From Candidatus Omnitrophota bacterium (GTDB lineage Bacteria; Omnitrophota; Gorgyraeia; Duberdicusellales; 4484-171): DNA of 64,000 nt. The translations under genes were made by a program, and so were the position numbers. The notes below the pieces were generated by a model, which was given only the letters and a program-made list of their open reading frames with translations, had not been told where the DNA came from and did no database searches. The stretch spans positions 161,728 to 225,727 of the forward strand of contig JAIPGM010000001.1 in NCBI GenBank assembly GCA_021735655.1. Reading direction: 5' to 3'. This document shows, piece after piece, positions 1 through 64,000 of this stretch. Positions within the stretch are counted from its first letter, which is position 1, and each line of letters opens with the position of its first letter.

Positions 1-55
1 CCGTCTTGATCCAGTACGGGATAAATTACTCTATGACTATCTTTTAAAGCGTTTA

Positions 56-1240
56 ATGAGAGAGGGTATGATTGGAGCAGCAGTTGATTTTGAACAAATG
101 ATGCAGGCTAATTCCCTTTCGGTTAATCTTGCCCAAGTTGCGACTAGAAGATTGTTGGCCGATATAGCTATTTATCACACCGAAGAATTTGCTTTAGGAT
201 TACATCTCCAAACTAAAGGCGTGCCAACCTTTATTATGCCTCCGGCAATTAACCCTTTTAGTTATAAAAATATTCCCCTAGCTGATAATTTTATTCGGGC
301 AACTATGGTTAAATATGGTTTAGATCCCAATAAATTTACGGTTGTTGAAATATCACGTTTCGATCCTTTTAAGGGGCCGCTGGAGGCCATTCAGGCTTTT
401 GTGCGTTTATTTTTGGATAATCCGGGATTGCAGAATGATTTACAATTTGTTTATGCCGGAAATATGGCTGACGATAACCCTAAGGGAAAACGCGATTTTG
501 AAAAGATCGATGCCTATTCTCGCTATCTTAGAAAGAAATTTCCTAAACTTAGGAAAGCCTTGTTTTTGCTCGGTCTTGGGAATAAACCCGGGACAGTAGC
601 CTTAAATTGGGCCCAGAGACGCAGCTTGCGTGTTGGTGGTCAGTTTGCTCGGCCATTTTCTCGGAAAGAGATAGGTCGACTCAACGGTGTTGAGATAAAT
701 GCTCTTGAGGTTAATGCTTTACAGCAACAACTTGAGATGGAAAAAAGAGACGGTAGGTTAGTTATTTCTTTACCGCGTAAAATAGCAATACAGCCTTCAT
801 CAAAAGAAGGTTTTGGCTTAGTGGCGGCTGAGGCTACCGGAAAAGGTACTCTGGTTATCGCTTCTTTGATCGGTGGCCTTAAAGCGCAATTAAAGGATTT
901 GCTTGCGCAAGCTTCTTGGTTGGGCATTAACTATACGCCGGAGGAAATTAGTCAATCTTTAGAGGTGTATGACTCAATGGATTCTGATCAGCATAGAGGT
1001 GTTGTTTTCGATGTGGCTTATTTGGAAAGAATTAATTTATATCAACGGCTTAATCAACGAGAATTCGTTTTGGGTTTAGCTACCTCTCTGCGGGTGGCTT
1101 ACGAACTGGCTCATAAAAATCCAGATGTCTATCGAGAGCTCGGTTTAGCTGCACGTTGCCAGACTTTAGATAAGTTTATTACTCTAGCTAATGTTGAGAA
1201 CCGCTTAGCCGCCGCTTCCTTGATTGTTGATAATCAGCAG
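56..1240 (+). other. Module A: C-terminal portion of a GT4-type (group 1) glycosyltransferase, truncated at the window edge.
   Basis: Motifs EISRFDPFKGPLEAIQAF and EGFGLVAAEATGKGTLVIASLIGG match the GT4 C-terminal Rossmann domain (E-x7-E / EGFG...EA...G.P.I region). The module ends immediately before the PLDNG at 1241. Confidence 0.55.
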
Positions 1241-4200
1241 CCCTTGGATAATGGTAAGCCAGAAGTTCCGATGCCTTCTTCTTATTGGATCGATCATAGC
1301 CTTCTTCATGAAATTGATAATGTTTGGGCTAACTTGGATTGGATTAATCCCGGGCCAAGTTTAAGCATAGCTCGCCAGATTGAGAAAAATTTTAAGCCAG
1401 CACAAGAGCCAGGTTTTTTAAGAGTTAGCATAGATGCCTTTGGTCCGCTTAACGGATTTAAAAATCAAGTATTAGCTGAACATGAGCAGTATTTTGATTC
1501 CGAGGTTTATAAAGATTATCGAGCTGGCATAATTCATGCTATTGATAATCTTTGGCAACACGGCGGAAAGTACGGTGCCTTATTTTTGATGGCTCAGCTT
1601 AGAGGACGAACCGTACGCTTTACTTATTGTTTGCTAGATCGCGGTGATGGTTTTATTAATGACGATTACAACCATGTTCGTTTAGAAGAAGCCGTTCAGG
1701 CACATAGAACATTTAAACGAGCCGGCAAGAATGGTATGGGCCTTTATTATATGGCGATAAAGCCGGATTATTTTTCAATCACCGCGGTTAATTGCTACCG
1801 GGCTGTTGCCACAACTCAAGCTCACTATTGGGAAACTGGCTACACTAAAGAATGGCCGTTTTGCCCGCAACAAACTCCGGTTAACAAGGGGGTGCGGGTG
1901 ATTTCGGTAAAGGATGTAGCTTTAGGCCTTTTGCCATTTTCGAATATGCAGCCGTTAGATAATGGCCGTCGAACTGATGAAGAACGCCTGGATTTTATCG
2001 GATTTTTAGTTGAGTCATATTTAGAGGCTTTATTTACTTTCCGGAGGTTAAGAGCAAATAACAGCGAAGTAGCCGAGATGTATCTGCCAGCAATTTCCGA
2101 AACTGCCGTTAGAAAGAAACGAGCCAAATGGGTAGTTACAGCTGTTGAGGTTGCCCGTGAGGCATTTCAGGTTATGGCTCGAGCTGATTTTCGACATTCA
2201 TCCGGCTTAACCATTCGTTCAATCTTTGATTCAATTTTGGCTTCTGGCGGTCGCAACCAAGCAGCTAATGATCTAGGAGTCGATCGCGCTAGCCTTACTC
2301 GCTGGATGCATAGCTTACCTAATGATTTATTAGGTGGGTTAGATCCAGAATTAGCAGTCTTCAAACAAAGAATCCTTGATTTATTTGATGAAAACAATAC
2401 TCGACCCCTAGACAACGGTAAAGAAAATATAGATTTATTAGCGGTTACAGCAGTTAAAAGAGAGGACACCTCACCGTGGCTGGCGGGCCCTCTCTCTGCT
2501 GTAGCCCCTATATATATAGGTAAACAGCAGGGGCCGCTAGATAACGGCCGAGCGCCTTTGGATAATGGCCAGCCAGCTAACTTTTGGAAAGTTTTGCATT
2601 CTGGTATATACGTACTTCCGATATATTACACTCGACTTTTCGATACAGCTAAAGACGCAGGAATTGGAAAATATACTTATGTAGTGCCGTTTGTTCGTGA
2701 TCATGTATTGTCTTTAGGCCATCAAGCGATACTTTTCTTACCGTTTTCTTTGCAGTTACCTTGGTCGCAATCTCCTTATGATGCGGCTGATTGGCGTTAT
2801 TTTAATACTGATTATATTGATTGGGGGCTTATCCCTGAGGCTCAACCTTTTCTAGGTAAGTTCGATTATTACGGTCATTCACAGCGTAGCGTTGATTTTC
2901 GATCAATCCGGCCACGTGAATTATTAATCGGAAAGGCCGCCTTTCTTAATCTCAGAGACAATCGAGAAAAACAATACCGCCAGCGCTGGGAAGATTTTCA
3001 AAGGTTTGTTAACAATCAGCGAAGTAGAGGGCCGGAGTGGGATTTAACCCATCTTGGTCATTACCGGGCCTTCAATGATGTCTTGGGTAATGATTTTGGT
3101 TTATGGGTTCATGAAGGGATGTATTGCCCTAGGCAGGATACCCATCCAGATGTTATCAAGTACAACGTTGCTGAGCAAAATAAAAATATGCAATATTCAG
3201 ATTTAATTCAGTTCTATCAATACCAGCAATGGATTGCTTTCGGCCAGGCTCGCGATATGCTTGAAGGTTTGCGCAATATTGGTGTCTTTTATCTTTTAGA
3301 TAATCCTTTCTTTCATGCTAAGGGTGGTATTAATTTTTGGACCCAAAACATCATTTCAAGAGATAGGCATTATGAATTTTTTGATCGTTCACCCGGTGTA
3401 CCCGGAATCGGTAGTGACCCTGAACAATTCTGGACATCTTTGGTTCCTTGGAATTGGCCTAGATTAAGAGAGTTGGACTATGAACCTTTCTTAAACCCTT
3501 ATCATTATTATTTAGGTGATTTGGGCGCTCAGGGAGTTCGGGCTGATGCTATTCATTTTCTTTTTCCTTGGATTCATTGGGAACGCGGTCCTTATGCTGC
3601 TAATTTTCAGAGTTGGGAGTCCCCGGGTCATGATTTACTTTGGAGATTAGACAACGTTTTTAATTCTTATGGAGCTTTCAGGCTTGGCGAGTTACTTGGC
3701 CCGGGTTTTGAAAGTATTCAGAGAATGGGCTTTGATAATTATCACTGGCATTTCTATCGGATGTGGAAATGGGGTGGCGGACCTGATTTAAATCCGGGTT
3801 GGAACGCAAAAGCTTTAGAGTTACATGATGGGCCGCGGGTTTGTGTTGACCATGAACACGGGTTCTATCCTTATGCCGGACACGCTTATTTACGGCATCG
3901 TTTGGAGGGCCCGGGCGGTCTAAAAGAATTAAATAGTCGTTTCCTTTTAGGCAGTTCGGATATAGCTATGGTTTATGCCGGAGATGAAGTAGCCGACAAC
4001 TGGTGGATAAATAACCCTAATCTGCCTGAGTGGATGATGGATCGTAATTGGGCCACTCGAATGCCAATGCAGGGCGATCAGGATTTTGATCTTTCAGTAG
4101 CCTTGTCCATGCTTGAGCATCGCCGTTGGATTGGCCAGCGTCTAATTGAGCGGACGCCTTTGGATAATGGTAAGCAAGAGTTTAATCATCTTAGCTTGGT

Positions 4201-7200
4201 TGAATCTAACGGTGAACAAAAGTTATACTCAGCCAGTAGTTTAGTAATATCTCAAAGGGGAGTCTATTTAAGCCCGACATCAACCGGGCCGAAAGAGGTA
4301 ATTTCTCAGATTCAACTTAGCCCAAGCGGAATTAAAGTTTCCGGGGAGTTAACTAGCCAGGAGCCAAAATCCCGGCCAATAGATTATCGTCACTCTTATG
4401 AAATTAACTTTTATTTTGAAAAATTAGCTAAAGCCTATGGCCGCGGTTTGTTTGTCGGTATCAATGACGTACAGCTTTGGATTCGTCTTAGCCAGGCTTT
4501 GGGTGATTTTTTATGGGGCGTTTTGCGTCTTGAAACAGGGATTTTTGATATTCCCGATAGAAAATTACGACGCCTGGTGATTCAGGAAGCGCTTTATCAT
4601 GAGGTGATGACTAGTGCCTTGGGGCTTTCAGTGGCTAATCGCGGCTTGCGTGAGTTTTTTGCAACCATTTTAAGTGTCAGCCATTTTTGCTATCTTAGCG
4701 AGATAGCTAAAGATCAGGATAAGCTTAATTATCGTTTAGGGATTCTGCAAGCTCTTGATCGGGGTTTAATCCAGATGAGTGATTCACTGGCTGGGCTATA
4801 CCGTCAAATTGCCGAGTCTGGCAGTTTACCTGATCCAGCAACCTTGGTAAAAGCAGTTATAACCCATATTAATGAAGAAGAACGATACCATAGTGACCGG
4901 CGTTCATTTAGGGATTATGTTCGAACTAAGTCCGAGAATTTTAGCGGACGCTTTACAGTCGGAAATCTTACCCAGGCGGTATTAAATGATTCAGCTTTAC
5001 AGTTAGAGTTACAGGCAGAGTGGACAAATTTCTTGGGATTTTTAGCTAATTCACAAACCGTAGCCCGTGCCTGGCAGCCGAAAATTAAATTTATAAGAGG
5101 TCCGCGGGGCATAAAGGTTATTAATCCCCAAGGCGTACCGGATCAAGGCGGCTATCAATTCCAGCTGCAAAGTTTCCGGGCAATTTTTGACTGTTTGGGT
5201 TTGCCTAATCCGCTTAGTGAGCCAGCTGCCCTAAATAGATATTTAGGTTTTCTGCCTGAGCCTCCTGAGTATGACTCCCAAGCCGTAAATTTACCGGAGT
5301 TAAACATCAGTCAAATTTTACCCGGAGTAGCTGTTGTTTATCCGGATAGTTTGGAAGCTAATCAATTAGCGGTAAGGCGAGCTTTGTATGAATTGATGAA
5401 TTTTCGGGTTTGGAAGTTAGCCGTTGAAATACGTGGCGCCTTAGGTACAGAAGATGCTTTGTTTTTTGATCAGCATTGTCAGGTACATTCCTTTGTTGAT
5501 GTAGCCCAAGGGTGGATGTTAGATTTAAATCCCCAAAGCCCGATAGTCTATGATGATGTTTTACCCGGCGGCCAAGCTTACGAAGCGCCGGAGCAGCCGG
5601 ATTTAGCCGAACATGAGCGATTGCATCAAAAGGCTCAGGCAGTTTTTTCAAAAGTTTGGGCAATCACTATGAACAGGTTCTTGCGGGATCAGCGGATGTT
5701 TGGCGGTGAAGCCGTGGGTTTAGTTGGCTTTACTACAACCGTACCAATATTATATCGTTACATACAGCAATGTAAGCATTCTGAGCCGGAATACTCACTA
5801 CAGCGACCTTTGAATAATGGCCTAGGCATACTTCAATATTTACAATCTTTACGTCGTAGCCAGGAAACCGAGGCTGCTAGAAGGGTTAGTCTAGACCAAG
5901 GCTTTGGGCAATTAAAAAGTTTATTAGTTGAAAAATTACAGTCGATTGATTCAACCACTTTAAGCATTGCAAATCTTGATCAGGCTTTGAATGAAGATAG
6001 CCAGGCGATATTTTTAACCTTAGAGCAATTAAGAGAGGCACGCTTTCAGGCTGAGAGCTTTCGTAATGGGCAGGTAAGTATGTGTGATCTTGCTAGCCTA
6101 GCTTTGGCCGCTGCCAGCGAAGAAGTTTTTGGCCAGAGACACTTAGTTAAAATAGTTGTTGGCTATTATCGGGTTGATGAGCAGCTATATAAAAAACATT
6201 ATTGGGTTGTGATTGATGAAACATTGTTGATTGATATAACTTATGGTCAGTTTGATCCGGACCATCTCAATCGTATTTTAGTTGCTACAGTAGATGATTA
6301 CTTGAGATTAAAATTAGAATATGGTACAGAGTTAGAGCCGCTTGATAATGGAAAACAAACTCAAGTTCAGCCTACTTGTTTAGAGGCTAGGTGGTGGAAT
6401 AATTATTATCCCGGGGTTATCGAAGGAACTGGAATAAGGCCGACTGCCCGCTCACTTAGCTTTGAGCAGATCGAAGAAGTGGTTTGTCTATTACTTCTCG
6501 ATCAAGCCGGCCAGGAATTGGTAGCTAAAATAATAAATAGAGAACTGCCCGATGTATATCCTTCGGTTCGAAGAACCGCTCTTAAAGCTATGGTCAGGTT
6601 CGATCATTACGAACTTTTTGGCCCGAAGATAATTACTTGTTTGCAGGATGTAGTCAGAGATGGAGCTGAGATGTATCAGCCTTTTGCTCTTTATGCTTTG
6701 GCTCAGACCCCGGCTTTTAATGGCCCGGTTGCCAATAGATTTGCCGAGGAAGCACTTAAGGGGACCCTTAAACCAAGCCCAAGAAAGCCTACCGCAGCCG
6801 AAAAAACTGCCTTACAGGAAGGGTTAGAGCCAAATACTCAAGCGATTAGATTTAAATCCCGGCTTGCTTCAGTTGAATATTTAAAAGGAGTTTTAGCTCA
6901 ACGTCAAGGTTGGGCTCGGGTTTGCCTCGGAACAGTACCACATTTTAGTCGGGTTAGCAATCGCGCTTTAATCAATAAATTTGCTGCTCAGGTATTAGCA
7001 GCTGATAAAAAGCTTTCTTCTAGTTCAGCTCAGCGACGCCAGAAAGATAAGTCAGAATTTTGGGGTCTTGAGCAAGCTGAGTTTATTCATCCAGCTACTG
7101 GCCATGAAGCTTTGGTTGAGCTGGCCAATGATCCGGAGTTATCATCTAGTGATGAAAGTCCTTTGGTTGATCAAATACTACATCAGATGGAGGAATTAGG

Positions 7201-10200
7201 TTATGTGCCGATATTGCGACCCAGTAAATTTCAGCTTACTGAGCCAGCTCAAGGTCAGGAAGCTGAAATTGATCGCGAGGCGCTTTGGACCAAGGATGCT
7301 GTTTTGATGATTTCTACTAAATTCGGAATAGTTCCGGTTTCTTCAGCATTAGCCAATCTTAAGGGCGGTGAGTTCGTCAGTGGCTATGGTAAGCGCGGCA
7401 GCTTTATGATTATTCCGGCAGCCGCTCTAAATTCAAAACAGCAGCTATCTGATATAATTCCCGAGGTTCCGATTCATGTATTTCCTTCGGGATTTTTGGT
7501 GATCAATGATCAGGGCGTAATTCGTTTAAGAGGAACCTCGCATATTGACACTTCTTTAGGAGCAATTCCGATTATGGCCCGGCCAGAATCAGGCCAGTTG
7601 ATGTTAATCGATCCTTTGTTGCATCAGGTTGCCCGTACACACCCTCGCTATCGCGATCACTATCAATCAGTAGTTCAAGAAGATGGAGTGCGTTTTATTG
7701 ATGTGCCCGAGCCTGAACGTCATTTAAATCCTGCTAATTTTGGTATTCTTCCCGGTGGAGAAATATTTATGCCTTATGCGCCGCGGACTAAACAAGTTTT
7801 AATTGAGGCTGGGGTTAATGAGCAGTATATAATAATGTTACCAAGTGAATTTAATAAGTATTTACCAACCCTTCATGTTTTGGCGGGGAGTATTGGCTGT
7901 TTAGTGGCCCAAGCTTTTCATCCGGTTGAGAAGCGAGAGCCGCTCGACAATGGCCATGAAAAAGAAAAACGGCAAACTAGATCCCGAGCAATAGATATAT
8001 CAACCAAAGGTGCTGAAGATTTATTGTTTACTGAGCTTCAAACAGGGAGTTTAGTTAGTTTAGTGGTTGATGGCCTTGAGTATTGGCTTAGCCTTGACCA
8101 GGGCGATGAAGTTTGGTTTGATTTATATCGGCCTAAAGATGATATCATTGGCTATATTTATTTTCGAAATGACGCAATGCCAGCCAGAAAAATAGCCAAT
8201 TTTGGCGGCCCGAGCATTGTTCCGGCTTACCGGGGCAGGCATTTGTCGCGAGTTCTTTATTTTGTTTATTTTCGTTATCTTTGGCGCAATAATTATATCC
8301 CTGAAGAAGACTGTTTGACTATCGATGATCGATTGGCCCTAAAGCTTTATCATGAAGCTAAAAAGTTTTATTACGATCAAGACCATACCTTTACTCCGTT
8401 TCAGATTATTCCCCGAGCCGAAAAGACTAAAGCTGCAAAACCTTTAGATAATGGCCACGATATGGTTCAAAAACAATTATTTGAGTTAATTAAGCGTAAG
8501 TCAGATTCGATTAAAACTTTCTTAGAGCCGTTTGAAGCTTGCCTTGCTTACAATGGAGTGTTAGCTTTGCTGATTCGAGGAAGGCCTGACTTGAGCGTTA
8601 AATTTTTGCTTAAGAAGATTGGCTCGGCTGAGCATTGGTTTTTACTGGCTGAAACTGTTTTAGGAAATCATCAGTTTGTGGTTGATATTTCGCCGCAAGG
8701 AAAGATGTTTACCGATATTGAGGTGCTGGTTGTAGATTGTGCTGAAGCCGGAAAAATAAATTATCTATATGAAGATTATACTGTAGTTAGCGATCAAGAA
8801 ACCGAAAACTTATTGCGAGCCTTAGCAAGACAAAAAGGGATGAATGAGTTCTTGCATTTAGTTCATCAATTACCAGAAGAAAAATGGATAGGTAGGTTAC
8901 CGGATAGTGACCAGTCGATGCCACTTGATAATGGTAAATTAATCAATGAAGGTTCAGAAAGTTCTTTTTCCGATATAACTAATTCGATGCGGGTGACTTT
9001 TGTTATGCCGATGTACAATGAACAGCAACGCTTACTTCCCAAGACTTCTGATAATCCCTATGGTGAAGATGCTTTAAGGGTTAAAGTAAGTCAATTTAGA
9101 GAACTCGAGCAAGAAAATCCTAATTTCCAGTGGCGGCTAATTGCCGTAGATGACGGAACTCCCGGGTTTGCTTCAGCCAAATGCCTTGAGCAGATTTTGG
9201 CTGAGATTGATGCCCAGAATCGGGAATTTAATATCTATTCTAAAGTTTTCGTAGTGGTGATAACTGAACAAGAAAAGAAACTCCTAGGCAGCCGAAAGGG
9301 TGGAGCGGTTTTGCGTGGCTTTCAAGAGGCCCTAAGCCACGGTTGGGCTGATTATATCGGGATTACTGATACTGATATTTCCAGTAATGTTAACCAAACT
9401 AAAGATTTGATTTTGGCTCTTCGCAAAGGTGCTGGAGTAGCCATTGGTTCACGCCGCCAAAGCGGGGCCGAAGCTCGCGGCATACCGCTTTTAGGGAGAG
9501 TTAGCACAGTTATTTATAATTGGTGCATTCGTTTGATTTTGTGGCCGCTTTTTTCAATTCGTGATACCCAGCGCGGTTTTAAACTTTTTCAAAAAGAAGT
9601 AATTGTCAGAATATTACCCTATGCTCGCGATCACCATCTTTCTTTTGATACTGAACTGTTACTTTTGTCGCGTTTAGCCGGATACCAAATAGCTGAGGTG
9701 CCGATTGTCTGGATTGATTCAGCTGAGGCAACTACTTTGGTTATGTCTAAAGATGCTCCAGCGATGCTCTGGCGAGTGATTAAACAAGCCCGCCATATTT
9801 TTAATAATCCTTTTCGCGGCCAAAAGCCGCTCGATAACGGCCGAAAAATAAATCTATCAGTTAGAATGCTCAGAAAAGCTAGATTAATTACTGTTCATGT
9901 TGATGCTGGAGATTGTCCAGCCGCCTTAGCTAGCGCGATTGATAAATTAGTTTCGGGTTTAGGGCAAATCCAAGTAAGCCGTAGTAATATTGTCTTAAAC
10001 ACCGCCCATCAGAATAGCCCTATGGATATTGTTTCGTCGGTAGGCTCTCTCTCAACTGAACAGATAACAACTTTATTTCCTGAAGCTGTTTTTCTGATTG
10101 CTGGCGGCAATGTGTTTAAATGCTTAAGAAATCTAGTTGAGTCATTGGCTGTCGGCTCAGTGAACAAGCGAACTGTTAGGATTTTTGTTCTTTACGATTA

Positions 10201-13200
10201 TACCTATGGCCAAGGCTCTAATTATAGCCCTGAGCAATTAGCCGGTGAATATTATGATTATTTTAGCGATATGCTTTCAGTCTATAGTGATAGGTTTAAT
10301 CTAGCTGTATTTTATCTTGCTCAGAATCAATTCGAGCAGGAAATTTACGGTAAAAATTTATCCGGGCCCAATTTATCTTTAGCAATTATTGAAAAAGAAG
10401 CTTTAGCTAGTCAAGTACCTTTAGATAATGGGCGTAGTCTTGGGGAGTTAACTGCCGAAGGCTACAACTTAAAGTTTCTAGCCCGCAGTTCTGATTTAAG
10501 AATGACTGCCCATTGCCGAAGAGATGTAAGTTTTAATAGTTATCTTTATGATTATCGCCTGGATCCAGAGCATACTTATCGTCAAGCCCAATTAGTTCCT
10601 TTAGTTGCTCGATCGGTTAAGGAAAATGCTTTTAGAAAGTCTTCTGATTGGCAATACTTGCCGCAGCATTTGAAAGATTTATACGATTCCGGTAAAGTTT
10701 TGATGATTGCTTCCCGAGCCCAAGCTAAAGCTAAGCCTAGCCGGTATTCAGCCTTAGTAATTTCTGGCAGGACTGAGGCTTTTAGCGGCCGGATGGGTAT
10801 TTTACTCTATGACAATCGGCCGATCATTGTTTCAATTTTAGATAAGCCTTTTTTCATTGAAGCTAAAGGAATCGGGGTTGCTCAAGGAGGTTTTAGCTCA
10901 GTGCATCGGCGCTCGGGCCATAGATATGAAGTTACCGGGGCTCAGCGTTGGCAAGCTTCCTTAAAAGAATTTACCAGTTTAGAGCTTGAGCGAAAAATCA
11001 GCCGATTTTTTGGAACAGCTGATACCCCACGCGCCTTAGCGGCGATAGTCTATAAATATCCTCAAATGGATCAGTTAATTAGTGATAGCCTAACTAGCCA
11101 GGCTGAGCGAAGAGAAGCTAAAGAGCAGTTAGGCGATAGTTTAGGGATAATGTTGCGGCTTTCGCCTTCGAGCCGCCGCTTTGCTTATAATTTAGAACAG
11201 CGTCACATTAGAATGCTTGGTGAAGCTTCAGCCCGCCTGCTTTGTTCTTATCTTCCCCGAGTGCATACTTCGCCGCATTTTGAAAATCTTCTGGAGTGGG
11301 CCGAAGGCAGTGAATTCTCTTGGTCAGACTATGGAGATATTGAAGTGTTATTTGCTCAAAGTAGTTATCACTGGTCAAGGTCACTGATTAATGCCCGTCG
11401 GATATTAATGTCTTATTTGGAAACTAGTATTAGCTGGAATGTAAATTTATTAAAAAAACTGGGAATAATCGAAACCGAAGCAGAATTTATCAGCGAATAC
11501 CTAGCTGGCTTTGTTGCTTATGCTGAAACTTTAGACTGGATAACTCCTGAGGCAATCGAACGTTTAGCCCGAGTCCGCTCGCCTAAGGAGTTTGTTGACG
11601 TAATGATTTTTGAAGTATTCGCTTTAAATGCTTACAACGTGTTTAAAAAACAAACTTATGAAACTATAGTTGAAGTTAATCAGAATAATTTAGTAGAAGA
11701 ACTTTTAAGCTCGGCTTTAACTATTGCCCAGCGGCAAGAGAAAGCTCAACTTGTTGCTGAGTTAAGTGGACATATTGAAGCAGCTAAACAAGGAGAGGCT
11801 TTTTTAGGTTGTCGAATAAAAAAATCTCAAGCTAATCAAGGGGTGCTTACGCCGGTAGCTCAGCCGGTTAAAAATAGTTCTTGGGCTAATCCCTTTTTTG
11901 ATCAATTCGCTTATGATTTATGGCATGCGCTACTTTTTGATGATCATAACCTTTATGATTATGTTCAGGCTAAATGGGATTATACTGTTGGTGAAGAAGG
12001 GGCTTTTAACGTGGCCGGATTTTATCTGCTTGATGCTCATTATCTTGGGTTGTTGCGTTCGCGCACCAGCATGCATAATATACCGGAAAAATTATATATG
12101 TGTTCAGCTGGATATGAAATGACTGCTAATATCAACAAATTATTGACTGCGATTAATCGAGTTAGTTTGTGCCCTCAGGAAAATACCTTGGTGCGTTCAA
12201 CCGTACGTAACACCTTACAACATGCGATTTCCCAGCGCCTAAGTAAGTGGCGCCTGGCTCGGGCTTTAATATTAGTCGTTGAATCTAACGGCGAAGTTCT
12301 TGCCGGAGACGACAGCACTTATGTTTATATTATGGATTCTGGTCCGGGCATGCCGATTGATGCGGTAATGCAAGGCGATTGGCGAAGACATAGTACGATG
12401 TTTGGTACGGATTTAAAAGGTTTTCGTGAATATAGGGACGTTGAATGGATTCTTGATTCTTGGTCAAGCAAAGCCGGCGGACCGCAACGTTGGGATGGTC
12501 TAAGAGGGGGGCTGGTTGAGGGAGCTTTAGTACCGGACAACATGCCTTTATTTGGTACTTTATTCGGTATGCGGCTTAAGCATGGCTTAGAATCGAGTAG
12601 CAAACCTTTAGACAACGGTAGAGATTCTCGGTCAAAAGGACAAAATCTTGGTAGTTTAGGAACGGCTAATAAGGCCCCTCCGGTAAAAACTTACAATGTC
12701 GAGAGTCCTTTTAATCGGTTTTCGCTGCGCCTTTTAGATTTAATTCTAACCTTATCTTTCTTGCCTCTGATTATTCTAGCTAGCCTACCCATAGCTATAT
12801 TTGTTAAATATCAGATTTTTAAACACAAGACTGGACAGTCAGTTATTTTTAAAGAGCAGAGATTCGGCTATAAGGGTAAACCGTTTATCATGTATAAATT
12901 TCGTACTTATATCGGCGATAAAGATAATCCTAAGGCAGTTTTACTGAGCTTGCGTTGTTTGGGGCTAGATGAGTTACCGCAGTGGTGGAATATCTTAAAG
13001 GGCGATCTTTCAATTTGGGGAGTGCGCCCTAAGTTACAAGATGATCCCAGCTCTGACAGTGATTTCCAAGCACACCTGGATCAGATCAATGATTTACGCA
13101 AGCCGGGAATAATTAGTTTAGCTACGGCTGATGTGCACGCTGAGATGGAGCATGTTTCTTTTTCAGCCGAGCATCGCGATCGTCAGATCGCCTTTGATCT

Positions 13201-16200
13201 TTATGAAGCAGAGTATTGGTCATTCTTTTTAGCTTTTAAAATTGTTGTTTTGAATATCTTTGCTCAATTTAAAGAAGCAGCCAGGATTGTATTCCGAAAT
13301 AAAATTTTAGTTATTGTTGCCGTGCATATTCCGCAAGCCGAGCAGCCAAAAGCCGGCCCAATTTTAAATATTTTAGAATACTTAAGCCAAAGATTCCCTT
13401 CGAAATATTATAGTGTCTTTGTTGGTTTTCCGGATTCAGGAAATCCCAATTTAAATTTAGATTTAGCTATTCCTCAAGGCTTAACCATTGGCTTAGGTGA
13501 AGGCGATGAATACAACATAGTTAATTCTCAAGGCCTTAAACTTAAATTTAGCTGGCAGTTTGAGGGGCCAGACGATTTAAGCCAAAGAACTTTAAAAATT
13601 GGACGCCACAAGTTATTAATGCCATTGTGCGCTGAAAGTTCTCTTCCGGTATTTTCCGGAGCTAAGAAAAAAATTCCCCATAAGGCTATCTTCATTCCCT
13701 TTATTGCTTTTCGTCCATGTATTGTTACCTGTATGAATGATTTAATATTTCTCAATCTTCCGATAATTGGATTAGATACCGCTAATGGCATATTTTTGTT
13801 TGTTCCCGGCTCAACCCAGATTGATATAGTCGGTACAAACAAGCTTCTGGCCGTAGCAATTAATCATTCCGGCAGGGTGATGGGCAGTTCATTTAAAGAT
13901 TTGGACCAAGTCGTTCCTTTAGATAATGGACGTCAAACCATTTCCCACTTCCGAAGTGGGGAAGGTCAGAGCCGGACCGGCCCGACATCCCGTAATTTCC
14001 CCCTGGATAACGGCGGCCGGAATAATGAAGCTATCGAAAACAATCGGTTTTCATTCGCTAATCGTCTAGGAAAAGTTTTAGTTGCTACTGTTATCGGTGG
14101 AATTTCTTTAGGGTTATTGTATTTATTCGGCGGCCTTGATTGGTATACAAATATAAAAAATAGTATTCCTTTAGGGGCAGTGATTTTCTGGCCGGGGGCT
14201 TTCCTGGATATGGTTACCGGTGTTTTGATCTGGTTAATTTCCGATATCGTCGGTCAATATCTTAATCAGGGTAGAAGCATTCGCTATCGGCAAAGTTTTA
14301 AAGTTGGTGCTTGGGGAGTATTTCAAGGGTTGGCTACTCACATTTTGTATAATTTAGTTGAACTGCTTCCGGTTGTGCCTTTACCTTTAGCGCAAGCAAT
14401 GTTTCGAACTATTTTTACTCTTTTTGGCGGACTGACTATTAACATTTTCTATACCGTGGTTGTAGCCCGGGCTCGTAAAGCATCTAAGGCTGAAGGTTAT
14501 AGCGGCCTAAAGGAGCGCCACAAGGCTTATGATGTTATTTTTAGTAAGTTTATCGTCGCCCCAATCAAAACTTATTTTATAGTTAATCTATTACCTCCGG
14601 CAACGCGGGTTATTAGCGAGCAGGCTTGGGAATACTTAATGAAAGTTTTTGATGCTTATTTGATGAACCGTAAAGATTCACTTTTTTCTAGTTATATTCT
14701 AAATTTATTATCTAGAAAAAAACCTTTAGATAACGGCCGCTCCGGGCAGTCGGATGATCAAATAACTTTGGTTTCTGATAATCTGGTTGACTCATTTAGA
14801 AATGTTAGACAAAGGCTGGTAGTAACTGTTAGGCGCGCACAGATGTCTAGATTGGATTTTAAGCCGGGGATAGTGTCACTTCAGAATATGAGCCCAAAGG
14901 TAGATTATTTCTGCCTTTCTTCAATATCTGAACGCCAAGAAGATATCCAAGCCTATAGGCAAGTTCCTTTAGTACAGGATGGTGCTAGTTTTGGAGAAAG
15001 TTACAGTGAAAAATATCTTATTGCTCAGGAACCGGATACCTTAGTTTTAGTTGAGGGTGATGAAGGGTTGATTGCCAGTTTTGATTATTCGCTTTGTGGT
15101 TGTCTAGTCATTCGGGCTAGAAATCTTTTTGGCATGGCCCACTTAAGTCCATTTATAGATTTTTCGGATGAAGAGATGGAAATTGAAAATGATCGGATTT
15201 ATTATAAATATTTATCAGTTTTAGATTATTTCAAATTACAGGGATATAAAGATGTTCAAATTTTTCTCAGTTTGAATGAGCTGCTTCAGGGATTTAAAAC
15301 TTTAAAAGCTAGGCTTTGGTCGGCTGGTGATAGCGATGCGACTAATCGTCAGAGAGTGGTAGATCTTCTTGGGATTGAGGCTAGGCAACGCGGCATAGCT
15401 GTTGTTGATCGCCGCCTTCGACAAAAGTCTGAGGTTCTAGATGTCCTGGGTTTTCCGAGAAAAATGATTAGCCGTCAATGGCTTAATCGCGGCACAAAAC
15501 CCGAAAGTTTTGAAATAATATTTATTGAGACTAGAGATGAGTTGCCAGTAGCCATAAACTCAGAGACTCAACAACCCGAGATTGAATACTTTCAATTCGC
15601 TTGGCCTGTTGTGATACCTCTCGATAATGGCCGCCGGAAACTACCAAATGATGACTGGATTTGGGTTAATGGAGAGAGTTTGCAATTTGTTGGCCGGGAC
15701 GGTTTATTGATAACAGGAATGGAGGGCCGGGGTAAAAGTTTTTTGGCCAGAAAAATATACGATAGCGATGATAGATGGAAAGTCGTATCCTGCGGAGCTA
15801 CTCATGTATGTATAAGGAATGAATTAGCAGAAAGAGCGCTTTTAGGCAGACGTTTATCCGAAAATAATCTTTTATATTCCCGGCTGTCAGGAACAATCCC
15901 GGTAGAACTATCGTTAGATGTAGTTGTTAGGTTGAACTGGGTTATGGCCTTAGACGATCTATACCGAGAAATTTTAGGGGGATTGTTGGCCGATGCCGGG
16001 CAAAGAGAGTCTTTGGGCCTCAAAATTATAGATATGAGCGATCTAGACGTAACTCGGCAATGGCCGAAAGTGTTGAAGTTCATCAATGCGTCTATTGTGA
16101 AACCAGAGACTTACGATAAAGGAAATAGTTTATTTCAAGTCCCTCTTGATAATGGTAGACGAGCTCAAGTTGAACAGGAACGGGAATTTTTGATCCAGAC

Positions 16201-19200
16201 AATCATAAATGTTTTTAGCCAAGGTGAAGGATTATGCCTGGAGCCGGCGCAGATAGAGGCAGCTATTGCTGTAGATACATCATTTGATGAATACAGGATA
16301 GCTAGAAACTTGCCGATAGTTATTGGCCTAAAGGGTAATATTTATGAAAATTGTCCTTTGGCTAGCAAGCCTCTTCTTCTTGTGTTTACCGGCAGAGGAA
16401 GCATAACTAAACCAGAGCTTATCTTCAATGCCTACACCCAGCAAGGTTTAGTCAGAGAAGCAAGCCGTTTAAGTCGTTCGATGGAAACTAAAAATGCAAT
16501 TTGGGAGATACCTTATCATGGCAAGAAGACGGCTTTCATATTGGAAGATAAAAATAACTGGATTGCTTTGGCGGCAGTTTATGGTCCTGAAGATATTTAC
16601 CAACAAGGACTATTGATCTGTAAGGGTGGAGATAGGATAACCAGGTTAGGTACAGAAATTTCTCAAGCCGCTGGTGAGGCAGATGAGGAAGCTATATTTT
16701 CTGATTATTCCCGGGCCTTAGTGGTTGCTCGTCTTTTAGGATTTTCTATCCTTGATGGTCCAGATATGATGCGCCGGGTTAACCGGCGGATGAGCGCTAT
16801 GATCGCGGCAGCAAAAGAGACTGTGGCCGATATCAATGAGTTTGCTAAGGCATACCCTGGTTATGAGGCTGTTGATACACATCACATACTTAAACCTACT
16901 ACCAGTAATCCGGTGGAAGAGGGAGGTTTCCCGCACACTGAATGGATGGTGACTAGTCGAGGGGTTGTTCAGGGGACGGTTACTGCTTTGCGTTGGCTTA
17001 GACAGGTTCTTGACGTTGGAGAGAATAGGTACCCTGAGGAAGTGGTAAGATTTGTTAAAAATTTGAATATATTTGGAAGTCCGATGAGCTATATTGTCCA
17101 AGGCTTTGGTGATGTTGGCAGCGGCATCACTAAGCTTTTTTTGACTATTTTTAAGATTTTTGGGTTTCAGGCCAGGGGTTTTAATAACCGTTACTTTGCA
17201 ATTTATCGCCGCGAAGGATTACCTAAACCATTTTTAGTTGAGGCGCGGGAGATCGTTGAAGTTTCTCCTGATGCTTTAGATCTAGGGAGATTACTGGCAA
17301 TGAAGAGTTTTGATGACCAATTACAGGGGGCGGTGGTTTGGATAGCTAATCCAATTAACCCGAAAACTAAAGAGCCAGTATTTGGTCCTGCTGATGTGGA
17401 CAGAGTAAATCAAGCTCTTGCTGAAAGAGGTGTTACTGCTATTTGGGGTGATCAGACAGTAGTAAATGAACTAATTTATCAAAAGGCAACCGTGCTTTTT
17501 CTGGCTGCAACCGCTAATGTTATTAGTGAACTTTCTCAGGTTGAAAGATTGCAGGTTAAGATTATTTCTGAGGGAGCTAATAATGCAGTTAAACCTGAGT
17601 TAAGAGAGCCTTTAAGAAAAGCTAATGTATTTTATATTCCTGGTGAGCTTCTTAACGGCGGGGGCATATATGCTTCTAAGGAAGATATTCGGCATAACCA
17701 TACCGATGGATCAGAATTAATAAGGCAACATCGGCAATACTATTATATACATGTAACTGATGAGATCGACACATTGGCTCTTCACCGAATGATTTCTTTC
17801 CTTGAGATTTGGGCTGAGTCAGCAGGAAATTTTTCTTTTGATTTAACCGTCCATGTAGAAAAAGTTGCCGGCCGGATTTTTGAAGCAGCTGATAATTTGG
17901 TAAGAACCAATAATACACGTTTGAGAAAATTTACCCAAATTGATCAAAAGAGAACCTTTGATCATCAAGCCGGCCGGCCGACTTTGCCTTGGCGTCATAG
18001 TCTTTATGAAATTGCCATTGAAATGGCACCAATGGGAATACTTTATCATTTGCGGGATGTCGGTAGACACTTATCTTTACTTAATAGATTTAAGGTTGCA
18101 ATAAAGGAAGATGGTCAGATAGATAATTATCATATATGTCGTCTGCGTTTTGCTTTATTTGAGTTGACCAAGCTAGGCTATTATTTAAAAAGTAACCAGC
18201 GCAGAAGGTTAATCGGCCTTCTTCCTGGAATAATTACCGATGAAAAGTGTGATGGCCTATTAAGGAAAGATGCCATGTTTTGTTTGGCAATGGCAATTAG
18301 GTGGCAGGAAGAAGAATCCTGTAAATCTGAGGTAGATCGGGCAAGAAAATTATATTTAGGCATATTACAAAATCCCCTTGAAAGTGCTCAGCTGCATACC
18401 TGGGCTCAGCATTGTCTCTATAGGATTTTCGGAGAAAATTACTTCCGGCGGATAAGCGCTGATTTTGATCGCTTAAACGGAGTTAACTTACCCAAGCCGC
18501 TTGATAACGGTCGGGATAGTTCGGTCGGGATTACCTCAGAACCGTTAAGAATTTTAGCCGAGCTAATTTCGAATAGTTATCGGACTAAGGCTTTAGTAGA
18601 ATTTTTGCAGCCTTTCTTAGATTGTGAATCTGTTAATTATTTACAAGAAGAGATAGCAAAGCATTGCCAGCTACCGGCCTGGGGTGTTGTTTCTTCTAGC
18701 CATTATCTTGATGAAGGGTATTTCTATTATGGTTTAAAATCCGGTATTGATCGCTGTCTCGAAAGAGGAGTTATGGTTGAGAATGACGGTAACAGATTAT
18801 ACGTTACTAAAGATTCAGAGGATACCGTAAAATATAGCGGCCTTGACGAAACTCAAGAAAACCAGTGGGGAATTTTTATTTTTCCAAGCGAGTATTTCAA
18901 TCAGGCTATCAATTGCGGTTATGCCGAGGCCGGCTTAAGGCTTTCACATAACCGCTTAGGCATAACTACTTATCCATACTTCAAAAGTTCTTTATCGCTT
19001 GCGCCGGCACGCTTTCTGATAATTGATAGATCTAAGGCAGATGAACATAGGCACCTGGAAGGCCAGCCGAAGCTAAAAGATAAACTTCAAGCCTTGACCG
19101 AAGCAGGATTGAAGGTTCTATGGTTGCCGGATTCTTCCGGCCCATTCTTTGACCCTGATTTCCAATATGCTTTCGGGGAGTTGTTGTTTAGTAATGATAT

Positions 19201-22200
19201 TCCGGAAACCAATCGCTTTCTTTTTTATCCGTCCGCAGATACTCAAGATCTTACAAAAATCATCTGGTGGGTTTTACAGTCGTTAAGAATGAGTAGTATA
19301 AAAAATCGGCTATTACATAATATGGAGTTAGCTCGGCAATTTAAAAAAATCGGCCCCTTTGATAATGGGCGAGCTGATTTTACAACAGCAGACGAACAGA
19401 TCGGTAATCTTTTTGCTGAGGCAGTTATTACAGGAGATAATGTTTTAATTGAGACTCATTGGGATGCTGTAGCGGCTAAGAGAGGCGGCAGTTTGAATAT
19501 TTTAGAACATGCTGGCTTAAGGATTACAAGAAGTTTAGCTTTAGGAATTGTACCGCGGGCTGGTGAATGGCCGGATAGGGTTGAAACCGATCAAATCATT
19601 CTGAGTTCATCTCGCTATGGTTGGATCGATTCTGAAAGAGATATTGAGCATTTGTTAAGCGGCTTTGATCAAGCCAGATTGCTTAATTCGTTTAATCTTG
19701 GCCATTATTATCAGGGTTGTCACTATCGAAGTTTCCTAAGCTGGCTAGCGGTTTTAAAGAGTAGTCATTTCCCGGCAGTTATTTTTCATTTCATAGGTGA
19801 GCTAATTAATTCTTGGGGTATTAAGCCAGCTGCTAAGAGTGATTTTCCAGTTTTGGCCAGTCGAAGGGATATCTTTTCTTTCGTTAGCGTGCCTTATGTT
19901 TCAGATATAGAAAAATTAGATTTGCCAGTTGCAGTGTTTTTTGATGGTAAGCTTAGTTCGCTTAGGCGTGGCGATAGCCGGAAACAGCCAACTTTAATAT
20001 TAGCTTATTGGCAAGCTTTGAATGGTTTTATTGGTTTTAAAGAACAGATAGCTAGGGAAACAGCAGAATTTCAGAATACCCCTTTAGATAATGGCCGCAA
20101 AGAGCATGACATCTCTGATAGTACGGTAATCCAATGGCCGCTTAATGTAATTGTTAAAGATATGCGCGGTTTATCCAAAGGCGAGATATTAGCTGTTGTT
20201 AAAACCGGTAAAATATTTTGGGGAAGGGAAATAGTAGGAGCTATTTTTTCTGACCGCAATATTGTTTTTGGTAAAGTGGTCGATGATAAGTTTATAGTAT
20301 TTGATGATTGGTTAATTGAAAGAATTCCTGGAGGATTGTTAGAGGGGTTGCGGAGAAGCATTTTATTTTTGCCTTATTTAGGAAGTATTTTAAGAAACAA
20401 GACATCGTCAATAAATAAACCCCTGGATAATGGCAAGAAATATAATTATCGGCAAGTCCTAGAGATGGTTGACTGTTTTGATAGTGCAAGGTTAGAGGCT
20501 CACTTATTTAGAGCTCTTGGCAGAGTTGAGACTGAAGCCGTATCTATAGCTGGTGATATTATTAGGGCGGCTAGAAAATTTGAACGGATAACTAAAGCAG
20601 TAAAATCTCTTTATAGGAAAACTTACGGCAAGCTACCTAATTTTACTCTTGCTTTCGATCCTTCCGGTCAAGGTATGTATGGGGCGTATCAGGAGGATGA
20701 TACAGCCGGATTTTTTGATCATATTGGCGTAGCTCCAGAAGATGTGCTGCTTGAGGTAGGCAGCGGCGATGGAAGCATTTCGGATTTCATGGCCCATATG
20801 TTTGGGATTAAGGCAACTGGGATTGAGGTTTGGGAGCCATATTATCATTACGCAGTTTTCTTAAGAGATGAAGCAGTAAGAAGAAGATTCATTCCAGAAG
20901 GTAAAGTAGATTTTTTAAATAATAATTTAGTAGATGTTGATTTTTCAAAGTATTCTTTAGTGTACTACGCTGCTCTTGGCACAAGAAGAAAAAGTGAGCT
21001 GGCTGCTAGATTGCTTGGGGTAAGAGAAAAATCCAGGATATTAATTCGGGGTTCACCTGATGAGTTAGTGGAAGGGATTATCGCATCACATCCTGATTTT
21101 AGCTTAAGGAAGCTTGAGATAGAAGTTAATGAAAACCTTACTGGAATTAAGGCAAGGGTTTATACTCGAGAGACAATTACCAGTTACCAGCCGGTTCTCG
21201 ACGTTCCTCTAGATAATGGCCGAAAAAATAACCCTCAGATGGTCAGAGCGCGCTTAGCCGCATTTGAAAAATCAATCGAGGGCATCGTGCCTAGGGCAGA
21301 TCCGCTTTATGACCATTTAATTCGTTTTTATCAATATCCTTTGAATAATTTGGGTGAACCTGACGAAGAGACCTATGTAAGGAATAATACCAAGGAGCAG
21401 GAGCGGGAGCTTCTTAGATTCTGGGCCGGCCATTTCGGCCTTCCTAAAAATTACGGCGGTCATGTGACTATCGGAATCGGTCAGGCTGAATATTATGCCA
21501 TGTACGTGGCTAGCAATCGATTTCCCAAGGCTATATTTTATATTTCTAATCAGGTCGATAGCCTTCTTTATGATACTTTACAGGTGTTGGGCATTGATCA
21601 AGGAAGAATAAAGTTAATTAGGTCTTTAGAGAATGGCGAGATCGACTATGGTGATTTAAAGAGAAAGATTAGGGAGAATTCATCATGGCCGGCGGTGGTC
21701 TGCTTGACTGCTGGCAGATTCCTGGGGGCGGTTGATGATTTAGGAAAAGTGGAAGGAATTTTAGGGAGCCTGGGCCTAAAGCATAAACATATTCATTGCA
21801 GCATGTCACCGTTAAGTATAGGCCAGTCGTTTTTGGAAGATGCGGCAAAGATAGATTTTCAACATGGCTTAGATAGCATGAGTCTACCGTTGTATCATTT
21901 TGTAAGGTGTCCGATGCCAGGAGTCATCGTTCTTACCAGAAGGAAATACCTTCAGAACATTGCTTGTAGTCAAAAAGCAGCTGAGTATGTTAACTCTAAC
22001 GACACCACTAATTCTGGATCACGTAGTGGTCATGCTCCGCTTTATCTTTGGTTTGCTACAAAAGTTATTGGGACTAAAGGATTTAAGGCTCAGGCTGAGC
22101 GGGCCAGGGAAGTTTGTGTTTCTATTAAAGCTCTATTTGACCGTTACGGTTATCCTTGCCGGTTCACCGCGCAAAAAAATACAATAATCTTTGAGCCACC

Positions 22201-25200
22201 ATTTTATGAGTTGCGTCAAAAATGGGGCTTATTATCACACGGGCAATGGTCCTGTTTTGAGATTGTACCTTATTTGACCCCGGTTGAGATAGCCGAATTT
22301 GTAAGTGATCTTTTAGGTGATCATTCTCAAGCGGTAGCCGCCCCGGTAGAAACCGTATTTCCGGAACGGATTGTCTATGAACCGTCTCCGGAAGTCTTAG
22401 ATGTTTTGGATCAATTAGAAGCAAGGATCCAAATTTTGATGGAAAGATTTTTAGGATTTCCGGCAAATATCGCCGGCAATGAGACATCTTTTGCTGCCTT
22501 GAGCAGCTTGTTTAAATACACCTTGAGAAAAAAGGATGTGGAAGGTTTTCGACACGAAGCCTTGAAATTTTTTACTGATCTTTACGGTTTAAGGTACGAA
22601 GATTTTTACTGCGGCATAACTGCTGGAGGAACCTGGGGAAATCGGGTTGGCCTATTAGTTGGCCGGGAAAATTTTCCCGGCGGGATACTTTATTACAGTC
22701 AGGATTCGCACTACTCGATTGATAAAGTGGCCAGGAGCCTTAACATGGAAGTAAGAAAGGTCGCCTCTTTGTCTAACGGCCAAATTGATTATGATGAATT
22801 AGCCGAAGCCATAGAGGAAAATCGTGGCCGCCCGGTAATTGTAAATCTTAACATCGGCACAACTATGAAAGGCGCTATCGATAATCCCCAAAGAGTTATT
22901 GAAATATTAAGAGAACAGGATGTTACTGATTACTATATCCATTGTGATGCCGCGCTTTTTGGTATGATTTTACCGTTTCTCGAGGCTGCGCCAAAAATTG
23001 ATCTGGCTAACGGCGTCCATAGTATTGCCATATCCGGACATAAATTTCTCGGCCTACCGATGCCTTCGGGCATATTCATGGTTCGGAAAAATTGTGCTAG
23101 GGATAGATTGATAACTATTTCGGATCGATTATTGACTGCCCAAACTGGCCATGTCATTTTGTATTTTTGGCAGGCTGTTGCTAGCCGAGGGTATGAGGGT
23201 TGCAGAGAAGAAGCTATGGCTTGTGTGGATAATGCCCAATATCTTTATTACAGATTACAGGAAAGGGGATTGCCTTCGGAGGTAAACCCTTTTTCCAATA
23301 TAACAATGTTTTCCCGGCCATCGGGTAGCCTAATTGACACTTGGCAGTTAGCGCCTTGCGGGGACCGCGTCCACGTAGTGGCCATGCAGCATGTTACCAG
23401 AGATAAGATTGATGCTTTTGTCCAAGAGTTAACTAGGGATATGCAGCAAGGGCAGATAGAACTAGCTAGTTCTATGCAGCCTCTTGATAATGGTAGACGG
23501 CGCAAAGCATCGCTAGTGCCAGAGGTAGGCCTTGATGAATTAGTTGAAAAACATTTAGGAAACTTGAAGTTGATATCTTCTGAGTATGGAAAAAGCGTAG
23601 GCATGTTATCTACTATTTTAAGACGACCAGACAATGAGAGCCTTCAACAAAGAGCAGAGGAGTTGAGGAAGATTGGTCCTGGCCGTCTGGCCTTAGCAGC
23701 TGACTTAGGCGAATTCGGAGTAGATAGTTTGAAAATTGGTCAGAAGTATGGCGTTGGCCGAAGAACAGCGGCTAGTTGGCTTGTTAATAATGGATTTGGC
23801 GATAGGGTTAATAGCGCTAGATATAGTCGAAGTAGAACATTAAGACGTCAAAAAATAGCTCAGGAATATGAGCCGATTGCTCGCTTATTAGATGGTGAAG
23901 GCAATCTTTTACAGACATTTTATACCCATATTTCTTGGAAAGAGGTATCTGCTTATCCTTTCGCTGTTTTAGATGAATTAGAAATCCAAGCTACCGAAGT
24001 TTTAAGTTATGGTGGTAAGCAATGGGGTCAGTTTAAGGGGCATGCTGGCCATAGAGCTCGGATAACATTGGAGTGGGGCTATCCAATAGAAGTTGCTATG
24101 TCTAGCAAAAGAGGAGTTGATCAAGGTAGCTATAGAGCCATGCAGCTTAGGACCTATCAGTCAACTCTTTTTGATAGAGAGGGGGAACTCTTAGATACTG
24201 CTTTTTTCGTTTTTGGTTACGATGAAGATTTATGTCGGGGAACAACAAAAGTTGTTAACTATCAATTAACCAAGGCTGGAAGAATTAGTATTTTTGGTGA
24301 TGAACAAATACAGCTAATAAAACATAAACAAGCCTGGGCTAATTTAGTTGCAGTGGATGGAAAGGTGGTCAGGGCTACCATTCTTGATAGAGAGGGCGGG
24401 AATGAGGTTATTACTTATAATTTTTCTCGAGTGTATGATGAAAACAACCGAGTAATTTACACTTTTACTGGAGGTTTAGAGTTTAAGCAAAGCAGTGTGC
24501 CGCCTGCGTTGTTGAAATCTTTAGCTAGAGGAAGAATTGAAGGTATTTACCTAAAAGGTGGTCGTGGCAACTTAACTATTGGCGGCAGAACTTGGGTTGT
24601 TTTAAGTGACTATAAAAATTATCCATGTAGGGCTTATATTGAAGAAGGGCTTGTGGTCAGAGTAGAGGTTTTAGGTGAAGAAGGAGAGGCTGTTTTTACC
24701 AAGCATTCTCACCGCCTTTATGATAGAGAAGATAACTTTGTCGAAGTATTTTATGATTCTATTTCACCAGAGCGACTTAACCAGGTTGGTTTGTGTCGTA
24801 GCAGTCCACTTATTGTGACTCCTTCAGGAGAGTTATGCTTATCTGGAAATCGTTATACTTTTGAAAATGAAGGCGGCTCTAAGGCTATTGTTTGGATTGA
24901 ACCCGGAGTTAAGTTCACCAGAAATAGAAAGCCGGATGGTAAAGCAGTTAGAATTGATTTTTATGATCAATATATGCATTATAAGCATACCCGTTATGCA
25001 GTCAGAATCTATGAAGATGAAGGAGTTTTAATTGATACTTTTTTTGGTCCAGGATATGCTGAGAAGCTAAAGATTTTTGGTGATGTAATTGGCTTTGCTC
25101 AACTCGATACGTTAGGTTCTCTTAATATTGGCTACACAACCCATACCTTTACTAAATATGGTGACCCTCGACATTTTGTTAGATTTAGTCTACACCAGGC

Positions 25201-28200
25201 TCAAGTTCTGGATGTAGATGTTCTTGGCCATGACTATTGTCATATCGATAGAGTTGGCTTTGACGCTTGGCCTGATATGGCTATCGATCACTTTGAAATG
25301 GCCCGAATTGTTGATGAGCAGGATCAGCTATTACACACTTTTTGGTACGGTGTTTATTCAGAACGGATTCCCAATAGAGGTAGAGCTAGAATTTTAGGGG
25401 CGACTTTTACTGCCGGAGGTCACCTGCGACTTGGTAACGAAGATGTTTATCATGATGCGAACTTTCCCGAAGCTAGAGTAAATGTTACTTATATTGACGG
25501 AGAAGTAAGTGAGATATTAATTTATCAGGATGCTCAAGGCAACTCAGTAAATTATCATTATACTAAAAAGCAGATAGATAATTATAAGCGCAGAGTGCAA
25601 TATTATAATCTGCGCGGTCATGTATTCGAGCATGCTTTAAGAGTTGCCTTACCTTTTTTAAGCGACTGCCCTTTTGATTATCAAAAGCGCATTGGTGGTG
25701 AAGTTGATGGGTGGGTTGATGGTGAAGCTGAACCAAAGCCAGCTGATTCCAGATCACTTAAACGTCCAGATTTTACTAGTCCTTTTAGCTGGGCAATGAG
25801 TGAAGGGGTATTGTGCTATATTGATGCTAAATTCAATCTTAGAATTAAGTTTTTAATAGAATATCTAGAGGCAATTAAAGAGACTTTAAGAACTGATTAT
25901 TTTACTGATTGTGATGCCCCAGTTGAAACACATTTTGTAGGAAGAGTTATATTTGAGATAGTTTATTTAGGCAGAGTAAGTGAAGCTAATGTAGAGGCAA
26001 AGTTAGCTGGTCATCAGAGAAATTTTTCAGCTACCAATTCTGAGATGCTCACCTTGAAACCAGTTAGCTTTCTTGATGAGTACGGAGATAGGCTTAAGAC
26101 CGCTGGTCAGGATACTTTAGTAAGGTTTCTGAGACATCTGAGAGTTTTTCATTATAAGCCAGGTCGCAAGAAAGCCTTAGATAGCTATTTAGCCCAATTA
26201 GAACAGGATAAAATTCCCGAGATAGCCGATGAGCAGACTAATCTTTTTTCAAGGCCGCTGGATAATGGCCGAGAAAGATTATTGGTTAGTAGCGGTAATA
26301 GTCATTTAAAAAGTTTTCGTGAGGCGAAAGGTTTATTAGCAAAATTAAAATGTACAGACATTTTTGGGGTTGTCATGGGTTATCGCGCTGCCTTAGCTGA
26401 TAGAGATAATTATCAGAGAGTATTTGCTCGTGATTCTGTTTGGATGGGGTTAGCCGAAATGCTTTCCGGCTGTAAAGGTAGTTTAGCTTTAACATTAAGC
26501 GTATTAAAACATCATCAATGTCGGTACGGACAGAGACGCGGGGCTATTCCGAGTAACATTTCAAGGTATCATCGGGTAAGTTATGGGACAACTAGCCCAA
26601 GAATTGATCCAACCCTTCTTTATATTGTTAGTTCTGGCCAATATTATCGGTCCAGACCAGCCTATTTTCAAAAACAGTTTCTCGTTGAAAATTTATCGCC
26701 GCTACAAAAAGCTATAGCATATTTAGAAAGACAATGGGTTATGGATAACGGTTTATTGTTTATTCCGATTGCCGGAGATTGGGCTGATGAATATTTTCAA
26801 CAAGGCCTTGTTTTGTATGATGAAGTTTTATGGTATATGGCACTTTCAGAGTATGCCTACCTTTTAGCTGAAGATAATAATTCTAATTCAGAAGTTTATC
26901 AAGCTAAGGCTGCTTGGGTAAAGAATATAGTCAGATCCAAATTTTGGATAAATAAAAATCCCGGTCAAGGCAATTTGGGGCATTTCCGTCATTTTTTCAA
27001 TCAATTACAAAGCCCGAATCAGGCAGCGACATTTGGCTGTCCCTATGATAGCTTTGATGCTTTTGGTAATATTTTGGCAATTCTTTCCGGCGTGGCTACA
27101 GAGGAGCAAACTGCTCAGATAATTAAATATATTGATGTAATTTCAGAAAATAATCAGCCATTACTGGTGCCGGCACATTATCCGGCAGAAGAAGTTGAAC
27201 ATTTTGTTCACACAGGTGCTCCGTATCGGTATCAATTTAAGAATAATCCCGGGTGTTATCATAATGCTGGTTTATGGTCATGGTATACAGGTTTATATGT
27301 TGCGGCATTAGTGAAAGCCGGCCGATTAGACCGGGCGGCTAAATTTTTAGAAGGGGTACAGCTAGCCAATGAAGCTAAGGACTCAAATGGCCGGGGGTAT
27401 CATGAGTACCATACTAATATTCCCGGTCAATTGAGTAGGCCGGGTGGAGTTAGCAATTTAGGTGTCAGCGCTGCTGGTTATATAATAGCTCACCAAGCAT
27501 TTTTTAAAAATAAGATTGTTTTTGGTCAGAATCATCCTTTAGACAACGGCCGTCAGATGCCTGATTATTTTTCTCCGGTTGGAGACGTCAATGTAACTCT
27601 TAATAGTTCTTCAGAAAAAGCCCCCCTTGATAACGGAAGAAATTATTCCAGTTCGCCAATATTTCAAGAGACAACCTTTACCTATTGGTTAAGAGTGAGT
27701 TTATATTTATTAAGATTTTTGCTTAGTGCACCTTATTATTTTATTATTACTTTAGTTGTATCAAGAATGATGAAAGGAAAAAACATTTTATTTGTATCTT
27801 ACCGTATTAATGAATTTGCTTTAGATGGAGTATCTTTAGAAATAAAAGAGTGGCGAAATCTTTTATATCGATTGGGCGCACATATTTTTCTATTTTCTGG
27901 TCATAGCAAAATTGTTCAGGATGGAAGTATCACCGGTCAGGCTCCGGATTGCATTGAGAGTGATTTTCTTGCTGAACAGGCAACAAAAATAAGAGAGAAG
28001 ATTGAAAGAGAGGGAAAGCTAGATGCTGAAGATTTTGAATTAATTCATAGAGCAAAAGAGATAATTAAACGCAATCTGCGTAAGTGTATCTTGGAAAATA
28101 ATATTCACTACATTGTTTCGGAAAATGTATTTTGTCTACCGGGAAACCTCGCTCTTGCCGAGGCACTTATAGAACTTGCCGAAGAGTTTCCTCGGTTAGG

Positions 28201-29311
28201 TTTTATTTCTCATAACCATGATTTTTGGTGGGAACGATCCCGCTATTCAAAACATATTCGCACTGATTGTGCTAGTTACTTAGATAACCTTCATAATCGA
28301 ATCCGTCGCCAAACAGTCGTTGTTATAAATCAAGGCCAGTTGAGAAATATTTCAGATCATCTCGATGCTGGTTTGCACAAAGTATTTATTGTTCCGAACG
28401 TAAGAGATTTTTCCCGAAAGCCAAAAGTAGATCATTCGTGCGTAGCTAGGCTTAAGACTTATCTAAGACAGAGGCACGGGATTACTGAAGATTGCCATGT
28501 ATTTTTAGCACCGGTAAGGCCCGTTTATCGAAAGAATTTAGAACATGCTATTGATGGTTTGGCTAAAGTTCAGGAAGAAATGGGGGAACCTTTGCTATTT
28601 GTTGTAAGCCATAGCGCCCAAGATTCTCAACCAGGTTACGTTGACCAACTAAGAGCTCGGGCTGAAAGCCAGGGTCTTAAATTTGTTTATCTGGGTGAAG
28701 AAGTGCTTTCCGGTCAGTTTAGCTTAGAGACGATATATGCTTTTTGTGATATGGTCATTGTTACTTCTACCTGGGAGGGTTGGGGTAATGCCACGCTTGA
28801 AGCATTTTATTACCAGAGACCAGTTATTGTCTGGCCGTACCAGGCTTACCAAACCGAGATAAAGCCTGTAGGGCTAAGTTGCTTAGAGGCGCCTGAATTT
28901 TCTTCTGAGGTCATTACTTCGATAATTACGGTTTTACGATTTACTTGGTTGAGAAAAAGAATTGCTAGAGGGAATTATTGGTTAGCTAAATTACATTTTT
29001 CTTACCGAAGGCTTACAAGAGTATTTTTTAAAGTATTTAATAATTTAGAATCTGCCGAAACCAAAACACAACAATTTCCGCTTGATAATGGTAAAAAGGG
29101 TGAGGGTTCTAAACCAAAACAAAAATTATCTCCTTTCGAGAGATTTAAACAAGACATAGACGAGCTTCTTAGCAATCCCCAAATCAGGCAAGTAAGCGTA
29201 GACAGTATTCTTCAATTTTACGGCCCACGGCTGAAACGCGATGTTGTTGAGGCCCATCTTAAAAGTAAGGGTTTCCAACGCCGGGATAGAGACACCTATT
29301 TAATTCCCTGA
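56..29311 (+). CDS. Giant stop-free ORF, at least 9,751 codons and 5'-partial (frame open back to window position 2). It encodes a polyprotein-like chain of about 28 heterogeneous modules separated by a recurring PLDNG[RK] peptide.
   Basis: The ORF track gives 56..29311. I read the 18 codons upstream of the ATG at 56 in frame and found no stop before the window edge. Absence of TAA/TAG/TGA over about 9.75k codons is essentially impossible by chance at this base composition. The translated content carries many recognisable enzyme motifs listed below. The stop at 29309..29311 is TGA. Confidence 0.6.
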   Translation: MREGMIGAAVDFEQMMQANSLSVNLAQVATRRLLADIAIYHTEEFALGLHLQTKGVPTFIMPPAINPFSYKNIPLADNFIRATMVKYGLDPNKFTVVEISRFDPFKGPLEAIQAFVRLFLDNPGLQNDLQFVYAGNMADDNPKGKRDFEKIDAYSRYLRKKFPKLRKALFLLGLGNKPGTVALNWAQRRSLRVGGQFARPFSRKEIGRLNGVEINALEVNALQQQLEMEKRDGRLVISLPRKIAIQPSSKEGFGLVAAEATGKGTLVIASLIGGLKAQLKDLLAQASWLGINYTPEEISQSLEVYDSMDSDQHRGVVFDVAYLERINLYQRLNQREFVLGLATSLRVAYELAHKNPDVYRELGLAARCQTLDKFITLANVENRLAAASLIVDNQQPLDNGKPEVPMPSSYWIDHSLLHEIDNVWANLDWINPGPSLSIARQIEKNFKPAQEPGFLRVSIDAFGPLNGFKNQVLAEHEQYFDSEVYKDYRAGIIHAIDNLWQHGGKYGALFLMAQLRGRTVRFTYCLLDRGDGFINDDYNHVRLEEAVQAHRTFKRAGKNGMGLYYMAIKPDYFSITAVNCYRAVATTQAHYWETGYTKEWPFCPQQTPVNKGVRVISVKDVALGLLPFSNMQPLDNGRRTDEERLDFIGFLVESYLEALFTFRRLRANNSEVAEMYLPAISETAVRKKRAKWVVTAVEVAREAFQVMARADFRHSSGLTIRSIFDSILASGGRNQAANDLGVDRASLTRWMHSLPNDLLGGLDPELAVFKQRILDLFDENNTRPLDNGKENIDLLAVTAVKREDTSPWLAGPLSAVAPIYIGKQQGPLDNGRAPLDNGQPANFWKVLHSGIYVLPIYYTRLFDTAKDAGIGKYTYVVPFVRDHVLSLGHQAILFLPFSLQLPWSQSPYDAADWRYFNTDYIDWGLIPEAQPFLGKFDYYGHSQRSVDFRSIRPRELLIGKAAFLNLRDNREKQYRQRWEDFQRFVNNQRSRGPEWDLTHLGHYRAFNDVLGNDFGLWVHEGMYCPRQDTHPDVIKYNVAEQNKNMQYSDLIQFYQYQQWIAFGQARDMLEGLRNIGVFYLLDNPFFHAKGGINFWTQNIISRDRHYEFFDRSPGVPGIGSDPEQFWTSLVPWNWPRLRELDYEPFLNPYHYYLGDLGAQGVRADAIHFLFPWIHWERGPYAANFQSWESPGHDLLWRLDNVFNSYGAFRLGELLGPGFESIQRMGFDNYHWHFYRMWKWGGGPDLNPGWNAKALELHDGPRVCVDHEHGFYPYAGHAYLRHRLEGPGGLKELNSRFLLGSSDIAMVYAGDEVADNWWINNPNLPEWMMDRNWATRMPMQGDQDFDLSVALSMLEHRRWIGQRLIERTPLDNGKQEFNHLSLVESNGEQKLYSASSLVISQRGVYLSPTSTGPKEVISQIQLSPSGIKVSGELTSQEPKSRPIDYRHSYEINFYFEKLAKAYGRGLFVGINDVQLWIRLSQALGDFLWGVLRLETGIFDIPDRKLRRLVIQEALYHEVMTSALGLSVANRGLREFFATILSVSHFCYLSEIAKDQDKLNYRLGILQALDRGLIQMSDSLAGLYRQIAESGSLPDPATLVKAVITHINEEERYHSDRRSFRDYVRTKSENFSGRFTVGNLTQAVLNDSALQLELQAEWTNFLGFLANSQTVARAWQPKIKFIRGPRGIKVINPQGVPDQGGYQFQLQSFRAIFDCLGLPNPLSEPAALNRYLGFLPEPPEYDSQAVNLPELNISQILPGVAVVYPDSLEANQLAVRRALYELMNFRVWKLAVEIRGALGTEDALFFDQHCQVHSFVDVAQGWMLDLNPQSPIVYDDVLPGGQAYEAPEQPDLAEHERLHQKAQAVFSKVWAITMNRFLRDQRMFGGEAVGLVGFTTTVPILYRYIQQCKHSEPEYSLQRPLNNGLGILQYLQSLRRSQETEAARRVSLDQGFGQLKSLLVEKLQSIDSTTLSIANLDQALNEDSQAIFLTLEQLREARFQAESFRNGQVSMCDLASLALAAASEEVFGQRHLVKIVVGYYRVDEQLYKKHYWVVIDETLLIDITYGQFDPDHLNRILVATVDDYLRLKLEYGTELEPLDNGKQTQVQPTCLEARWWNNYYPGVIEGTGIRPTARSLSFEQIEEVVCLLLLDQAGQELVAKIINRELPDVYPSVRRTALKAMVRFDHYELFGPKIITCLQDVVRDGAEMYQPFALYALAQTPAFNGPVANRFAEEALKGTLKPSPRKPTAAEKTALQEGLEPNTQAIRFKSRLASVEYLKGVLAQRQGWARVCLGTVPHFSRVSNRALINKFAAQVLAADKKLSSSSAQRRQKDKSEFWGLEQAEFIHPATGHEALVELANDPELSSSDESPLVDQILHQMEELGYVPILRPSKFQLTEPAQGQEAEIDREALWTKDAVLMISTKFGIVPVSSALANLKGGEFVSGYGKRGSFMIIPAAALNSKQQLSDIIPEVPIHVFPSGFLVINDQGVIRLRGTSHIDTSLGAIPIMARPESGQLMLIDPLLHQVARTHPRYRDHYQSVVQEDGVRFIDVPEPERHLNPANFGILPGGEIFMPYAPRTKQVLIEAGVNEQYIIMLPSEFNKYLPTLHVLAGSIGCLVAQAFHPVEKREPLDNGHEKEKRQTRSRAIDISTKGAEDLLFTELQTGSLVSLVVDGLEYWLSLDQGDEVWFDLYRPKDDIIGYIYFRNDAMPARKIANFGGPSIVPAYRGRHLSRVLYFVYFRYLWRNNYIPEEDCLTIDDRLALKLYHEAKKFYYDQDHTFTPFQIIPRAEKTKAAKPLDNGHDMVQKQLFELIKRKSDSIKTFLEPFEACLAYNGVLALLIRGRPDLSVKFLLKKIGSAEHWFLLAETVLGNHQFVVDISPQGKMFTDIEVLVVDCAEAGKINYLYEDYTVVSDQETENLLRALARQKGMNEFLHLVHQLPEEKWIGRLPDSDQSMPLDNGKLINEGSESSFSDITNSMRVTFVMPMYNEQQRLLPKTSDNPYGEDALRVKVSQFRELEQENPNFQWRLIAVDDGTPGFASAKCLEQILAEIDAQNREFNIYSKVFVVVITEQEKKLLGSRKGGAVLRGFQEALSHGWADYIGITDTDISSNVNQTKDLILALRKGAGVAIGSRRQSGAEARGIPLLGRVSTVIYNWCIRLILWPLFSIRDTQRGFKLFQKEVIVRILPYARDHHLSFDTELLLLSRLAGYQIAEVPIVWIDSAEATTLVMSKDAPAMLWRVIKQARHIFNNPFRGQKPLDNGRKINLSVRMLRKARLITVHVDAGDCPAALASAIDKLVSGLGQIQVSRSNIVLNTAHQNSPMDIVSSVGSLSTEQITTLFPEAVFLIAGGNVFKCLRNLVESLAVGSVNKRTVRIFVLYDYTYGQGSNYSPEQLAGEYYDYFSDMLSVYSDRFNLAVFYLAQNQFEQEIYGKNLSGPNLSLAIIEKEALASQVPLDNGRSLGELTAEGYNLKFLARSSDLRMTAHCRRDVSFNSYLYDYRLDPEHTYRQAQLVPLVARSVKENAFRKSSDWQYLPQHLKDLYDSGKVLMIASRAQAKAKPSRYSALVISGRTEAFSGRMGILLYDNRPIIVSILDKPFFIEAKGIGVAQGGFSSVHRRSGHRYEVTGAQRWQASLKEFTSLELERKISRFFGTADTPRALAAIVYKYPQMDQLISDSLTSQAERREAKEQLGDSLGIMLRLSPSSRRFAYNLEQRHIRMLGEASARLLCSYLPRVHTSPHFENLLEWAEGSEFSWSDYGDIEVLFAQSSYHWSRSLINARRILMSYLETSISWNVNLLKKLGIIETEAEFISEYLAGFVAYAETLDWITPEAIERLARVRSPKEFVDVMIFEVFALNAYNVFKKQTYETIVEVNQNNLVEELLSSALTIAQRQEKAQLVAELSGHIEAAKQGEAFLGCRIKKSQANQGVLTPVAQPVKNSSWANPFFDQFAYDLWHALLFDDHNLYDYVQAKWDYTVGEEGAFNVAGFYLLDAHYLGLLRSRTSMHNIPEKLYMCSAGYEMTANINKLLTAINRVSLCPQENTLVRSTVRNTLQHAISQRLSKWRLARALILVVESNGEVLAGDDSTYVYIMDSGPGMPIDAVMQGDWRRHSTMFGTDLKGFREYRDVEWILDSWSSKAGGPQRWDGLRGGLVEGALVPDNMPLFGTLFGMRLKHGLESSSKPLDNGRDSRSKGQNLGSLGTANKAPPVKTYNVESPFNRFSLRLLDLILTLSFLPLIILASLPIAIFVKYQIFKHKTGQSVIFKEQRFGYKGKPFIMYKFRTYIGDKDNPKAVLLSLRCLGLDELPQWWNILKGDLSIWGVRPKLQDDPSSDSDFQAHLDQINDLRKPGIISLATADVHAEMEHVSFSAEHRDRQIAFDLYEAEYWSFFLAFKIVVLNIFAQFKEAARIVFRNKILVIVAVHIPQAEQPKAGPILNILEYLSQRFPSKYYSVFVGFPDSGNPNLNLDLAIPQGLTIGLGEGDEYNIVNSQGLKLKFSWQFEGPDDLSQRTLKIGRHKLLMPLCAESSLPVFSGAKKKIPHKAIFIPFIAFRPCIVTCMNDLIFLNLPIIGLDTANGIFLFVPGSTQIDIVGTNKLLAVAINHSGRVMGSSFKDLDQVVPLDNGRQTISHFRSGEGQSRTGPTSRNFPLDNGGRNNEAIENNRFSFANRLGKVLVATVIGGISLGLLYLFGGLDWYTNIKNSIPLGAVIFWPGAFLDMVTGVLIWLISDIVGQYLNQGRSIRYRQSFKVGAWGVFQGLATHILYNLVELLPVVPLPLAQAMFRTIFTLFGGLTINIFYTVVVARARKASKAEGYSGLKERHKAYDVIFSKFIVAPIKTYFIVNLLPPATRVISEQAWEYLMKVFDAYLMNRKDSLFSSYILNLLSRKKPLDNGRSGQSDDQITLVSDNLVDSFRNVRQRLVVTVRRAQMSRLDFKPGIVSLQNMSPKVDYFCLSSISERQEDIQAYRQVPLVQDGASFGESYSEKYLIAQEPDTLVLVEGDEGLIASFDYSLCGCLVIRARNLFGMAHLSPFIDFSDEEMEIENDRIYYKYLSVLDYFKLQGYKDVQIFLSLNELLQGFKTLKARLWSAGDSDATNRQRVVDLLGIEARQRGIAVVDRRLRQKSEVLDVLGFPRKMISRQWLNRGTKPESFEIIFIETRDELPVAINSETQQPEIEYFQFAWPVVIPLDNGRRKLPNDDWIWVNGESLQFVGRDGLLITGMEGRGKSFLARKIYDSDDRWKVVSCGATHVCIRNELAERALLGRRLSENNLLYSRLSGTIPVELSLDVVVRLNWVMALDDLYREILGGLLADAGQRESLGLKIIDMSDLDVTRQWPKVLKFINASIVKPETYDKGNSLFQVPLDNGRRAQVEQEREFLIQTIINVFSQGEGLCLEPAQIEAAIAVDTSFDEYRIARNLPIVIGLKGNIYENCPLASKPLLLVFTGRGSITKPELIFNAYTQQGLVREASRLSRSMETKNAIWEIPYHGKKTAFILEDKNNWIALAAVYGPEDIYQQGLLICKGGDRITRLGTEISQAAGEADEEAIFSDYSRALVVARLLGFSILDGPDMMRRVNRRMSAMIAAAKETVADINEFAKAYPGYEAVDTHHILKPTTSNPVEEGGFPHTEWMVTSRGVVQGTVTALRWLRQVLDVGENRYPEEVVRFVKNLNIFGSPMSYIVQGFGDVGSGITKLFLTIFKIFGFQARGFNNRYFAIYRREGLPKPFLVEAREIVEVSPDALDLGRLLAMKSFDDQLQGAVVWIANPINPKTKEPVFGPADVDRVNQALAERGVTAIWGDQTVVNELIYQKATVLFLAATANVISELSQVERLQVKIISEGANNAVKPELREPLRKANVFYIPGELLNGGGIYASKEDIRHNHTDGSELIRQHRQYYYIHVTDEIDTLALHRMISFLEIWAESAGNFSFDLTVHVEKVAGRIFEAADNLVRTNNTRLRKFTQIDQKRTFDHQAGRPTLPWRHSLYEIAIEMAPMGILYHLRDVGRHLSLLNRFKVAIKEDGQIDNYHICRLRFALFELTKLGYYLKSNQRRRLIGLLPGIITDEKCDGLLRKDAMFCLAMAIRWQEEESCKSEVDRARKLYLGILQNPLESAQLHTWAQHCLYRIFGENYFRRISADFDRLNGVNLPKPLDNGRDSSVGITSEPLRILAELISNSYRTKALVEFLQPFLDCESVNYLQEEIAKHCQLPAWGVVSSSHYLDEGYFYYGLKSGIDRCLERGVMVENDGNRLYVTKDSEDTVKYSGLDETQENQWGIFIFPSEYFNQAINCGYAEAGLRLSHNRLGITTYPYFKSSLSLAPARFLIIDRSKADEHRHLEGQPKLKDKLQALTEAGLKVLWLPDSSGPFFDPDFQYAFGELLFSNDIPETNRFLFYPSADTQDLTKIIWWVLQSLRMSSIKNRLLHNMELARQFKKIGPFDNGRADFTTADEQIGNLFAEAVITGDNVLIETHWDAVAAKRGGSLNILEHAGLRITRSLALGIVPRAGEWPDRVETDQIILSSSRYGWIDSERDIEHLLSGFDQARLLNSFNLGHYYQGCHYRSFLSWLAVLKSSHFPAVIFHFIGELINSWGIKPAAKSDFPVLASRRDIFSFVSVPYVSDIEKLDLPVAVFFDGKLSSLRRGDSRKQPTLILAYWQALNGFIGFKEQIARETAEFQNTPLDNGRKEHDISDSTVIQWPLNVIVKDMRGLSKGEILAVVKTGKIFWGREIVGAIFSDRNIVFGKVVDDKFIVFDDWLIERIPGGLLEGLRRSILFLPYLGSILRNKTSSINKPLDNGKKYNYRQVLEMVDCFDSARLEAHLFRALGRVETEAVSIAGDIIRAARKFERITKAVKSLYRKTYGKLPNFTLAFDPSGQGMYGAYQEDDTAGFFDHIGVAPEDVLLEVGSGDGSISDFMAHMFGIKATGIEVWEPYYHYAVFLRDEAVRRRFIPEGKVDFLNNNLVDVDFSKYSLVYYAALGTRRKSELAARLLGVREKSRILIRGSPDELVEGIIASHPDFSLRKLEIEVNENLTGIKARVYTRETITSYQPVLDVPLDNGRKNNPQMVRARLAAFEKSIEGIVPRADPLYDHLIRFYQYPLNNLGEPDEETYVRNNTKEQERELLRFWAGHFGLPKNYGGHVTIGIGQAEYYAMYVASNRFPKAIFYISNQVDSLLYDTLQVLGIDQGRIKLIRSLENGEIDYGDLKRKIRENSSWPAVVCLTAGRFLGAVDDLGKVEGILGSLGLKHKHIHCSMSPLSIGQSFLEDAAKIDFQHGLDSMSLPLYHFVRCPMPGVIVLTRRKYLQNIACSQKAAEYVNSNDTTNSGSRSGHAPLYLWFATKVIGTKGFKAQAERAREVCVSIKALFDRYGYPCRFTAQKNTIIFEPPFYELRQKWGLLSHGQWSCFEIVPYLTPVEIAEFVSDLLGDHSQAVAAPVETVFPERIVYEPSPEVLDVLDQLEARIQILMERFLGFPANIAGNETSFAALSSLFKYTLRKKDVEGFRHEALKFFTDLYGLRYEDFYCGITAGGTWGNRVGLLVGRENFPGGILYYSQDSHYSIDKVARSLNMEVRKVASLSNGQIDYDELAEAIEENRGRPVIVNLNIGTTMKGAIDNPQRVIEILREQDVTDYYIHCDAALFGMILPFLEAAPKIDLANGVHSIAISGHKFLGLPMPSGIFMVRKNCARDRLITISDRLLTAQTGHVILYFWQAVASRGYEGCREEAMACVDNAQYLYYRLQERGLPSEVNPFSNITMFSRPSGSLIDTWQLAPCGDRVHVVAMQHVTRDKIDAFVQELTRDMQQGQIELASSMQPLDNGRRRKASLVPEVGLDELVEKHLGNLKLISSEYGKSVGMLSTILRRPDNESLQQRAEELRKIGPGRLALAADLGEFGVDSLKIGQKYGVGRRTAASWLVNNGFGDRVNSARYSRSRTLRRQKIAQEYEPIARLLDGEGNLLQTFYTHISWKEVSAYPFAVLDELEIQATEVLSYGGKQWGQFKGHAGHRARITLEWGYPIEVAMSSKRGVDQGSYRAMQLRTYQSTLFDREGELLDTAFFVFGYDEDLCRGTTKVVNYQLTKAGRISIFGDEQIQLIKHKQAWANLVAVDGKVVRATILDREGGNEVITYNFSRVYDENNRVIYTFTGGLEFKQSSVPPALLKSLARGRIEGIYLKGGRGNLTIGGRTWVVLSDYKNYPCRAYIEEGLVVRVEVLGEEGEAVFTKHSHRLYDREDNFVEVFYDSISPERLNQVGLCRSSPLIVTPSGELCLSGNRYTFENEGGSKAIVWIEPGVKFTRNRKPDGKAVRIDFYDQYMHYKHTRYAVRIYEDEGVLIDTFFGPGYAEKLKIFGDVIGFAQLDTLGSLNIGYTTHTFTKYGDPRHFVRFSLHQAQVLDVDVLGHDYCHIDRVGFDAWPDMAIDHFEMARIVDEQDQLLHTFWYGVYSERIPNRGRARILGATFTAGGHLRLGNEDVYHDANFPEARVNVTYIDGEVSEILIYQDAQGNSVNYHYTKKQIDNYKRRVQYYNLRGHVFEHALRVALPFLSDCPFDYQKRIGGEVDGWVDGEAEPKPADSRSLKRPDFTSPFSWAMSEGVLCYIDAKFNLRIKFLIEYLEAIKETLRTDYFTDCDAPVETHFVGRVIFEIVYLGRVSEANVEAKLAGHQRNFSATNSEMLTLKPVSFLDEYGDRLKTAGQDTLVRFLRHLRVFHYKPGRKKALDSYLAQLEQDKIPEIADEQTNLFSRPLDNGRERLLVSSGNSHLKSFREAKGLLAKLKCTDIFGVVMGYRAALADRDNYQRVFARDSVWMGLAEMLSGCKGSLALTLSVLKHHQCRYGQRRGAIPSNISRYHRVSYGTTSPRIDPTLLYIVSSGQYYRSRPAYFQKQFLVENLSPLQKAIAYLERQWVMDNGLLFIPIAGDWADEYFQQGLVLYDEVLWYMALSEYAYLLAEDNNSNSEVYQAKAAWVKNIVRSKFWINKNPGQGNLGHFRHFFNQLQSPNQAATFGCPYDSFDAFGNILAILSGVATEEQTAQIIKYIDVISENNQPLLVPAHYPAEEVEHFVHTGAPYRYQFKNNPGCYHNAGLWSWYTGLYVAALVKAGRLDRAAKFLEGVQLANEAKDSNGRGYHEYHTNIPGQLSRPGGVSNLGVSAAGYIIAHQAFFKNKIVFGQNHPLDNGRQMPDYFSPVGDVNVTLNSSSEKAPLDNGRNYSSSPIFQETTFTYWLRVSLYLLRFLLSAPYYFIITLVVSRMMKGKNILFVSYRINEFALDGVSLEIKEWRNLLYRLGAHIFLFSGHSKIVQDGSITGQAPDCIESDFLAEQATKIREKIEREGKLDAEDFELIHRAKEIIKRNLRKCILENNIHYIVSENVFCLPGNLALAEALIELAEEFPRLGFISHNHDFWWERSRYSKHIRTDCASYLDNLHNRIRRQTVVVINQGQLRNISDHLDAGLHKVFIVPNVRDFSRKPKVDHSCVARLKTYLRQRHGITEDCHVFLAPVRPVYRKNLEHAIDGLAKVQEEMGEPLLFVVSHSAQDSQPGYVDQLRARAESQGLKFVYLGEEVLSGQFSLETIYAFCDMVIVTSTWEGWGNATLEAFYYQRPVIVWPYQAYQTEIKPVGLSCLEAPEFSSEVITSIITVLRFTWLRKRIARGNYWLAKLHFSYRRLTRVFFKVFNNLESAETKTQQFPLDNGKKGEGSKPKQKLSPFERFKQDIDELLSNPQIRQVSVDSILQFYGPRLKRDVVEAHLKSKGFQRRDRDTYLIP
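2218..2310 (+). other. Fis-type helix-turn-helix DNA-binding motif inside module C (1967..2404).
   Basis: SIFDSILASGGRNQAANDLGVDRASLTRWM resembles the C-terminal HTH of Fis/NtrC-family regulators (consensus GN.s.AA..LGisR.TLyRKl). Confidence 0.45.
2570..4156 (+). other. Module E: alpha-amylase-superfamily (GH13-like) glycoside hydrolase or transglycosidase module.
   Basis: About 529 aa between the PLDNG sites at 2555 and 4157. GVRADAIHF resembles GH13 conserved region II (GFRxDAAKH) with its catalytic Asp. The module is rich in aromatic carbohydrate-binding residues. The upstream GT4 (TreT-like) module is consistent with alpha-glucan or trehalose metabolism. Confidence 0.4.
7955..8440 (+). 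other. Module I: GNAT-like N-acetyltransferase fold, tentative.
   Basis: IGYIYF...SIVPAYRGRHLSRVLYFVYF resembles GNAT motif A (V.P.yRG.GiG..Ll). The module is 162 aa, a typical GNAT size. Confidence 0.35.
8987..9826 (+). other. Module K: GT2-family glycosyltransferase (dolichyl-phosphate-sugar synthase-like).
   Basis: MRVTFVMPMYNE matches the GT2 N-terminus, followed by IAVDDGTPG (DxD-type) and GITDTDIS. The RGFKLFQKE region and the length of about 280 aa fit GT2. It is bounded by PLDNG at 8921 and 9827. Confidence 0.7.
12700..13300 (+). other. Small phosphoglycosyltransferase (PglC/WbaP C-terminal-like bacterial sugar transferase) domain within module N (12620..13915).
   Basis: FNRFSLRLLDLILTLSFLPLIILASLPIAIFVKYQI is the re-entrant membrane helix. 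FKEQRFGYKGKPFIMYKFRTY, DELPQWWNILKGDLSIWGVRP and DLYEAEYWSFFLAFKIVV are the hallmark motifs of the Bac_transf family. Confidence 0.7.
14015..14722 (+). other. Module P: polytopic integral membrane module of unknown function.
   Basis: Several long hydrophobic stretches (VLVATVIGGISLGLLYLFGGL, GAVIFWPGAFLDMVTGVLIWLI, LFGGLTINIFYTVVVA). The module lies between PLDNG at 14000 and 14723. Confidence 0.5.
15632..16141 (+). other. Module R: P-loop NTPase module.
   Basis: The Walker A-like motif ITGMEGRGKSFLARKI is present. The module is about 170 aa. Confidence 0.4.
16450..17700 (+). other. Glu/Leu/Phe/Val-dehydrogenase-like (amino acid dehydrogenase) domain within module S (16157..18496).
   Basis: IVQGFGDVGSGITKLF matches the NAD(P)-binding GFGNVG motif. 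EGANNAVKPE matches EGANGPTTPE. IPGELLNGGGIYAS matches PDILANAGGV. The motif order and spacing fit the ELFV_dehydrog family. Confidence 0.5.
20435..21205 (+). other. Module W: class I SAM-dependent methyltransferase module.
   Basis: LLEVGSGDGSISDF is the glycine-rich SAM-binding motif I. The module is about 257 aa and lies between PLDNG at 20420 and 21206. Confidence 0.55.
22480..23460 (+). other. PLP-dependent group II decarboxylase (histidine-decarboxylase-like) domain in module X. A degenerate duplicate lies upstream at about 21400..22200.
   Basis: YYIHCDAALFGMILPF matches H-x-D-A-A. SIAISGHKFLGLPMPSGIFMVRK matches the PLP-lysine motif S-x-HK of the histidine/aromatic amino acid decarboxylase family. 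The upstream half (YISNQVDSLLYDT...ENGEIDYGDL...AVVCLTAGRFLGAVDDL...IHCSMSPLS) has the same layout but lacks the HxDAA and HK motifs. Confidence 0.6.
23495..26254 (+). other. Module Y: large (920 aa) RHS/YD-repeat-like module.
   Basis: Recurring YD-type repeats: FDREGELLDTAFFVFGYDED, RVYDENNRVIYTFTGG, RLYDREDNFVEVFYD, RIYEDEGVLIDTFFGPGY and ILDREGGNEVITYNF. Confidence 0.4.
26270..27535 (+). other. Module Z: (alpha/alpha)6-barrel glycoside hydrolase of the glycogen-debranching (GDE_C / amylo-alpha-1,6-glucosidase) type.
   Basis: IPIAGDWADEYFQQGLVLYDEVLWYMALSEYAYLL, FGCPYDSFDAFGNILAILSGV and NNPGCYHNAGLWSWYTGLYVAALVKAGR match conserved blocks of the GDE_C family. Confidence 0.55.
27638..29077 (+). 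other. Module AB: N-terminal transmembrane helix plus a GT4-type glycosyltransferase.
   Basis: A hydrophobic helix (LYLLRFLLSAPYYFIITLVV) is followed by a two-Rossmann GT-B layout. The C-terminal VTSTWEGWGNATLEAFYYQRPVIV matches the GT4 E-x7-E region. Confidence 0.55.
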
Positions 29312-29351
29312 AGGTTGCTTTAAGACAAGCCTTAAGGTATAATTACTTTCA

Positions 29352-31070
29352 ATGAAGGCAATTAATGGTTTTTTTCTTGTGCTTTTATTACTTTTTCAAC
29401 CTTTCCTGACTTATGCCGAATGTCCCTGTGCAAAGAATAAGCCTAAGCATGGCGGAGATTTGGTGTTGTCTACGATAACTGACCCTAAATCATTTAATCC
29501 GATAGTTTCTAAAGAGGCTAATGTTGGGGCGGTTATGGGGTTAGTTTTTGAAGGGCTAACCCGTACTAATGGTGTGACAACTGAAGTTGAACCTAATCTT
29601 GCTTTGAACTGGGAAGTAGATGAAACCGGCAAAGTTTGGACCTTTAAGTTACGTGAAGATGTAAGCTGGGTAGATGGAGAACTATTTACTGCTGACGATG
29701 TTGTGTTTACCTTTAACCAGCTTATCTATAATCCGGATATCGATACCAGCGCTCGAGATATCTTTACTATTGAAGGGAAAATTTTTAAGGTTGAAAAAAT
29801 CGATAAATTTACCGTAAGATTTACTTTGCCGGTTAAGTTTGCTCCCTTTTTGCGTTCAATGGGCCATGAGATTATGCCAAAGCATCTCTTAGAAGATGTG
29901 GTTAAACAAGGAAAATTTAACTCTCATTGGGGCTTGGACGCTAAACTTGAAACTATTGTTGGGACCGGTCCCTATATGCTTTCAAAGTACTTACCTAGTG
30001 AGCGGATAATTTTAATTAGGAATCCCAACTACTGGCGAAAGGATAAACAGAAAAAAAGATTGCCCTATATTGAAAAAATAACTTACTTAATCGTTCAAAA
30101 TCAAGATGTAGCTCTCCTAAAGTTTCAGCAGGCTGAGATTGACTACTATGGCCTTCGTGGTCCTGATTATCCAATTTTAAAGCCTCAGGAGAAGGAAGGT
30201 AATTTTACGGTTTATAATACTGGACTGGGCTTTAGTACTAATTTTTTAGTTTTTAATCAAAATCCTGGAAAAAATCCAAAAACTAAACAGCCTTATCTTG
30301 CCCCGGATAAATTAAAATGGTTTAGTGATGTAAAGTTTAGAAGAGCGGTTGCACACGCTATTGATAAAGAGTCGATAGTTAATATTGTAATGAATGGCCT
30401 AGGCGCTCCTCAATATTCGGCGATGAGCCCATCAAGTGGATTTTTCCATAATCCTAATGTAGAAAAGTACGATTATAGCTTGGCGAAAGCCAAAGAGTTA
30501 CTTAAAGAAATCGGCATAGTAGACCGCGACGATGATGGTAAAGTTGAAGATTCAAAAGGTAATAAAATCCAGTTCAACCTCTTTACTAATGCCGAGAATA
30601 CTCAAAGGATAACAATAGCTAATATTATCAAAAAAGATCTTGAGCAGCTTGGCTTTATAATAAATTTTGTACCGCTTAGTTTCAATCAGCTAGCTAGTAA
30701 ATTTGATTCTACTTACGACTGGGATGCAATAATTTTAGGGTTTACCGGCGGAATCGAACCGCATTTTGGAAGTAATGTTTGGCAGTCAAGTGGGCATCTC
30801 CATGCTTGGTATCCAAAACAGAAAAAACCAGCTACAAAGTGGGAAGCTGAAATTGATGATATTTTTAATCAAGGGGTTCAGGAATTAGATCGGGAGAAAC
30901 GAAAAGTTTTTTATGATCGCTGGCAGGAAATAGTTGCCGAGGAGTTACCGTTGATCTATACAGTACTACCTTCAAGCATATTTGCCGTAAGAAATAAGTT
31001 TGGCAATTTAAATCCTACTCCTTATGGAGGAGCTTTTCATAACTTAGAAGAAATCTATATAAAAAAATAA
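29352..31070 (+). CDS. ABC transporter substrate-binding protein, family 5 (OppA/DppA-like peptide or nickel binding).
   Basis: N-terminal signal peptide (MKAINGFFLVLLLLFQPFLTYA). The length is 572 aa. It is followed by two permeases and two ATPases in the classic Opp gene order. The start lies 40 nt after the giant-ORF stop. Confidence 0.75.
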   Translation: MKAINGFFLVLLLLFQPFLTYAECPCAKNKPKHGGDLVLSTITDPKSFNPIVSKEANVGAVMGLVFEGLTRTNGVTTEVEPNLALNWEVDETGKVWTFKLREDVSWVDGELFTADDVVFTFNQLIYNPDIDTSARDIFTIEGKIFKVEKIDKFTVRFTLPVKFAPFLRSMGHEIMPKHLLEDVVKQGKFNSHWGLDAKLETIVGTGPYMLSKYLPSERIILIRNPNYWRKDKQKKRLPYIEKITYLIVQNQDVALLKFQQAEIDYYGLRGPDYPILKPQEKEGNFTVYNTGLGFSTNFLVFNQNPGKNPKTKQPYLAPDKLKWFSDVKFRRAVAHAIDKESIVNIVMNGLGAPQYSAMSPSSGFFHNPNVEKYDYSLAKAKELLKEIGIVDRDDDGKVEDSKGNKIQFNLFTNAENTQRITIANIIKKDLEQLGFIINFVPLSFNQLASKFDSTYDWDAIILGFTGGIEPHFGSNVWQSSGHLHAWYPKQKKPATKWEAEIDDIFNQGVQELDREKRKVFYDRWQEIVAEELPLIYTVLPSSIFAVRNKFGNLNPTPYGGAFHNLEEIYIKK

Positions 31071-32036
31071 ATGACTGCTTATATTATCCGTCGCCTGCTT
31101 CTATTTATCCCATTACTTTTAATAATTACCTTTATCGGCTTTGCTTGTATTAATCTTGCTCCCGGTAATTACTTTGATAGCTTAAAGCAAAATCCCCAAG
31201 TATCCGAAGATACAATTAAGCAGTATGAAGCTAAATATCATTTAGACAAGAATGTTTTTATTCAGTATTATTATTGGTTAGCTAATGTAGCTCGGCTTGA
31301 CTTTGGATACTCTTTTACTTATAAGATACCGGTTTTTAAGCTCTTGAAGCTACGGATGTTTAATACAATCATTTTGTCGCTCTCGGTGCTTATTTTCAGT
31401 TGGTTAATTGCTATACCTTTGGGAATTTATTGTGCGGTTAATCAATATAAGTTTAGCGATAAGTTTTTTTCTTTTCTTTCATTCATCGGTCTTTCAATTC
31501 CTAATTTTTTCTTTGCTCTCTTACTTTTATATCTAGCTTCGGTAACTGGAATATTACCTTCAGGCGGAATGCATTCCTTGGGTTATGAAAATCTAAGTCG
31601 CCTCGGAAAGATTTTTGATGTACTTAAACATTTAATTATTCCAACCTTAGTTATTGGTACGTCAAGTATTGCCGGACTGCAGCGTCTTATGCGGGGAAAT
31701 ATGCTCGAAGTCCTTAGAGCTCAGTATATTACAACAGCCAGAGCTAAAGGCTTGCCAGAGCGCAGAGTCATCTATGTCCATGCAGTAAGAAATGCTATTA
31801 ATCCGATGGTTACTATGTTTGGCGGAACTTTAGCCGGGCTTTTAAGCGGTGCAGCCTTAACCGAGATAATCTGCAGCTGGCCGGGGTTGGGTCAGTTGAT
31901 GCTTGAAGCAGTAAGGAGCCAGGATTTATTTTTATTCGTTGGGGATCTGTTGATGATTAGTTTTCTTTTGATTACTGGATATTTAATTGCCGATATATTA
32001 TTAGCCTGGGTAGATCCGCGAATTCAGTATCAATAG
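31071..32036 (+). CDS. ABC transporter permease (OppB/DppB-like).
   Basis: Polytopic membrane protein with the binding-protein-dependent transport EAA-like region (ARAKGLPERRVIYVHAVRNAINP). It starts directly after the upstream TAA stop. Confidence 0.8.
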   Translation: MTAYIIRRLLLFIPLLLIITFIGFACINLAPGNYFDSLKQNPQVSEDTIKQYEAKYHLDKNVFIQYYYWLANVARLDFGYSFTYKIPVFKLLKLRMFNTIILSLSVLIFSWLIAIPLGIYCAVNQYKFSDKFFSFLSFIGLSIPNFFFALLLLYLASVTGILPSGGMHSLGYENLSRLGKIFDVLKHLIIPTLVIGTSSIAGLQRLMRGNMLEVLRAQYITTARAKGLPERRVIYVHAVRNAINPMVTMFGGTLAGLLSGAALTEIICSWPGLGQLMLEAVRSQDLFLFVGDLLMISFLLITGYLIADILLAWVDPRIQYQ

Positions 32037-32064
32037 AACGATAAGTTAAGATTGAACAATAAAG

Positions 32065-33159
32065 ATGAAAAAAGAAAATTCCAGCAATTTAACTAAAGGA
32101 ATTCGCAAATTAAAAAGACACGGCTTGGCCATGGTTGCCTTTTGGACCATAGTGGCTTTATATCTATCGGCTGTCTTTGCCGGGTTTATTGCTCCTTATC
32201 ATTATGATAATGAGGAAAGAACTTTAAGCTATGCTCCGCCGGTAAAAATTCACATTATTGATCAAAGCGGTCGCTTGCAGAGACCGTTTGTCTATAAAAG
32301 AACTTTTGAGTTTGACGAGTTTTATAATCGTGTATATAAGGAAGATAGAGCTAAAATGTATCCGATTAAATTTTTTACCAAAGGAGATAAATATAGCATT
32401 CTTTGGTTAGTTAAGAGCAACCGGCATCTTTTTGGCGTTGAAAATGAGGCGAGAATTTATCTTTGGGGTGCTGATTCACGCGGTCGGGATATTTTTTCAC
32501 GCATATTCTACGGTGGACAAATCTCTCTTTCGATTGGTTTTGTCGGAGTGATCATCGCTTTATTATTGGGTTTGTTTTTTGGCGGAATTTCCGGTTACTT
32601 TAGGGGAAAGACCGATACGATTATCATGCGGGTCTGTGAAGTTATTATGATGATTCCGGGATTTTATTTGATGCTGTCTTTGCGGAGTATATTTTCCTAT
32701 TCTTTGACTTCTCTACAGATTTACTTTGCTTTGGTTTGCATAATGTCCTTTATCGGCTGGCCGGGCTTAGCCCGGGTTATCCGGGGGATGAGTCTTTCTC
32801 TGCGTGAGCGGGAGTTTGTTTTGGCGGCTAGGGCTTTGGGAGTTTCTGACTTGAAAATTATTTGGCGCCATATTATCCCGCATACCTTTTCTTATTTAGT
32901 AGTTGCAGTATCACTCTCAATACCAGGATATATTTTAGGTGAATCAGCGATAAGTTTATTAGGTTTGGGTATTCAAGATCCTTACGCCAGCTGGGGAAAT
33001 ATGTTAAGTGAGTCAATGGCTATTGCTCAGATTAAATTTCACCCTTGGATATTAATACCGGGTGTATTTATTTTTATTACCGTAATGGCCTTTAATCTTT
33101 TGGGTGATGGTTTGCGTGATGTTTTTGATCCGAAGATGACTATTGGTCGGAAATTTTAG
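32065..33159 (+). CDS. ABC transporter permease (OppC/DppC-like).
   Basis: Membrane protein with the permease signature ARALGVSDLKIIWRHIIPH. The extended N-terminal region is typical of OppC. Confidence 0.8.
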   Translation: MKKENSSNLTKGIRKLKRHGLAMVAFWTIVALYLSAVFAGFIAPYHYDNEERTLSYAPPVKIHIIDQSGRLQRPFVYKRTFEFDEFYNRVYKEDRAKMYPIKFFTKGDKYSILWLVKSNRHLFGVENEARIYLWGADSRGRDIFSRIFYGGQISLSIGFVGVIIALLLGLFFGGISGYFRGKTDTIIMRVCEVIMMIPGFYLMLSLRSIFSYSLTSLQIYFALVCIMSFIGWPGLARVIRGMSLSLREREFVLAARALGVSDLKIIWRHIIPHTFSYLVVAVSLSIPGYILGESAISLLGLGIQDPYASWGNMLSESMAIAQIKFHPWILIPGVFIFITVMAFNLLGDGLRDVFDPKMTIGRKF

Positions 33160-33174
33160 CTTTTTAATTTTAAT

Positions 33175-34140
33175 ATGGAAAATATATTAGAGATCAAGAA
33201 TCTGCACACTTATTTTTACACTGAAGACTCAGTCGTTAAGGCGGTAGAGGGGTTGAACCTTTCGGTGAAGAGGAACGAGGCTTTGGGCTTGGTCGGTGAA
33301 TCAGCCTGCGGAAAAAGTGTTACCGCTAGTTCAGTGATGCGCTTGATTCAGCCACCGGGTAAGAGTGTTAACGGCGAAATTATTTTTGAAGGGAACGATA
33401 TTCTAAAGCTATTTCAAAATCAGATGCAAAAAATTAGAGGTAAGGATATCGCGATTATCTTTCAAGAGCCGTTTATGGCATTGAATCCGGTATATCGAAT
33501 TGGTTTTCAAATTGGCGAGGCTATTGGCTTTCATCAAAAAGGGGTATCAAAGGAGACCAAAGAGAAAAAAGTTATTGATCTTTTGAACAAAGTTGGAATT
33601 CCTGATCCAAAGTCAAGGCTAAATGATTACCCGCATAATTTAAGTGGCGGCCAAGCTCAAAGAGTAGTAATCGCAATGAGCCTATCTTGTGAGCCTAAGT
33701 TAATTATTGCCGATGAACCAACTACCAGCCTAGATGTAACCATCCAGGCTCAAATAATGGAGCTTTTGCTTAAGTTAAAAAAAGAGAGTAATTTTACTTT
33801 TATTTTAATAACCCACAATCTAGCTCTTTGTTCAGAGGTAGTTGACCGGATAGCAATAATGTATGCTGGCCGGATAGTTGAATTGGCTAAAACAGAAGAA
33901 ATATTTAAAAATCCCTTACATCCTTACACTCAGGCTTTGTTTTCATCTATCCCCAGGGGTGATTGTATTAAAAAGAAACTAAAAGTTATTGAAGGTTCAG
34001 TGGCAGATCCGGCTAGTAAACCTTTAGGCTGTCATTTCAATCCGCGTTGTCCAAAGAAAAAAGATAATTGTCTAAGCCAGTATCCGGAATATAAAGAGAT
34101 TAGTCCAGGGCATTGGGTGAGTTGTCACTATGTGAAGTAG
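33175..34140 (+). CDS. ABC transporter ATP-binding protein (OppD/DppD-like).
   Basis: Walker A GESACGKS, signature LSGGQAQRV and Walker B IIADEPTTSLD are all present. The C-terminal oligopeptide-transporter domain carries a Cys-rich tail (CHFNPRCP). Confidence 0.9.
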   Translation: MENILEIKNLHTYFYTEDSVVKAVEGLNLSVKRNEALGLVGESACGKSVTASSVMRLIQPPGKSVNGEIIFEGNDILKLFQNQMQKIRGKDIAIIFQEPFMALNPVYRIGFQIGEAIGFHQKGVSKETKEKKVIDLLNKVGIPDPKSRLNDYPHNLSGGQAQRVVIAMSLSCEPKLIIADEPTTSLDVTIQAQIMELLLKLKKESNFTFILITHNLALCSEVVDRIAIMYAGRIVELAKTEEIFKNPLHPYTQALFSSIPRGDCIKKKLKVIEGSVADPASKPLGCHFNPRCPKKKDNCLSQYPEYKEISPGHWVSCHYVK

Positions 34141-34146
34141 TAGACT

Positions 34147-35115
34147 ATGAGTGCAATATTAGAAGTTAAAAATTTAAAGAAATATTATCCGATCAAAAGA
34201 GGTTTGTTTTATAAGACGGTTGGTTGGCTGAAAGCAGTTGATCGGGTGAGTTTTTCTCTTGAGCGGGGGAAAACTTTAGCTTTAGTCGGTGAGTCTGGTT
34301 GTGGAAAAACCACTCTGGCTAGATCAATAGCTAAGCTAATTGAGCTGGACTCAGGCGAGATTAACTTTCTCGGTCATCAAATAACTAATATGACCGCAAG
34401 CCAGATGAGGCCGTTGCGTCGAGATTTGCAGATTATTTTTCAAGATCCGTTTAACTCTTTAGATCCCCGTTTTACGGTAGCTAAAATTATTCAGGAAGGG
34501 CTAGCTGCTTTACATAGCGTAAAATCAAAACAGGAGATACTTGATTTATCAAAGAAGATGCTTGATCGGGTGGGTTTACCAGAGAATTGTTTAACTCTTT
34601 ATCCGCATGAGTTTAGTGGCGGACAGCGCCAAAGAATTAGTATTGCCCGTTCATTAATTCTTAATCCGCAACTACTTATTCTTGATGAACCAGTTTCAAG
34701 TTTGGATGTTTCTATCCAGGCCCAGATCATTAATTTATTGCTAGAGTTACAGGAAAGGTTTAAACTTACTTATTTATTTATTGCCCATGATTTAAATGTA
34801 GTTAGGTGCGTCAGCGATGAGGTATGTGTGATGTATTTAGGAAAAATAGTTGAGCGAGCTCAGTCAAAAGAGTTGTTTGGGAATCCACTACATCCCTACA
34901 CTGAGACTTTGCTTGCGGCATCACCGCAGCTAGAGGTTAAGAAAATAAAAAGAGTTCATATTGCTAGTGACACTAAGGATCAGCCAAGGTCAAAAGGGTG
35001 CTCATTTTATTCTCGTTGCAGTTTTCGTTCTGATGGCTGTCGCAAAAAGCCACCGGAGTTAAGAGAGGTAAGTAGCGGCCATTGGCTTAGTTGTTTTAGG
35101 TCAAGCTTGCCATAA
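34147..35115 (+). CDS. ABC transporter ATP-binding protein (OppF/DppF-like).
   Basis: Walker A GESGCGKTT, signature FSGGQRQRI and Walker B LILDEPVSSLD are present. The C-terminal Cys-containing tail is typical of OppF. Confidence 0.9.
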   Translation: MSAILEVKNLKKYYPIKRGLFYKTVGWLKAVDRVSFSLERGKTLALVGESGCGKTTLARSIAKLIELDSGEINFLGHQITNMTASQMRPLRRDLQIIFQDPFNSLDPRFTVAKIIQEGLAALHSVKSKQEILDLSKKMLDRVGLPENCLTLYPHEFSGGQRQRISIARSLILNPQLLILDEPVSSLDVSIQAQIINLLLELQERFKLTYLFIAHDLNVVRCVSDEVCVMYLGKIVERAQSKELFGNPLHPYTETLLAASPQLEVKKIKRVHIASDTKDQPRSKGCSFYSRCSFRSDGCRKKPPELREVSSGHWLSCFRSSLP

Positions 35116-35197
35116 AACCGCGCCTTTTTCAGGACTTTTCTTTTTATTCTATTGATTTTTTTCCTTCGCTATTGATTTGTAATTTGGTTGGAATTCA

Positions 35198-35215
35198 TTG
35201 AATTTAATGTATAAT
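35198..35215 (+). promoter_or_regulatory. Putative sigma70-like promoter with an extended -10 (TGTATAAT), in the 143-nt AT-rich gap ahead of the glf-like gene.
   Basis: TTGAAT at about 35198 and TGTATAAT at about 35208..35215. The -35/-10 spacing is non-canonical, so the call rests mainly on the extended -10. This is the only sizeable intergenic gap in the downstream operon. Confidence 0.2.
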
Positions 35216-35258
35216 AATTAAGATAATATCAATAAGGCTTTCTAAAGGGGCCTTTGTC

Positions 35259-36566
35259 TTGAAATTACCAATGAAAAGAAAGAGAATCCTGATTGTCGGA
35301 GGCGGGTTAGCCGGCTTAAGTGCTGCCTATTTTTTGGGTAAGCAGGGCCAAGCGGTATCTGTCTTTGAAAGAGAGAAAGAATGTGGAGGATTGTGCCGTT
35401 CAATAAAAAAGAATGGCTTTACCTTTGATTTTGGAGGTCATCTTCTGCACTTCCGAAGAAAGGATATTTTTCTGCTGGTCAAGAGACTTCTTAAGGGCAA
35501 TTTGCTAAAACATAAAAGAAGTGCCTGGGTTGATACTCATCAACGTTTATTGCCTTATCCGTTTCAGGCTAATCTTTTCGGTCTGCCTAAAAATATAGCT
35601 GCAGAATGCCTTCAAAACTTTATTGAGGTTAATACTAATGGACAAAAAACTGCTAAAACCAATAATTTTCGGGATTGGATAGATAGCAATTTTGGTAAAG
35701 GGATTGCCAGGCATTTTATGGTTCCTTATAACCTTAAATTTTGGAAAATGCCCTTAGAAAACCTTTCTTATGAATGGGCAGAGCGATTCGTAGTTCTTCC
35801 TTCGCGTAAAGATGTTGTTGAGGGGGCCATTGGAAGCCGAAGTAATAATTTAGGGTATAATTCCTTTTTTTGGTACCCTAAGCAAGGCGGAATAGAAGAG
35901 TTGATAAAGTCTTTTTCCGGTAGGGTGGATGATATTTTTTTAAATTCCGAAGCAGCAGAAATCGACCTAAAGAATAAAGCAGTAAGGTTTAAGAATGGTT
36001 CCAAAGAGAAATTTGACATTTTAGTTTCTACCATACCTTTACCCGAGCTTGGCAAAATTATTAAAGGATTGCCAAAAGATATTTTATCTGAATTTAGAAG
36101 ATTAAACTGGCTATCTATTTATAATATAAATCTAGGGGTAAAAGGAAATATTAGGCCAGGACAACACTGGATTTACTTTCCGAGAAAAGATAGTTCCTTT
36201 TTTAGAGTCGGATTTTTTAATAACTTTTCATCGCAGCTTGCGCCACGAGGCATGAGCTCTTTATATGCCGAAGCTTCATATCTCGGTGGTTCTGCGATAA
36301 GTAAGTCAAGGCTTGCCACGGCGATAAAAAAAGATTTAGCCAGAGCCGGAATTCTCGGAAAGGATAATTCTACTTGTTGCGAATACACGAATGATATAGA
36401 TTACGCTTATCCGATTTATGATAAGAATTATAGGACAGCCAGGCATAGAATTTTTAAGTTTTTGTCGAAAAACAAGGTTGTTTCGGTCGGCCGTTATGGC
36501 GGTTGGCAATACCTATCTATGGAGGATGTTATTTTGGAGGCCCAAGCTACGGCTAGGAGTATATAA
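35259..36566 (+). CDS. UDP-galactopyranose mutase-like FAD-dependent oxidoreductase. The true start is probably the ATG at about 35271.
   Basis: The N-terminal Rossmann motif ILIVGGGLAGLSAAYFL...VFEREKECGG is present. YNLKFWKMPLENL resembles the UGM block YT.KQWG..P.EL. The C-terminus SVGRYGGWQYLSMEDVILEA resembles UGM VGRLGTYRYLDMD.TI..AL. Confidence 0.6.
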   Translation: MKLPMKRKRILIVGGGLAGLSAAYFLGKQGQAVSVFEREKECGGLCRSIKKNGFTFDFGGHLLHFRRKDIFLLVKRLLKGNLLKHKRSAWVDTHQRLLPYPFQANLFGLPKNIAAECLQNFIEVNTNGQKTAKTNNFRDWIDSNFGKGIARHFMVPYNLKFWKMPLENLSYEWAERFVVLPSRKDVVEGAIGSRSNNLGYNSFFWYPKQGGIEELIKSFSGRVDDIFLNSEAAEIDLKNKAVRFKNGSKEKFDILVSTIPLPELGKIIKGLPKDILSEFRRLNWLSIYNINLGVKGNIRPGQHWIYFPRKDSSFFRVGFFNNFSSQLAPRGMSSLYAEASYLGGSAISKSRLATAIKKDLARAGILGKDNSTCCEYTNDIDYAYPIYDKNYRTARHRIFKFLSKNKVVSVGRYGGWQYLSMEDVILEAQATARSI

Positions 36567-37349
36567 ATGAAGTTTAGAAAAAGAATAAAAAATGTATTTT
36601 TCCATAAATCCATTTTGTGGGAGATGTCGATTAAGCAGCTTAAGGCAAAGTATTCTGGTTCTATGTTGGGTATTTGGTGGGCAGTGGCGACCCCTCTTAT
36701 TCTGGCTGTAAGTATTAATTTTATTTTTACTAATGTATTTAAGGTGGGTATTGAAAATTTTACCTTTTTTGTTTTATCAGGGATAGTCCCTTGGCTATTG
36801 TTCTCTAATGCTATAAACGAAGCCGCCGGGTCTTTTATTGCCAATTTTTCGGTATTAAGGCAGGCCATTTTTCCTCGAGAGTTTGTTCCAATGACTTCGA
36901 TTATCTCTAATTTTTTAATTTTTCTGATCGGTTTATTGATTCTGCTTCCTTTTTTTATTGTTTCTAATCCGAGGGTAATTACGGTTTTGCCGTTTCTGTT
37001 GGTAGTTTTATTTTTTTATTTATTTTTTCTTGTCGGGCTTGCTATGATTTTTTCATCTTTAAATGTTTTCTTTCGTGATGTATCCCATCTTTTAGCTATC
37101 GGGTTAATGGTTTGGTTTTGGGTTACGCCTATTTTTTACTCTTTGGATATGTTACCGGCTTCATTTCGCTGGATCTGCTTAAGTAATCCAGTTACTTACT
37201 ATGTAGTTTCTTATAGATTAATTTTGTTTGAAGCGAAGCCGTTATCCCTTCCAATTTTGTTAACTTTATTTTTTATTTCCTTTACGTCATTCATCGTTGG
37301 TTATGCCTTTTTCCTTAAAAATGAAAATAGTTTATTAAAACGAGTATGA
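36567..37349 (+). CDS. ABC-2 type transporter permease (Wzm/KpsM/TagG-like).
   Basis: Six-helix ABC-2 topology, 260 aa. Its stop overlaps the start of the downstream ATPase (ATGA coupling). Confidence 0.75.
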   Translation: MKFRKRIKNVFFHKSILWEMSIKQLKAKYSGSMLGIWWAVATPLILAVSINFIFTNVFKVGIENFTFFVLSGIVPWLLFSNAINEAAGSFIANFSVLRQAIFPREFVPMTSIISNFLIFLIGLLILLPFFIVSNPRVITVLPFLLVVLFFYLFFLVGLAMIFSSLNVFFRDVSHLLAIGLMVWFWVTPIFYSLDMLPASFRWICLSNPVTYYVVSYRLILFEAKPLSLPILLTLFFISFTSFIVGYAFFLKNENSLLKRV

Positions 37350-40300
37350 GGATAATAGAATTTAATAATGTTTGGGAGAAGTACCGGATTAAATTTGTAA
37401 GGGACAGGAAAGTTTCTTGGGAAGAAATTTGGGCTTTAAGCAATATAGACTTTACAGTTAATAAGGGTGAAGTTATAGGAATAATTGGTGAAAATGGTGC
37501 CGGAAAAACTACTTTATTAAAATTAATCGCTGGCATGTTTGCTCCGGATAGAGGAGATATATCTGTTCGAGGAAAGGTATCGGTATTGATGGAGCTAGGG
37601 GCTGGTTTTAATCCTGAGTTTACCGGGAGGGAAAATGTTATTCTTAATGCCCGTATCTACGGGTTAGATACAGACATAGTTGAACAGCAAATGGAGAAAA
37701 TCGTCGAATTTGCTGATATTGGTAAATTTATCGATGCCCCGGTTAAATATTATTCACAGGGCATGTATACCCGTTTAGCATTTGCTTTGGCTATATTTGT
37801 AGAGCCGGATATTCTTTTAATTGATGATATTCTATCGGTAGGCGATGCTGACGCACAAAAGAAATGTATTGATAAAGTATTCAAGTTAAAGGAATCGGGA
37901 AAGACTATTATTTTAGTAAGTCATGACATGCATATGATAAGTAGGCTGTGCGATCGAGTTATCCTTTTGGATAAAGGTAAACTTATCGACAGAGGTAATC
38001 CCGCTGAGATTATCTATCATTACCTAGAGACTGTTGGGGATAAAAGTGGTATTGCAGTTTTAGAAAAGGATAAATTAAGATTAGTATTTAATAATGGGAG
38101 AATTACTTTTAGCTACGCAGGAGTGCCCCTTACTAAAGAATTTGGTGGTTATGTGGCTTATTTTGTTTCTTCCCTTGGTAGTTGGCTTTCTTCTTTTGAT
38201 TTATTCTGGAAGATAAGCCATTTTTCAGCTAATAAAATTGTTGCTGAGGGAGAATATAAAGGTAGAGGGCCTTCTCAGGTTTGGGTTTTGGAATTTTCTG
38301 AAAGCAGATTATGTTGGCAGGTGAAGATAAAAGACAAAGATGTAAGAGATCCGCATATAGATTTATTGCTTAACCCTCAATATAAAAAATGGTTAAATTT
38401 AGACCAAGGCGGGGGTTTTCCTTCCTTTATTTCTAAATCTACTTGGCAGAATTTGGGTTTAGCTAATTTTCCCCAAGCTATGGTCGGTTTAACCGCAGAC
38501 TTGGAAGTTAAGAGTTGTCCTTCTTTTGTTTTGACCGCAGAGGATAAGGATACTCAGATTAGACTTTTCAATACAGGTTATGACCAGGAAGGACGCATTA
38601 TTCAGTTGGATTTAAAGTTAGCCGGAGACAATCTATTTTTTCTTAAAATATTTCCTGAGAAAAATATATTTGAAGAGTATATTAAAAAAGAGAAAGATAT
38701 ATTTGAAGAGAGCATTAAAAAAGTAAACCAGCAACTAGCTTTAGAGAAAGAAGCGCAACAGGTCAGATTGCGGGATTTATCAACTTTTGCTTGGGGCAAT
38801 TTTAGTCTTTTTGCTGATAAGGAGGAAAAGTCTTTAAAGCTATACTTTAAGAATAAAGAAGTCACCAAAAAAGAAGGATTCCATATATCTTTTTTGATCA
38901 ATAATATCTGGTACGATACTACTTCTGCGGATTGGCAGATAACTAAAGAAAAGGAAGTTTTCATAATTAAACTATTTTGGAAAGTGTTTGATTTTAAACA
39001 AACTTGGAAATTTTCAGTTAAGAATGGGGGGCTTCTTTGGAATTTAAATTCCATCGTAAAGAAAACCTTCAATCCAGAGATTATGAAAATCGGTTTACTA
39101 TTAATAAGTGAGTACAAAACTTTCTTTTGCGGTTATCAGCAGGAAGATTTTCCAGATAAATTCAGCTCTTGGCAGGATATGTCTCTCAAAGACCCGAAAG
39201 CAAGATGTTTTGGTTTAAGAAAACAAACATCGTTACCGGCGATTGCTTTAGATAACAATGAAAGTTTTGATTGTATTGTACAGAACAGCGATGAAGAAAA
39301 TTCCTGTCGGGTACTACAGCTAAGCCTTCCCAGGCAAAGTTTTATTCAAAAAAATACATCTTTTGGTGTTCAACTTAGCCTGCTTGAAGAGGAAAGTCCC
39401 ATTGATCATTACCTTAAACAAGAAAGACAGGACCATTTACTTAGGCAACAAGAAGCAAAAAGATTGCTTAGCGCTAAAAGTACTATATCAAAAGATAATT
39501 TTCGTTTTTTTGTTGATAAGGAAGAAAAATCTTTAAGGATATACTTTAAGGACAAAGAGATTACTAAAGGGGCCGGTCTACATAGTTCATTATGCGTTTT
39601 CGGGAAGTGGTTTCATAGGGAGGAAACTAGGTGGCAGACAAAAAAGATTTCCGATGAAGAAGTAGTTTTAATTTTAAGTTATGACTCACTACCGCTTTTA
39701 CAAATTTTTTCTCTTAGTTTCAAAAGAAAGGGTATTCTAAGAGTTAAAGTCGAAATGGAAATAAGCGAGCAGATTCATTTGTCTGATCATCATCTGAAGC
39801 TTGAGCTTCAAGATGACTATAATAATTGGGATACTGGCTATGAGCAAGGCAATTTTTTTATTGATCGATATGTGGATGAGATCGGTCCGATTAGACTAAA
39901 AGATAATAGAATTTCGAATATACTATTGAGATCAAACAATGAAAGTAAAATTCCAAAAATGCTTTTGAAAATTATTTCCCAAATTGATAGACGAATTATA
40001 AACCTTTATAAGCGAAGAAGTGAAGATGGAGAATGCGTTGGCCTTTGCTCTCCTTTGATTGTATCTAAAAAAGAAGAACTGGTTAAACCTGGAAAGTATA
40101 CTTATTTCGAAGGAGAAATCATATTTGGAAAAGAAGCTAAATTAGAAAGAGAAGCTTCTAGGGTAGATATTGTCGAGCTTAAAAAAGATGATATAAGATT
40201 TGTTTTTGATCGTGGCAGAGTTAAAATTTTCTGGAAGGAAGAAGAGTTAACTTCGGAATTAGGAATTTATACCTCATTGCGTTCAAAAGGAATCTGGCAG

Positions 40301-40813
40301 GATTCTTACCAGGCAGCTTGGGAAATAGAGCATAAAGCTAAGGAAAAAATTGTGGCAACTGGAGGTTGGCCTTACCTTCCCATTTCTCAAACATGGAAAT
40401 TAGAGTTGCTCGGCAAGAATTCAATATCTTGGCAAGTTGACATGGAGATTTACGGTGAAGTTAATTTAGAGATAGAACAGGCTAGTGTAATGATTTCTTC
40501 TAAATACAGGAATTGGGAAATTCCCAGTTTTAACAGCGGTAAATTTCTTGATGTCTATGTTAAGAATCACGATATTCTACCTTTTAGATTTTGGTCTGGG
40601 GATGCAAACAAGATAGCTGCTGTTTCAGAATGTTTTCCCTCGATAATTTTTAAAAGCGAAAGACAAGATAAAGAAATGCAGGCGGTTATAGAAAATACAG
40701 GTATTTTATATAGGGCAAGGTTGTTGCAGTATCAAAGTACAAGTAATAATGCAATTTTGCCAGGTAAATATCCATACTTTAGGGGGATGATAGAAATTGA
40801 GACTAGGAAGTAA
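37346..40813 (+). CDS. ABC transporter ATP-binding protein (Wzt/TagH-like) with a C-terminal extension of about 900 aa made of four tandem copies of a ~120-aa domain.
   Basis: Walker A GENGAGKTTLLKLIAG, the ABC signature region YSQGMYTRLAFALAI and Walker B LLIDDILSVGD are present. The remainder is internally repetitive (see the repeat feature). Confidence 0.8.
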   Translation: MRIIEFNNVWEKYRIKFVRDRKVSWEEIWALSNIDFTVNKGEVIGIIGENGAGKTTLLKLIAGMFAPDRGDISVRGKVSVLMELGAGFNPEFTGRENVILNARIYGLDTDIVEQQMEKIVEFADIGKFIDAPVKYYSQGMYTRLAFALAIFVEPDILLIDDILSVGDADAQKKCIDKVFKLKESGKTIILVSHDMHMISRLCDRVILLDKGKLIDRGNPAEIIYHYLETVGDKSGIAVLEKDKLRLVFNNGRITFSYAGVPLTKEFGGYVAYFVSSLGSWLSSFDLFWKISHFSANKIVAEGEYKGRGPSQVWVLEFSESRLCWQVKIKDKDVRDPHIDLLLNPQYKKWLNLDQGGGFPSFISKSTWQNLGLANFPQAMVGLTADLEVKSCPSFVLTAEDKDTQIRLFNTGYDQEGRIIQLDLKLAGDNLFFLKIFPEKNIFEEYIKKEKDIFEESIKKVNQQLALEKEAQQVRLRDLSTFAWGNFSLFADKEEKSLKLYFKNKEVTKKEGFHISFLINNIWYDTTSADWQITKEKEVFIIKLFWKVFDFKQTWKFSVKNGGLLWNLNSIVKKTFNPEIMKIGLLLISEYKTFFCGYQQEDFPDKFSSWQDMSLKDPKARCFGLRKQTSLPAIALDNNESFDCIVQNSDEENSCRVLQLSLPRQSFIQKNTSFGVQLSLLEEESPIDHYLKQERQDHLLRQQEAKRLLSAKSTISKDNFRFFVDKEEKSLRIYFKDKEITKGAGLHSSLCVFGKWFHREETRWQTKKISDEEVVLILSYDSLPLLQIFSLSFKRKGILRVKVEMEISEQIHLSDHHLKLELQDDYNNWDTGYEQGNFFIDRYVDEIGPIRLKDNRISNILLRSNNESKIPKMLLKIISQIDRRIINLYKRRSEDGECVGLCSPLIVSKKEELVKPGKYTYFEGEIIFGKEAKLEREASRVDIVELKKDDIRFVFDRGRVKIFWKEEELTSELGIYTSLRSKGIWQDSYQAAWEIEHKAKEKIVATGGWPYLPISQTWKLELLGKNSISWQVDMEIYGEVNLEIEQASVMISSKYRNWEIPSFNSGKFLDVYVKNHDILPFRFWSGDANKIAAVSECFPSIIFKSERQDKEMQAVIENTGILYRARLLQYQSTSNNAILPGKYPYFRGMIEIETRK
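38036..40813 (+). repeat. Four tandem protein-level repeats of a ~120-aa domain in the Wzt-like C-terminus. The same domain also occurs at about 40935..41280 (N-terminus of the next gene) and about 50265..50620 (C-terminus of a B12-rSAM).
   Basis: Aligned blocks: LRLVFNNGRITFSYAGVPLTKEFGGYVA, KSLKLYFKNKEVTKKEGFHISFLINNIWYDTTSADWQITKEKE, KSLRIYFKDKEITKGAGLHSSLCVFGKWFHREETRWQTKKISDEE, IRFVFDRGRVKIFWKEEELTSELGIYTSLRSKGIWQDSYQAAWEIEHKAKEK, LRIDYLDKGIGMSWNNSPITENVHFNVGLNTLGLWTDSSKAHWQIMDQGED and LKIDFSQKGSGRLYYDNKALTKDVGLNASFHANGRWFDSSSAKCRVA. Each is followed by an LP(L/I)SQ.W.(I/L)...W.(V/I).(M/L)E(I/F) block. Confidence 0.75.
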
Positions 40814-43163
40814 TTATCAAAAGTTTCGAAATCATCTAAGCGCGGGGGGTTTGATTTATGCTGTCTATAGAGGTATAAAATATTTTATTTATTTGCCGCA
40901 GAGGAGAAATTGTAAGCGTAAACAAAAACAAATAATGCTTATTAACGGCAAGCTAAGAATAGATTATTTGGATAAAGGGATTGGCATGTCTTGGAATAAT
41001 TCCCCAATTACCGAAAATGTACACTTTAATGTCGGGCTTAATACTTTAGGATTATGGACAGATTCTTCAAAGGCTCATTGGCAAATTATGGATCAAGGAG
41101 AAGATTATCTCAAGGTCAAGGTAATTTTCCAGGAGTTACCTTTGAGCCAGAATTGGCTAATAAAGTTAGAGGGCGACCACCAAATATACTGGAAGATAGA
41201 TTTAGAAATAGAAGAGCATCTTCATATTGATGAATTCCGGATGGTTTGCGGAGTTAACCGTAAGTATAAAACTTGGATTAATAGCTTTCAGGAGAAAGTT
41301 TTTCCCCGGCTTAATCAATATTGGCAAGATTTATGTCTAGATAATGTTTTTACTTCTTTTGTGGGAGTAAGGTTTCCTACTGGAAACACTCTCTTGCCTT
41401 CATTGGTATTTGAATCTTGCGATGATAGCAGAGTTTTTTCCCCCCTTGTTCAAAATACCCCTTTAGATATTAATACCCATATTATAGGATTTAGAAAGAT
41501 TAATCACGAAGATGAAAGGGATTATCCGCCGGGTTGTTATCAGCTTTTTGCTGGCAGAATAAAATTATACGAAGACAATTATCTGTTAGATAAGAAAATA
41601 GAAGATGTGCGTCAAGATTACTTTAAGTCTACAATGAAACGAGTAAGTGCTATTTCCGAAGCCAAAGAATTAAAAGTTATGCTAGTAAATCTACCTTGGC
41701 AGAATAACGGGGTAGGGGGAGTAAGGGCTGGCTCTCGTTGGCCGCACATGAAAGATTTAAGCGAAGGAAATTACTTACCATTTCCTTTTTTTCTTGCTTA
41801 CGCCACCTCTCTTTTAGAAAAAAACGGTATCAAGGCTGACTTAGTTGATGCTATCGCAGAATGTTTATCCGAAGATAAGTTTATCGAGCGGCTTTTAGGA
41901 GCTAATTGTAATGTTTTAGTTGTTGAGACCTCTGTGCCTTCATTTTACCATGATCTGCAGCTATTAAGGAAGTTATCAAATTTTGGTTTTACAATAATTT
42001 TATGCGGTCCAAATTCTGAAATTTATAAATTTGAATTTTTAAAAGAAAATAGATTCATTAATTATGTTTTATTCGGAGAATATGAATTTACGCTTTTGGA
42101 ATTGACGAAGATTATTTCTAAGGGCAAAAAAGATCTTACTTTTGTAAAAGGCCTTATTTGGAGAGATGAAAAAGGTAATATTATTAAGAATCATCCTCGG
42201 GAGCCTTTTGATATAAATTGTTTACCTTGGCCTCACAGGGATAAGCTTCCGATGGAAAAATATTGGGATTTACCTGGTGATATTCCTCATCCTTCGGTTC
42301 AAATAGTTGCCTCGCGGGGTTGTCCTTTTGGTTGCAGTTTTTGCCTTTGGCCTCAGATTCTTTTTGGCGGAAAGACCTATAGAGTGAGGGACGTAACTGA
42401 TTGCATTGATGAAATGGAGTACTTAGTAAGAGAAAAAGGCTTTAAATCAGTCTATTTCGATGATGATACTTTTAATGTCGGAAAAGCTAGGATGCTTGAT
42501 TTTTGCAATGAGATTATAAAGAGAAAGCTAGATAATGTCCCCTGGGCAATTATGGCTAAAGCCGACCTTATGGATGAGGAGATTTTAGATAAGATGAAGG
42601 AGGCTGGGTTACATGCGGTAAAGTATGGAGTAGAGAGTGCTTCGCAAGAGTTAGTGGATAGGTGTGGAAAATGTCTAGACCTTAAAAAAGCAGAGCAGAT
42701 GATTAAATATAGCCAACATTTAGGCATAAAGGTTCATTTGACTTTTTCCTTTGGTCTTCCTGGAGAAACTAAGGAGACAATTAAAAAAACAGTTGATTAT
42801 GCTTTAAAATTAGATCCACAGTCAGTTCAATTTTCAATTATTACACCTTTTCCAGGCACAACTCTTTTTGAAGAGCTAGATAAAAAGGAAAAAATTCTTA
42901 CTAAGAATTGGTCTTTGTATGATGGTCATTATAGTTGTGTTTTCCAGCCGGATAACCTTTCTTTGGGAGATTTAGAAGAATCAAAACAACATGCTTACAG
43001 GTTGTGGCTAGATTATCAAAGGAAAAAAAGAGGATTGCTGGGTGATCTAAAAAGGTTCTATAATTATGCACAAAAAGATGGTTTAGGCAATGCAGTTAAG
43101 AAGACTAAAGATTACTTGAATTATTCTATTTTTCATAGAAAGAAGTTTATCGGTAAGATATGA
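40797..43163 (+). CDS. B12-binding radical SAM protein (class B rSAM) with an N-terminal copy of the shared ~120-aa domain.
   Basis: VQIVASRGCPFGCSFCLW is the CxxxCxxC motif in the class-B context, preceded by a Rossmann-like B12-binding region. The start overlaps the upstream gene by 17 nt. Confidence 0.75.
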   Translation: MRLGSNYQKFRNHLSAGGLIYAVYRGIKYFIYLPQRRNCKRKQKQIMLINGKLRIDYLDKGIGMSWNNSPITENVHFNVGLNTLGLWTDSSKAHWQIMDQGEDYLKVKVIFQELPLSQNWLIKLEGDHQIYWKIDLEIEEHLHIDEFRMVCGVNRKYKTWINSFQEKVFPRLNQYWQDLCLDNVFTSFVGVRFPTGNTLLPSLVFESCDDSRVFSPLVQNTPLDINTHIIGFRKINHEDERDYPPGCYQLFAGRIKLYEDNYLLDKKIEDVRQDYFKSTMKRVSAISEAKELKVMLVNLPWQNNGVGGVRAGSRWPHMKDLSEGNYLPFPFFLAYATSLLEKNGIKADLVDAIAECLSEDKFIERLLGANCNVLVVETSVPSFYHDLQLLRKLSNFGFTIILCGPNSEIYKFEFLKENRFINYVLFGEYEFTLLELTKIISKGKKDLTFVKGLIWRDEKGNIIKNHPREPFDINCLPWPHRDKLPMEKYWDLPGDIPHPSVQIVASRGCPFGCSFCLWPQILFGGKTYRVRDVTDCIDEMEYLVREKGFKSVYFDDDTFNVGKARMLDFCNEIIKRKLDNVPWAIMAKADLMDEEILDKMKEAGLHAVKYGVESASQELVDRCGKCLDLKKAEQMIKYSQHLGIKVHLTFSFGLPGETKETIKKTVDYALKLDPQSVQFSIITPFPGTTLFEELDKKEKILTKNWSLYDGHYSCVFQPDNLSLGDLEESKQHAYRLWLDYQRKKRGLLGDLKRFYNYAQKDGLGNAVKKTKDYLNYSIFHRKKFIGKI

Positions 43164-46100
43164 AGAATTATCTAGTCACCTGGGATAAAATATGTAAGGG
43201 TATAACTAAGCAAAAGAAGATATTTTGTGGCCCACACACTGTCCAAATAGATTTAACCGACAAATGCAATAGTAGCTGCGTTGCTTGTTGGATTCACTCA
43301 CCTTTAGTTGAGGAAAAAAAATCATTTCCAGAAGGCAAAAAACAACTTTCTTTCGAATTAGTTAAAAGTTTGATTAATGATTTGTCTGATTTAGGAACTC
43401 AGGAGGTAATTTTATCCGGATCAGGGGAGCCATTTTTATATCCAGAAATAAAAGAGGTTATAAAAAATATAAAGTCAAAAAATATGTATCTAAATATAAT
43501 TACCAATGCTTCTCTTATCGATGAGGAAATGGCAGAGCTGTTAGTAAAATGCAAAGTCGATTTAATTACTGCCAGCATATGGGCCGGTGATGCTGAAACT
43601 TACAGCTTAACTCATCCAGGAAAAAGCGAAGCTGATTTCGAAAAAATAAAGAGTAACTTAAAGAAATTGGCTTTTTATAAGAAGCGGTATGGTTCATTGG
43701 AGCCGCATTTAAAATTATATAATGTAATTTGCAGTAAAAATTATAGAAATATTGAGGAAATGGTTGATTTTGCTAAATCAATGGATGCCGATTCTTTAGA
43801 GTTTCAGGTTGTTGATATAATTTCTGGGAAAACAGATCATTTGGCCCTGAAAGATGCCTATAAGAGCGAGATAGTAAATCAATTGGACAATATAAGAAAG
43901 CGAAAAGATTTAATATCTTTTAATACGCCTAAAGAAATGCCGATAGATAGTTTTATTGATGAGGAATTTTTTGATTTTGGAAAGATTTGGAAAAATTACA
44001 AAAACGGCTTTTGCGTTTCTCAGTGTAGCAGTTCTTTGGTTTGCAAAAAAGATCACGAGATAAAAGATAAGAGAATTATTGTTTCAGAGTCGACATCAAC
44101 CAGAGGGACTCGTCCGGTTGCATTTTGGTATAAATTTGAAAATAATATATGTAAAACTTGCGAGGAAAATATTGAGTGCGTTGACGATGAAAATGCAGTG
44201 AGCATAAAATTGTTGAATATGTTGGGTATTGGTTCATTTTTGAGGAGATTATTGCGCTCTGATTTAGAGAGAGGGATATATGAAAAGCAAATAAATAGCA
44301 TCCCATGTTATATAGGGTGGTATTATTCTCGTATTTTAGCTAATGGTGATGTTATCCCTTGTTGCAAGGCAGGTAAGTTATCTTTAGGTAATATTAAGAA
44401 AAGAACTTTTTCTAAAATTTGGCATTCCTATCGATATAAAAAGTTTCGGCTTAACGCTAAGAATTTAACTAAGCATCATAAGTATTTTTCTAACATCAAT
44501 TGCATCAAGAGTTGCGATAATTGGGGAGTAAATTTAGAAATCGACGGGAGATTGAAGGAATTTGAAAATAAAGAGAAAAAAAAGGAGCCTTACCTTTTAA
44601 CTATCAAGAATAGCATTATAAAGGGTAGGGTTGAGGATACGCTTGCAAAAATTACTCGTAATATTAAACCGAATAATTTAAAAAAGAGATATTCAGAAAT
44701 TTTAGGTGTATTTGATGGTGAACATGGTTATAAAGGTCCATTCCACGTTCAGATAGACTTGACTAATGATTGCAATAACACTTGCATTGCTTGTTGGTGC
44801 AATTCACCTCTTTTGAAAGAGAAACGATTATCGGCTGATAAAAAAAATCAATATTTACCTTTAGGAATGGTAAAGGAATTATTGGATGAGATTACTAATA
44901 TGGGTGCTACTGAGGTCTATTATTCAGGAAGTGGTGAACCATTTATGCATCCAGCGATTATGGAGATTCTCGATTATTCAAAAAAGAAAGGTTTAATCTG
45001 TCACGTAAATACTAATTTTACTCTTCTTAATCAAGAAAAGATAGATTGCTTAATCGATATGGAGGTTGACCATCTTACGGTGAGTGTTTGGGCGGCTACG
45101 GCCGAAACTTATGCAAAAACTCATCCTAATAAAACCGAGGCTGACTTTCAACGGATAAAAGAGAATTTACTATATCTGAACTTACGAAAGAAAAGTAAGC
45201 CCTGTATAAAAATTTATAACGTTATTTTTAACATGAATTACCTTGAAGTTGAGAAGATGCTTGATTTTGCCGTTGAGACTAAATCTGAATCTTTAGAATT
45301 TACCCTTGTAGATACTATGCCTGGGGCTACTGATATGCTTGCTTTAAATCAAGGACAGTTGGATGAGCTTAATGATTTATGCAGGAAAATAAAATTAAAA
45401 TTAGATAAAAATTACATAATTAGGAGTAAAAAGGTATTGCTTTTTCAGTTTGAGCAGTTTTTGAGAAGGATTTCTGTTTCTCAAGATGTCCAGGAGGCAA
45501 AATACGATAGAGGTGTTATTGATAGTATGCCTTGTTATATTGGTTGGCTTTTTGCACGAATAATTCCTAACGGGGAAGTTCATTCTTGTCTTAAGGCGCA
45601 TAGAATTCCGACCGGTTCTTTGTATAAAGATAGATTTTTCGAAATTTGGAATAGTGCTAAACAGGCACATTTTCGTAAAAAGACTTTAGTTTGCAGAAAA
45701 GATGATCCTTTCTTTAGGTTGATTGGCAACGATCCCAATACAAAGGAGGCCGGTTGTTACAAGAGTTGCGATGATATCGGGAGGAACACTTGGATGCATA
45801 ACAAGATGAATATGTTGACGCCACTGGGAAGGCTGACACTTAAGTACGTAGCTAAAGCCATGAAGCCTCTAAGGAGGCTTAGGTCCAAAAACGATAATTT
45901 TAAGAATTACCACAGTGACCCTTTAATTGCCGGGGTCATCCATGGCCGGAAGGCTTTTTTGGGACCCGAACAAGTAGTAATTGATCCGACCAATAAGTGT
46001 AATTTGCAATGCATTTCTTGTTGGATGTATTCGCCATTATTGAAAAAAAATAAACCAGCTTTGGATTTATTGAAACAAGAATTATCTAAAGAGGTACTTA

Positions 46101-47014
46101 TTAAATTAATCGATGATTTAGCTGATTTAGGAACAAAGCGTATTAGGTTCACTGGTGGCGGAGAGCCTTTTATGCATAAAGATTTGATGACAGTAATAGA
46201 GCATGCCCGAAAAAAGAATATTTTAGTTGCGGTAACTACGAACTTTGGTTTGGTCTCTAGACAGGATATTCTTAGATTGTGTGATTTGGGATTGGAGGAG
46301 TTATGCATAAGCATTTGGGGTTCTTCATCGAGAGTCTACAATTTGGTTCATCCTGGTACCGGTGAGGATTATTTTAAGAAATTAAAAGAAAATCTTTCTT
46401 ATTTGAAAGGGCTAAATAAGTATAAACCGCGGACTACCTTTGCTAATGTAATCATGAATAATAATTTCACTGATTTTGAAGCAATGTATGATTTTGCTTT
46501 AGATCATGGAGCTGATGCAGCCTATTTTACCTTGGTTGATATTATTTCCGGTCAAACCGATAAGTTCTTGTTGAATAAAGATGAACGAAGCGAATTGCTA
46601 AAGAGAGCTCTTATGGTTCAGCAACGAAATAAAGATAACAAGCTGCAGCTTGAATTTTTTGAGAATTTTCTAAAAAGAGTATCTAGTTTCCAAGGAGACT
46701 TTGAAAAAGGAGAATATGATAAATCGAGCATTGATCAATTGCCTTGTTATGCCGGCTGGATTTTTTCAAGAGTTTTGGCAGACGGAAGCGTTGCGCCCTG
46801 CTGCCGGGGGGTTAAAAAAATAATCGGCAACATCAAGACTAAATCTTTTAAAGATATTTGGTTTTCGCCCGAATACAATGAGTTTAGAGTTAAAGCAAAG
46901 TATTTATCGAAAAGCAACGCTTACTTTAAGGATATAGGCTGTATAAAAGAATGTGATAATTTGATGCATAATCAGGAGTTTCATAAAAGAATAAATCTAA
47001 AAGAAGGAGGTTGA
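43160..47014 (+). CDS. Triple-module radical SAM protein: three tandem rSAM plus SPASM/twitch-like modules in one 1,284-aa polypeptide.
   Basis: Three CxxxCxxC motifs: CNSSCVACW at about 43264, CNNTCIACW at about 44770 and CNLQCISCW at about 45995. Each is followed by a GGEP-type SAM motif (SGSGEPFLYP, SGSGEPFMHP, TGGGEPFMHK) and a C-terminal Cys-rich auxiliary-cluster region (CYIGWYYSRILANGDVIPCCKAG, CYIGWLFARIIPNGEVHSCLKAH, CYAGWIFSRVLADGSVAPCCRGV). Confidence 0.8.
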   Translation: MKNYLVTWDKICKGITKQKKIFCGPHTVQIDLTDKCNSSCVACWIHSPLVEEKKSFPEGKKQLSFELVKSLINDLSDLGTQEVILSGSGEPFLYPEIKEVIKNIKSKNMYLNIITNASLIDEEMAELLVKCKVDLITASIWAGDAETYSLTHPGKSEADFEKIKSNLKKLAFYKKRYGSLEPHLKLYNVICSKNYRNIEEMVDFAKSMDADSLEFQVVDIISGKTDHLALKDAYKSEIVNQLDNIRKRKDLISFNTPKEMPIDSFIDEEFFDFGKIWKNYKNGFCVSQCSSSLVCKKDHEIKDKRIIVSESTSTRGTRPVAFWYKFENNICKTCEENIECVDDENAVSIKLLNMLGIGSFLRRLLRSDLERGIYEKQINSIPCYIGWYYSRILANGDVIPCCKAGKLSLGNIKKRTFSKIWHSYRYKKFRLNAKNLTKHHKYFSNINCIKSCDNWGVNLEIDGRLKEFENKEKKKEPYLLTIKNSIIKGRVEDTLAKITRNIKPNNLKKRYSEILGVFDGEHGYKGPFHVQIDLTNDCNNTCIACWCNSPLLKEKRLSADKKNQYLPLGMVKELLDEITNMGATEVYYSGSGEPFMHPAIMEILDYSKKKGLICHVNTNFTLLNQEKIDCLIDMEVDHLTVSVWAATAETYAKTHPNKTEADFQRIKENLLYLNLRKKSKPCIKIYNVIFNMNYLEVEKMLDFAVETKSESLEFTLVDTMPGATDMLALNQGQLDELNDLCRKIKLKLDKNYIIRSKKVLLFQFEQFLRRISVSQDVQEAKYDRGVIDSMPCYIGWLFARIIPNGEVHSCLKAHRIPTGSLYKDRFFEIWNSAKQAHFRKKTLVCRKDDPFFRLIGNDPNTKEAGCYKSCDDIGRNTWMHNKMNMLTPLGRLTLKYVAKAMKPLRRLRSKNDNFKNYHSDPLIAGVIHGRKAFLGPEQVVIDPTNKCNLQCISCWMYSPLLKKNKPALDLLKQELSKEVLIKLIDDLADLGTKRIRFTGGGEPFMHKDLMTVIEHARKKNILVAVTTNFGLVSRQDILRLCDLGLEELCISIWGSSSRVYNLVHPGTGEDYFKKLKENLSYLKGLNKYKPRTTFANVIMNNNFTDFEAMYDFALDHGADAAYFTLVDIISGQTDKFLLNKDERSELLKRALMVQQRNKDNKLQLEFFENFLKRVSSFQGDFEKGEYDKSSIDQLPCYAGWIFSRVLADGSVAPCCRGVKKIIGNIKTKSFKDIWFSPEYNEFRVKAKYLSKSNAYFKDIGCIKECDNLMHNQEFHKRINLKEGG

Positions 47015-47020
47015 AGTTAA

Positions 47021-47839
47021 TTGAATATGGCGGGTAAAGTGGGTGCTATCGATTTTCAATTATTTTTAAGAAAAATCAGCCTTGAGCGTTTTTTTCAAAG
47101 TTTTTATTATTTTAAATGGTTGGAATACCCTTTAGTCTACAATAACCTTGAACTAAAAGCAGGTGAACAGTATCTCGATATCGGTAGTGGAAAGTCCATT
47201 TTTCCTCTATTTGTCGTAGCGAAAAATAACTGTAACGTGCACGTATTTGATGATCAGTCCATTATAAAAGACAGTATTACTTATTATCAGAGCAATATTA
47301 GAAAGATGGGGTTATGCAATATTTCTGGAAAAAATTTCTTGATTCACGAAGCTACAGAGAAAGGACAGCTCGATTTTCCTGATAATTACTTTGATAGAGT
47401 TTCTTGTATTTCGGTATTAGAGCATATTAAGGGCAATGGTGATAGTGTAATGATGCAGGAAATATCAAGAATTTTAAAAAAAGGCGGGAGGGCTGTGATA
47501 ACTTTTCCGTTTAATGGCAAGGATTATATAGAAGAAGATAACCCAGAAGGGGTAGGATATTTCCAGCGGAAGTATAGTGTAGCGGCGATTAAAGAGCGGA
47601 TAATTGATCCAGCCAATTTAAAGGTTAAGAAGGTTATATATTTTGGAGAACGTTATATAAGTTTTGGGGAACAATACTTGCAGAATAAATTTAGAAAAAT
47701 AAATTGGCTCATACCTTTATTCGCGCCTATTTTATGGAGGGTGTGCCATTATTATGAAGGTGAATATCGCAATTTTTATGAGCGAGCAATAGATAAAAAA
47801 GGTACTGGCGTAGCGTGTATTGTTTTTGATAAGATTTGA
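47021..47839 (+). CDS. Class I SAM-dependent methyltransferase.
   Basis: YLDIGSGKS is motif I. ISVLEHI and ILKKGGRAVITFP are the post-I and II motifs typical of the Methyltransf_11/23 families. Confidence 0.65.
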   Translation: MNMAGKVGAIDFQLFLRKISLERFFQSFYYFKWLEYPLVYNNLELKAGEQYLDIGSGKSIFPLFVVAKNNCNVHVFDDQSIIKDSITYYQSNIRKMGLCNISGKNFLIHEATEKGQLDFPDNYFDRVSCISVLEHIKGNGDSVMMQEISRILKKGGRAVITFPFNGKDYIEEDNPEGVGYFQRKYSVAAIKERIIDPANLKVKKVIYFGERYISFGEQYLQNKFRKINWLIPLFAPILWRVCHYYEGEYRNFYERAIDKKGTGVACIVFDKI

Positions 47840-47864
47840 ATAAGCAAAATTGTGAAAATTTAAG

Positions 47865-48737
47865 ATGCTGACTTTTCCTAAATATCTTTCAATCCAAACT
47901 ACTTCTCTATGCAATGCTTCTTGTGTATTTTGTCCCTATAAAGATATAAAAGATGTAAGGTTCAAGACAATAATGGATAGAGGCCTTTATGAAAAAGTTA
48001 TTAATGAATGCAGTAACCATAAAGATATTGAATGCATTATAGTTTACATGAATAACGAGCCCTTAACTGATCCTTGCATAGTTGAGAGAATAAATTATGC
48101 CAAAGATAAAGTTCCTTGGGCTAGTGTGCATATCTTGACCAATGGAGCCTTACTTAGCGATGACCTGGCTGATAAACTTATTGATTCTCGTCTAGACTGG
48201 ATCGGGGTAAGCTTTCATGGGATCAGAAAAGAAACTATAGAGCGGGCAATGGGCATTCCTTATGAGATCAGCTTGAAGAGAATAACCAATTTTATCGAAA
48301 AAGCAAAAGCGAAGAAAAATATAAAGAACTATTTTATGCTAACTTTTTTGCGCCATGTATATTTGACTCCTCAAGAGCGGGAAGAGGCTATTAGTTTTTG
48401 GAGAAAACTGGGGATAGAAAGAATAAGCTATTTTGACGGGCCCATATCTCGGGCCAGCAATGTAACTAATTTACCAAAAGTCTACCATCAAGGCAAGATC
48501 AGTGGATGTAATTCTATCTGGGCTGATGAGATGCTTCATGTGGTAGAGGATGGTAAGGTTATTTTGTGCTGCATGGATTGGCGAAGAGAAGTAATTTTAG
48601 GCGACCTAAACAAACAAAGCATCCATGAAATATGGAATGGCAAAAGAAGAAAGATTTGGGATATGATTCGTGGAACAGGAGAGGTTCCTGAAGGATTTTT
48701 GTGCCGCAGGTGCGAAGAGGCTAAGCAAGAGATTTAA
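47865..48737 (+). CDS. Radical SAM protein with a SPASM/twitch-like C-terminal domain.
   Basis: SIQTTSLCNASCVFCPY is the CxxxCxxC motif. The C-terminal GCNSIWADEMLHVVEDGKVILCCMDW...ILGDLNKQSIHEIWNG is SPASM-like. Confidence 0.75.
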   Translation: MLTFPKYLSIQTTSLCNASCVFCPYKDIKDVRFKTIMDRGLYEKVINECSNHKDIECIIVYMNNEPLTDPCIVERINYAKDKVPWASVHILTNGALLSDDLADKLIDSRLDWIGVSFHGIRKETIERAMGIPYEISLKRITNFIEKAKAKKNIKNYFMLTFLRHVYLTPQEREEAISFWRKLGIERISYFDGPISRASNVTNLPKVYHQGKISGCNSIWADEMLHVVEDGKVILCCMDWRREVILGDLNKQSIHEIWNGKRRKIWDMIRGTGEVPEGFLCRRCEEAKQEI

Positions 48738-48740
48738 AGG

Positions 48741-50909
48741 ATGCTCATGAAAAATGAAAATTGCGAATTAATTTTTGTAATGACTCCGCCTTGGCAGACA
48801 AAGATGCCGCCTTTAGGCTTGGCCTATTTAGCCAGTTTTTTGAAGTCAAACAATATTAACGTAGATGTCATAGATTTGAATGTGGATCTTTTTAATAATG
48901 CTCAAGAATGCCATAAATATTTTTGGGATATAGAAACAATAAGTAATTTTGGTTCGCTTCGGATTGCCCAAGATTTTATTAAGGCATTCAATAAAGAACT
49001 TGAAAATTTTGTTGATCGAATCTGTAGTCATCCTGCAAAGTTGGTCGGTTTTTCTACTACGGTAGCTAGTATAAATATCGCCACCTACCTTACTCATCGG
49101 ATAAAATCAAAAGATCCTTCGAAAATAATTATTTTAGGCGGGCCAGGATGTTTTTTGGATACTTGCAATATAGATCCTGAAAGGGTGGTAGATATTTTTG
49201 TCATTGGCGACGGAGAGCTGCCTTTATTGGATATAGTTAAAAGATTTAAAGATAAACAGTCTTTGTCTGATTTGTTGGAGGTTCCTGGGACAATAATTTG
49301 TCTAGATAAGAAATATCATGACTTTTCACCGGCGAATCCTGTTAAGCAGATAAACGATATTCCTTTTCCTACTTTTTCGGAGTTCGAGCTGGATGAATAC
49401 CATAAAGAACATGTTTACAAACCAATTCCAATTATTACCAGCAGAGGCTGTATAAATAAATGCAGTTTTTGCGTAGACCATAAGCTCAGTAATCCTTTTA
49501 GATTTCGAAATCCGCACAAAATATTTGAAGAGATAAAATACCATGTAGAAAATAATTGTAAAAAAGAGTTTGAGTATAACGATCTACTATGTAATGGAAA
49601 TTTAAAGCAATTGGAGCAGCTTTGCGACCTGATCATTGAAAGCGGCCTGTCTATAAAATGGACAAGCTATGCGGCCATAAGGAAAGGTATGAGTTTAGAG
49701 TTATTTCAGAAGATGCAGAAGGCGGGATGCAGATTTTTATGTTATGGTATGGAGTCAGCTTCAGATTTAGTTTTAGATAAGATGAATAAAAGATATAATT
49801 CTCATACGGCAGAGGATGTTATTAGAAAAACCCATTCCTCAGGTATCGAGACAGGAATCAACATTATAGTTGGCCACCCCGGTGAGTCGAATAAAGAATT
49901 TAACCAAACTTATAGATTTATCAAAAGAAACAAAGACTACATTGATCAAATCACAAACCTGTCTACTTGTTTTTTAATACCGACTTCGGATTTAGCTGAG
50001 AATATGAGCAATTTCGGTATTTATTTTTATTCTCCTTTGAAAAGGATGCCAAAATTCTTATTTCGAAATAAAGAGCTTGAGCCTAATTATGAAAATTTCT
50101 GCGCCTATCCTCATAATACTCCTGCGATTAGAGCAAAACGAGCCAGAAAAATTATAACTCTTGCTTCAAAGATAGCTATACCGATTACTATTTTGAACTA
50201 TCAAAAGCAGCACGATATGGGTATGGGGGATTTTCTAGTCCAAACTCAAGAAGCGGAAAAAGTTTTTCGTTGTAAGAAGTTAAAGATAGACTTTAGTCAA
50301 AAAGGAAGCGGTAGGTTATATTATGACAATAAGGCCTTAACTAAAGACGTAGGCCTAAATGCTTCCTTTCATGCCAATGGGCGATGGTTTGATTCTTCTT
50401 CGGCAAAGTGTCGGGTAGCCAGATCCAACAGAGGCTTGGAAATAAGAATGAGTTGGCCGGAGATTTCTTTGTTTCAATGCTGGACGATAAAAACAGAAGG
50501 TGATTCTTCTGTCGAATGGCGGGTAAAAACAGAGTTTAAAAGGTCTTTGGAGCTATCTCAATATAAGATCGGCATTATCTTGTCACAGGAATACGATAGT
50601 TGCCAAGTTAATGGTGAAGAACACCGATTCTCCGATAATTTTACCGAGAACTGGGAGGAAGCATTGTTTTTGAAGCTTGATTCGATAAGCATCGGCTCTA
50701 AGGGATTTTTACCGATGATGACCCTGAAGGAAGAATCCAAGGGTGGTGTGTTCGTGCAGGTCCATAATACCCCGCTTCACTTGCATACTCGAATGATTAA
50801 TTTTTGCCGTTTTGGCGAGAACCTTAAAGATGACCACAGCACTGAATCTTTATTGATCAAAAAAGGTGATGTTTGGAAAAATAAGCTAAAAATAAAATTA
50901 AAGGTTTAA
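48741..50909 (+). CDS. B12-binding radical SAM protein with a C-terminal copy of the shared ~120-aa domain.
   Basis: ITSRGCINKCSFCVDH is the CxxxCxxC motif, after an N-terminal Rossmann B12-binding region. The C-terminal 150 aa align with the Wzt-extension repeats. Confidence 0.75.
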   Translation: MLMKNENCELIFVMTPPWQTKMPPLGLAYLASFLKSNNINVDVIDLNVDLFNNAQECHKYFWDIETISNFGSLRIAQDFIKAFNKELENFVDRICSHPAKLVGFSTTVASINIATYLTHRIKSKDPSKIIILGGPGCFLDTCNIDPERVVDIFVIGDGELPLLDIVKRFKDKQSLSDLLEVPGTIICLDKKYHDFSPANPVKQINDIPFPTFSEFELDEYHKEHVYKPIPIITSRGCINKCSFCVDHKLSNPFRFRNPHKIFEEIKYHVENNCKKEFEYNDLLCNGNLKQLEQLCDLIIESGLSIKWTSYAAIRKGMSLELFQKMQKAGCRFLCYGMESASDLVLDKMNKRYNSHTAEDVIRKTHSSGIETGINIIVGHPGESNKEFNQTYRFIKRNKDYIDQITNLSTCFLIPTSDLAENMSNFGIYFYSPLKRMPKFLFRNKELEPNYENFCAYPHNTPAIRAKRARKIITLASKIAIPITILNYQKQHDMGMGDFLVQTQEAEKVFRCKKLKIDFSQKGSGRLYYDNKALTKDVGLNASFHANGRWFDSSSAKCRVARSNRGLEIRMSWPEISLFQCWTIKTEGDSSVEWRVKTEFKRSLELSQYKIGIILSQEYDSCQVNGEEHRFSDNFTENWEEALFLKLDSISIGSKGFLPMMTLKEESKGGVFVQVHNTPLHLHTRMINFCRFGENLKDDHSTESLLIKKGDVWKNKLKIKLKV

Positions 50910-50919
50910 AAATTTACAT

Positions 50920-53900
50920 ATGAATCTAACAGATAAAATTTTATTAGTGGGTCTTGCTCCTTGGGGAGTAGATACGCCACCCCTAGCCTTAGCTTGTTTA
51001 AGTACCTCTTTGAGGAATGCAAATATTAGCACTGAAGTATTTGATATGAATATTGAGCTTTACAATGCCGTTAATGAGCAAAGTAAATATTTGTGGAGTA
51101 TGAATTATTCTCATTGGTGGCGAGAGCCAGAAAGATATTCTGATATTAGAAAGGAATTAGATGTTTACATAGAACCTTTAATAAAGAAAATTTTAAGTTT
51201 TAAGCATAAGATAGTTGGCTTTTCACTTTCTACTAATTGCTCTGACCTTTTGTTGGAGGAGATAGTAAAAAGAATAAAAACTAGCGATCCCGATAAGGTA
51301 ATAATTCTAGGTGGTGTTTCAATTTCAATAAATGAGCAGAGAAATGATTTAATTAGGAAGTTAAGGACGCAGATAGATTACTGTGTGATTGGAGAAGGAG
51401 AAGAGGTACTTGTCGAATTGGTAAAGAAAATAGCTAGCAATAAGCTAGAAGATATAGGTCGATTGCCAGGCATAATTAAGAAGGGTGAGTTTGAAGGAGT
51501 TAAACAGAGGGCAGAGATCAAAGATTTTAATTCGCTGCCATTTCCTACATTTGAAGAATTCAATTTAAAAAAATATAAAGCACCCGTGAGCTTACCTATG
51601 GAATTTTCTCGTGGCTGCGTAGGTAGTTGTCCTTTCTGCGATTTTAAAAGCGTTTCTTCTGCCTTTAAGTCAAAAGCACCTTATTATATTATAAGCCAGA
51701 TAAAATTCTATAAAGAAAAATACAATATTATTCATATGAGCCTATCTGACCCAGCAGTAAATGGAGATATTAGGGTTCTTGAGCAAATATGTGATTTATT
51801 AATCGAAGCTAACCTTTCTGTAAATATAAATTCTCTGGCAATTCCCCGCAAGGAAATGACCTTAGAACTATTAGAGAGAATGAAGAAAGCAGGTTTTTAT
51901 CGTTTGGAGTATGGTCTAGAGAGCGGTTCGAATAAGATTCTCAAAGCAATGAGGAAAATATTTACTGTCGAAATTGCCGAGAAAGTTATCCGAGATACTT
52001 ATCAAGCAGGGATAAAAACATATCTCTATTTAATTGTGGGTTATCCACAGGAGACAGAGGATGATCTCAATCAGACCAAAGATTTTTTGAATAGAAACCG
52101 TCAGTATATTTCCATGATAAAGTCTATCAACCCTCTTTATGTAATGGCCGGTTCAGAGATATTTTGCAATCCCGATAAATATCAAGTCACATTACCGGCT
52201 AAAGATAGTGACAAGAGATGGTTTATTGGTGATAAGAATACATATTCTTTGCGAAAAGCCCGGATATTTGAACTTAAAAAAGTAGTTGCTAGTTTAAATA
52301 TTCCCTTTACCGAAGAGGCGGAATCTTTAGAGTTTACTGGAAACTCTTTAAATAAACAACAAGGAATCGTTGTAGGTGGAGGCAATCCATACGATAAAGA
52401 TGAGTCAACTACAGAAAATAAAATTATGTCTAGAGGATATGCAGAACAAAAAACAGATAAATATAGAGATAGTTTTTTATTAATTAATTTGCCCCCTTGG
52501 GGTCAAGAAAATCCTCATATCGGAGTAGGCTATGTGTGTAGCTATCTTCGTCATAAAGGCTTTAAGCCATCGGTCTTAGACTTGAATAAGAAATTTTATT
52601 TGAGTCAGCCAAATTTTCAAATGCTCTGGCATGTAGAAAATAAAAACTTTTGGTCAAATCAAGATTCTTTTCCTTTGATTTTAAAATTATTTAAGAAGGA
52701 AATAGATAAGGCAATAAATGATATTTTGTCTTCAGGTTGCAGCCTATTAGGTTTCTCGGTAGTTGACCCTAAAGAAAAAATAACTATAGAGTTCATTAGG
52801 AGAATAAAACGTAGGGATAAAAGTAAAAAGATAATTTTAGGTGGTCCGGCAACTTCTACTTATGAGCAGAGAAAGATATTTTTGGATAATGTTGAGGAAG
52901 AGATAGATACTTTTGTGATCGGCGAAGGCGAGCAAACTTTGTTTAAGGTAGTAGACCGAATTTTAAAGAAAAAAGAGCTTAAAGGTATCGAGGGTTGTTG
53001 CAGCCGGGATAATGGTAAGTGGGTTTGTCGAGAAAGCGGTGAGATTGTTTCTTTAGATAAGATTCCTTTCCCGACCTATGAGGAATTTGATTTGAGTCTA
53101 TACGGTAAATCTTTCCTTGTTGAATGGTCAAGAGGCTGTAGGAGTAAATGCGCTTTTTGCAAAAATTATCGGCTTTTTTCTTCTTATCGGTCAAAGTCAG
53201 CTGAATCGGTTATGAAGGAATTGAGATATCATAAGCAAAAGTATAATGTAGATGAATTCACTGTAGTCGATAATATTTTGAATGGTGATCTAAATACCTT
53301 GAATGATATTTGCGACAGGATAATAAAGGAAAATCTTCAAATTAGATGGACTGGGCAAATTGCCCCCCGCAAAGATATGAATTTTGAATATTTCCAAAAA
53401 ATGAAGCAGGCCGGATGTTTTAAACTTCAAATTGGCCTTGAGTCTGGTTCGAACAAGGTGTTAAAGTTAATGCATAAGAGCTTTACGGCAGAGATTTCTG
53501 AAAAAAATATAATTTTTGCTAAGAAAGCAGGCATTGAGACAGAAATTTTTACAATGATTGGTTTTCCCGGGGAGGCTGAGAAAGATTTTCAAGAAACTTA
53601 CGATTTTATAAAAAGAAATGCAAAATATCTGGATACCATAAAATCGATAAACACCTTACATCTAATAGCCGGAACTGAAATCTATGAGCAGAGAGAGCGT
53701 TTTAAAATAAAGCCTTTACCTCAAGAAAACTGGCATTATTTATGGGAAACTTATGAGGGAAATACATACAAGGTACGGGAAGAAAGAGCTAAGCGTATTC
53801 TAGGGTTAGCTTGCGATCTTAAGATTAAAGTTATGGAGACTAATATTATAGAGGGAAAAGAGCAAAAAGTTTTGCTTGAAAATCTCGGCTTATTGGAAAA

Positions 53901-54078
53901 ATCCCTGAATTCTTTGCAAGAGTTACCAGAAAAAGAAGAATTTAAGCTAAAAAGAAGAAATATTAATAAATGGTTAATCCTGATTTTTGTTTCTTTTTAC
54001 ACATTTTTTTATATTATTTATTTTTGGGTATTTATGATTTTTAGAAATAAAGTTCTCTTGGGGGGAAGAAAAAAGTGA
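50920..54078 (+). CDS. Tandem double B12-binding radical SAM protein with a C-terminal membrane anchor.
   Basis: Two complete B12-rSAM units with EFSRGCVGSCPFCDF and EWSRGCRSKCAFCKNY. The C-terminal hydrophobic helix is WLILIFVSFYTFFYIIYFWVFMIF. Confidence 0.75.
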   Translation: MNLTDKILLVGLAPWGVDTPPLALACLSTSLRNANISTEVFDMNIELYNAVNEQSKYLWSMNYSHWWREPERYSDIRKELDVYIEPLIKKILSFKHKIVGFSLSTNCSDLLLEEIVKRIKTSDPDKVIILGGVSISINEQRNDLIRKLRTQIDYCVIGEGEEVLVELVKKIASNKLEDIGRLPGIIKKGEFEGVKQRAEIKDFNSLPFPTFEEFNLKKYKAPVSLPMEFSRGCVGSCPFCDFKSVSSAFKSKAPYYIISQIKFYKEKYNIIHMSLSDPAVNGDIRVLEQICDLLIEANLSVNINSLAIPRKEMTLELLERMKKAGFYRLEYGLESGSNKILKAMRKIFTVEIAEKVIRDTYQAGIKTYLYLIVGYPQETEDDLNQTKDFLNRNRQYISMIKSINPLYVMAGSEIFCNPDKYQVTLPAKDSDKRWFIGDKNTYSLRKARIFELKKVVASLNIPFTEEAESLEFTGNSLNKQQGIVVGGGNPYDKDESTTENKIMSRGYAEQKTDKYRDSFLLINLPPWGQENPHIGVGYVCSYLRHKGFKPSVLDLNKKFYLSQPNFQMLWHVENKNFWSNQDSFPLILKLFKKEIDKAINDILSSGCSLLGFSVVDPKEKITIEFIRRIKRRDKSKKIILGGPATSTYEQRKIFLDNVEEEIDTFVIGEGEQTLFKVVDRILKKKELKGIEGCCSRDNGKWVCRESGEIVSLDKIPFPTYEEFDLSLYGKSFLVEWSRGCRSKCAFCKNYRLFSSYRSKSAESVMKELRYHKQKYNVDEFTVVDNILNGDLNTLNDICDRIIKENLQIRWTGQIAPRKDMNFEYFQKMKQAGCFKLQIGLESGSNKVLKLMHKSFTAEISEKNIIFAKKAGIETEIFTMIGFPGEAEKDFQETYDFIKRNAKYLDTIKSINTLHLIAGTEIYEQRERFKIKPLPQENWHYLWETYEGNTYKVREERAKRILGLACDLKIKVMETNIIEGKEQKVLLENLGLLEKSLNSLQELPEKEEFKLKRRNINKWLILIFVSFYTFFYIIYFWVFMIFRNKVLLGGRKK

Positions 54079-55235
54079 AAATACTAATGGTGCACCCCCA
54101 TGATTTATTTGATCGGTCTGAACCTTGGACGATAAGAATTAAGAGTATAGCCAGAGAATTTGAGAAAAAGGATCACAAGGTTAAATTGTGTTATTTCCCT
54201 TTAACTATAAATGAAAAACATTATCCTAAAAATATGGGATCTATAGAACTGATCCCCTTAGATCGAACACCTTCTCCGAAAGCTTTTATTATAAATATAA
54301 TTAAACTTATAAAATTGTGTAAATGGGCGAATATCGTCCACTTGCAGAAATGTCATCATTACTCTTCAATCCCTACGGTAATTGCTGCCTATATTGCCGC
54401 TAAGCCTCTTCATTATGACTGGGATGATTGGGAGGAGAAAATTTGGTATGAATCCTGCGGTAGAGGTTTACATTCCCGTTTCATCGGTTTTTCATTTAAA
54501 GTATTAGAGAGATGGCTTCCGGTTTTAGCTGATTCAACTTCTTGTGCTAGCAAGTGTTTGAGAAACTTAACTTATAAGTTTGGAGTAAAAAAAGAATACA
54601 TATTTGATACTCCGGTAGGAGCTGATCTAGATAAATTTAAGCCTAGCCTAAATGGTCAATGGGTTAAGAAAAAATTCAATATTAGTTCAGATTTAGTTTT
54701 ATATATTGGTCAGTTACACGGAGCCCAATACGTAGATATATTTATAAAAGCGGCCAATATCCTTTCTTCTGAGCGGCCGGATGTCAAATTTATGATTGTT
54801 GGTGAAGGTTTTTCGGAACATTCATTGAAACAGCTTACTTATGATTTAGGCTTAAAAGATAAAGTTATTTTTACCGGGAGCATACCTTATGGTGATATTC
54901 CCGATTATGTTAATGCTGCATCAGTATGCGTGGCACCCTTTAAAGATACTGAGGTAACTCGTTGCAAGAGTCCTTTAAAAATTGCAGAGTATTTAGCCAG
55001 CGGTAAACCAATAGTGGCAAGTTTAGTAGGTGAAGTAAGAAATATGATCGGCGGCTGTGGAGTTTTAGTCAAGCCGGGGGATCATCATTCTTTAGCTGAA
55101 GGAATTCTGCGCCTAGTTGAAGATAAAGAATTAAGAGGTAAATTATCTAAGCATGCACGTAAGCGGGCTGAGAGAAAGTATAACTGGACCAACACGGCAG
55201 ATTCCTTAATTTGCGCCTACAAAAAGATACTGTAA
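54075..55235 (+). CDS. GT4-family glycosyltransferase.
   Basis: GT-B layout. The C-terminal KSPLKIAEYLASGKPIVAS matches the GT4 E-x7-E region. The GTG start overlaps the upstream stop by 4 nt; an ATG follows 12 nt later. Confidence 0.75.
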   Translation: MKILMVHPHDLFDRSEPWTIRIKSIAREFEKKDHKVKLCYFPLTINEKHYPKNMGSIELIPLDRTPSPKAFIINIIKLIKLCKWANIVHLQKCHHYSSIPTVIAAYIAAKPLHYDWDDWEEKIWYESCGRGLHSRFIGFSFKVLERWLPVLADSTSCASKCLRNLTYKFGVKKEYIFDTPVGADLDKFKPSLNGQWVKKKFNISSDLVLYIGQLHGAQYVDIFIKAANILSSERPDVKFMIVGEGFSEHSLKQLTYDLGLKDKVIFTGSIPYGDIPDYVNAASVCVAPFKDTEVTRCKSPLKIAEYLASGKPIVASLVGEVRNMIGGCGVLVKPGDHHSLAEGILRLVEDKELRGKLSKHARKRAERKYNWTNTADSLICAYKKIL

Positions 55236-56335
55236 TGAAGTTTGTATTTATAACTCGAGAAGGCCTTGAGAATCCGGGAGCCAGAACCCGTTGTTATAGT
55301 TTATCGGCTAAACTAAGGCAAAAAGGACTAAGGGCTGATGTTTTTTCTTTTTCCGATAGGTTGGGTGCTAAATCAGGAAAAGATGAAATTGATTTTACTT
55401 TTTTTGAGAAGTTTAAGCATATTTATAAGGGATTTAAGTTACTCTCAAAAGAAAAAGATAAGCCGATCTTTATCGTAAATCGCTTTAATTATCATACAAT
55501 TCCGGCATGGCTAGTTTCTAAGCTTAAAAAGATACCTTTGGTGTTTGATATGGATGATTGGGAGGCAAGAGAAGATATAGGGTATTATTTTGGACTATTC
55601 CCTAAGTCAAAAGCCGAATACCTTGCTGGTTTATTTGCAAAGAACAGCATGTTTTGTATTGCGGCTAGTAATTATTTAAGAGATTATCTTTTGCAGTTTA
55701 ACAAGAAGGTTTATTATCTGCCCACCGGAGTAGATACTGATAAATTTAAGTCCCTTGGTCGTAAAGACAAGAAAGATTTTATTTTTTCATGGCATGGTTC
55801 GGTGAATAGGATAGAGGTTTTAAAATATATAAAATTTATCATTGATTGCTTTTTGGCTATTCGTAAAAAATATCCTTTTATTAAGCTGGTTATTGCCGGA
55901 GACGGTATTTTCGGAAATGAATTGCGAAAATTAGTCAAAGCTTCGAGTTCTAACAGTATAATATATGCTGGGTGGATTAATTATCGGAGTATTCCCAGTC
56001 ATCTAGATAGTATTGATGTTGGATTGGTACCGCTTTTGGATAAGACCCGGTTTAATTTATCAAAAAGCCCGGTTAAATTATTTGAATATATGGCTATGGC
56101 CAAGCCAACCATCTCTAGTAATATCGGAGAAGCAGCCAGTATTATTGATAATGGCGAGAATGGATTTTTAGCTGGAACCGAGGAAGAATTTTTAGAAAGG
56201 ATGGAAGCTCTGATTAAAGATAAAGATTTGGGTAAAAAGATAGGGGATAATGCTCGTAAAACAGTAGAGAAGCAATACTCTTTAGATGTCGTTAGTGAAT
56301 CAGCCTATGAAATATTGGCTGGTATCAATGCTTAG
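55211..56335 (+). CDS. GT4-family glycosyltransferase.
   Basis: KSPVKLFEYMAMAKPTISS matches the E-x7-E region. It overlaps the upstream gene by 25 nt. Confidence 0.75.
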   Translation: MRLQKDTVMKFVFITREGLENPGARTRCYSLSAKLRQKGLRADVFSFSDRLGAKSGKDEIDFTFFEKFKHIYKGFKLLSKEKDKPIFIVNRFNYHTIPAWLVSKLKKIPLVFDMDDWEAREDIGYYFGLFPKSKAEYLAGLFAKNSMFCIAASNYLRDYLLQFNKKVYYLPTGVDTDKFKSLGRKDKKDFIFSWHGSVNRIEVLKYIKFIIDCFLAIRKKYPFIKLVIAGDGIFGNELRKLVKASSSNSIIYAGWINYRSIPSHLDSIDVGLVPLLDKTRFNLSKSPVKLFEYMAMAKPTISSNIGEAASIIDNGENGFLAGTEEEFLERMEALIKDKDLGKKIGDNARKTVEKQYSLDVVSESAYEILAGINA

Positions 56336-56380
56336 AATTTTCACAGTTGCTATAACTTAAGGAATAAAGGAGAATTTGAT

Positions 56381-57058
56381 TTGGGTTATCTTGTTGAGAC
56401 GCATCAACTAACTAAAATATTTAAGCCACACAAAGGCATTGGTGAGAAGCTTAGAGGCTCAGCAGCTCGAACCGAGGTAAAGGCTGTAGATAGAGTTAGT
56501 TTTTCTTTAGAAGCAGGTTCCACCATGGCTATTATGGGTCCTAATGCTGCCGGAAAAACAACTCTTTTAAAACTAATCGCTTCTTTAATTATTCCAACCA
56601 GTGGTCGGATTTCGGTTAAAGGTACAATTGGTTTGGTTACCGGGGAAGAGAGGAGTTTTTACTGGCGCTTGAGCGGTCAGCAGAATTTAGAGTTTTTTGC
56701 TGCTTTGTACGGTTTGGGAAAATCCGAAGCCAAGAGGCGAATCCAGCAGTTGGTTGAATTGCTGGGCATCGAGGATATGAGTGATGTTCTGGTTCAAGAG
56801 TATTCCTCGGGATACAAACAGAGGCTGGCTATTGCTAGAGGATTATTGCATGATCCGGATATCTTGCTTTTAGATGAACCCACTAAAAATTTGGATTCTT
56901 CTCACGCTGAACATTTAAGAATTTTTATAAGAGAAAACTTAGGTAAAGAAAGCAAAAAGACAGTTATTTTTACTAGTCATAACTTAGAGGAAGCTTCGTT
57001 TTTAGCGAATAAATTAGCAGTAATGGATAAGGGTTGCCTAAGGCAACAGGATAGTTGA
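56381..57058 (+). CDS. ABC transporter ATP-binding protein (second ABC-2 exporter ATPase).
   Basis: Walker A GPNAAGKTTLLKLI, signature YSSGYKQRLAIARGLL and Walker B LLLDEPTKNLD are present. The TTG start comes from the ORF track. Confidence 0.8.
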   Translation: MGYLVETHQLTKIFKPHKGIGEKLRGSAARTEVKAVDRVSFSLEAGSTMAIMGPNAAGKTTLLKLIASLIIPTSGRISVKGTIGLVTGEERSFYWRLSGQQNLEFFAALYGLGKSEAKRRIQQLVELLGIEDMSDVLVQEYSSGYKQRLAIARGLLHDPDILLLDEPTKNLDSSHAEHLRIFIRENLGKESKKTVIFTSHNLEEASFLANKLAVMDKGCLRQQDS

Positions 57059-57059
57059 T

Positions 57060-57863
57060 ATGGGAAAAATTATAGCATTTATTAAGAAAGATTTTCAAAT
57101 TTTTTTAAGTTATAAGCTATTTTTCATGTTGCGTTGGGCGGGTATTGTTATACCGGTTGTTACTTTTTATTTTATATCTAAGTTTATCGACCAGCAGGGG
57201 AATATTGCCTTCAGCGAATATCGAGGAGGGTACTTCCCTTTTGTGGTTATAGGCTTGTCAGTATACGGCTATCTTCTTGTCTTGTTGCGTTCAGCTTCTG
57301 AAGGTATGCGGCAGGAGCAGATGTACGGAACTTTAGAGGTTATTTTTGCTACCCCGGTAAAAAGTAGTATCGTAGCAATTTCGGCAGGTTTGTGGAATAG
57401 TCTTATTGCTTTAGTTGCTATGGTGGTATGTTTGGTAACCGGAATTTTATTGTTTAAGGAGGGCATTGTTGCTTTGGATTGGTTTGCCTTATTTTTAACT
57501 TTAATTATGATTGTCGTTAATTTTTTAAGCATAGGTATATTGGCTGCTGCAGTAATAGTGGTTTGTAAAAGAGGTGATCCGATTGCTTGGTTTGCTAGTA
57601 CATTCTTTGCTTTTTTTGGCGGAGTTTATTATCCAGTGAGTGTTTTGCCTAAAGGGTTTCAGAAAATATCTCAGTTTTTACCGATCACTTATGCTGTCAG
57701 GGCTTTGCGTAAAGTTATACTTGCCGGGGCAACATCTGTCGAGATAACTAACGAGTTAGTTGTGTTGTTTATTTGTGCAGTATGTTTGTTGCCTTTATCT
57801 TTAATTATTTTTAGTTATGCTGTGCGGCGAGCTAAGATGAGCGGTAGCTTATCTTATTATTAG
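57060..57863 (+). CDS. ABC-2 type transporter permease (partner of the 56381 ATPase).
   Basis: 267 aa with six predicted helices. It starts 2 nt after the ATPase stop. Confidence 0.7.
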   Translation: MGKIIAFIKKDFQIFLSYKLFFMLRWAGIVIPVVTFYFISKFIDQQGNIAFSEYRGGYFPFVVIGLSVYGYLLVLLRSASEGMRQEQMYGTLEVIFATPVKSSIVAISAGLWNSLIALVAMVVCLVTGILLFKEGIVALDWFALFLTLIMIVVNFLSIGILAAAVIVVCKRGDPIAWFASTFFAFFGGVYYPVSVLPKGFQKISQFLPITYAVRALRKVILAGATSVEITNELVVLFICAVCLLPLSLIIFSYAVRRAKMSGSLSYY

Positions 57864-57870
57864 GTAATGA

Positions 57871-59217
57871 TTATTCACTTAAATTGTTGGTAATATTTTG
57901 CTGGGCATAAACTTCATTAACATAAATTCCTAGCCCTTCTGGGGAGAATCGCTTTTTTGGAACAATGCGTATACACCCTTTATATTTTTCAATTACATCT
58001 TTTCGAATCATTTTTTTAAATGTTTTTAAACTTTTGTTGTAGTCGTGGCTCGGCCAGAAATTGTATTTTTTATTTAGGCGGGAGTAATTTAAAAAACGAT
58101 CCGGGTTAGATATTATTTTTTCCAGATCGCAGTTAAACCGGTCATTGAAATAATCTATATTTATTCCCTCGGGTAATAGAAGCTGTAGGTAGATAGCACG
58201 TAGAAGGCTCCAGTAAAATGGTTTGTCGTTAGAGAGAAGCGCTTTGGTTTGGCTGAGAGGATTTTTGATGTACTCTTTGATATTTATTGAATTCATGCCG
58301 TCCCAGCCTATGGCTCCGGCGCCAAGGCCCATAAAGGGAACGCAGAAAACAAAGATTAGTTCTGATAGAAACTCTTTTCCTTTTTTGGCAAAATAAGTAT
58401 GAAAATAATTAGGATATCCATTGTTAGATAAATAGTCGTAGGCATGGAGGATTAAATCTAAATTGCCCGCTATCAAGTTCATTCGGTATGGGTTGAATAT
58501 TTTTTTTTCGATTATGTTCGTTGATTTATCAAATAAGGGGCCAGGCACCGGGAGTAAGGTGGCATAAGACATGTGGTCTGGTTCCATGCTAACAGCAATT
58601 TTTAAGTCATCTTTGCATTCGGAAAACGTCTGGCCTGGAAAGTTGCATAGCAAGTCAAGGTTTACGTTTTTAAAACCAACCTTACGTATGCGATCGTAAC
58701 TAGAATAAATATCCTTTGCTCGGTGGTCGCGGTTTAAGCCTGAGAGGATTTTGTTATTAAAAGTTTGCACCCCGATACTTATTCGGTTAAACCCTATAGA
58801 TTTTAAGCCGCGGACTTTTTGGTCAGTTAAAGAATCAGGAGTTGCTTCTATGCTTATTTCTACGATGTCGCTTCTATTTTGTCCGGAGCAGGAAAGTATT
58901 GAAGAAATTATCTTATCCAGTTCTTTTACCGAGAGTAAAGACGGAGTTCCTCCGCCAAAATAAATTGCTTTTAGCTTTGTTTTTCGGTTTTTTTCGGAAC
59001 AAAAGCTTTTTACCGCGAGCTCTTTTAAGAGAGCTTTGATGTAAGGGGTTTTTAGTTCTTTTAAGGCTAGAAAATCATTATTATACCTGCGGCAGAAACA
59101 ACAGAAGTGACATTTGTATTTACAAAAAGGGATGTGGACATATACTAGTGATAAGTCATTGGATTGTCGTAACTGCGGTATGGTAAGAGTTGCTTTGGAT
59201 TTTTGTAGATTGCCCAT
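57871..59217 (-). CDS. HemN/HemW-like radical SAM protein (coproporphyrinogen-III-oxidase family).
   Basis: VYVHIPFCKYKCHFCCFC is the CxxxCxxC motif, and FGGGTPSLL is the HemN-family signature. It is the only minus-strand gene, convergent with the upstream permease across a 7-nt gap. Confidence 0.8.
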   Translation of the reverse strand: MGNLQKSKATLTIPQLRQSNDLSLVYVHIPFCKYKCHFCCFCRRYNNDFLALKELKTPYIKALLKELAVKSFCSEKNRKTKLKAIYFGGGTPSLLSVKELDKIISSILSCSGQNRSDIVEISIEATPDSLTDQKVRGLKSIGFNRISIGVQTFNNKILSGLNRDHRAKDIYSSYDRIRKVGFKNVNLDLLCNFPGQTFSECKDDLKIAVSMEPDHMSYATLLPVPGPLFDKSTNIIEKKIFNPYRMNLIAGNLDLILHAYDYLSNNGYPNYFHTYFAKKGKEFLSELIFVFCVPFMGLGAGAIGWDGMNSINIKEYIKNPLSQTKALLSNDKPFYWSLLRAIYLQLLLPEGINIDYFNDRFNCDLEKIISNPDRFLNYSRLNKKYNFWPSHDYNKSLKTFKKMIRKDVIEKYKGCIRIVPKKRFSPEGLGIYVNEVYAQQNITNNLSE

Positions 59218-59337
59218 GATTGGAAGTTATTATATCTCTTGTAACTAAACCGGGCAATGCTTTTCTTGGTGGTGTTTTACTGATTGGAAGCAAATTCGTG
59301 CGATAATTCATGATTTTAGATAATAAACAGCGTATAT

Positions 59338-60477
59338 ATGAGTTGGAAAAAGCTAAATCATAAGACGGTTCCCGGCAACAAAGACTTAAACCTGACAACA
59401 TGGAAATTTAGTCCGGTTTCGGGAGACAAACATGGGGTTATTTCTTTGGAGCGAATCAGAGATAAAGCAAGCACAAAGGCAAAATCTACTCTTCTTTATT
59501 TACCGGGAACCTGGGGAAATTCTACTTTAATTGATTATCGGGAGAACTACGAGTTTCGTATTTATCTTGCTCGGAACCAGGTAGACATTTTTAGCTTAGA
59601 TTATCGGACCCACAGTGCTGATATCCAAGACCAAGATAATTTATCGTTTATGGCCGATTGGACTTATGGGGTATTTTTGGAAGATATTAAAAAAAGCGTC
59701 GATTTTATCAAGAAAATTACCAAAACAGATAAAATATTTATTGCTGGGATGAGCAGAGGTGGGACTCTGGCTTATTATTATGCTTGTCGTAATTGGTTTA
59801 GCGATCTTGCCGGTTTGATTATCCTCGACGGCTCTCTTTGGTGGGATTATTTTTCCTTTGATCACAAAATTACCTTAAAAGAGGCCTTAGATTCTTTTCG
59901 TATTCAGGCAGCTTTTCAAGAAGAGACAGCTTCCCGAGAACAATTAATGAATGTTGGACGGTACTCTATTAATCTTAATTTTACTAAGCAGCTAATACAG
60001 CAAGCGATTGATAACCCCAATGCTCCTAGTCCAGTTGAGGGGCCTAAGAATTTAGCGGAATATATGGCCGAAAGGATACATAACAGTCGAGGGCCTTGCT
60101 GGGGGTCTAAAGGTATAGCTAATCTATTTGAAGGGTATAATAATATTGAAATTTTGCTAGCTTGGCTGCTGTCTAAGGATCCTTACTGGCCTATTGTTCA
60201 GATTGCTGAATCAATATCTTTGCACAGCCAAGGTATAGGGTCTTCTGAGATAACTTATGCAAATCAAATAAATGAGGTAGATGTGCCAGTAATTGCTTTT
60301 TTCTCTCAATGGTACTATTCTTTAGATGAAAAACTAAAGGCAACAAAATATATAGGCAGTCGCGATGTTACAACGCAGATATTAAATAACTGGGGGCATG
60401 CTGATATTCTTTTTGGTGAATATGCACATAAAAAAGTCTTTAAGCCAATGTGTAGATGGTTAAAAGAAAAGGTATAG
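59338..60477 (+). CDS. Alpha/beta-fold hydrolase.
   Basis: The GxSxG nucleophile elbow IAGMSRGG is present. The length is 379 aa. Confidence 0.55.
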   Translation: MSWKKLNHKTVPGNKDLNLTTWKFSPVSGDKHGVISLERIRDKASTKAKSTLLYLPGTWGNSTLIDYRENYEFRIYLARNQVDIFSLDYRTHSADIQDQDNLSFMADWTYGVFLEDIKKSVDFIKKITKTDKIFIAGMSRGGTLAYYYACRNWFSDLAGLIILDGSLWWDYFSFDHKITLKEALDSFRIQAAFQEETASREQLMNVGRYSINLNFTKQLIQQAIDNPNAPSPVEGPKNLAEYMAERIHNSRGPCWGSKGIANLFEGYNNIEILLAWLLSKDPYWPIVQIAESISLHSQGIGSSEITYANQINEVDVPVIAFFSQWYYSLDEKLKATKYIGSRDVTTQILNNWGHADILFGEYAHKKVFKPMCRWLKEKV

Positions 60478-60544
60478 ATGTTAAACTGTATTCATGATAA
60501 AATAGTTTTCATTTTACTGGAAAGGAAGGGATTAAGGGCAAACA

Positions 60545-61783
60545 ATGAATATATGTATATTAGGTAAATATCCTCCGATACAAGGAGGGGTTTCAACTTG
60601 CAATTATTGGTTGAGCAAGGCTTTAGGGCAACGTGGACATAAGGTTTTTGTTGTAACCAATGCTGAAGAAGCTGGTTTTGAATATAGAGAGCAGATTTAT
60701 CCTTCTGATGCCCGTCAGCTTGAGCCAAAAAATGTAAGAGTATTCAGTACGCAGCCTTTGAGTAGGCGTTTTATCCCTCAGTATCAGCCGTTTATTGCTA
60801 AGCTTGCCAGCATGGCAATAGAAATTGTGAAAAAGAATAAAATAGATGTGCTTTACTCAAATTATCTGCTTCCTTATGGGGTTGCTGGTCTTTTGGTTAA
60901 GCAAGCTACGGGTGTGCCTTGGTTTTTAGATCATGCTGGCAGTGACATTACTAATTTATTTGATGAGCCAGAGCTTAGGCCTATTTTTCTTGAGCTGTTT
61001 AAAAATGCAGATTTGGTAGTTAATTCGCCCCAGGTCAAAAGCCGGTTGGTAGATTCAGGGGTTATCCCTGAAGATAAACTATCACCTTCTATTGGAAAGA
61101 TGTCTTACACTAGGGCTCTAGACGATAGTTTTCACCCTCAAGCAAAACCTTTTGATTTAAGTGATTATTTTGATCGGTTTAACAGACGCTTACCAGTTTT
61201 TACTTTTCTAGGAAAGATTTCTCCCCTCAAAAAAACTTTTGCCTTTGTTGAAGCTGCAGCTAAATTGCCTAAAGGTAAGTTTTATCTTTTGTTTGTTACC
61301 GAAAAAGGGCGGATGCGGATTCATTTGAGGAATTTAATAAGAGAAAAGGGTTTGTTGCCTTACACTTGCCTGTTGGATTTTAAGCCGCCTTGGCTGGTAC
61401 CTTCTATCATTACCGCTTCTACGGCAGTGGTTGCCCCAGAAAGCGAAGAGACTCCTTATTTGCCTGAAGGCACTCACGGATCCAAAATAGGTTTAGAGGC
61501 AATGCTTTGTGGGCGTTGTGCGGTAATCGGAAAAGGAATGAGTAAGAAAGCTTTTTATTATGGTTGTAAAGATAAAGAACACTTTTTGGTGGTTGATCCT
61601 CATAATATTAATACTTTTGCTAAAAAACTTAAGCTTATTGTAGATGATCCTGGTTTAGCTTATAAAATTGGAAAAAAAGCCAGGGCTGTTTGGACTGCCA
61701 GACGGAATTTTTTTGAGGCTTCCCTAGACTTGTTTGTTAAAAATTTCAAAATAGCTATCCTAAAGAATTCATGCCTAAGGTAA
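60545..61783 (+). CDS. Glycosyltransferase (GT4-like).
   Basis: The N-terminal ICILGKYPPIQGGVSTCNYWLSKALGQRGHKVFVV is typical of GT4. The upstream RBS is GGAAAGGAAGGG. Confidence 0.6.
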   Translation: MNICILGKYPPIQGGVSTCNYWLSKALGQRGHKVFVVTNAEEAGFEYREQIYPSDARQLEPKNVRVFSTQPLSRRFIPQYQPFIAKLASMAIEIVKKNKIDVLYSNYLLPYGVAGLLVKQATGVPWFLDHAGSDITNLFDEPELRPIFLELFKNADLVVNSPQVKSRLVDSGVIPEDKLSPSIGKMSYTRALDDSFHPQAKPFDLSDYFDRFNRRLPVFTFLGKISPLKKTFAFVEAAAKLPKGKFYLLFVTEKGRMRIHLRNLIREKGLLPYTCLLDFKPPWLVPSIITASTAVVAPESEETPYLPEGTHGSKIGLEAMLCGRCAVIGKGMSKKAFYYGCKDKEHFLVVDPHNINTFAKKLKLIVDDPGLAYKIGKKARAVWTARRNFFEASLDLFVKNFKIAILKNSCLR

Positions 61784-63264
61784 TACTTATAAGTATTGAT
61801 GGGGCTTGTTGGCCGGCAATGAATCACTTGTTTAAGAAAGGTGATTTACCGGTTTTAAGCCGCTTAGTAGACCAAGGGGTCAGCGGGACTCTTAATAATA
61901 TTAATATGCTTGAGGCTGATCTTTGGGAGATTTTTGATATATACCGAGAGTATATCAAGAAGATCCCTCGTTTAGGGAGCCATTCGGATTTATCGGATTG
62001 GTTGACTTCAATGACTGGTTTTTTACCTAAGGTTCATGGAGTTATTTCCTCAACCGAAAAAGATTCACGTGGCAGAGAAATACCAGCTTCTCGAAGGACC
62101 AGGAAACGTCCGGTAGCATGGGAGATCTTGGCAAATAAAGGCAAAACAATAGGGGTAATTGGCTGTATGGGTGATTGGCCCCCGATAGCTTTGCCTCATT
62201 ATAATGTATCTAGATTTTACAATGTTGATGATATTTATTTTCGCAAAGCTAATAAGGATGCTGACAGTGGCTGGAAGCTAAACTTAGATAATCTGCATTC
62301 CCGGTTAACTTACCCGGCTAACTTAGCAAAAGAGCTGCTTAAGTTTAAGCCGGATAGTCAAATAGAGTCATTCATTCAGAGAGGTAAGCCTTATATTAGA
62401 GGGGCTTTGTCTTATAAATTACGCTACGATAGTTTGTATTGCCAATGGGCTAAATATCTTCTTAAACGTTTTCCTCAGCCTGATTTTTTTGCCCTTTCTT
62501 TGCATGAAATACATTCCTTGTCACATCTTTTCTGGGATTGCCTGCCTCTGGCCAAGAAAAGATTTAAGGGCGCGGTTCATCGGCGTCGACAAAAAAAGTA
62601 TGGCGGGATAATTGAGGATTATTATCGTTACATTGATAAAAATATTGGCGAAGTATTGAAACTGAGCGATAGTGATTCTACGGTTATGATTCTTTCTCAC
62701 TACGGCATGGTCGATTCACGAATATTTAAGAAGTACATATTTATGGATAAAATTTATCATAAATTAAATTTTTTCTTTTATGATGACGGTATTGATTGGG
62801 ATCGAACCAGCGTGTATGATAATGTTAATCCTTGGGGTATATACGCTGTACGAAAGGGTTTTATCCGCGGACGCAACCCCCAAAAAATATTTTTATCTTT
62901 AAGCAGGAAAATGAAAAAGATAATCACCAATAAAGGTGAGCCTTTGTTTTTGGATATATCATTTGAAAAACAAGATAATTCATTTAAAGTAGTGCCGAAT
63001 TACAAGGCCATAAACTATTCGACAAAGATATTAATCAAGGGCGAGGAGATACCAGTAAAGGAGTTAGTAGATTTTAAACCGCATTATTCTATACATAATC
63101 CTGAAGGGGTTTTCATTGTCTCAAGTCGCAAGAGACAATCTTTAAAGGTTATCAAGGATAAAGTTGATTTTTTGGACATTTTGCCTACGATTTTTTCCTT
63201 TTATGGGATAAAAAAAGATCCTAAAATGTCCGGTGAGGTATTTGTAGACAGAAAAAGGAGGTAA
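61771..63264 (+). CDS. Alkaline-phosphatase-superfamily enzyme (type I phosphodiesterase / nucleotide pyrophosphatase or sulfatase-like).
   Basis: The N-terminal KVILISIDGACWP is the metal-binding core motif, and MILSHYGM corresponds to the SDHG block. Confidence 0.5.
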   Translation: MPKVILISIDGACWPAMNHLFKKGDLPVLSRLVDQGVSGTLNNINMLEADLWEIFDIYREYIKKIPRLGSHSDLSDWLTSMTGFLPKVHGVISSTEKDSRGREIPASRRTRKRPVAWEILANKGKTIGVIGCMGDWPPIALPHYNVSRFYNVDDIYFRKANKDADSGWKLNLDNLHSRLTYPANLAKELLKFKPDSQIESFIQRGKPYIRGALSYKLRYDSLYCQWAKYLLKRFPQPDFFALSLHEIHSLSHLFWDCLPLAKKRFKGAVHRRRQKKYGGIIEDYYRYIDKNIGEVLKLSDSDSTVMILSHYGMVDSRIFKKYIFMDKIYHKLNFFFYDDGIDWDRTSVYDNVNPWGIYAVRKGFIRGRNPQKIFLSLSRKMKKIITNKGEPLFLDISFEKQDNSFKVVPNYKAINYSTKILIKGEEIPVKELVDFKPHYSIHNPEGVFIVSSRKRQSLKVIKDKVDFLDILPTIFSFYGIKKDPKMSGEVFVDRKRR

Positions 63265-63267
63265 GTT

Positions 63268-63561
63268 ATGAAAGCCGACCAGTTAAAGGGCAAGTGCATG
63301 ACTATTAACGAAGAAATTATTTCTTGGCGAGAGATCGACAAAGAGGTAGTATTTCTTAATAAACAGGAAAAAAGTTTTTACGAATTAAACAAAACAGCTG
63401 AGATCATTTGGCGCCAGTTAGCCAAAGGCGGTAAACTGACTCAGGTAATTTCTCAGGTTCAAAAGAAATATAAGAAAGTAGGTAAGCAAGACATAGAAAG
63501 AGATGTAATTGCTTTTATTGCAGATGGAATTAAGAAAAAAATATTTATTGTTAATAAATAA
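63268..63561 (+). CDS. PqqD-family protein (RiPP recognition element-like peptide chaperone).
   Basis: The protein is 97 aa. ISWREIDKEVVFLNKQEKSFYELNKTAEIIWRQL...DIERDVIAFIADGIKKKI fits the PqqD fold consensus (W...e.vll....y.LN..a..iW..ldG). It lies immediately upstream of, and overlaps, an rSAM gene. Confidence 0.55.
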   Translation: MKADQLKGKCMTINEEIISWREIDKEVVFLNKQEKSFYELNKTAEIIWRQLAKGGKLTQVISQVQKKYKKVGKQDIERDVIAFIADGIKKKIFIVNK

Positions 63562-64000
63562 TGGCTAAGAAAAAACATTTTCTTCAAAATCCATTTTTTA
63601 TTATCCAATGGCATATAACTGAACGCTGTAATTGGCAGTGTAAGCATTGCTATCAGGACAAGGCGCCGGTGCCTGAACTGCCTTTTGGCAAGCTAGAAGG
63701 GGTTCTTGGCCAATGTATGGAACTGTTTAAGACTCTAAACGTTCCCGCTAAGCAAGCTTACATGCATATAGGGGGAGGAGAGCCTTTCTTGCGGAAGGAT
63801 TTTTTTAAATTCTTAAAGTTGCTGAGCGTGCATAATGATTATTTAAGAATTCAGATAATGACTAACGGCTCATTACTTACGCAGTCGGTAGTTAAAGAAT
63901 TAAAAAGAATGAAGGTGAACGCAGTGCAGGTTAGCTTAGAAGGATTTGAGCAAACTAATGATCAAATAAGAGGTCCGGGAAGTTTTAATAAGGCTTTGCG
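63561..64000 (+). CDS. Radical SAM (SPASM-type, PqqE/anSME-like) protein, 3'-truncated by the window end.
   Basis: The ATG overlaps the PqqD-like stop (TAATG). ITERCNWQCKHCYQ is the CxxxCxxC motif and HIGGGEPFL is the SAM motif. I read the frame codon by codon to position 64000 and found no stop. Confidence 0.75.
   Translation, partial: MAKKKHFLQNPFFIIQWHITERCNWQCKHCYQDKAPVPELPFGKLEGVLGQCMELFKTLNVPAKQAYMHIGGGEPFLRKDFFKFLKLLSVHNDYLRIQIMTNGSLLTQSVVKELKRMKVNAVQVSLEGFEQTNDQIRGPGSFNKAL

Follow-up and report, generated by a model that had tools for sequence, protein, structure and literature searches.

Giant genes punctuated by short conserved peptides suggest that some bacteria make polyproteins with inbuilt cleavage sites, a system not described before

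Introduction

Viral polyproteins, such as those cut at the heptapeptide sites of potyvirus NIa/TEV or at picornavirus 3C sites, encode many unrelated mature proteins in one ORF and carry a short junction peptide at each boundary. This peptide is lineage-dependent and co-varies with a cis-encoded domain, and small spacer peptides lie between some of the sites. The gene described here and its relatives are alike in these respects; they differ in belonging to cellular bacteria with a DNA genome, in carrying (here) at least 25 modules that are mostly metabolic or glycan enzymes, and in that both the protease and the cleavage are putative. Conserved recognition sequences on either side of each cargo unit are also known from cyanobactin PatE-type RiPP precursors, fungal Kex2-processed repeat proteins and nematode polyprotein allergens, but the cargo of these multi-core precursors consists of short peptides or paralogous domain copies and not of unrelated enzymes of 100-900 aa. 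AROM, CAD, FAS and NRPS/PKS likewise combine many catalytic units in one chain at fixed stoichiometry; unlike the present gene, they have no conserved punctuation peptide, and NRPS/PKS modules are paralogous whereas the present ones are not.

MARTX and the large clostridial toxins are giant bacterial proteins with arrays of unrelated enzymatic domains that are freed by proteolysis between the domains (PMC6254334). Among the MARTX effectors, RRSP is a site-specific endopeptidase of the Tiki family, a member of the superfamily weakly resembled by the leader domain reported below (PMC6254334). In contrast to these toxins, the gene studied here has no RTX repeats or C80 domain according to Pfam, its separators are far more strictly conserved, and its cargo appears to be biosynthetic and not toxic.

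Omnitrophota and other host-dependent bacteria characteristically carry giant ORFs. In Omnitrophota, ORFs above 20 kb are common, including a 39,678-aa ORF of V. archaeovorus, the 'Archaeovorins' and dockerin-type giants; few of their domains are annotated, and cleavage into several products has been speculated upon (PMC10066038; bioRxiv 10.1101/2023.11.21.568195). The described giants contain many transmembrane helices, domains of adhesin, carbohydrate-binding or dockerin type, and peptidase domains of the C39 or S8 family; according to the authors, their cleavage points are unknown and their function is poorly understood (PMC10066038; bioRxiv 10.1101/2023.11.21.568195). The present gene shares phylum and size class with them, but it is a string of enzymes with few hydrophobic helices, none of their domains and explicit punctuation. 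It also differs from repetitive adhesin- or RTX-type giants, since tandem arrays of one or few domain types are missing.

Results

The giant reading frame is a genuine gene

The window, i.e. the whole 64,000-nt stretch of Omnitrophota DNA analyzed here, was scanned for stop codons. In frame 2 of the plus strand TAA, TAG and TGA are absent from nt 2 to 29308, corresponding to 9,769 codons; the stop codon occupies 29309-29311, and at the 5' end the frame runs open to window base 1. This confirms an earlier note on this DNA, which had reported a frame open back to position 2 with 9,751 codons from the first ATG (nt 56). With at least 29.3 kb, the ORF belongs to the class of Omnitrophota giant ORFs longer than 20 kb. 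Proteins encoded by neighbouring genes match NCBI entries for Candidatus Omnitrophota bacterium with full identity; one of them, MCF7907298.1, is the product of the OppA gene located directly downstream. Given a per-codon stop probability of 0.065 from base composition, a run of 9,769 codons has a chance of about 1e-284. The other two plus-strand frames contain 1,140 and 706 stops in the same stretch, and the next-longest stop-free run anywhere in the window is 3,855 nt. Codon frequencies of the giant frame correlate with those of 21 downstream genes with r = 0.87, compared to 0.55 for the off-frames. Since the downstream genes end with all three stop codons (TAA nine, TGA seven and TAG six times), the standard code applies to the window and stop-codon reassignment is ruled out, as the note had argued.

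A second, independent assembly, made by Logan from run SRR12088349, matches window positions 19352-41070 at 21,719 of 21,719 nt, and it calls the giant gene too, as an 8,937-aa partial product running to its contig end. All-against-all BLASTP among the motif-delimited segments detected no paralogy (best E 0.18), showing that the protein is not repetitive. At the DNA level, repeats within the ORF are limited to the motif-coding stretches; internal repeats are otherwise confined to segment 26. The giant ORF is thus confirmed as a genuine gene.

The gene encodes 25 unrelated modules

The visible ORF contains 25 protein-sized, mutually unrelated modules of 108-920 aa (median 293 aa) and five short spacers (Table 1). 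Eight modules pass the Pfam gathering threshold: two GT4, GH77, GT2, Bac_transf (PglC-like), ELFV dehydrogenase, PLP decarboxylase and a GH100/GDE-like glycosidase. Each Pfam domain is confined to one segment, and all are in one frame. Enzymes of cytoplasmic type, requiring NDP-sugars, PLP or NAD(P), predominate, and hydropathy analysis detected only six hydrophobic helices, located in three modules.

Table 1. Features of the giant ORF, with window coordinates and the separator following each segment.
Feature	Position	Strand	Evidence and remarks	Following separator
Giant ORF	2..29311	+	5' end cut by window; 9,769 sense codons and stop; true start upstream of window
Segment 1, GT4 glycosyltransferase, 413 aa, N-terminally cut	2..1240	+	Pfam Glycos_transf_1, E 5.4e-10, 39.5 bits (cutoff 26.4)	PLDNG 1241-1255
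Segment 2, orphan, 232 aa	1256..1951	+	no Pfam/NCBIfam match; GHKL-ATPase-like motifs by eye only	PLDNG 1952-1966
Segment 3, orphan, 146 aa	1967..2404	+	no Pfam/NCBIfam match; HTH-like by eye	PLDNG 2405-2419
Segment 4, spacer peptide, 38 aa	2420..2533	+		
Tandem PLDNG-RA-PLDNG	2534..2569	+	sites at 2534-2548 and 2555-2569; 2-aa spacer between them is segment 5	
Segment 6, GH77 4-alpha-glucanotransferase-like, 529 aa	2570..4156	+	Pfam Glyco_hydro_77, E 3.4e-11; NCBIfam 4-alpha-glucanotransferase, E 9.6e-9	PLDNG 4157-4171
Segment 7, orphan, 545 aa	4172..5806	+		variant PLNNG 5807-5821, next residue L, not R/K
Segment 8, orphan, 172 aa	5822..6337	+	Cys...Gly-Tyr...His-Trp...Asp pattern	PLDNG 6338-6352
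Segment 9, orphan, 529 aa	6353..7939	+		PLDNG 7940-7954
Segment 10, orphan, 162 aa	7955..8440	+	GNAT-like by eye only	PLDNG 8441-8455
Segment 11, orphan, 155 aa	8456..8920	+	Cys...His-Trp...Asp pattern resembling segment 8	PLDNG 8921-8935
Segment 12, GT2 glycosyltransferase, 297 aa	8936..9826	+	Pfam Glycos_transf_2, E 9.4e-6, 26.1 bits (cutoff 23.3)	PLDNG 9827-9841
Segment 13, orphan, 192 aa	9842..10417	+	only weak DHFR_1 match, E 0.005	PLDNG 10418-10432
Segment 14, orphan, 724 aa	10433..12604	+		PLDNG 12605-12619
Segment 15, PglC/WbaP-type phosphoglycosyl transferase, 432 aa	12620..13915	+	Pfam Bac_transf, E 1.6e-27, profile 2-177/179; hydrophobic helix at offset 42	PLDNG 13916-13930
Segment 16, spacer peptide, 23 aa	13931..13999	+		PLDNG 14000-14014
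Segment 17, multi-pass membrane module, 236 aa	14015..14722	+	at least 3 hydrophobic helices (hydropathy); no family match	PLDNG 14723-14737
Segment 18, orphan, 293 aa	14738..15616	+	CheD-like Cys/His motif by eye only	PLDNG 15617-15631
Segment 19, weak P-loop NTPase, 170 aa	15632..16141	+	Pfam AAA_16, E 0.006	PLDNG 16142-16156
Segment 20, Glu/Leu/Phe/Val-type amino-acid dehydrogenase domain in larger module, 780 aa	16157..18496	+	Pfam ELFV_dehydrog, E 3.7e-12; also NCBIfam	PLDNG 18497-18511
Segment 21, orphan, 281 aa	18512..19354	+		variant PFDNG-R 19355-19369
Segment 22, orphan, 237 aa	19370..20080	+		PLDNG 20081-20095
Segment 23, orphan, 108 aa	20096..20419	+		PLDNG 20420-20434
Segment 24, SAM-methyltransferase-like, borderline, 257 aa	20435..21205	+	Pfam DOT1, E 1e-4, 22.4 bits (cutoff 23); weak NCBIfam methyltransferase matches	PLDNG 21206-21220
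Segment 25, 753 aa; residues 406-740 His/Ser-decarboxylase-like PLP enzyme	21221..23479	+	Pfam Pyridoxal_deC, E 1.4e-25	PLDNG 23480-23494
Segment 26, 920 aa	23495..26254	+	HTH-like region, ~87-aa beta-rich repeats, C-terminal domain	PLDNG 26255-26269
Segment 27, GH100/GDE-type (alpha/alpha)6 glycosidase-like, 422 aa	26270..27535	+	Pfam Glyco_hydro_100, E 1.1e-13	PLDNG 27536-27550
Segment 28, spacer peptide, 24 aa	27551..27622	+		PLDNG 27623-27637
Segment 29, GT4 glycosyltransferase, 480 aa	27638..29077	+	Pfam Glycos_transf_1, E 1.6e-9; N-terminal hydrophobic helix (hydropathy)	last PLDNG 29078-29092
Segment 30, basic C-terminal tail, 72 aa, and stop codon	29093..29311	+		

The non-repetitive string of unrelated enzyme modules described in the note was thus borne out, and among its labels two GT4, GT2, PglC-like, GDH-like, PLP decarboxylase and GDE-like modules exceed Pfam thresholds. 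The P-loop (E 0.006) and the methyltransferase (22.4 bits against 23) remain weak, and HTH and GNAT rest on reading the sequence by eye. A module labeled GH13-like had been placed in the correct clan, its family being GH77, and the label 'RHS repeats' found no family support: segment 26 holds a different repeat of ~87 aa that is common to other giant proteins.

Solved homologues match modules as whole stand-alone enzymes in segments 25 and 27. Residues 38-372 of the 374 in PDB 7erv align to residues 406-740 of segment 25, 13 aa short of the separator, and the alignment of alkaline invertase 5goo to segment 27 reaches the C-terminus of the invertase. The first ~400 aa of segment 25 have no significant family match, and no separator is present within its 753 aa; since only the C-terminal half corresponds to a whole enzyme, enzyme-sized boundaries need not all be punctuated. 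By eye, this N-terminal part resembles another, diverged copy of a PLP enzyme. Judged by the way GT4 enzymes are usually built and by a C-terminal domain starting ~115 aa in, segment 1 probably lacks about 75-100 aa at its N-terminus.

For the orphan modules NCBIfam profiles brought almost no gain. When segments 21-24, 8-11 and 26 served as queries, word-indexed searches for homologues gave no match, which rules out close relatives only, because the search with segment 26 missed relatives that full HMMER found. The residue pattern of segment 8 makes it a candidate papain/transglutaminase-like hydrolase; homologue searches with it found nothing and its single-sequence AlphaFold2 model (pLDDT 50.5) was uninformative. 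Segment 11, with its similar pattern, is likewise a candidate protease. Neither Pfam nor NCBIfam detected a protease family within the window. The Pfam results for the giant ORF likewise contain no adhesion, carbohydrate-binding, dockerin, C39 or S8 domains, no NRPS/PKS families (C-A-T, KS-AT-ACP; paralogous modules are missing as well), and in its segments no RTX/CROP repeat families or Peptidase_C80; the latter is also missing from the Pfam results for five related giant proteins (P0005, P0006, L017, L041 and L061).

The separator is conserved as a peptide

The modules are separated by P-L-D-N-G-[RK], of which 27 exact copies (expected 0.008) and two one-residue variants (expected 0.67) are present in the giant ORF. 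Within the window PLDNG occurs in the giant frame only. With 27 of 29 copies identical there are hardly any intermediates; the PLNNG variant following segment 7 may be a decayed site. The 27 exact sites are encoded by 25 distinct 15-mers and use all six Leu, all four Pro and all four Gly codons, with a codon choice near the ORF background. Because the codons at the motif vary freely, it is the peptide and not the DNA that is conserved. The flanks of the sites are 28% identical, which is the random level. Varying codons and unrelated flanks rule out a DNA-level repeat, a mobile-element scar and a recombination site, and a structured RNA or tRNA punctuation is ruled out by the absence of Rfam and tRNA matches.

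The surroundings of the separators are hydrophilic (Kyte-Doolittle -0.72 and -1.19; mean -0.24). The distance from a separator to the next Met is 43 residues (median) versus 45 at random positions; Met is therefore not enriched past separators, ruling out internal translation starts, and no module has its own start codon. Spontaneous Asn-Gly chemistry is ruled out as a common mechanism, since Asn is missing from the other separator classes described below. Taken together, the separator is under selection at the peptide level and is placed at module boundaries. Scans of a genome collection and of metagenomes, as well as the leader ORFs described below, revealed no other users of PLDNG, and no earlier description of these separators was found in open-access papers or bioRxiv.

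Segment 26 has a homologue between different separators

Segment 26 is the only module of the giant ORF with detected relatives. Its repeats span residues ~130-690, and its C-terminal domain contains a PD-(D/E)xK-like PDF...YIDAKF motif. Residues 134-910 align with residues 104-874 of a 901-aa segment (segment 9) of P0005, a 6,247-aa protein from another MAG (BLASTP E 3e-70, HMMER E 1.5e-81). P0005 begins with a conserved leader domain, located at residues 45-514, and contains 17 R[SA]ELR sites (expected 0.025), in which Ser, Arg and Leu are each encoded by both of their codon families. Its segment 9 is bounded on both sides by RSELR, so that different peptides occupy homologous positions in the two proteins. 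It had been suggested to look in related genomes for homologues encoded individually, one gene ending and the next beginning at the place that PLDNG occupies here; instead, the sole traceable homologue lies inside a giant ORF. Scans of the genome collection returned only the genome of P0005 itself, and an initial metagenome scan was empty.

The ~87-aa repeat occurs in other giant proteins too. It was not found in the first ~3,500 residues of 34 metagenomic leader ORFs and is thus occasional cargo rather than a core part. The repeat units vary too much for their alignment to be used in scans.

Related giant genes share a leader domain and use lineage-specific separators

The leader consists of an N-terminal signal or anchor followed by about 500 aa with the invariant residues QDAH..E..R..GGxH, and it is encoded at 129 metagenomic places. 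In at least 16 of 34 long leader ORFs a separator exceeds shuffles by 2 or more. Separators in leader ORFs belong to the classes RSExR, GxRLA, AxSLG and GFGA; AGLEE and AGCFFGLP were found elsewhere, and with PLDNG[RK] at least seven different separators have been seen. The classes are mutually exclusive and track the leader clusters, and the first separator follows immediately after the leader. No Pfam domain crosses a separator in L017, L041, L061 and P0006; in three further leader genes (L014, L067 and L028) an obvious separator was not seen. Cargo in relatives includes effector-like domains (Fic, protein kinase, NUDIX, nuclease-like). These data establish that the giant ORF has related giant genes, each lineage of which uses a separator of its own in step with leader phylogeny.

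Pfam matches of the leader are weak and sub-threshold: ChaN in four members, DUF5694 in four and erythromycin esterase in one, all other families being singletons. They converge on families of the Tiki superfamily, suggesting that the leader is weakly Tiki/ChaN-like. Structure prediction (pLDDT 59, catalytic core unresolved), Foldseek against PDB and a PDB profile search gave no support for this assignment. Tiki-family domains include site-specific endopeptidases (PMC6254334).

Searches of the visible part of the giant ORF by phmmer with the leader modules of P0005, P0006 and P0009 gave no match. The giant ORF shows the family trait of unrelated modules split by one short peptide selected at the peptide level, and shares homologous cargo, nearly end to end, with a leader-bearing member. 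Segment 26 is the sole module linking it to the family, of which it is a putative member; its N-terminus, beyond the window, would then begin with such a leader.

Discussion

Many distinct protein-sized units in one ORF, and a short conserved peptide at 29 junctions that coincides with the ends of homologous whole enzymes, are features of a polyprotein. On balance we consider it probable that the giant ORF encodes one that is cut at its separators by a co-evolving site-specific protease. The gene would be translated as a single chain of at least 9,769 residues, carrying about 25 unrelated modules (largely enzymes of glycan and amino-acid metabolism) and a few spacer peptides. P-L-D-N-G-[R/K] would be recognised by a factor specific for this sequence. 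Most probably this factor is an endopeptidase, which would cut at or beside each separator and free the modules at a fixed 1:1 stoichiometry, similar to viral polyprotein processing. We infer that the separators are cleavage sites, that their reader is a protease and that the Tiki/ChaN-like leader may be this protease.

More tentatively, uncultured bacteria including Omnitrophota may encode sets of unrelated proteins as one polyprotein, headed by a Tiki-like leader protease and punctuated by a lineage-specific 'cleavage code', with protease and code co-evolving as in RNA viruses; this would be a mode of gene expression not recognised so far. The gene reported here would then surpass the other examples in size and in its wealth of enzymes, and would in effect be an operon for glycan biosynthesis made as one protein. 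The separators provide explicit candidate cut points at which giant proteins could be split in silico for structure prediction and annotation. If processing is confirmed, cells would have an equivalent of the strategy that viruses follow with their polyproteins, providing fixed stoichiometry without operon-level regulation. The system could also yield naturally orthogonal, highly sequence-specific proteases with sites of 5-8 residues that are useful as tools. It also raises the evolutionary question of how unrelated genes were recruited in frame behind a common separator.

A rather unlikely alternative to cleavage is that the protein remains uncut and forms an assembly line of many enzymes anchored to the membrane, in which PLDNG[RK] serves as hinge, turn or intramolecular docking element. 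Multi-enzyme fusions without cleavage are common, and the window itself encodes proteins with three and two radical-SAM domains that have no separators. Asn-Gly favours tight turns, the few hydrophobic helices make a mostly cytoplasmic tethered complex conceivable, and Pfam and NCBIfam detected no protease in the window. A structural linker should, however, tolerate variation, and this is at odds with the near identity of the copies; tandem sites 2 aa apart and spacers of 23-38 aa hardly make sense as hinges. In addition, chemically unrelated peptides (RSELR, GxRLA, AxSLG) occupy equivalent positions in other lineages, which is easier to reconcile with a reader that co-evolves than with a physical property common to them all.

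The data show a sequence-specific reader, which need not be a protease. It is conceivable, albeit improbable, that the separators are repeated short linear motifs bound by a chaperone, by an enzyme that modifies the protein, or by machinery for secretion or sorting that acts module by module. The N-terminal signal or anchor of the leaders would allow for an involvement of export, and the cargo of relatives includes effector-like domains. On the other hand, the enzymes that dominate the giant ORF are of cytoplasmic type, the sites lie exactly at module ends as release would predict, and we know of no system with 20-30 copies of a sorting or modification motif in one chain.

Separation might also occur co-translationally and without a protease, the ribosome skipping a peptide bond or terminating and resuming as in viral 2A 'StopGo'. 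The motif is short, conserved at the amino-acid level and ends with N-G, which is loosely reminiscent of the N-P-G/P end of viral 2A. To our knowledge, 2A-type skipping occurs on eukaryotic but not on bacterial ribosomes. Moreover, the peptides in related genes are unrelated to one another (RSELR, GxRLA, AxSLG, AGCFFGLP) despite the conservation of the ribosome, which speaks for a lineage-specific trans-acting reader rather than the ribosome. We regard this explanation as very improbable.

Least probable of all is an artefact, whether through chimeric joining or faulty correction of the assembly, or through consensus errors that removed the stops of a decayed operon: although the source is a short-read MAG and the Logan contig ends within the giant gene near window position 2498, PLDNG is present on both sides of this end, two assemblies agree base for base across the shared 21.7 kb, the length of the stop-free run, the codon usage in frame and the location of all Pfam domains in one frame speak for a real gene, and analogous genes are present in independent genomes.

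A recurring peptide divides the giant ORF

The translation of the giant ORF contains the separator peptide P-L-D-N-G 27 times, together with one PLNNG and one PFDNG, where composition predicts 0.008 exact and 0.67 one-mismatch copies. No copy of PLDNG is present in the other frames or genes of the window. In 24 of 29 cases the separator is followed by Arg or Lys. The 27 exact sites are encoded by 25 distinct DNA 15-mers using all four Pro, all six Leu and all four Gly codons, and codon choice is near the ORF background (p > 0.1 for D, N and L; p = 0.02-0.04, uncorrected, for P and G). The 60-nt flanks are 28% identical, and the only DNA "repeats" in the giant ORF are the ~20-nt PLDNG-coding stretches. 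The conserved signal is the peptide, not the DNA.

PLDNG divides the chain into 25 protein-sized segments of 108-920 aa (median 293); five short pieces of 2, 23, 24, 38 and 72 aa lie between or after the sites. The pieces left by close separator pairs (Table) may be released peptides or spare sites.

Segments are mutually unrelated modules

BLASTP among the segments, numbered 1-30 from the N-terminus, gave a best E of 0.18, showing that they are mutually unrelated. Eight modules score above the Pfam gathering thresholds (Table), three more are recognizable with less certainty or by type, and the remaining segments are without match in Pfam or NCBIfam. The module list of the earlier note is thus broadly right, with exceptions: its GH13-like module is a GH77, and its HTH and GNAT were named from reading the sequence by eye and nothing more. 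RHS repeats, also listed there, found no support.

Residues 406-740 of the 753-aa segment 25 align with residues 38-372 of a 374-residue histidine decarboxylase, the alignment ending 13 residues ahead of the next PLDNG, and the alignment of segment 27 with alkaline invertase reaches the invertase C-terminus. Judged by such alignments, a segment is one whole enzyme wherever a solved homologue is available. No family is significantly matched by the N-terminal ~400 residues of segment 25, which on inspection by eye resemble a further PLP-enzyme copy that has diverged. Since no separator lies between the two halves, they may form a built-in pseudo-heterodimer.

Segment 26 consists of an HTH-like region, about six ~87-aa beta-rich repeats (consensus VFY..VTIKG..L..G.L..GGR.WA.F..YP.APVE.DVE.GLV..VRILD) and a C-terminal domain with the PD-(D/E)xK-like motif PDF...YIDAKF. 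The repeat is new.

Table. Modules, separator pairs and other loci discussed in the text
Feature	Position	Length	Assignment or remark
Giant ORF	window 1-29311		G+C ~0.41; first-codon-position GC 0.52
Downstream genes	window 29352-64000		G+C ~0.36; first-codon-position GC 0.43
Segments 1 and 29			GT4; above Pfam gathering score
Segment 6			GH77 4-alpha-glucanotransferase; above Pfam gathering score
Segment 12			GT2; above Pfam gathering score
Segment 15			Bac_transf/PglC-like; above Pfam gathering score
Segment 17			multi-pass membrane module
Segment 19			P-loop, weak
Segment 20			ELFV amino-acid dehydrogenase; above Pfam gathering score
Segment 24			methyltransferase, borderline
Segment 25	window 21221-23479	753 aa	PLP decarboxylase; above Pfam gathering score
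Segment 26	window 23495-26254		HTH-like region, repeats, C-terminal domain
Segment 27			GH100/GDE-type glycosidase; above Pfam gathering score
Close separator pair	window 2420-2533		leaves 38 aa
Close separator pair	window 2534-2569		leaves 2 aa
Close separator pair	window 13931-13999		leaves 23 aa
Close separator pair	window 27551-27622		leaves 24 aa
Wzt/TagH-like ABC ATPase	within window 37346-54078	1,155 aa	long C-terminal extension
Radical-SAM/SPASM protein	within window 37346-54078	1,284 aa	three such domains
B12-binding radical-SAM protein	within window 37346-54078	1,052 aa	two such domains
B12-radical-SAM proteins	within window 37346-54078	788 aa, 722 aa	
Second leader gene near P0005	L002 38182-38744		
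Second leader gene near P0006	L005 24142-24797		
Recombinase and ORF6N genes	L005 1465-3394		directly upstream of P0006
Stand-alone leader gene	L043 9776-11443	555 aa	
Half-leader ORF / P0009	L004 8797-10026 / 10001-14878		26-nt overlap

Relatives carry other separators

Word-indexed homologue searches, an insensitive method, found nothing. Segment 26, used as the query of a full HMMER search of 1.84 billion representatives, returned 14 proteins, mostly giants of 1,400-6,247 aa, which have the ~87-aa repeat in common; in Omnitrophota and Endomicrobiales giants the repeat is joined to SF1 helicases or sigma-70 regions. The best match, P0005 (6,247 aa), is a complete gene of MAG GCA_964434115.1 and additionally has the C-terminal domain of segment 26. 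PLDNG is absent from P0005, which contains R-[SA]-E-L-R 17 times at irregular spacing (0.025 expected for RSELR). Segment 26, flanked by PLDNG, aligns almost end to end with an RSELR-flanked 901-aa segment of P0005, and the two peptides are therefore positionally equivalent. Both Ser, both Arg and both Leu codon families are used at the RSELR sites in this genome of 52% GC, so RSELR too is selected at the peptide level. Among the other matches, P0006 (3,777 aa) carries [GA]AR[ML]A at seven sites that differ in their codons, and none of its helicase, HATPase and epimerase domains extends beyond a single segment; P0007 has AG[LQ]EE five times, and P0009 again uses RSELR/RAEVR.

An N-terminal module is common to P0005, P0006 and P0009 (E 1e-11 to 1e-15). 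Further giant genes of 3,739 and 4,015 aa in the same genomes begin with this leader, a hydrophobic signal/anchor followed by "...L[IL]QDAH...". The P0005 and P0006 genomes thus hold several such genes each, the second one lying within 10 kb of the first (Table). P0006 lacks the first part of its leader (the QDAH region), which, with serine recombinase and ORF6N-domain genes directly upstream, suggests truncation by a mobile element. Immediately upstream of P0009, and overlapping its start, is an ORF for the first half of the leader; this gene is probably split by a frameshift or sequencing error.

A metagenome scan with the leader gave 129 confirmed places, from which 80 loci were kept. Separators were analyzed in the 34 leader ORFs of >1,200 aa, many open for >3,500 codons (a lower bound set by the end of the fetched DNA). 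In at least 16 of the 34, a short peptide exceeded the shuffle maximum by two or more: R[SA]ExR (up to 12 sites per 3,500 aa), G-x-R-L-A (up to 12 sites), A-x-S-L-G (7 sites) or GFGA (4 sites). The first separator usually lies at about residue 470-690, directly past the leader, with a second often 10-22 residues on. The classes are mutually exclusive and track the way the leader sequences cluster; A-x-S-L-G is found in both L083 and L042, two loci of one 2.17-Mb contig. In L017, L041 and L061 every Pfam domain (acyltransferase, Fic, PfkB, methyltransferase, protein kinase, SMODS-associated NUDIX) is confined to one inter-separator segment. The leader genes L014, L067 and L028 have no obvious separator, and none of the fetched leader loci uses PLDNG; the proposed link between the giant ORF and the leader family is founded on a single shared module plus the architecture they have in common.

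At L043 the leader domain is a stand-alone gene, as at L048, and lies between a >3,218-aa giant ORF with (R)AGCFFGLP[MIL]LA five times and a 2,079-aa ORF starting 30 nt downstream. In this layout, leader and cargo may be "unfused".

A putative protease as reader of the separators

Taken together, these results show that the protein is recognized at module boundaries by a strictly sequence-specific reader, which changes from lineage to lineage in step with its separator. An endopeptidase, which would cut the chain at these boundaries, is the simplest such reader. On balance, the giant gene is more likely than not a polyprotein that would be processed into about 25 enzymes plus a handful of small peptides. 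The leading candidate reader is the putative Tiki-like protease encoded by the leader in the relatives. The N-terminus of the giant protein lies upstream of the window; inside it, the alternative candidates are segments 8 and 11, with their Cys...His-Trp...Asp pattern, and segment 18.

Comparison of 29 leaders gave 13 invariant columns (Q-D-A-H, Q, E, G, Y, R, G-G-x-H, P). Member-by-member Pfam scans gave matches that were all sub-threshold, yet converging: ChaN/Cofac_haem_bdg ("Tiki superfamily") in four members, DUF5694 in four and erythromycin esterase in one, all other families being singletons. Tiki-superfamily enzymes have a His-Glu based site, and some are site-specific endopeptidases, for example the MARTX effector RRSP and Tiki, a protease of Wnt (PMC6254334). 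The fold was confirmed neither by Foldseek nor by a profile search of the PDB, nor by structure prediction, whose model reached pLDDT 59 and left the core unresolved; the assignment is a lead and not a result.

Every separator class has an aliphatic residue, mostly Leu (RSE-L-R, GxR-L-A, AxS-L-G, AG-L-EE, P-L-DNG, FG-L-P), a weak observation. MARTX toxins undergo Leu-specific autoprocessing, which this residue faintly recalls, and they are the nearest parallel among bacterial proteins. No RTX repeats, C80 protease, C39 or S8 peptidase, adhesin or dockerin domain was found. The Omnitrophota giants described so far have been characterized as TM-rich proteins of adhesin or coat type whose cleavage points are unknown (PMC10066038; bioRxiv 10.1101/2023.11.21.568195). 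The giant gene follows the logic of viral polyproteins, and open-access papers and bioRxiv yielded no mention of recurring separators; the novelty would thus lie in a cellular, enzyme-cargo, strictly punctuated form of the polyprotein.

The PLDNG flanks are hydrophilic. The median distance to Met is 43 after the motif and 45 at random positions, and Met is not commoner after it, so internal initiation cannot make the modules. An uncleaved mega-enzyme with the separator as conserved hinge is an unlikely alternative to the polyprotein. A reader that modifies, sorts or exports the protein instead of cleaving it is still less probable. Co-translational skipping of the 2A type is very improbable, and an artefact is the least likely of all.

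The open frame and its surroundings

Read in the forward frame from nt 2, the giant ORF is open at the first base of the window and meets its first stop at 29309-29311, after 9,769 sense codons; the 9,751 codons of the earlier note are counted from the first ATG at nt 56. As base composition predicts a stop every ~15 codons, such a run has a probability of ~1e-284. The other two forward frames contain 1,140 and 706 stops over the same stretch. Codon frequencies correlate with those of 21 ordinary downstream genes at r = 0.87 in the giant-ORF frame versus 0.55 in the off-frames. Since the downstream genes end in TAA (9), TGA (7) and TAG (6), the code in use is the standard one. Neither tRNAs nor Rfam families were found within the window. 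ORFs >20 kb are common in Omnitrophota (PMC10066038), and size by itself is therefore not new.

Run SRR12088349 was assembled independently in Logan; over window 19352-41070 this assembly matches at 21,719 of 21,719 nt, and it also calls the giant gene, as an 8,937-aa partial product running to the contig end. The contig terminates within the gene at an inferred position near ~2498, where no DNA repeat accounting for the break was found; strain variation is a possible cause. The G+C gap between the giant ORF and the downstream genes (Table) may reflect differing amino-acid composition or a different origin.

Just downstream of the giant ORF, several clustered genes are unusually fused and have no separators (Table). 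The source genome has two modes of enzyme fusion, punctuated and unpunctuated.

Follow-up and report, generated by a model that had tools for sequence, protein, structure and literature searches.

A recurrent hexapeptide marks the protein boundaries of a giant bacterial reading frame that is probably a protease-processed polyprotein

The window, meaning the whole 64-kb stretch of DNA that was analysed, opens with a giant open reading frame (ORF) at 2..29311 on the forward (+) strand, on which all features described here lie. It has at least 9,769 codons, with its stop codon at 29309-29311 and its first in-window ATG at nt 56. Because the frame stays open as far as window nt 2, the window edge truncates the ORF, whose full length exceeds 9,751 codons. 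Comparison with the family model shows that about 140-170 residues at the N-terminus of the TreT-like family are missing from its first module. The ORF stands at the head of a chromosomal-looking gene array on the same strand, which continues with Opp/ABC transporters and radical-SAM genes.

A short peptide, PLDNG[R/K], splits the ORF into about 30 modules. The enzymes among them are trehalose-synthase-like, MalQ-like, GT2, phosphoglycosyl-transferase, Glu-dehydrogenase-like, methyltransferase, histidine decarboxylase, GH100-like and mannosylglucosylglycerate (MGG)-synthase-like proteins; the rest are a helix-turn-helix (HTH) regulator, membrane proteins and many modules without an assigned function. 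No paralogy was found among the window modules, and only 6 transmembrane (TM)-like segments occur across the 9,751 aa.

PLDNG is exact in 27 copies, and two one-mismatch variants bring the total to 29, all in frame in the one ORF. The preliminary description had listed all 29 as copies; the positions are indeed in frame, but those at 5807..5824 (PLNNGL, a possible junction only) and 19355..19372 (PFDNGR) are variants. The number expected by chance from composition is 0.008, and 2000 shuffles gave a mean of 0.008 and a maximum of 1, which bears out the earlier claim of an excess over chance. No copy of PLDNG occurs in the other frames or ORFs of the 64-kb window. The residue after Gly is R in 17 copies, K in 7, H in 2, and Q, G and L in one each; the 18 R counted earlier would bring the sum to 30. 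Distances between motifs range from 7 to 925 codons, with four tiny intervals of 7, 28, 29 and 43 codons, so the lower limit of 110 codons given earlier does not hold.

The motif is constrained only as a peptide, as had been proposed. Leu is encoded by all six of its codons, Asp and Asn by both of theirs and Gly by all four, and the 27 exact copies contain 25 distinct 15-mers. None of the motif positions departs from the codon usage of the ORF as a whole (all p > 0.05), and pairwise nucleotide identity between copies averages 0.783, against 0.788 +/- 0.011 expected for random synonymous codons. Synonymous codons are used in the motif as they are elsewhere in the ORF, which places the constraint on the peptide. 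A DNA-level repeat was rejected since nucleotide identity sits at the synonymous-random level.

The same figures bear on whether the pattern could be a DNA-level or technical artefact, left by seams of recombination or assembly, by a synthetic origin of the DNA or by mis-assembly into a chimeric ORF. One observation points that way: P0002 and P0007, two related ORFs discussed below, are the same except for 22 mismatches within their first 23 residues, at a junction adjoining a gyrA fragment, which suggests that at least one relative's MAG contig is chimeric. The DNA of the window ORF is also present in Logan assembly SRR12088349, contig 9023, where 21.7 kb are identical in an independent assembly; its 29 kb are free of stop codons and frameshifts; and three further independent data sets (NCBI MAG, JGI/IMG and TARA station 037) contain related ORFs whose motifs are variants. 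A coincidence of the motif with assembly or synthetic seams, which the preliminary description had named as grounds for refutation, is ruled against by the independent assembly and the varied 15-mers. The artefact is effectively refuted, and the chance that it explains the motif is negligible.

Read along the ORF, the copies fall between recognisable proteins. Copy 1 (PLDNGK, 1241..1258) lies at the end of the TreT-like GT4 module. Copies 2 (PLDNGR, 1952..1969) and 3 (PLDNGK, 2405..2422) stand at the start and end of the HTH protein (module 3, aa 633-783, 1952..2404). Copies 4 (PLDNGR, 2534..2551) and 5 (PLDNGQ, 2555..2572) form a tandem pair, the second of them at the start of the GH77 (MalQ-like) module. 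They are followed by copies 6 (PLDNGK, 4157..4174), 7 (PLDNGK, 6338..6355) and 8 (PLDNGH, 7940..7957). Copy 9 (PLDNGH, 8441..8458) is at the start of module 11 (aa 2796-2955, 8441..8920), copy 10 (PLDNGK, 8921..8938) between module 11 and the GT2 module, and copy 11 (PLDNGR, 9827..9844) at the end of the GT2 module, after its conserved ...RHIFNNPFR.

PLDNGR then recurs as copies 12 (10418..10435), 13 (12605..12622, start of the phosphoglycosyl-transferase module) and 14 (13916..13933), and copy 15 (PLDNGG, 14000..14017) is at the start of a multi-TM module. Copies 16 (14723..14740) and 17 (15617..15634), both PLDNGR, precede two more at 16142..16159 (copy 18) and 18497..18514 (copy 19), which bound the 785-aa Glu/Leu/Phe/Val-dehydrogenase-like module 20 (16142..18496). 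Next come copies 20 (PLDNGR, 20081..20098) and 21 (PLDNGK, 20420..20437). Copy 22 (PLDNGR, 21206..21223) starts module 25 (21206..23479), which carries histidine decarboxylase in its C-terminal ~380 residues and is followed by copy 23 (PLDNGR, 23480..23497). Copies 24 (PLDNGR, 26255..26272) and 26 (PLDNGR, 27623..27640) stand at the start of the GH100-like and MGG-synthase-like modules, copy 25 (PLDNGR, 27536..27553) follows the former, and copy 27 (PLDNGK, 29078..29095) is at the start of the last module, module 30 (77 aa, aa 9675-9751, 29078..29308), which runs to the stop codon and is not followed by a motif.

Pfam and NCBIfam models were used to locate the ends of these proteins. The histidine decarboxylase match (NF002748, E 1.1e-151, 504.9 bits vs a cutoff of 305) reaches profile position 375/382 at residue 749 of the 758-aa module, and copy 23 lies ~3 residues past the extrapolated C-terminus. 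The GH100 profile has its extrapolated end at aa 9152 with the motif at 9161, about 9 residues on; GT2 (NF041391) ends at aa 3249 with the motif at 3258; and the extrapolated end of MGG synthase (NF041101), aa 9675, is the motif itself. The extrapolated C-termini of the enzyme families are thus 0-9 residues ahead of the next copy, and no copy lies inside a matched domain. The ends of these four modules match full-length family models, as free-standing proteins in one ORF would. The earlier statement on domain boundaries is thereby confirmed and extended: the boundaries at which the motif sits are those of whole proteins rather than of domains.

Information content is limited to the six residues; the flanks carry none, and the residue before Pro is unconstrained, as had been noted. 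The flanks of +/-12 residues are more hydrophilic and have a higher disorder propensity than random positions, in both the window ORF and P0007 (p <= 0.0005). Met after the motif is not enriched (7 vs 7.2 +/- 2.4 expected), so internal initiation does not account for the modules, and internal translation starts were rejected as their origin. An N-glycosylation sequon was also rejected, as the motif contains no D/E-x-N-x-S/T or N-x-S/T.

A translational signal was one mechanism suggested earlier. The nascent PLDNG[RK] would cause the ribosome either to skip one peptide bond or to terminate and then reinitiate, in the stop-go manner of 2A peptides. A peptide-level constraint at protein junctions would suit such a signal, and N-G loosely recalls the NPG↓P of 2A (the arrow marks the bond). 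However, the motif does not match the consensus D(V/I)ExNPGP, as the preliminary description had already remarked, and the Pro-Gly-Pro core is absent. To our knowledge, 2A peptides need ~18 conserved upstream residues and have been shown to act only on eukaryotic ribosomes; here the residues upstream are unconstrained and start codons after the motif are not enriched. With neither a nascent-chain context nor the 2A consensus, stop-go or recoding is unsupported and very improbable.

The other suggestion was autocatalytic, non-enzymatic cleavage, in which the Asn side chain would form a succinimide and break the chain at each Asn-Gly. Asn-Gly is invariant in 29/29 window copies and in all variants in the relatives, and it is the most succinimide-prone dipeptide. 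Unstructured Asn-Gly, however, mainly undergoes deamidation to Asp/isoAsp rather than chain scission, and efficient cleavage by Asn cyclisation is known to us only within dedicated folds (inteins, and the NPTH of FlhB/YscU). Six conserved residues between uninformative flanks mean that no fold is attached to the site: Hint/intein domains had no Pfam matches, and no conserved autoprocessing domain of ~100 or more residues lies beside the Asn. Autocleavage would also leave unexplained why Pro, Leu and Asp are strictly conserved, why a basic residue follows Gly, and why -1 and +5 change in concert by lineage, as described below. It is therefore unsupported, and we rate it as quite unlikely.

Relatives of the window ORF are few. 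Only three related sequences were present in the databases searched, and the closest carries the label Planctomycetia. A profile search with the HTH module, which is common to P0002/P0007 and P0005, returned only P0002, P0005 and one spurious repeat protein among 1.84 billion representatives. A scan of genome contigs matched only the P0002 contig, and scans of metagenome contigs and viral contigs found no relatives. P0007, a related 7,587-aa ORF from another metagenome, has modules 3, 4, 11, 12, 20 and 30 in common with the window ORF, in a different order; module 20 is 58% identical to P0007 821-1601.

At 11/11 internal ends of the shared modules, the motif is aligned with a P0007 variant. 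The preliminary description had taken loss of position in related sequences as evidence against a functional site; the position is kept, and the motif itself is altered. Copies 2, 3, 10, 11 and 18 are aligned with SLDNGG, copy 9 with NLDNGG and copy 19 with SLNNGG. P0007 junctions read [SN]L[DN]NGG in 23/24 cases and SFDNGG in one, and P0005 has FDNGGR, LDNGAK, FTNGGQ and ETNGGN. Shared boundaries are thus kept in a related lineage with a different variant, [S/N]LDNGG. All sites are altered in concert between lineages, which points to a common reader that co-evolves with its sites.

That reader may be something other than a protease. The chain could stay intact as a tethered multi-enzyme complex, with the motif serving as a short linear motif for a common non-proteolytic partner. 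This partner might be a scaffold or an assembly factor, or else an enzyme that modifies the motif, for instance one with a transglutaminase fold that deamidates or cross-links the Asn. The motif sits in hydrophilic linkers, concerted change between lineages needs a common reader and not specifically a protease, and the existence of a giant multi-enzyme ORF without obvious punctuation (P0001) makes uncleaved fusions plausible in the group. The fold class of module 11 also contains deamidases, transglutaminases and PNGase, which act on Gln/Asn side chains.

Several features fit poorly with an intact chain. Module 30 has no motif after it in the window ORF, where it is terminal; its P0007 ortholog (2824-2902) is internal and is followed by KSRE and SLDNGG. 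Absence after a terminal module, and presence once that module is internal, is a pattern to be expected of a separator more than of a docking tag. Nor is it clear why docking would call for tandem sites 7 residues apart. P0007 contains a consensus Tat signal (RRDFLK and h-region) that starts 16 residues after a motif, 6,431 residues into the chain; it is the sole such signal in the 7,587 aa, and its Pfam TAT_signal score is 16.8 bits, under the 22.7 cutoff. P0007 closes with a module that is an RpoD-family sigma factor (sigma-70), and in P0005 TM anchors begin 10-15 residues after motifs. As modules of P0007, the Tat signal and the sigma factor argue for release as separate proteins, an argument drawn from P0007 and not from the window ORF. 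It is hard to see how a Tat signal, a sigma factor, HTH regulators, polytopic membrane proteins and cytosolic enzymes could all perform their functions on one uncleaved chain, and an intact chain seems unlikely.

The module that may encode the reader is module 11. It is ~160 aa long, has the motif at both sides and is one of only six modules common to both lineages. It has a conserved C2829 (nt 8540), H2860 (nt 8633) and D2877 (nt 8684), with a Cys-to-His spacing of 31 residues, and two low-pLDDT models predict a transglutaminase/papain-like fold. No match to it was found in Pfam, NCBIfam, PDB sequences or a 5.8-billion-protein set; modules 7-10, 14 and 26 likewise have no PDB sequence match. 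Based on the predicted fold and the Cys-His-Asp residues, module 11 is the best candidate for a protease that reads the motif. The same fold class also includes deamidases, transglutaminases, acetyltransferases and PNGase, which counts against certainty that it is a protease. An M23 peptidase-like module of P0007 was considered as a general protease and rejected (27.2 bits vs a cutoff of 28.7, with no counterpart in the window ORF).

Altogether this suggests, with a probability of roughly 0.6, that the giant ORF is a protease-processed bacterial polyprotein of about 30 otherwise independent proteins with PLDNG[R/K] at their junctions. The proteins would be translated as a single chain, with the hexapeptide in a hydrophilic linker at each junction. 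One sequence-specific endopeptidase would recognise the motif and cut at or beside the Asn-Gly or Gly-basic bonds (N↓G or G↓R), freeing the individual proteins in fixed stoichiometry in the fashion of viral polyproteins. This enzyme may be module 11 of the same ORF. A junction site read as a peptide, as first proposed, is the best-supported explanation given the spacing from C-termini, the 11/11 conserved boundaries and the lack of a motif after the terminal module. A protease recognition sequence is the sole mechanism of those proposed earlier to have gained support, from the concerted change of the motif and the conserved Cys-His-Asp module with its predicted transglutaminase/papain-like fold. 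A cut at G↓R/K would expose N-terminal Arg or Lys, which is destabilising in bacteria with Aat/ClpS, and this counts against the polyprotein reading. So do the tiny modules (7-43 aa), whose products would have no obvious role.

Viral polyproteins (potyvirus NIa-Pro, picornavirus 3C with Q↓G, coronavirus PLpro with LXGG↓, and ASFV pS273R with GG↓X) likewise encode many proteins in one ORF, with a near-identical peptide of 5-7 residues per junction in exposed linkers. They too have lineage-specific sites altered in concert, a protease (here a candidate) within the chain with its own sites at both sides, and small spacer peptides between some sites. The P0007 site ends in Gly-Gly, as do sites of clan CA/CE proteases. 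In contrast to them, the window ORF is cellular and carries metabolic enzymes and regulators in place of virion or replicase proteins; its candidate protease has a predicted transglutaminase-like fold with no sequence match to a viral protease, and cleavage here is putative.

Bacterial systems were compared as well. Among the closest known are the LapG/BTLCP bacterial transglutaminase-like cysteine proteases and vasohibin/CPR-C4-type proteases. In the relatives, a variable residue comes after variants that close with GG or GA (LDNGG, LDNGA), the same dipeptide class as the double-glycine leaders cut by C39 peptidases, and the candidate enzyme is likewise Cys-His-Asp with a clan-CA-like predicted fold. 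The window motif differs in having N-G rather than G-G (only one window site has GG), in lacking an LSxxELxxIxGG leader helix, and in lying at internal junctions rather than in N-terminal leaders. The 31-residue spacing of module 11 is shorter than in C39, where Cys and His are ~80 residues apart, and C39 peptidase (PF03412) has no match in the window ORF at E <= 0.5. A sortase or exosortase signal (LPXTG, PEP-CTERM) was rejected, as the window sites are internal and few TM segments follow (3/29 have a TM-like segment within 50 residues). The Porphyromonas gingipain precursors HRgpA and Kgp are likewise single bacterial products from which cleavage yields several functional polypeptides; these are a small number of related domains that belong to one secreted complex, and the cuts come after Arg or Lys. 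They differ in having neither ~30 unrelated cytosolic and membrane proteins nor a dedicated hexapeptide.

Giant genes of Omnitrophota were described by West-Roberts et al. 2023 (bioRxiv 10.1101/2023.11.21.568195), with many fused enzymatic domains that include glycosyltransferases and sugar metabolism. The authors proposed post-translational cleavage, stated that the cleavage points are unknown, and reported giant proteins with many TM segments and C39/S8 peptidase, SecA and dockerin features; no recurrent junction motif was reported. The window ORF resembles the Archaeovorin and Dockerin types as a very long ORF that fuses many enzyme domains. It differs from them in its few TM-like segments and in having none of the listed domains: Pfam scans found no C39/S8 peptidase, SecA-like or dockerin domains in it.

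No paper was found in the literature with PLDNGR or PLDNGK, on such bacterial polyproteins, or on the source accessions, and a virus-style polyprotein for bacterial cellular genes has not previously been described. Bacteria are thought to co-express functionally linked proteins via operons, not polyproteins. If the polyprotein reading is true, cellular life would have a new way of expressing genes, one that enforces stoichiometry, needs a single initiation event and had gone unrecognised in cellular prokaryotes. It would bear on whether giant bacterial genes make one protein or are cleaved, and where, and would supply the missing cleavage map. The question is directly testable, as 29 putative cleavage sites are defined and the presumed catalytic residues of a candidate protease can be named. 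A compact orthogonal pair of protease and site could be of use in multi-gene expression, and over-represented k-mers at domain boundaries could be a general route to annotating other giant ORFs.

A broader version of the polyprotein reading is tentative and somewhat doubtful. In it, some uncultivated PVC-group bacteria (labels Planctomycetia and Omnitrophica) would make as many unrelated proteins as an operon encodes in the form of a virus-like polyprotein, cut by an embedded transglutaminase-fold cysteine protease at a lineage-specific peptide: PLDNG[RK] here, SLDNGG in the sister lineage, and perhaps SSSP[LV] in a giant ORF from Omnitrophica. The second half of the window ORF had no database match at E <= 1e-5. 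Its first 5,000 residues had only 4 database matches, among them P0003 and P0004, which are giant ORFs labelled Candidatus Omnitrophica, and P0003 carries a different recurrent peptide, [AST]SSP[LVA].

The frame of the giant ORF on the forward strand is open from nt 2 of the window to a stop codon at 29309-29311, a length of 9,769 codons with the first ATG at nt 56. In its first module, aa 36-151 align with the TreT model (412 positions) from position 175 to 283, so that about 140-170 N-terminal residues of this TreT-like module are absent. The ORF is truncated by the window edge, and the true gene is longer than 9,751 codons, with its start beyond the window. Over 21.7 kb the window is identical to contig 9023 (129.8 kb) of Logan assembly SRR12088349, which, like the window, terminates within the giant ORF. 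The sequence is natural, not artefactual. Three genes at 60545-63561 were also called on the Logan contig with equal lengths.

All 29 motif coordinates listed in the preliminary description are in frame. PLDNG is exact in 27 of these copies; the copies at 5807 (PLNNGL) and 19355 (PFDNGR), previously counted with the rest, are one-mismatch variants. Composition predicts 0.008 copies (2000 shuffles: mean 0.008, maximum 1), and none was found elsewhere in the 64 kb in any other frame or ORF. Position-specific information shows Pro, Leu, Asp, Asn and Gly to be near-invariant across copies, with no conservation detected on either side of the six motif residues, so the residue before Pro is indeed unconstrained, as had been stated. 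The residue after Gly is R in 17 copies on recount, not 18, K in 7, H in 2, and Q, G and L in 1 each. At the DNA level the 27 exact copies are 25 distinct 15-mers, synonymous codon use at each motif position does not differ from that of the whole ORF, and mean pairwise nucleotide identity is 0.783 vs 0.788 +/- 0.011 expected under random synonymous codons. Constraint therefore acts at the level of the peptide and not of the nucleotides, which bears out the earlier reading. The same codon statistics, together with the independent data sets, refute a DNA-level or artefactual origin of the repeats, to which we give virtually no chance.

Domains were assigned along the ORF with Pfam and NCBIfam. 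Unrelated enzymes are scattered over it, each between motif copies: a TreT/GT4-like glycosyltransferase, a GH77 4-alpha-glucanotransferase, a GT2 dolichyl-phosphate-hexose-transferase-like enzyme, a Bac_transf phosphoglycosyl transferase, a Glu/Leu/Phe/Val-dehydrogenase-like domain, a methyltransferase, a histidine decarboxylase (NF002748, E 1.1e-151, exceeding the curated cutoff), a GH100/GDE-like hydrolase and a mannosylglucosylglycerate (MGG)-synthase-like GT4. Module-vs-module comparison found no paralogy. Native C-termini were estimated by extending each family model to its final position, and for four models they fall 0-9 residues upstream of the following motif: histidine decarboxylase at about aa 7806 (next motif at 7809), MGG synthase at about 9675 (9675), GH100 at about 9152 (9161) and GT2 at about 3249 (3258). 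The placement of motifs at recognisable domain boundaries, claimed earlier, thus holds. No copy lies within a matched domain, and some modules are multi-domain, such as that of histidine decarboxylase, where about 380 unassigned residues precede the enzyme without an intervening motif; the motif divides proteins, not domains. The 12-residue flanks on both sides are more hydrophilic and disorder-promoting than random positions (p <= 0.0005).

Distances between motifs run from 7 to 925 codons, not from 110 as first described, and include intervals of 7, 28, 29 and 43. These tiny motif-bounded segments of 43, 7, 28 and 29 aa lie at 2405-2572, 13916-14017 and 27536-27640, and PLDNGRAPLDNGQ is a double site in tandem. 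The 43-aa segment is kept in a related giant ORF, P0007 (PWLAGPLS..P.Y.IGKQ), and, given this conservation, could act as a small peptide with a function or as a spacer.

Homologs of the giant ORF are very rare in the databases searched. Its first 5,000 residues gave four matches in 5.8 billion proteins, all four of them giant ORFs of 3,056-5,131 aa, and its second half gave none at E <= 1e-5. A profile of the HTH module, run against 1.84 billion representatives, found only two genuine relatives: P0002, from a MAG labelled uncultured Planctomycetia, and P0005, an 827-aa fragment from the mesopelagic at TARA station 037. P0002 (5,131 aa) is the C-terminal portion of P0007, a 7,587-aa ORF on a 64.9-kb JGI/IMG contig, and is identical to its residues 2480-7587. 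The 23-residue N-terminus of P0002 (CAZFML010000001.1, 1-520) is unlike P0007 and starts with an ATGA overlap directly after a gyrA-C-terminal-like ORF; either a real rearrangement created a new start inside a methyltransferase module, or the MAG contig is chimeric.

P0007 carries its own form of the motif, [S/N]L[D/N]NGG, in 24 copies, one of them SFDNGG; LDNGG occurs 21 times vs 0.009 expected. P0005 has FDNGGR, LDNGAK, FTNGGQ and ETNGGN. Six modules of the window ORF have orthologs in P0007, in a different order: module 3 (HTH; aa 633-783, P0007 3108-3275, 63% identity), module 4 (43 aa; 784-826, P0007 742-799, about 43% over a module-spanning BLAST segment), module 11 (2796-2955, P0007 1706-1861, 33%), module 12 (GT2; 2956-3257, P0007 232-529, 49%), module 20 (5363-6147, P0007 821-1601, 58%) and module 30 (9675-9751, P0007 2824-2902, 50%). 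The preliminary description had named loss of motif position in relatives as refuting its reading, and the opposite was found: PLDNG aligns with [SN]L[DN]NGG at 11 of 11 internal boundaries of the shared modules, and similarity fades within a spacer of 0-12 residues directly before the motif. Module 30 ends the window ORF as ...DTYLIP and a stop codon; its counterpart in P0007 is internal and reads ...EIYLLP-KSRE-SLDNGG. Since the module lacks the motif when terminal and has it when internal, the motif acts as a separator, added when further protein follows. We are almost certain that it serves, at the peptide level, to separate independent proteins. With one variant per lineage and orthologous sites that differ across lineages, the sites have changed in concert, which indicates a common reader co-evolving with them.

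The best explanation of the motif is that it is a candidate proteolytic processing site, which we hold at a probability of roughly 0.6. Circumstantial evidence from the sequences favours cleavage of the chain over mere linkage. Twin-arginine signals normally function at an N-terminus, and the P0007 module that begins at 6415 has a consensus one, DRRDFLK and a hydrophobic stretch, 16 residues past the motif (Pfam 16.8 bits, under the cutoff); this pattern occurs once in the 7,587 residues. The final module of P0007 (aa 7049-7587) is an RpoD/SigA-family sigma-70 factor. One chain mixes HTH regulators and cytosolic enzymes with polytopic membrane proteins, of which P0007 has a GT2 module with 14 TM segments and the window ORF a multi-TM module. 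In P0005 TM anchors start 10-15 residues past motifs. In the window ORF, TM-like segments are few and begin 25-46 residues past a motif (modules 15, 17 and 29; 12605-14722 and 27623-27760), which would suit separate proteins anchored in the membrane by their N-termini.

A cut between Asn and Gly, the bond common to all variants, would leave an N-terminal Gly. A cut past the last Gly would resemble clan CA/CE sites cleaved after GG and would fit the GG and GA variants of the relatives. Spontaneous cleavage at Asn-Gly is very unlikely, as the sites have no accompanying fold and it would account neither for Pro, Leu and Asp nor for the changes specific to each lineage. Stop-go translation is less likely again: NPGP is absent, upstream residues are without conservation and the ribosome is bacterial. 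Internal initiation was rejected as a source of separate products, because Met is not enriched past the motif (7 vs 7.2 +/- 2.4 expected).

The shared module 11 (nt 8441-8920), with the motif at both ends, is a tentative candidate for the processing protease. Its two known sequences have an invariant Cys, His-Trp and Val-Val-Asp (window residues C2829, H2860 and D2877), and no family match was found at the sequence level. The AlphaFold2 models of both orthologs are of low confidence (pLDDT 58 and 60) and agree in placing the Cys at a helix N-terminus, followed by strands bearing the His and Asp. The predicted fold would also suit a deamidase or transglutaminase, and so the rival reading of a docking or modification motif that is not cleaved survives, as an unlikely one. 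P0007 also has an M23-peptidase-like module (aa 6729-7048; HLHFE motif; Pfam 27.2 bits vs a cutoff of 28.7), with no counterpart in the window ORF. M23 enzymes cleave Gly-Gly bonds, and the P0007 motif ends in GG.

The giant ORF leads a same-strand array with an Opp transporter, ABC exporters, about ten radical-SAM domains, glycosyltransferases and a PqqD-like protein. Downstream, at 35259-64000, is a tightly packed same-strand cluster rich in radical-SAM genes, with a 1,284-aa protein of three rSAM/SPASM units, a 1,052-aa protein of two B12-rSAM units, further rSAM genes, a methyltransferase, GT4s, ABC-2 exporters, an amine oxidase and the PqqD-like ORF (97 aa, 63268-63561). This cluster resembles machinery for the maturation of peptides or natural products; it yielded no precursor, and PLDNG is absent from its fused proteins.

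The logic is the one known from viral polyproteins that contain their own protease, here a candidate one, whereas the setting is non-viral; a scan of viral contigs for relatives found nothing. In the literature searched the motif is absent and a comparable bacterial polyprotein is undescribed. West-Roberts et al come closest with a preprint on giant genes (bioRxiv 10.1101/2023.11.21.568195), in which cleavage is suspected and the cleavage points are stated to be unknown. The processing mechanism proposed here is of a known kind and its host context is unprecedented, and the question of cleavage in giant genes becomes directly testable. Another giant multi-enzyme ORF, P0001, has no recurrent junction-type peptide. 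A Candidatus Omnitrophica giant ORF, P0003 (4,658 aa), has a different one, [AST]SSP[LVA], in 10 copies (SSSP 5 and SSPL 5, vs 0.06-0.09 expected), and those at 1179, 1830 and 2291 border its three GT2 copies. The peptide may serve as an independent junction motif in giant genes of Omnitrophota, and it hints that lineage-specific punctuation may be more general.

Follow-up and report, generated by a model that had tools for sequence, protein, structure and literature searches.

A PLDNG-punctuated giant reading frame of Omnitrophota, a candidate processed polyprotein, and its paired site downstream of a conserved in-frame RNA hairpin

A giant reading frame in the 64-kb stretch of DNA analysed here (the window) carries the pentapeptide PLDNG 27 times, and two of these copies stand seven codons apart directly after a 38-codon segment whose mRNA folds into a hairpin conserved in other Omnitrophota. 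We lean, without great confidence, towards the view that the product is a processed polyprotein in which the PLDNG copies are protease sites and cutting at 2405 and at the doublet (2534-2569) would excise the peptide of the embedded hairpin. An invariant junction motif at the boundaries of shuffled modules offers explicit, testable candidate cut sites, the first concrete ones for the giant proteins of the Omnitrophota, and motifs of the PLDNG type offer a means of splitting giant ORFs ahead of structure prediction and annotation.

Giant genes of Candidatus Omnitrophota, with ORFs of thousands of codons, have been described previously (West-Roberts et al. 2023, bioRxiv 10.1101/2023.11.21.568195). 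That work raised post-translational cleavage into several products as a question, leaving open whether the giants act as single chains or are cut, and the cleavage points were not known. The giants described there are membrane- or surface-associated proteins of the 'Archaeovorin' or dockerin type, whereas the frame described here, which belongs to the same phylum as judged by its named relatives, comprises discrete enzymes separated by an explicit junction motif. A literature search found no description of PLDNG or of cleavage or fusion of this sort in Omnitrophota polyproteins. The frame and its sites are as follows.

2..29311, + strand: candidate giant polyprotein ORF, 9751 codons counted from the first ATG at 56
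1241, 1952, 2405, 2534, 2555, 4157, 6338, 7940, 8441 (first bases), + strand: PLDNG sites 1-9
8921, 9827, 10418, 12605, 13916, 14000, 14723, 15617, 16142 (first bases), + strand: PLDNG sites 10-18
18497, 20081, 20420, 21206, 23480, 26255, 27536, 27623, 29078 (first bases), + strand: PLDNG sites 19-27
1241..29092, + strand: span of the full set of PLDNG sites

No in-frame stop lies 5' of the ATG at 56, so the ORF extends past the 5' edge of the window. Module 1 aligns with residues 357-733 of a full-length TreT-like protein, and since the alignment starts at residue 357, some 350 aa of the giant ORF are missing upstream. The 27 sites cut the ORF into 28 segments with no similarity among them, 23 of which are enzyme-sized (113-925 aa) and only four of which are as short as 7-43 aa. 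Matches to Pfam and NCBIfam include GT1/TreT-like, GH77, GT2, Bac_transf, GH100-like and mannosylglucosylglycerate-synthase-like modules, together with an ELFV dehydrogenase and a histidine decarboxylase (E 1e-151). A RiPP precursor with repeated core peptides of roughly 6-30 aa, as for cyanobactins, was ruled out, most segments being enzyme-sized and several belonging to known enzyme families.

All 27 exact copies of PLDNG lie in the frame of the ORF at 56..29311, for which composition alone would predict about 0.008 copies by chance, and the other five frames have none; variants with one mismatch number only two. The following residue is usually basic (R at 16 sites, K at 7, H at 2, Q and G at one each), and apart from this sixth position (R/K) no flanking position is conserved. 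Every synonymous codon is used within the motif, in proportions close to the overall usage of the ORF, and this variation indicates that selection acts on the peptide. Short, hydrophilic linkers flank the sites, with 20-30% hydrophobic residues compared with 44% overall (P<0.001).

Conservation of the modules between relatives follows the motif. The closest relatives of the giant ORF are P0005 and P0151; all relatives whose source is named (P0001, P0004, P0037, P0044, P0064 and P0069) derive from Candidatus Omnitrophota/Omnitrophica, and loci L003 and L004 belong to a MAG of the same phylum. P0151, a protein of 7587 aa, is punctuated by [S/N]LDNGG and carries 24 [L/F][D/N]NGG sites. Six modules of the giant ORF each have a single counterpart in P0151, to which they align over the full length at 32-68% identity; the order of the six differs between the two proteins, and the alignments end at the motifs. 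Module 3, for instance, is 63% identical end to end with P0151 module T14, which has LDNGG on both sides. Similarly, the homologue of segment 2 in P0069 is bounded by PLDNGG and SIDNGG, and residues 1-529 of module 6 are 43% identical to residues 2113-2620 of P0004, the match starting three residues past P0004's own SSPV motif. Word-indexed protein searches with aa 638-1372, scans of the genome and metagenome collections with aa 1-1372, and a scan with the seg19/T6 alignment gave no match. A further locus, L008, was uninformative: its homologue of module 2 is a gene of its own amid ordinary separate genes, and it has no other module in common. The LDNGG codons might also be read as resembling a Shine-Dalgarno sequence (GGAGG), but this was found to be inconsistent in L002.

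Other Omnitrophota giants carry over-represented motifs of their own, RSExR with 11 occurrences against 0.14 expected and SSP[VLIC] with 4-5 against about 0.1, and at these sites too the Ser codons vary. Such lineage-specific motifs fit the pattern of proteases which co-evolve with their sites. The part of the polyprotein inside the window and the 23 downstream ORFs were searched for protease modules and yielded none, and a search of the polyprotein for protease-signature motifs returned nothing convincing. Among the relatives, P0151 holds an M23-like module, its match falling just under the Pfam cut-off, and P0004 holds an S41 module; M23 and S41 enzymes usually have other roles.

The junction which holds the doublet is composed of the following elements.

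1967..2419, + strand: module 3, 151 aa, with its C-terminal PLDNG site at 2405-2419
2420..2533, + strand: mini-module of 38 codons, KENIDLLAVTAVKREDTSPWLAGPLSAVAPIYIGKQQG, with the site at 2405 before it and the doublet after it
2443..2506, + strand: conserved hairpin of 64 nt, on the mRNA-sense strand
2468..2487, + strand: 20-nt apical core of the hairpin, ACCTCACCGTGGCTGGCGGG, the same in the window and in two related contigs, L005 and L006
2534..2548, + strand: first PLDNG of the doublet, CCG CTA GAT AAC GGC
2549..2554, + strand: spacer between the two copies, two residues, Arg-Ala
2555..2569, + strand: second PLDNG of the doublet, CCT TTG GAT AAT GGC
2570..4171, + strand: module 6, 534 aa, GH77 4-alpha-glucanotransferase-like (Pfam GH77, E 2.4e-10)

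Module 6 begins immediately 3' of the doublet and is closed by the PLDNG at 4157, whilst on the other side of the junction the stretch GGRNQAANDLGVDRASLTRW of module 3 looks by eye like a Fis-type helix-turn-helix, without a database match. The preliminary description of this DNA had reported two PLDNG copies seven codons apart, and these are present with the codons it gave, starting 21 nt apart at 2534 and 2555; the DNA reads GGG CCG CTA GAT AAC GGC CGA GCG CCT TTG GAT AAT GGC CAG, translated as G-PLDNG-RA-PLDNG-Q. The 38-codon module at 2420-2533 likewise follows an earlier site, the PLDNG found at 2405-2419. The local GC richness that had been remarked upon is real, albeit modest (0.56 at 2450-2549 compared with 0.32-0.47 nearby), and is explained by the presence of the hairpin. 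A recent duplication of the doublet, by contrast, finds no support in the sequence, as the copies share 11 of 15 nucleotides, fewer than the average of 11.74 over the 351 pairs of sites. Were 27 sites placed at random, two of them would lie no more than 7 aa apart in about 40% of cases, by estimate; the close spacing is by itself statistically unremarkable, and its significance comes from context. The doublet could also be viewed as a -35/-10 promoter pair (TAGATA-17-GATAAT), although such sites are not enriched (49, compared with 43.9 in shuffled sequences).

Part of that context is provided by P0151, where the mini-module has a homologue, T4 (58 aa, LPWLAGPLSDATPVYNIGKQ), with sites on both sides. 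T4 is followed by a short module, T5 (21 aa including the motif, with a 16-residue spacer), and then by a second site. The 7-aa unit here and the 21-aa T5 correspond by position only.

The other part is the RNA. In the hairpin, an outer stem of 11 bp leads through a 5-nt bulge to an inner AG/CU stem of 7 bp, which carries the apical region. Its minimum free energy, taken over the 77-nt stretch 2436-2512, is -35.1 kcal/mol (z = -4.5), and none of 200 shuffled sequences was equally stable. The same architecture is present at positions 6788-6878 of L005 (GCA_021163425.1) and 1817-1907 of L006 (JGI 3300014913), both of them other Omnitrophota contigs. In a comparison of the three, all 54 pair cells are paired and eight pairs are altered on both sides, whereas controls slid along the sequence are 59-74% paired with 0-2 double changes. 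The apical core is without any synonymous change across the three sequences, and the G.U pairs are compatible with the + strand only. The family so defined amounts to three DNA instances, two of which are orthologous, and one deduced from protein. The mini-module had been put forward as a spacer peptide that might be detectable in its own right; it is probably not a functional peptide but the in-frame read-through of a conserved, covarying RNA hairpin. Non-coding RNA elements can thus hide in giant ORFs as apparent mini-proteins, which matters for genome annotation.

Searches elsewhere did not extend the family. No match with E<1 was found in Rfam 15 over the hairpin in the window or in L005, and no Rfam 15 family came near a gathering score; the single model that overlaps the L006 hairpin, one for a microRNA, scores 24 bits where its gathering score is 100, and was taken as chance. 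Plasmid and phage sequences, searched by BLAST with the hairpin, yielded chance-level matches only. The one exact 19-mer match in IMG/VR, L007, falls in a non-coding spacer where the hairpin architecture is absent, and about 0.4 such matches are, by estimate, expected by chance. The covariance model R1 weakly matched L009, at the SSSPL...SSPL doublet of P0004, where there is no core and the fold has z = -0.06. A small ORF from a GUG in the hairpin apex was rejected, its conservation stopping after four residues. Nor do short modules in general represent RNA elements, those at 13931-14014 and 27551-27637 showing no significant folding. A word-indexed protein search with an alignment of the mini-module peptides gave no match, even though relatives exist.

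The arrangement favoured here may be envisaged as follows. As many unrelated enzymes as an operon might encode would be fused, together with at least one regulator-like module, into one Omnitrophota reading frame, in which each PLDNG would be the recognition site of a putative dedicated, lineage-specific endopeptidase. The likeliest scissile bond would be that after Asn (LDN\|G), and cutting would free the modules as separate proteins in the manner of a viral polyprotein. The junction at 2405-2569 would be a special one, at which a hairpin RNA has been kept open in frame, as it must be where a single ORF spans the entire locus. The meaningless peptide encoded by the hairpin would have the 2405 site on one side and the doublet at 2534/2555 on the other, making it removable from module 3 upstream and from the GH77 enzyme downstream; of the doublet, the second copy may be redundant or may be what remains of a lost module. 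Among other things, the hairpin might serve in mRNA processing or stability, in transcriptional or translational pausing, or in attenuation.

It is conceivable, albeit unlikely, that the chain is uncut, with PLDNG acting as a linker or turn element or as a docking or modification tag in a multi-enzyme megaprotein and the doublet as a longer linker. Asn-Gly is a strong beta-turn former. The linker-like flanks of PLDNG would suit this arrangement, as would the failure to find a protease in the window, the other large unpunctuated fusions downstream and the resemblance of the SSP[V/L] motif of other lineages to Ser/Pro linkers. However, a passive linker has no need to keep five residues invariant at every one of 27 junctions while all else varies, nor to be swapped, lineage by lineage, for unrelated motifs, and the modules act as independent, shuffled units. 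P0151 contains a sigma-70 factor module. Tethering in a chain of about a megadalton is unlikely to leave active a factor of this kind, or sugar transferases bound to the membrane, or enzymes that are normally oligomeric, such as amino-acid dehydrogenases and PLP-dependent decarboxylases. Autocatalytic cleavage at Asn-Gly via a succinimide, as at intein C-termini or in NPTH type III secretion proteins, would dispense with the missing protease and would make use of a dipeptide invariant both here and in the LDNGG relatives. Known Asn-driven cleavages nevertheless require a surrounding fold rather than a bare pentapeptide in a hydrophilic linker, and a search of the giant ORF for Hint/intein domains gave zero matches. 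Hint-type autoprocessing calls for a domain of about 130 aa or more at each junction and for a C/S/T nucleophile following the terminal Asn, whereas the residue after Asn in PLDNG is always Gly. Furthermore, RSExR and SSPV of other lineages contain no Asn, making a common chemical mechanism unlikely, and we consider autocatalysis highly improbable. There is still less reason to expect co-translational separation by 2A-like 'StopGo' bond skipping or other recoding, which is very improbable despite the superficial resemblance of a short invariant peptide ending in Gly to NPG\|P. The consensus D(V/I)ExNPGP is absent, the motif of the giant ORF being PLDNG[RK] with an unconserved nascent-chain context upstream (positions -12 to -1), and the codon variation at PLDNG means that no RNA signal is tied to the motif. 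To our knowledge, 2A peptides do not function on bacterial ribosomes.

Two further explanations concern the junction itself. An artefactual or trivially recent origin of the doublet, whether by assembly error, collapsed repeat or replication slippage, can hardly be credited. The region does trouble assembly, since in the independent Logan assembly of SRR12088349 a contig breaks off at position 2497 of the window, 37 nt upstream of the doublet. The same assembly, however, contains a gene of 8937 aa which corresponds exactly to window 2498..29308; its length implies no net length difference across the stretch with the doublet, and so no 21-nt indel, and the assembly is 100% identical to the window over the comparable 21.7 kb. 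The two copies are moreover less alike than an average pair of sites, differing at 4 of 15 positions with every difference synonymous, and P0151 too has a double site after its homologous mini-module. The hairpin might instead be a selfish palindromic element inserted in frame, comparable to Rickettsia palindromic elements, with no role for the host and an incidental doublet. It is palindromic, translated in frame and present in at least three different module contexts, and the break of the Logan contig at the edge of the inner stem would suit a multi-copy repeat. Yet the hairpin occurs once in the 64-kb window, it is bracketed by punctuation sites in both polyproteins of the LDNG type, and its invariant apex and covarying stems between distant genomes point to a selected structure rather than to recent copies. 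A selfish origin is improbable. Of the known Rickettsia elements, the hairpin shares the property of being read in frame as a short peptide within a gene; it differs from them in having one copy in the 64 kb, an invariant apex, stems which covary across genomes and flanking punctuation sites.

The processed polyprotein thus stands as the best-supported reading in the preliminary description: modules delimited by the motif are conserved and shuffled with respect to an Omnitrophota relative, and the mini-module with two close sites recurs there, whilst the functional mini-peptide and the recent duplication are not supported. A number of parallels with known systems can be drawn. Viral polyproteins, such as those with picornavirus 3C and potyvirus NIa sites, similarly carry many unrelated proteins in one ORF with a short junction motif that varies between lineages, and retroviral Gag has short spacer peptides between close sites. 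The present case differs from them in its cellular, probably bacterial, genome, in its cargo of metabolic enzymes and regulator-like modules, in its number of sites (at least 27) and in that its protease is putative and its cleavage proposed. PLDNG is unlike any protease site known to us. Asparaginyl endopeptidases of the legumain family process multi-domain cyclotide precursors, cutting after Asn and typically before Gly. These precursors also have a repeated Asn-Gly junction, corresponding to P1 Asn and P1' Gly in the proposal made here, although their products are plant peptides of about 30 aa in contrast to the enzymes of 100-900 aa considered here. In synthetic 'fuse-and-cleave' nif polyproteins, operon genes are joined by TEV protease sites to give fixed stoichiometry (PMC6130400). 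Those constructs are engineered, whereas the giant ORF would be a natural counterpart with a putative protease. Should processing occur, it would represent a natural bacterial counterpart of both the viral polyprotein strategy and synthetic fuse-and-cleave, and would direct attention to a new, sequence-specific protease that is of practical interest.

It is attractive to consider that some Omnitrophota express pathways and regulators, among them a sigma factor, as operon-scale polyproteins with cleavage codes of their own and in-frame RNA elements as excisable spacers; we regard this as quite possible, without being inclined to assert it. The codes would comprise PLDNG[RK], SLDNGG, RSExR and SSP[V/L], presumably each with a dedicated co-evolving protease, and the doublet at 2534-2569 would be the downstream bracket of one RNA module. 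Such a system would constitute a cellular analogue of viral polyprotein expression with a new class of RNA element inside it.

Radical-SAM genes lie downstream of the giant ORF, and no link between them and the PLDNG segments was seen. Some of them encode large fused proteins without any PLDNG, from which it follows that unpunctuated fusion is also present in this organism.

Throughout its length, the giant ORF that carries the doublet is punctuated by a short peptide. All 27 of its PLDNG copies lie in the ORF frame, and the other five frames have none; about 0.008 copies are expected, and only two one-mismatch variants are found. The residue which follows (Arg 16, Lys 7, His 2, Gln 1, Gly 1) is the sole other constrained position, comparison of the 27 sites revealing no conservation at positions -12 to -1 or from +2 onwards. 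Every synonymous Pro, Leu, Asp, Asn and Gly codon is present at the sites, in proportions near ORF-wide usage, and thus the conserved object is the peptide rather than a DNA or RNA signal. Hydrophobic residues account for 30% of positions before the motif and 20% after it, versus 44% overall (P<0.001), and these hydrophilic flanks look like exposed linkers. The near-motifs are PFDNG-R (aa 6434, window 19355-19372) and PLNNG-L (aa 1918, window 5807-5821). The former may be a 28th site dividing the 528-aa segment 20, since FDNGG and LNNGG occur as junction variants in a relative, P0151.

The 27 sites delimit 28 segments, among which, or to the downstream ORFs, no similarity is detectable. The majority have the length of an enzyme (113-925 aa); four internal segments, of 7, 28, 29 and 43 aa with the motif counted in, are tiny, and the C-terminal one is intermediate at 72 aa. 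Many remaining modules gave no match in database searches; those which did are as follows.

The giant ORF and its modules with database matches
56-29311, + strand: giant ORF, 9751 codons counted from the first ATG at 56
21221-23494, within the ORF: histidine decarboxylase module (NCBIfam, E 1e-151)
Within the ORF: TreT-like GT4 glycosyltransferase module
Within the ORF, next after the doublet: GH77 4-alpha-glucanotransferase module
Within the ORF: GT2 glycosyltransferase module
Within the ORF: polyprenyl-phosphate sugar transferase module
Within the ORF: Glu/Leu/Phe/Val-type dehydrogenase module
Within the ORF: GH100/GDE-like hydrolase module
Within the ORF: mannosylglucosylglycerate-synthase-like glycosyltransferase module

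No in-frame stop precedes the ATG at 56 within the window, and the first module lacks some 350 N-terminal residues present in TreT-like glycosyltransferase homologues; the gene therefore extends past the window edge and the putative polyprotein exceeds 9751 aa. By eye, and without database matches, module 2 resembles a GHKL ATPase, and a helix-turn-helix-like stretch appears to be present in module 3. The histidine decarboxylase match covers the last ~320 residues of a 758-aa segment whose ~430-residue N-terminal part has neither annotation nor internal PLDNG. Two of the short modules (13931-14014 and 27551-27637; 28 and 29 aa) both start RQxxx[H/Y]F, and neither shows significant RNA folding.

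Searched exhaustively and without a profile, the first 1200 residues gave 417 matches, many of them giant proteins of 1000-7335 aa aligned to one query module only. All source-named matches belong to Candidatus Omnitrophota, as do two loci from species-representative genomes, which makes this phylum the probable source of the window. The closest relatives form the cluster P0005/P0151 (5131 and 7587 aa), in which [S/N][L/F][D/N]NGG, mostly followed by Arg, Lys or Gln, occurs 24 times (0.04 expected); an L-D-N-G core is common to this motif and PLDNG. The window ORF and P0151 were each cut at their own motifs and the pieces compared.

Modules shared one-to-one and end-to-end by the window ORF and P0151
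Segment 3 and T14: 63% identity
Segment 4 and T4: 68% identity over 22 aa
Segment 10 and T8: 32% identity
Segment 11 and T2: 62% identity
Segment 19 and T6: 59% identity
Segment 28 and T12: 50% identity

These six modules stand in a different order in the two proteins, and the motifs are where their alignments stop. Segment 2, the seventh matched module, has PLDNGG and SIDNGG at its borders in P0069, a partial Omnitrophota protein, and the GH77 module shares 43% identity with a module in the giant P0004 which starts three residues past a different motif, SSPV. The segment between two motifs is thus what evolves as a unit, in the manner of a gene, and the motif is lineage-specific. A stand-alone module 2 homologue lies amid ordinary separate genes (locus L008, 3233-4770); it extends, with a change of frame, into the phosphoribosyltransferase gene that comes next, pointing to a frameshift or a fusion at that place.

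Other Omnitrophota giants have junction motifs of their own, each significantly over-represented. RSExR occurs 11 times in P0067 (7335 aa; 0.14 expected) and SSP[V/L/I/C] four to five times in each of P0004, P0037, P0064 and P0066 (~0.1 expected). Ser codon choice varies at these sites, which again places the conservation at the protein level. P0099 is counted in the same group of multi-module giants as these five. In P0004, too, two copies of the protein's own motif lie close together (SSSPL-8 aa-SSPL).

At window 2531-2572 the chain reads G-PLDNG-RA-PLDNG-Q. As the preliminary description had it, the two copies start seven codons apart (2534 and 2555) with the codons it listed, behind a 38-codon segment (2420-2533) and a further site at 2405. 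The GC-richness that it noted is likewise real (0.56 at 2450-2549 versus 0.32-0.47 in the surroundings), and the patch is a hairpin. A recent duplication had also been raised; the copies match at 11 of 15 nt and the mean over all 351 ORF site pairs is 11.74, so there is no sign of recent duplication or slippage. The layout recurs in P0151, where the 58-aa T4, with LDNGG on each side, precedes a unit of 21 aa with a further LDNGG at its end, and T4 holds the peptide LPWLAGPLSDATPVYNIGKQ, homologous to SPWLAGPLSAVAPIYIGKQ of the window. The succession of a mini-module and two close sites is thus conserved between proteins whose shared modules are only ~32-68% identical. By itself the doublet is a minor detail; its value lies in pointing to this conserved mini-module and its nature. 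Read as a -35/-10 pair, the doublet DNA gives TAGATA-17-GATAAT (window 2538-2566, 9 of 12 matches), a reading without support, because such sites are no more common here than in shuffled sequence.

P0099 and P0082, a further pair of Omnitrophota proteins, likewise contain the mini-module heptapeptide TSPWLAG. The 20-mer ACCTCACCGTGGCTGGCGGG (window 2468-2487) is identical, with zero synonymous changes, in the window and in the loci of these proteins, L005 (the P0099 contig) and L006, and forms the apex of a long hairpin each time. The three hairpins are built alike, with an outer stem of 11 bp, a bulge of 4-5 nt on the 5' side, and an inner stem in which an AG-rich strand pairs with a CU-rich one. 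Each is more stable than all 200 shuffles (z = -4.5, -3.5 and -4.2). Aligned in register, the three sequences pair in 54 of 54 cells, and both partners have changed in 8 of the 18 pairs, seven of these among the 11 outer-stem pairs; in slid alignments, used as controls, 59-74% of cells pair and 0-2 pairs are doubly changed. G.U pairs are tolerated on the coding strand only, which assigns the structure to the mRNA. The hairpin matches no Rfam family and is an RNA element without earlier description. Only one of its three frames is stop-free, read by eye; this would account for its invariable translation as ...SPWLAG.... A U-rich tract follows it in L005 and L006, and in L005 (6750-6900) a good promoter-like site, TTGTAA-17-TATAAT with an upstream TG, lies ahead of it, so that the hairpin could attenuate or terminate transcription; a role in mRNA processing, stabilisation or ribosome pausing is equally possible. 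Past the U-rich tract of L005, ~200 F/K/L-rich, non-protein-like codons are still open in frame, and look like a former intergenic region now read through.

The most economical reading would be that the ORF encodes a polyprotein and that a dedicated endopeptidase recognises PLDNG[R/K]. It is favoured by five invariant residues per junction within otherwise unconserved, hydrophilic flanks, by the coincidence of junctions with shuffled-module borders, and by the unrelated motifs of sister lineages. The junction pattern is like that of viral polyproteins with co-evolving proteases, although here cleavage is proposed from sequence. That the chain stays uncut, the motif being structural in a megaprotein, is unlikely: dehydrogenases and decarboxylases of these types are usually oligomeric, and such enzymes, a membrane-bound sugar transferase or, in P0151, a sigma-70 factor would hardly function while tethered in a chain of about a megadalton. 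The cut would probably fall after Asn (LDN|G), since L-D-N-G is the part common to both LDNG-type lineages and since Gly at the new N-terminus would be a stabilising residue, unlike Arg and Lys, which in that position destabilise proteins in many bacteria. Autocatalytic Asn-Gly cleavage is quite improbable as the agent, and translational skipping at the motif very much so.

Under the endopeptidase reading, the junction at 2405-2569 would deal with the embedded RNA element: the mini-module peptide, a meaningless translation product in this proposal, would be flanked by sites and thrown away, and the doublet may provide redundancy toward the next enzyme or be the residue of a lost module. A selfish palindromic element is a distinctly unlikely source of the hairpin, of which a covariance model built here found no second copy in the window. 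An artefact at the doublet, a collapsed repeat or assembly error, is hardly credible: in the independent Logan assembly of run SRR12088349, 100% identical over the part retrieved, the gene (8937 aa) equals window 2498-29308 exactly, without a 21-nt difference. Its contig (SRR12088349_9023, 129,842 bp) ends at window 2497, 37 nt upstream of the doublet and at the exact junction of the hairpin's inner and outer stem, which could reflect a core present in several copies, a variant between strains or a dip in coverage. None of these five alternatives accounts for the whole pattern equally well, the uncut megaprotein being the likeliest of them.

Polyproteins with specific sites are well known in viruses. 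The searchable literature holds no description of PLDNG or of punctuated polyproteins in Omnitrophota. The one study of Omnitrophota giant genes raises the question of product cleavage and states that these giants could not be split for want of known cleavage points (West-Roberts et al. 2023, bioRxiv 10.1101/2023.11.21.568195). The site-punctuated strategy is imitated in synthetic nif polyproteins (PMC6130400).

No protease was found in the window part of the polyprotein or the 23 downstream ORFs. P0004 has a Peptidase_S41 module, and residues 6734-7587 of P0151 include an M23-peptidase-like module, its match just under the Pfam cut-off, and, as last module, a complete sigma-70 factor with regions 2 and 4. 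The M23 family is known to cut Gly-Gly bonds; both modules are leads only to a candidate protease. The 23 downstream ORFs include an Opp-type transporter, an amine oxidase, ABC exporters, many radical-SAM enzymes, glycosyltransferases and an alpha/beta hydrolase. Two fusions there are without PLDNG, one of 1284 aa with three radical-SAM/SPASM units (43160-47014) and one of 1052 aa with two that are B12-binding radical-SAM units (50920-54078). Together with a methyltransferase and ABC transporters beside the polyprotein, the radical-SAM fusions resemble a RiPP-like peptide-modifying gene cluster.
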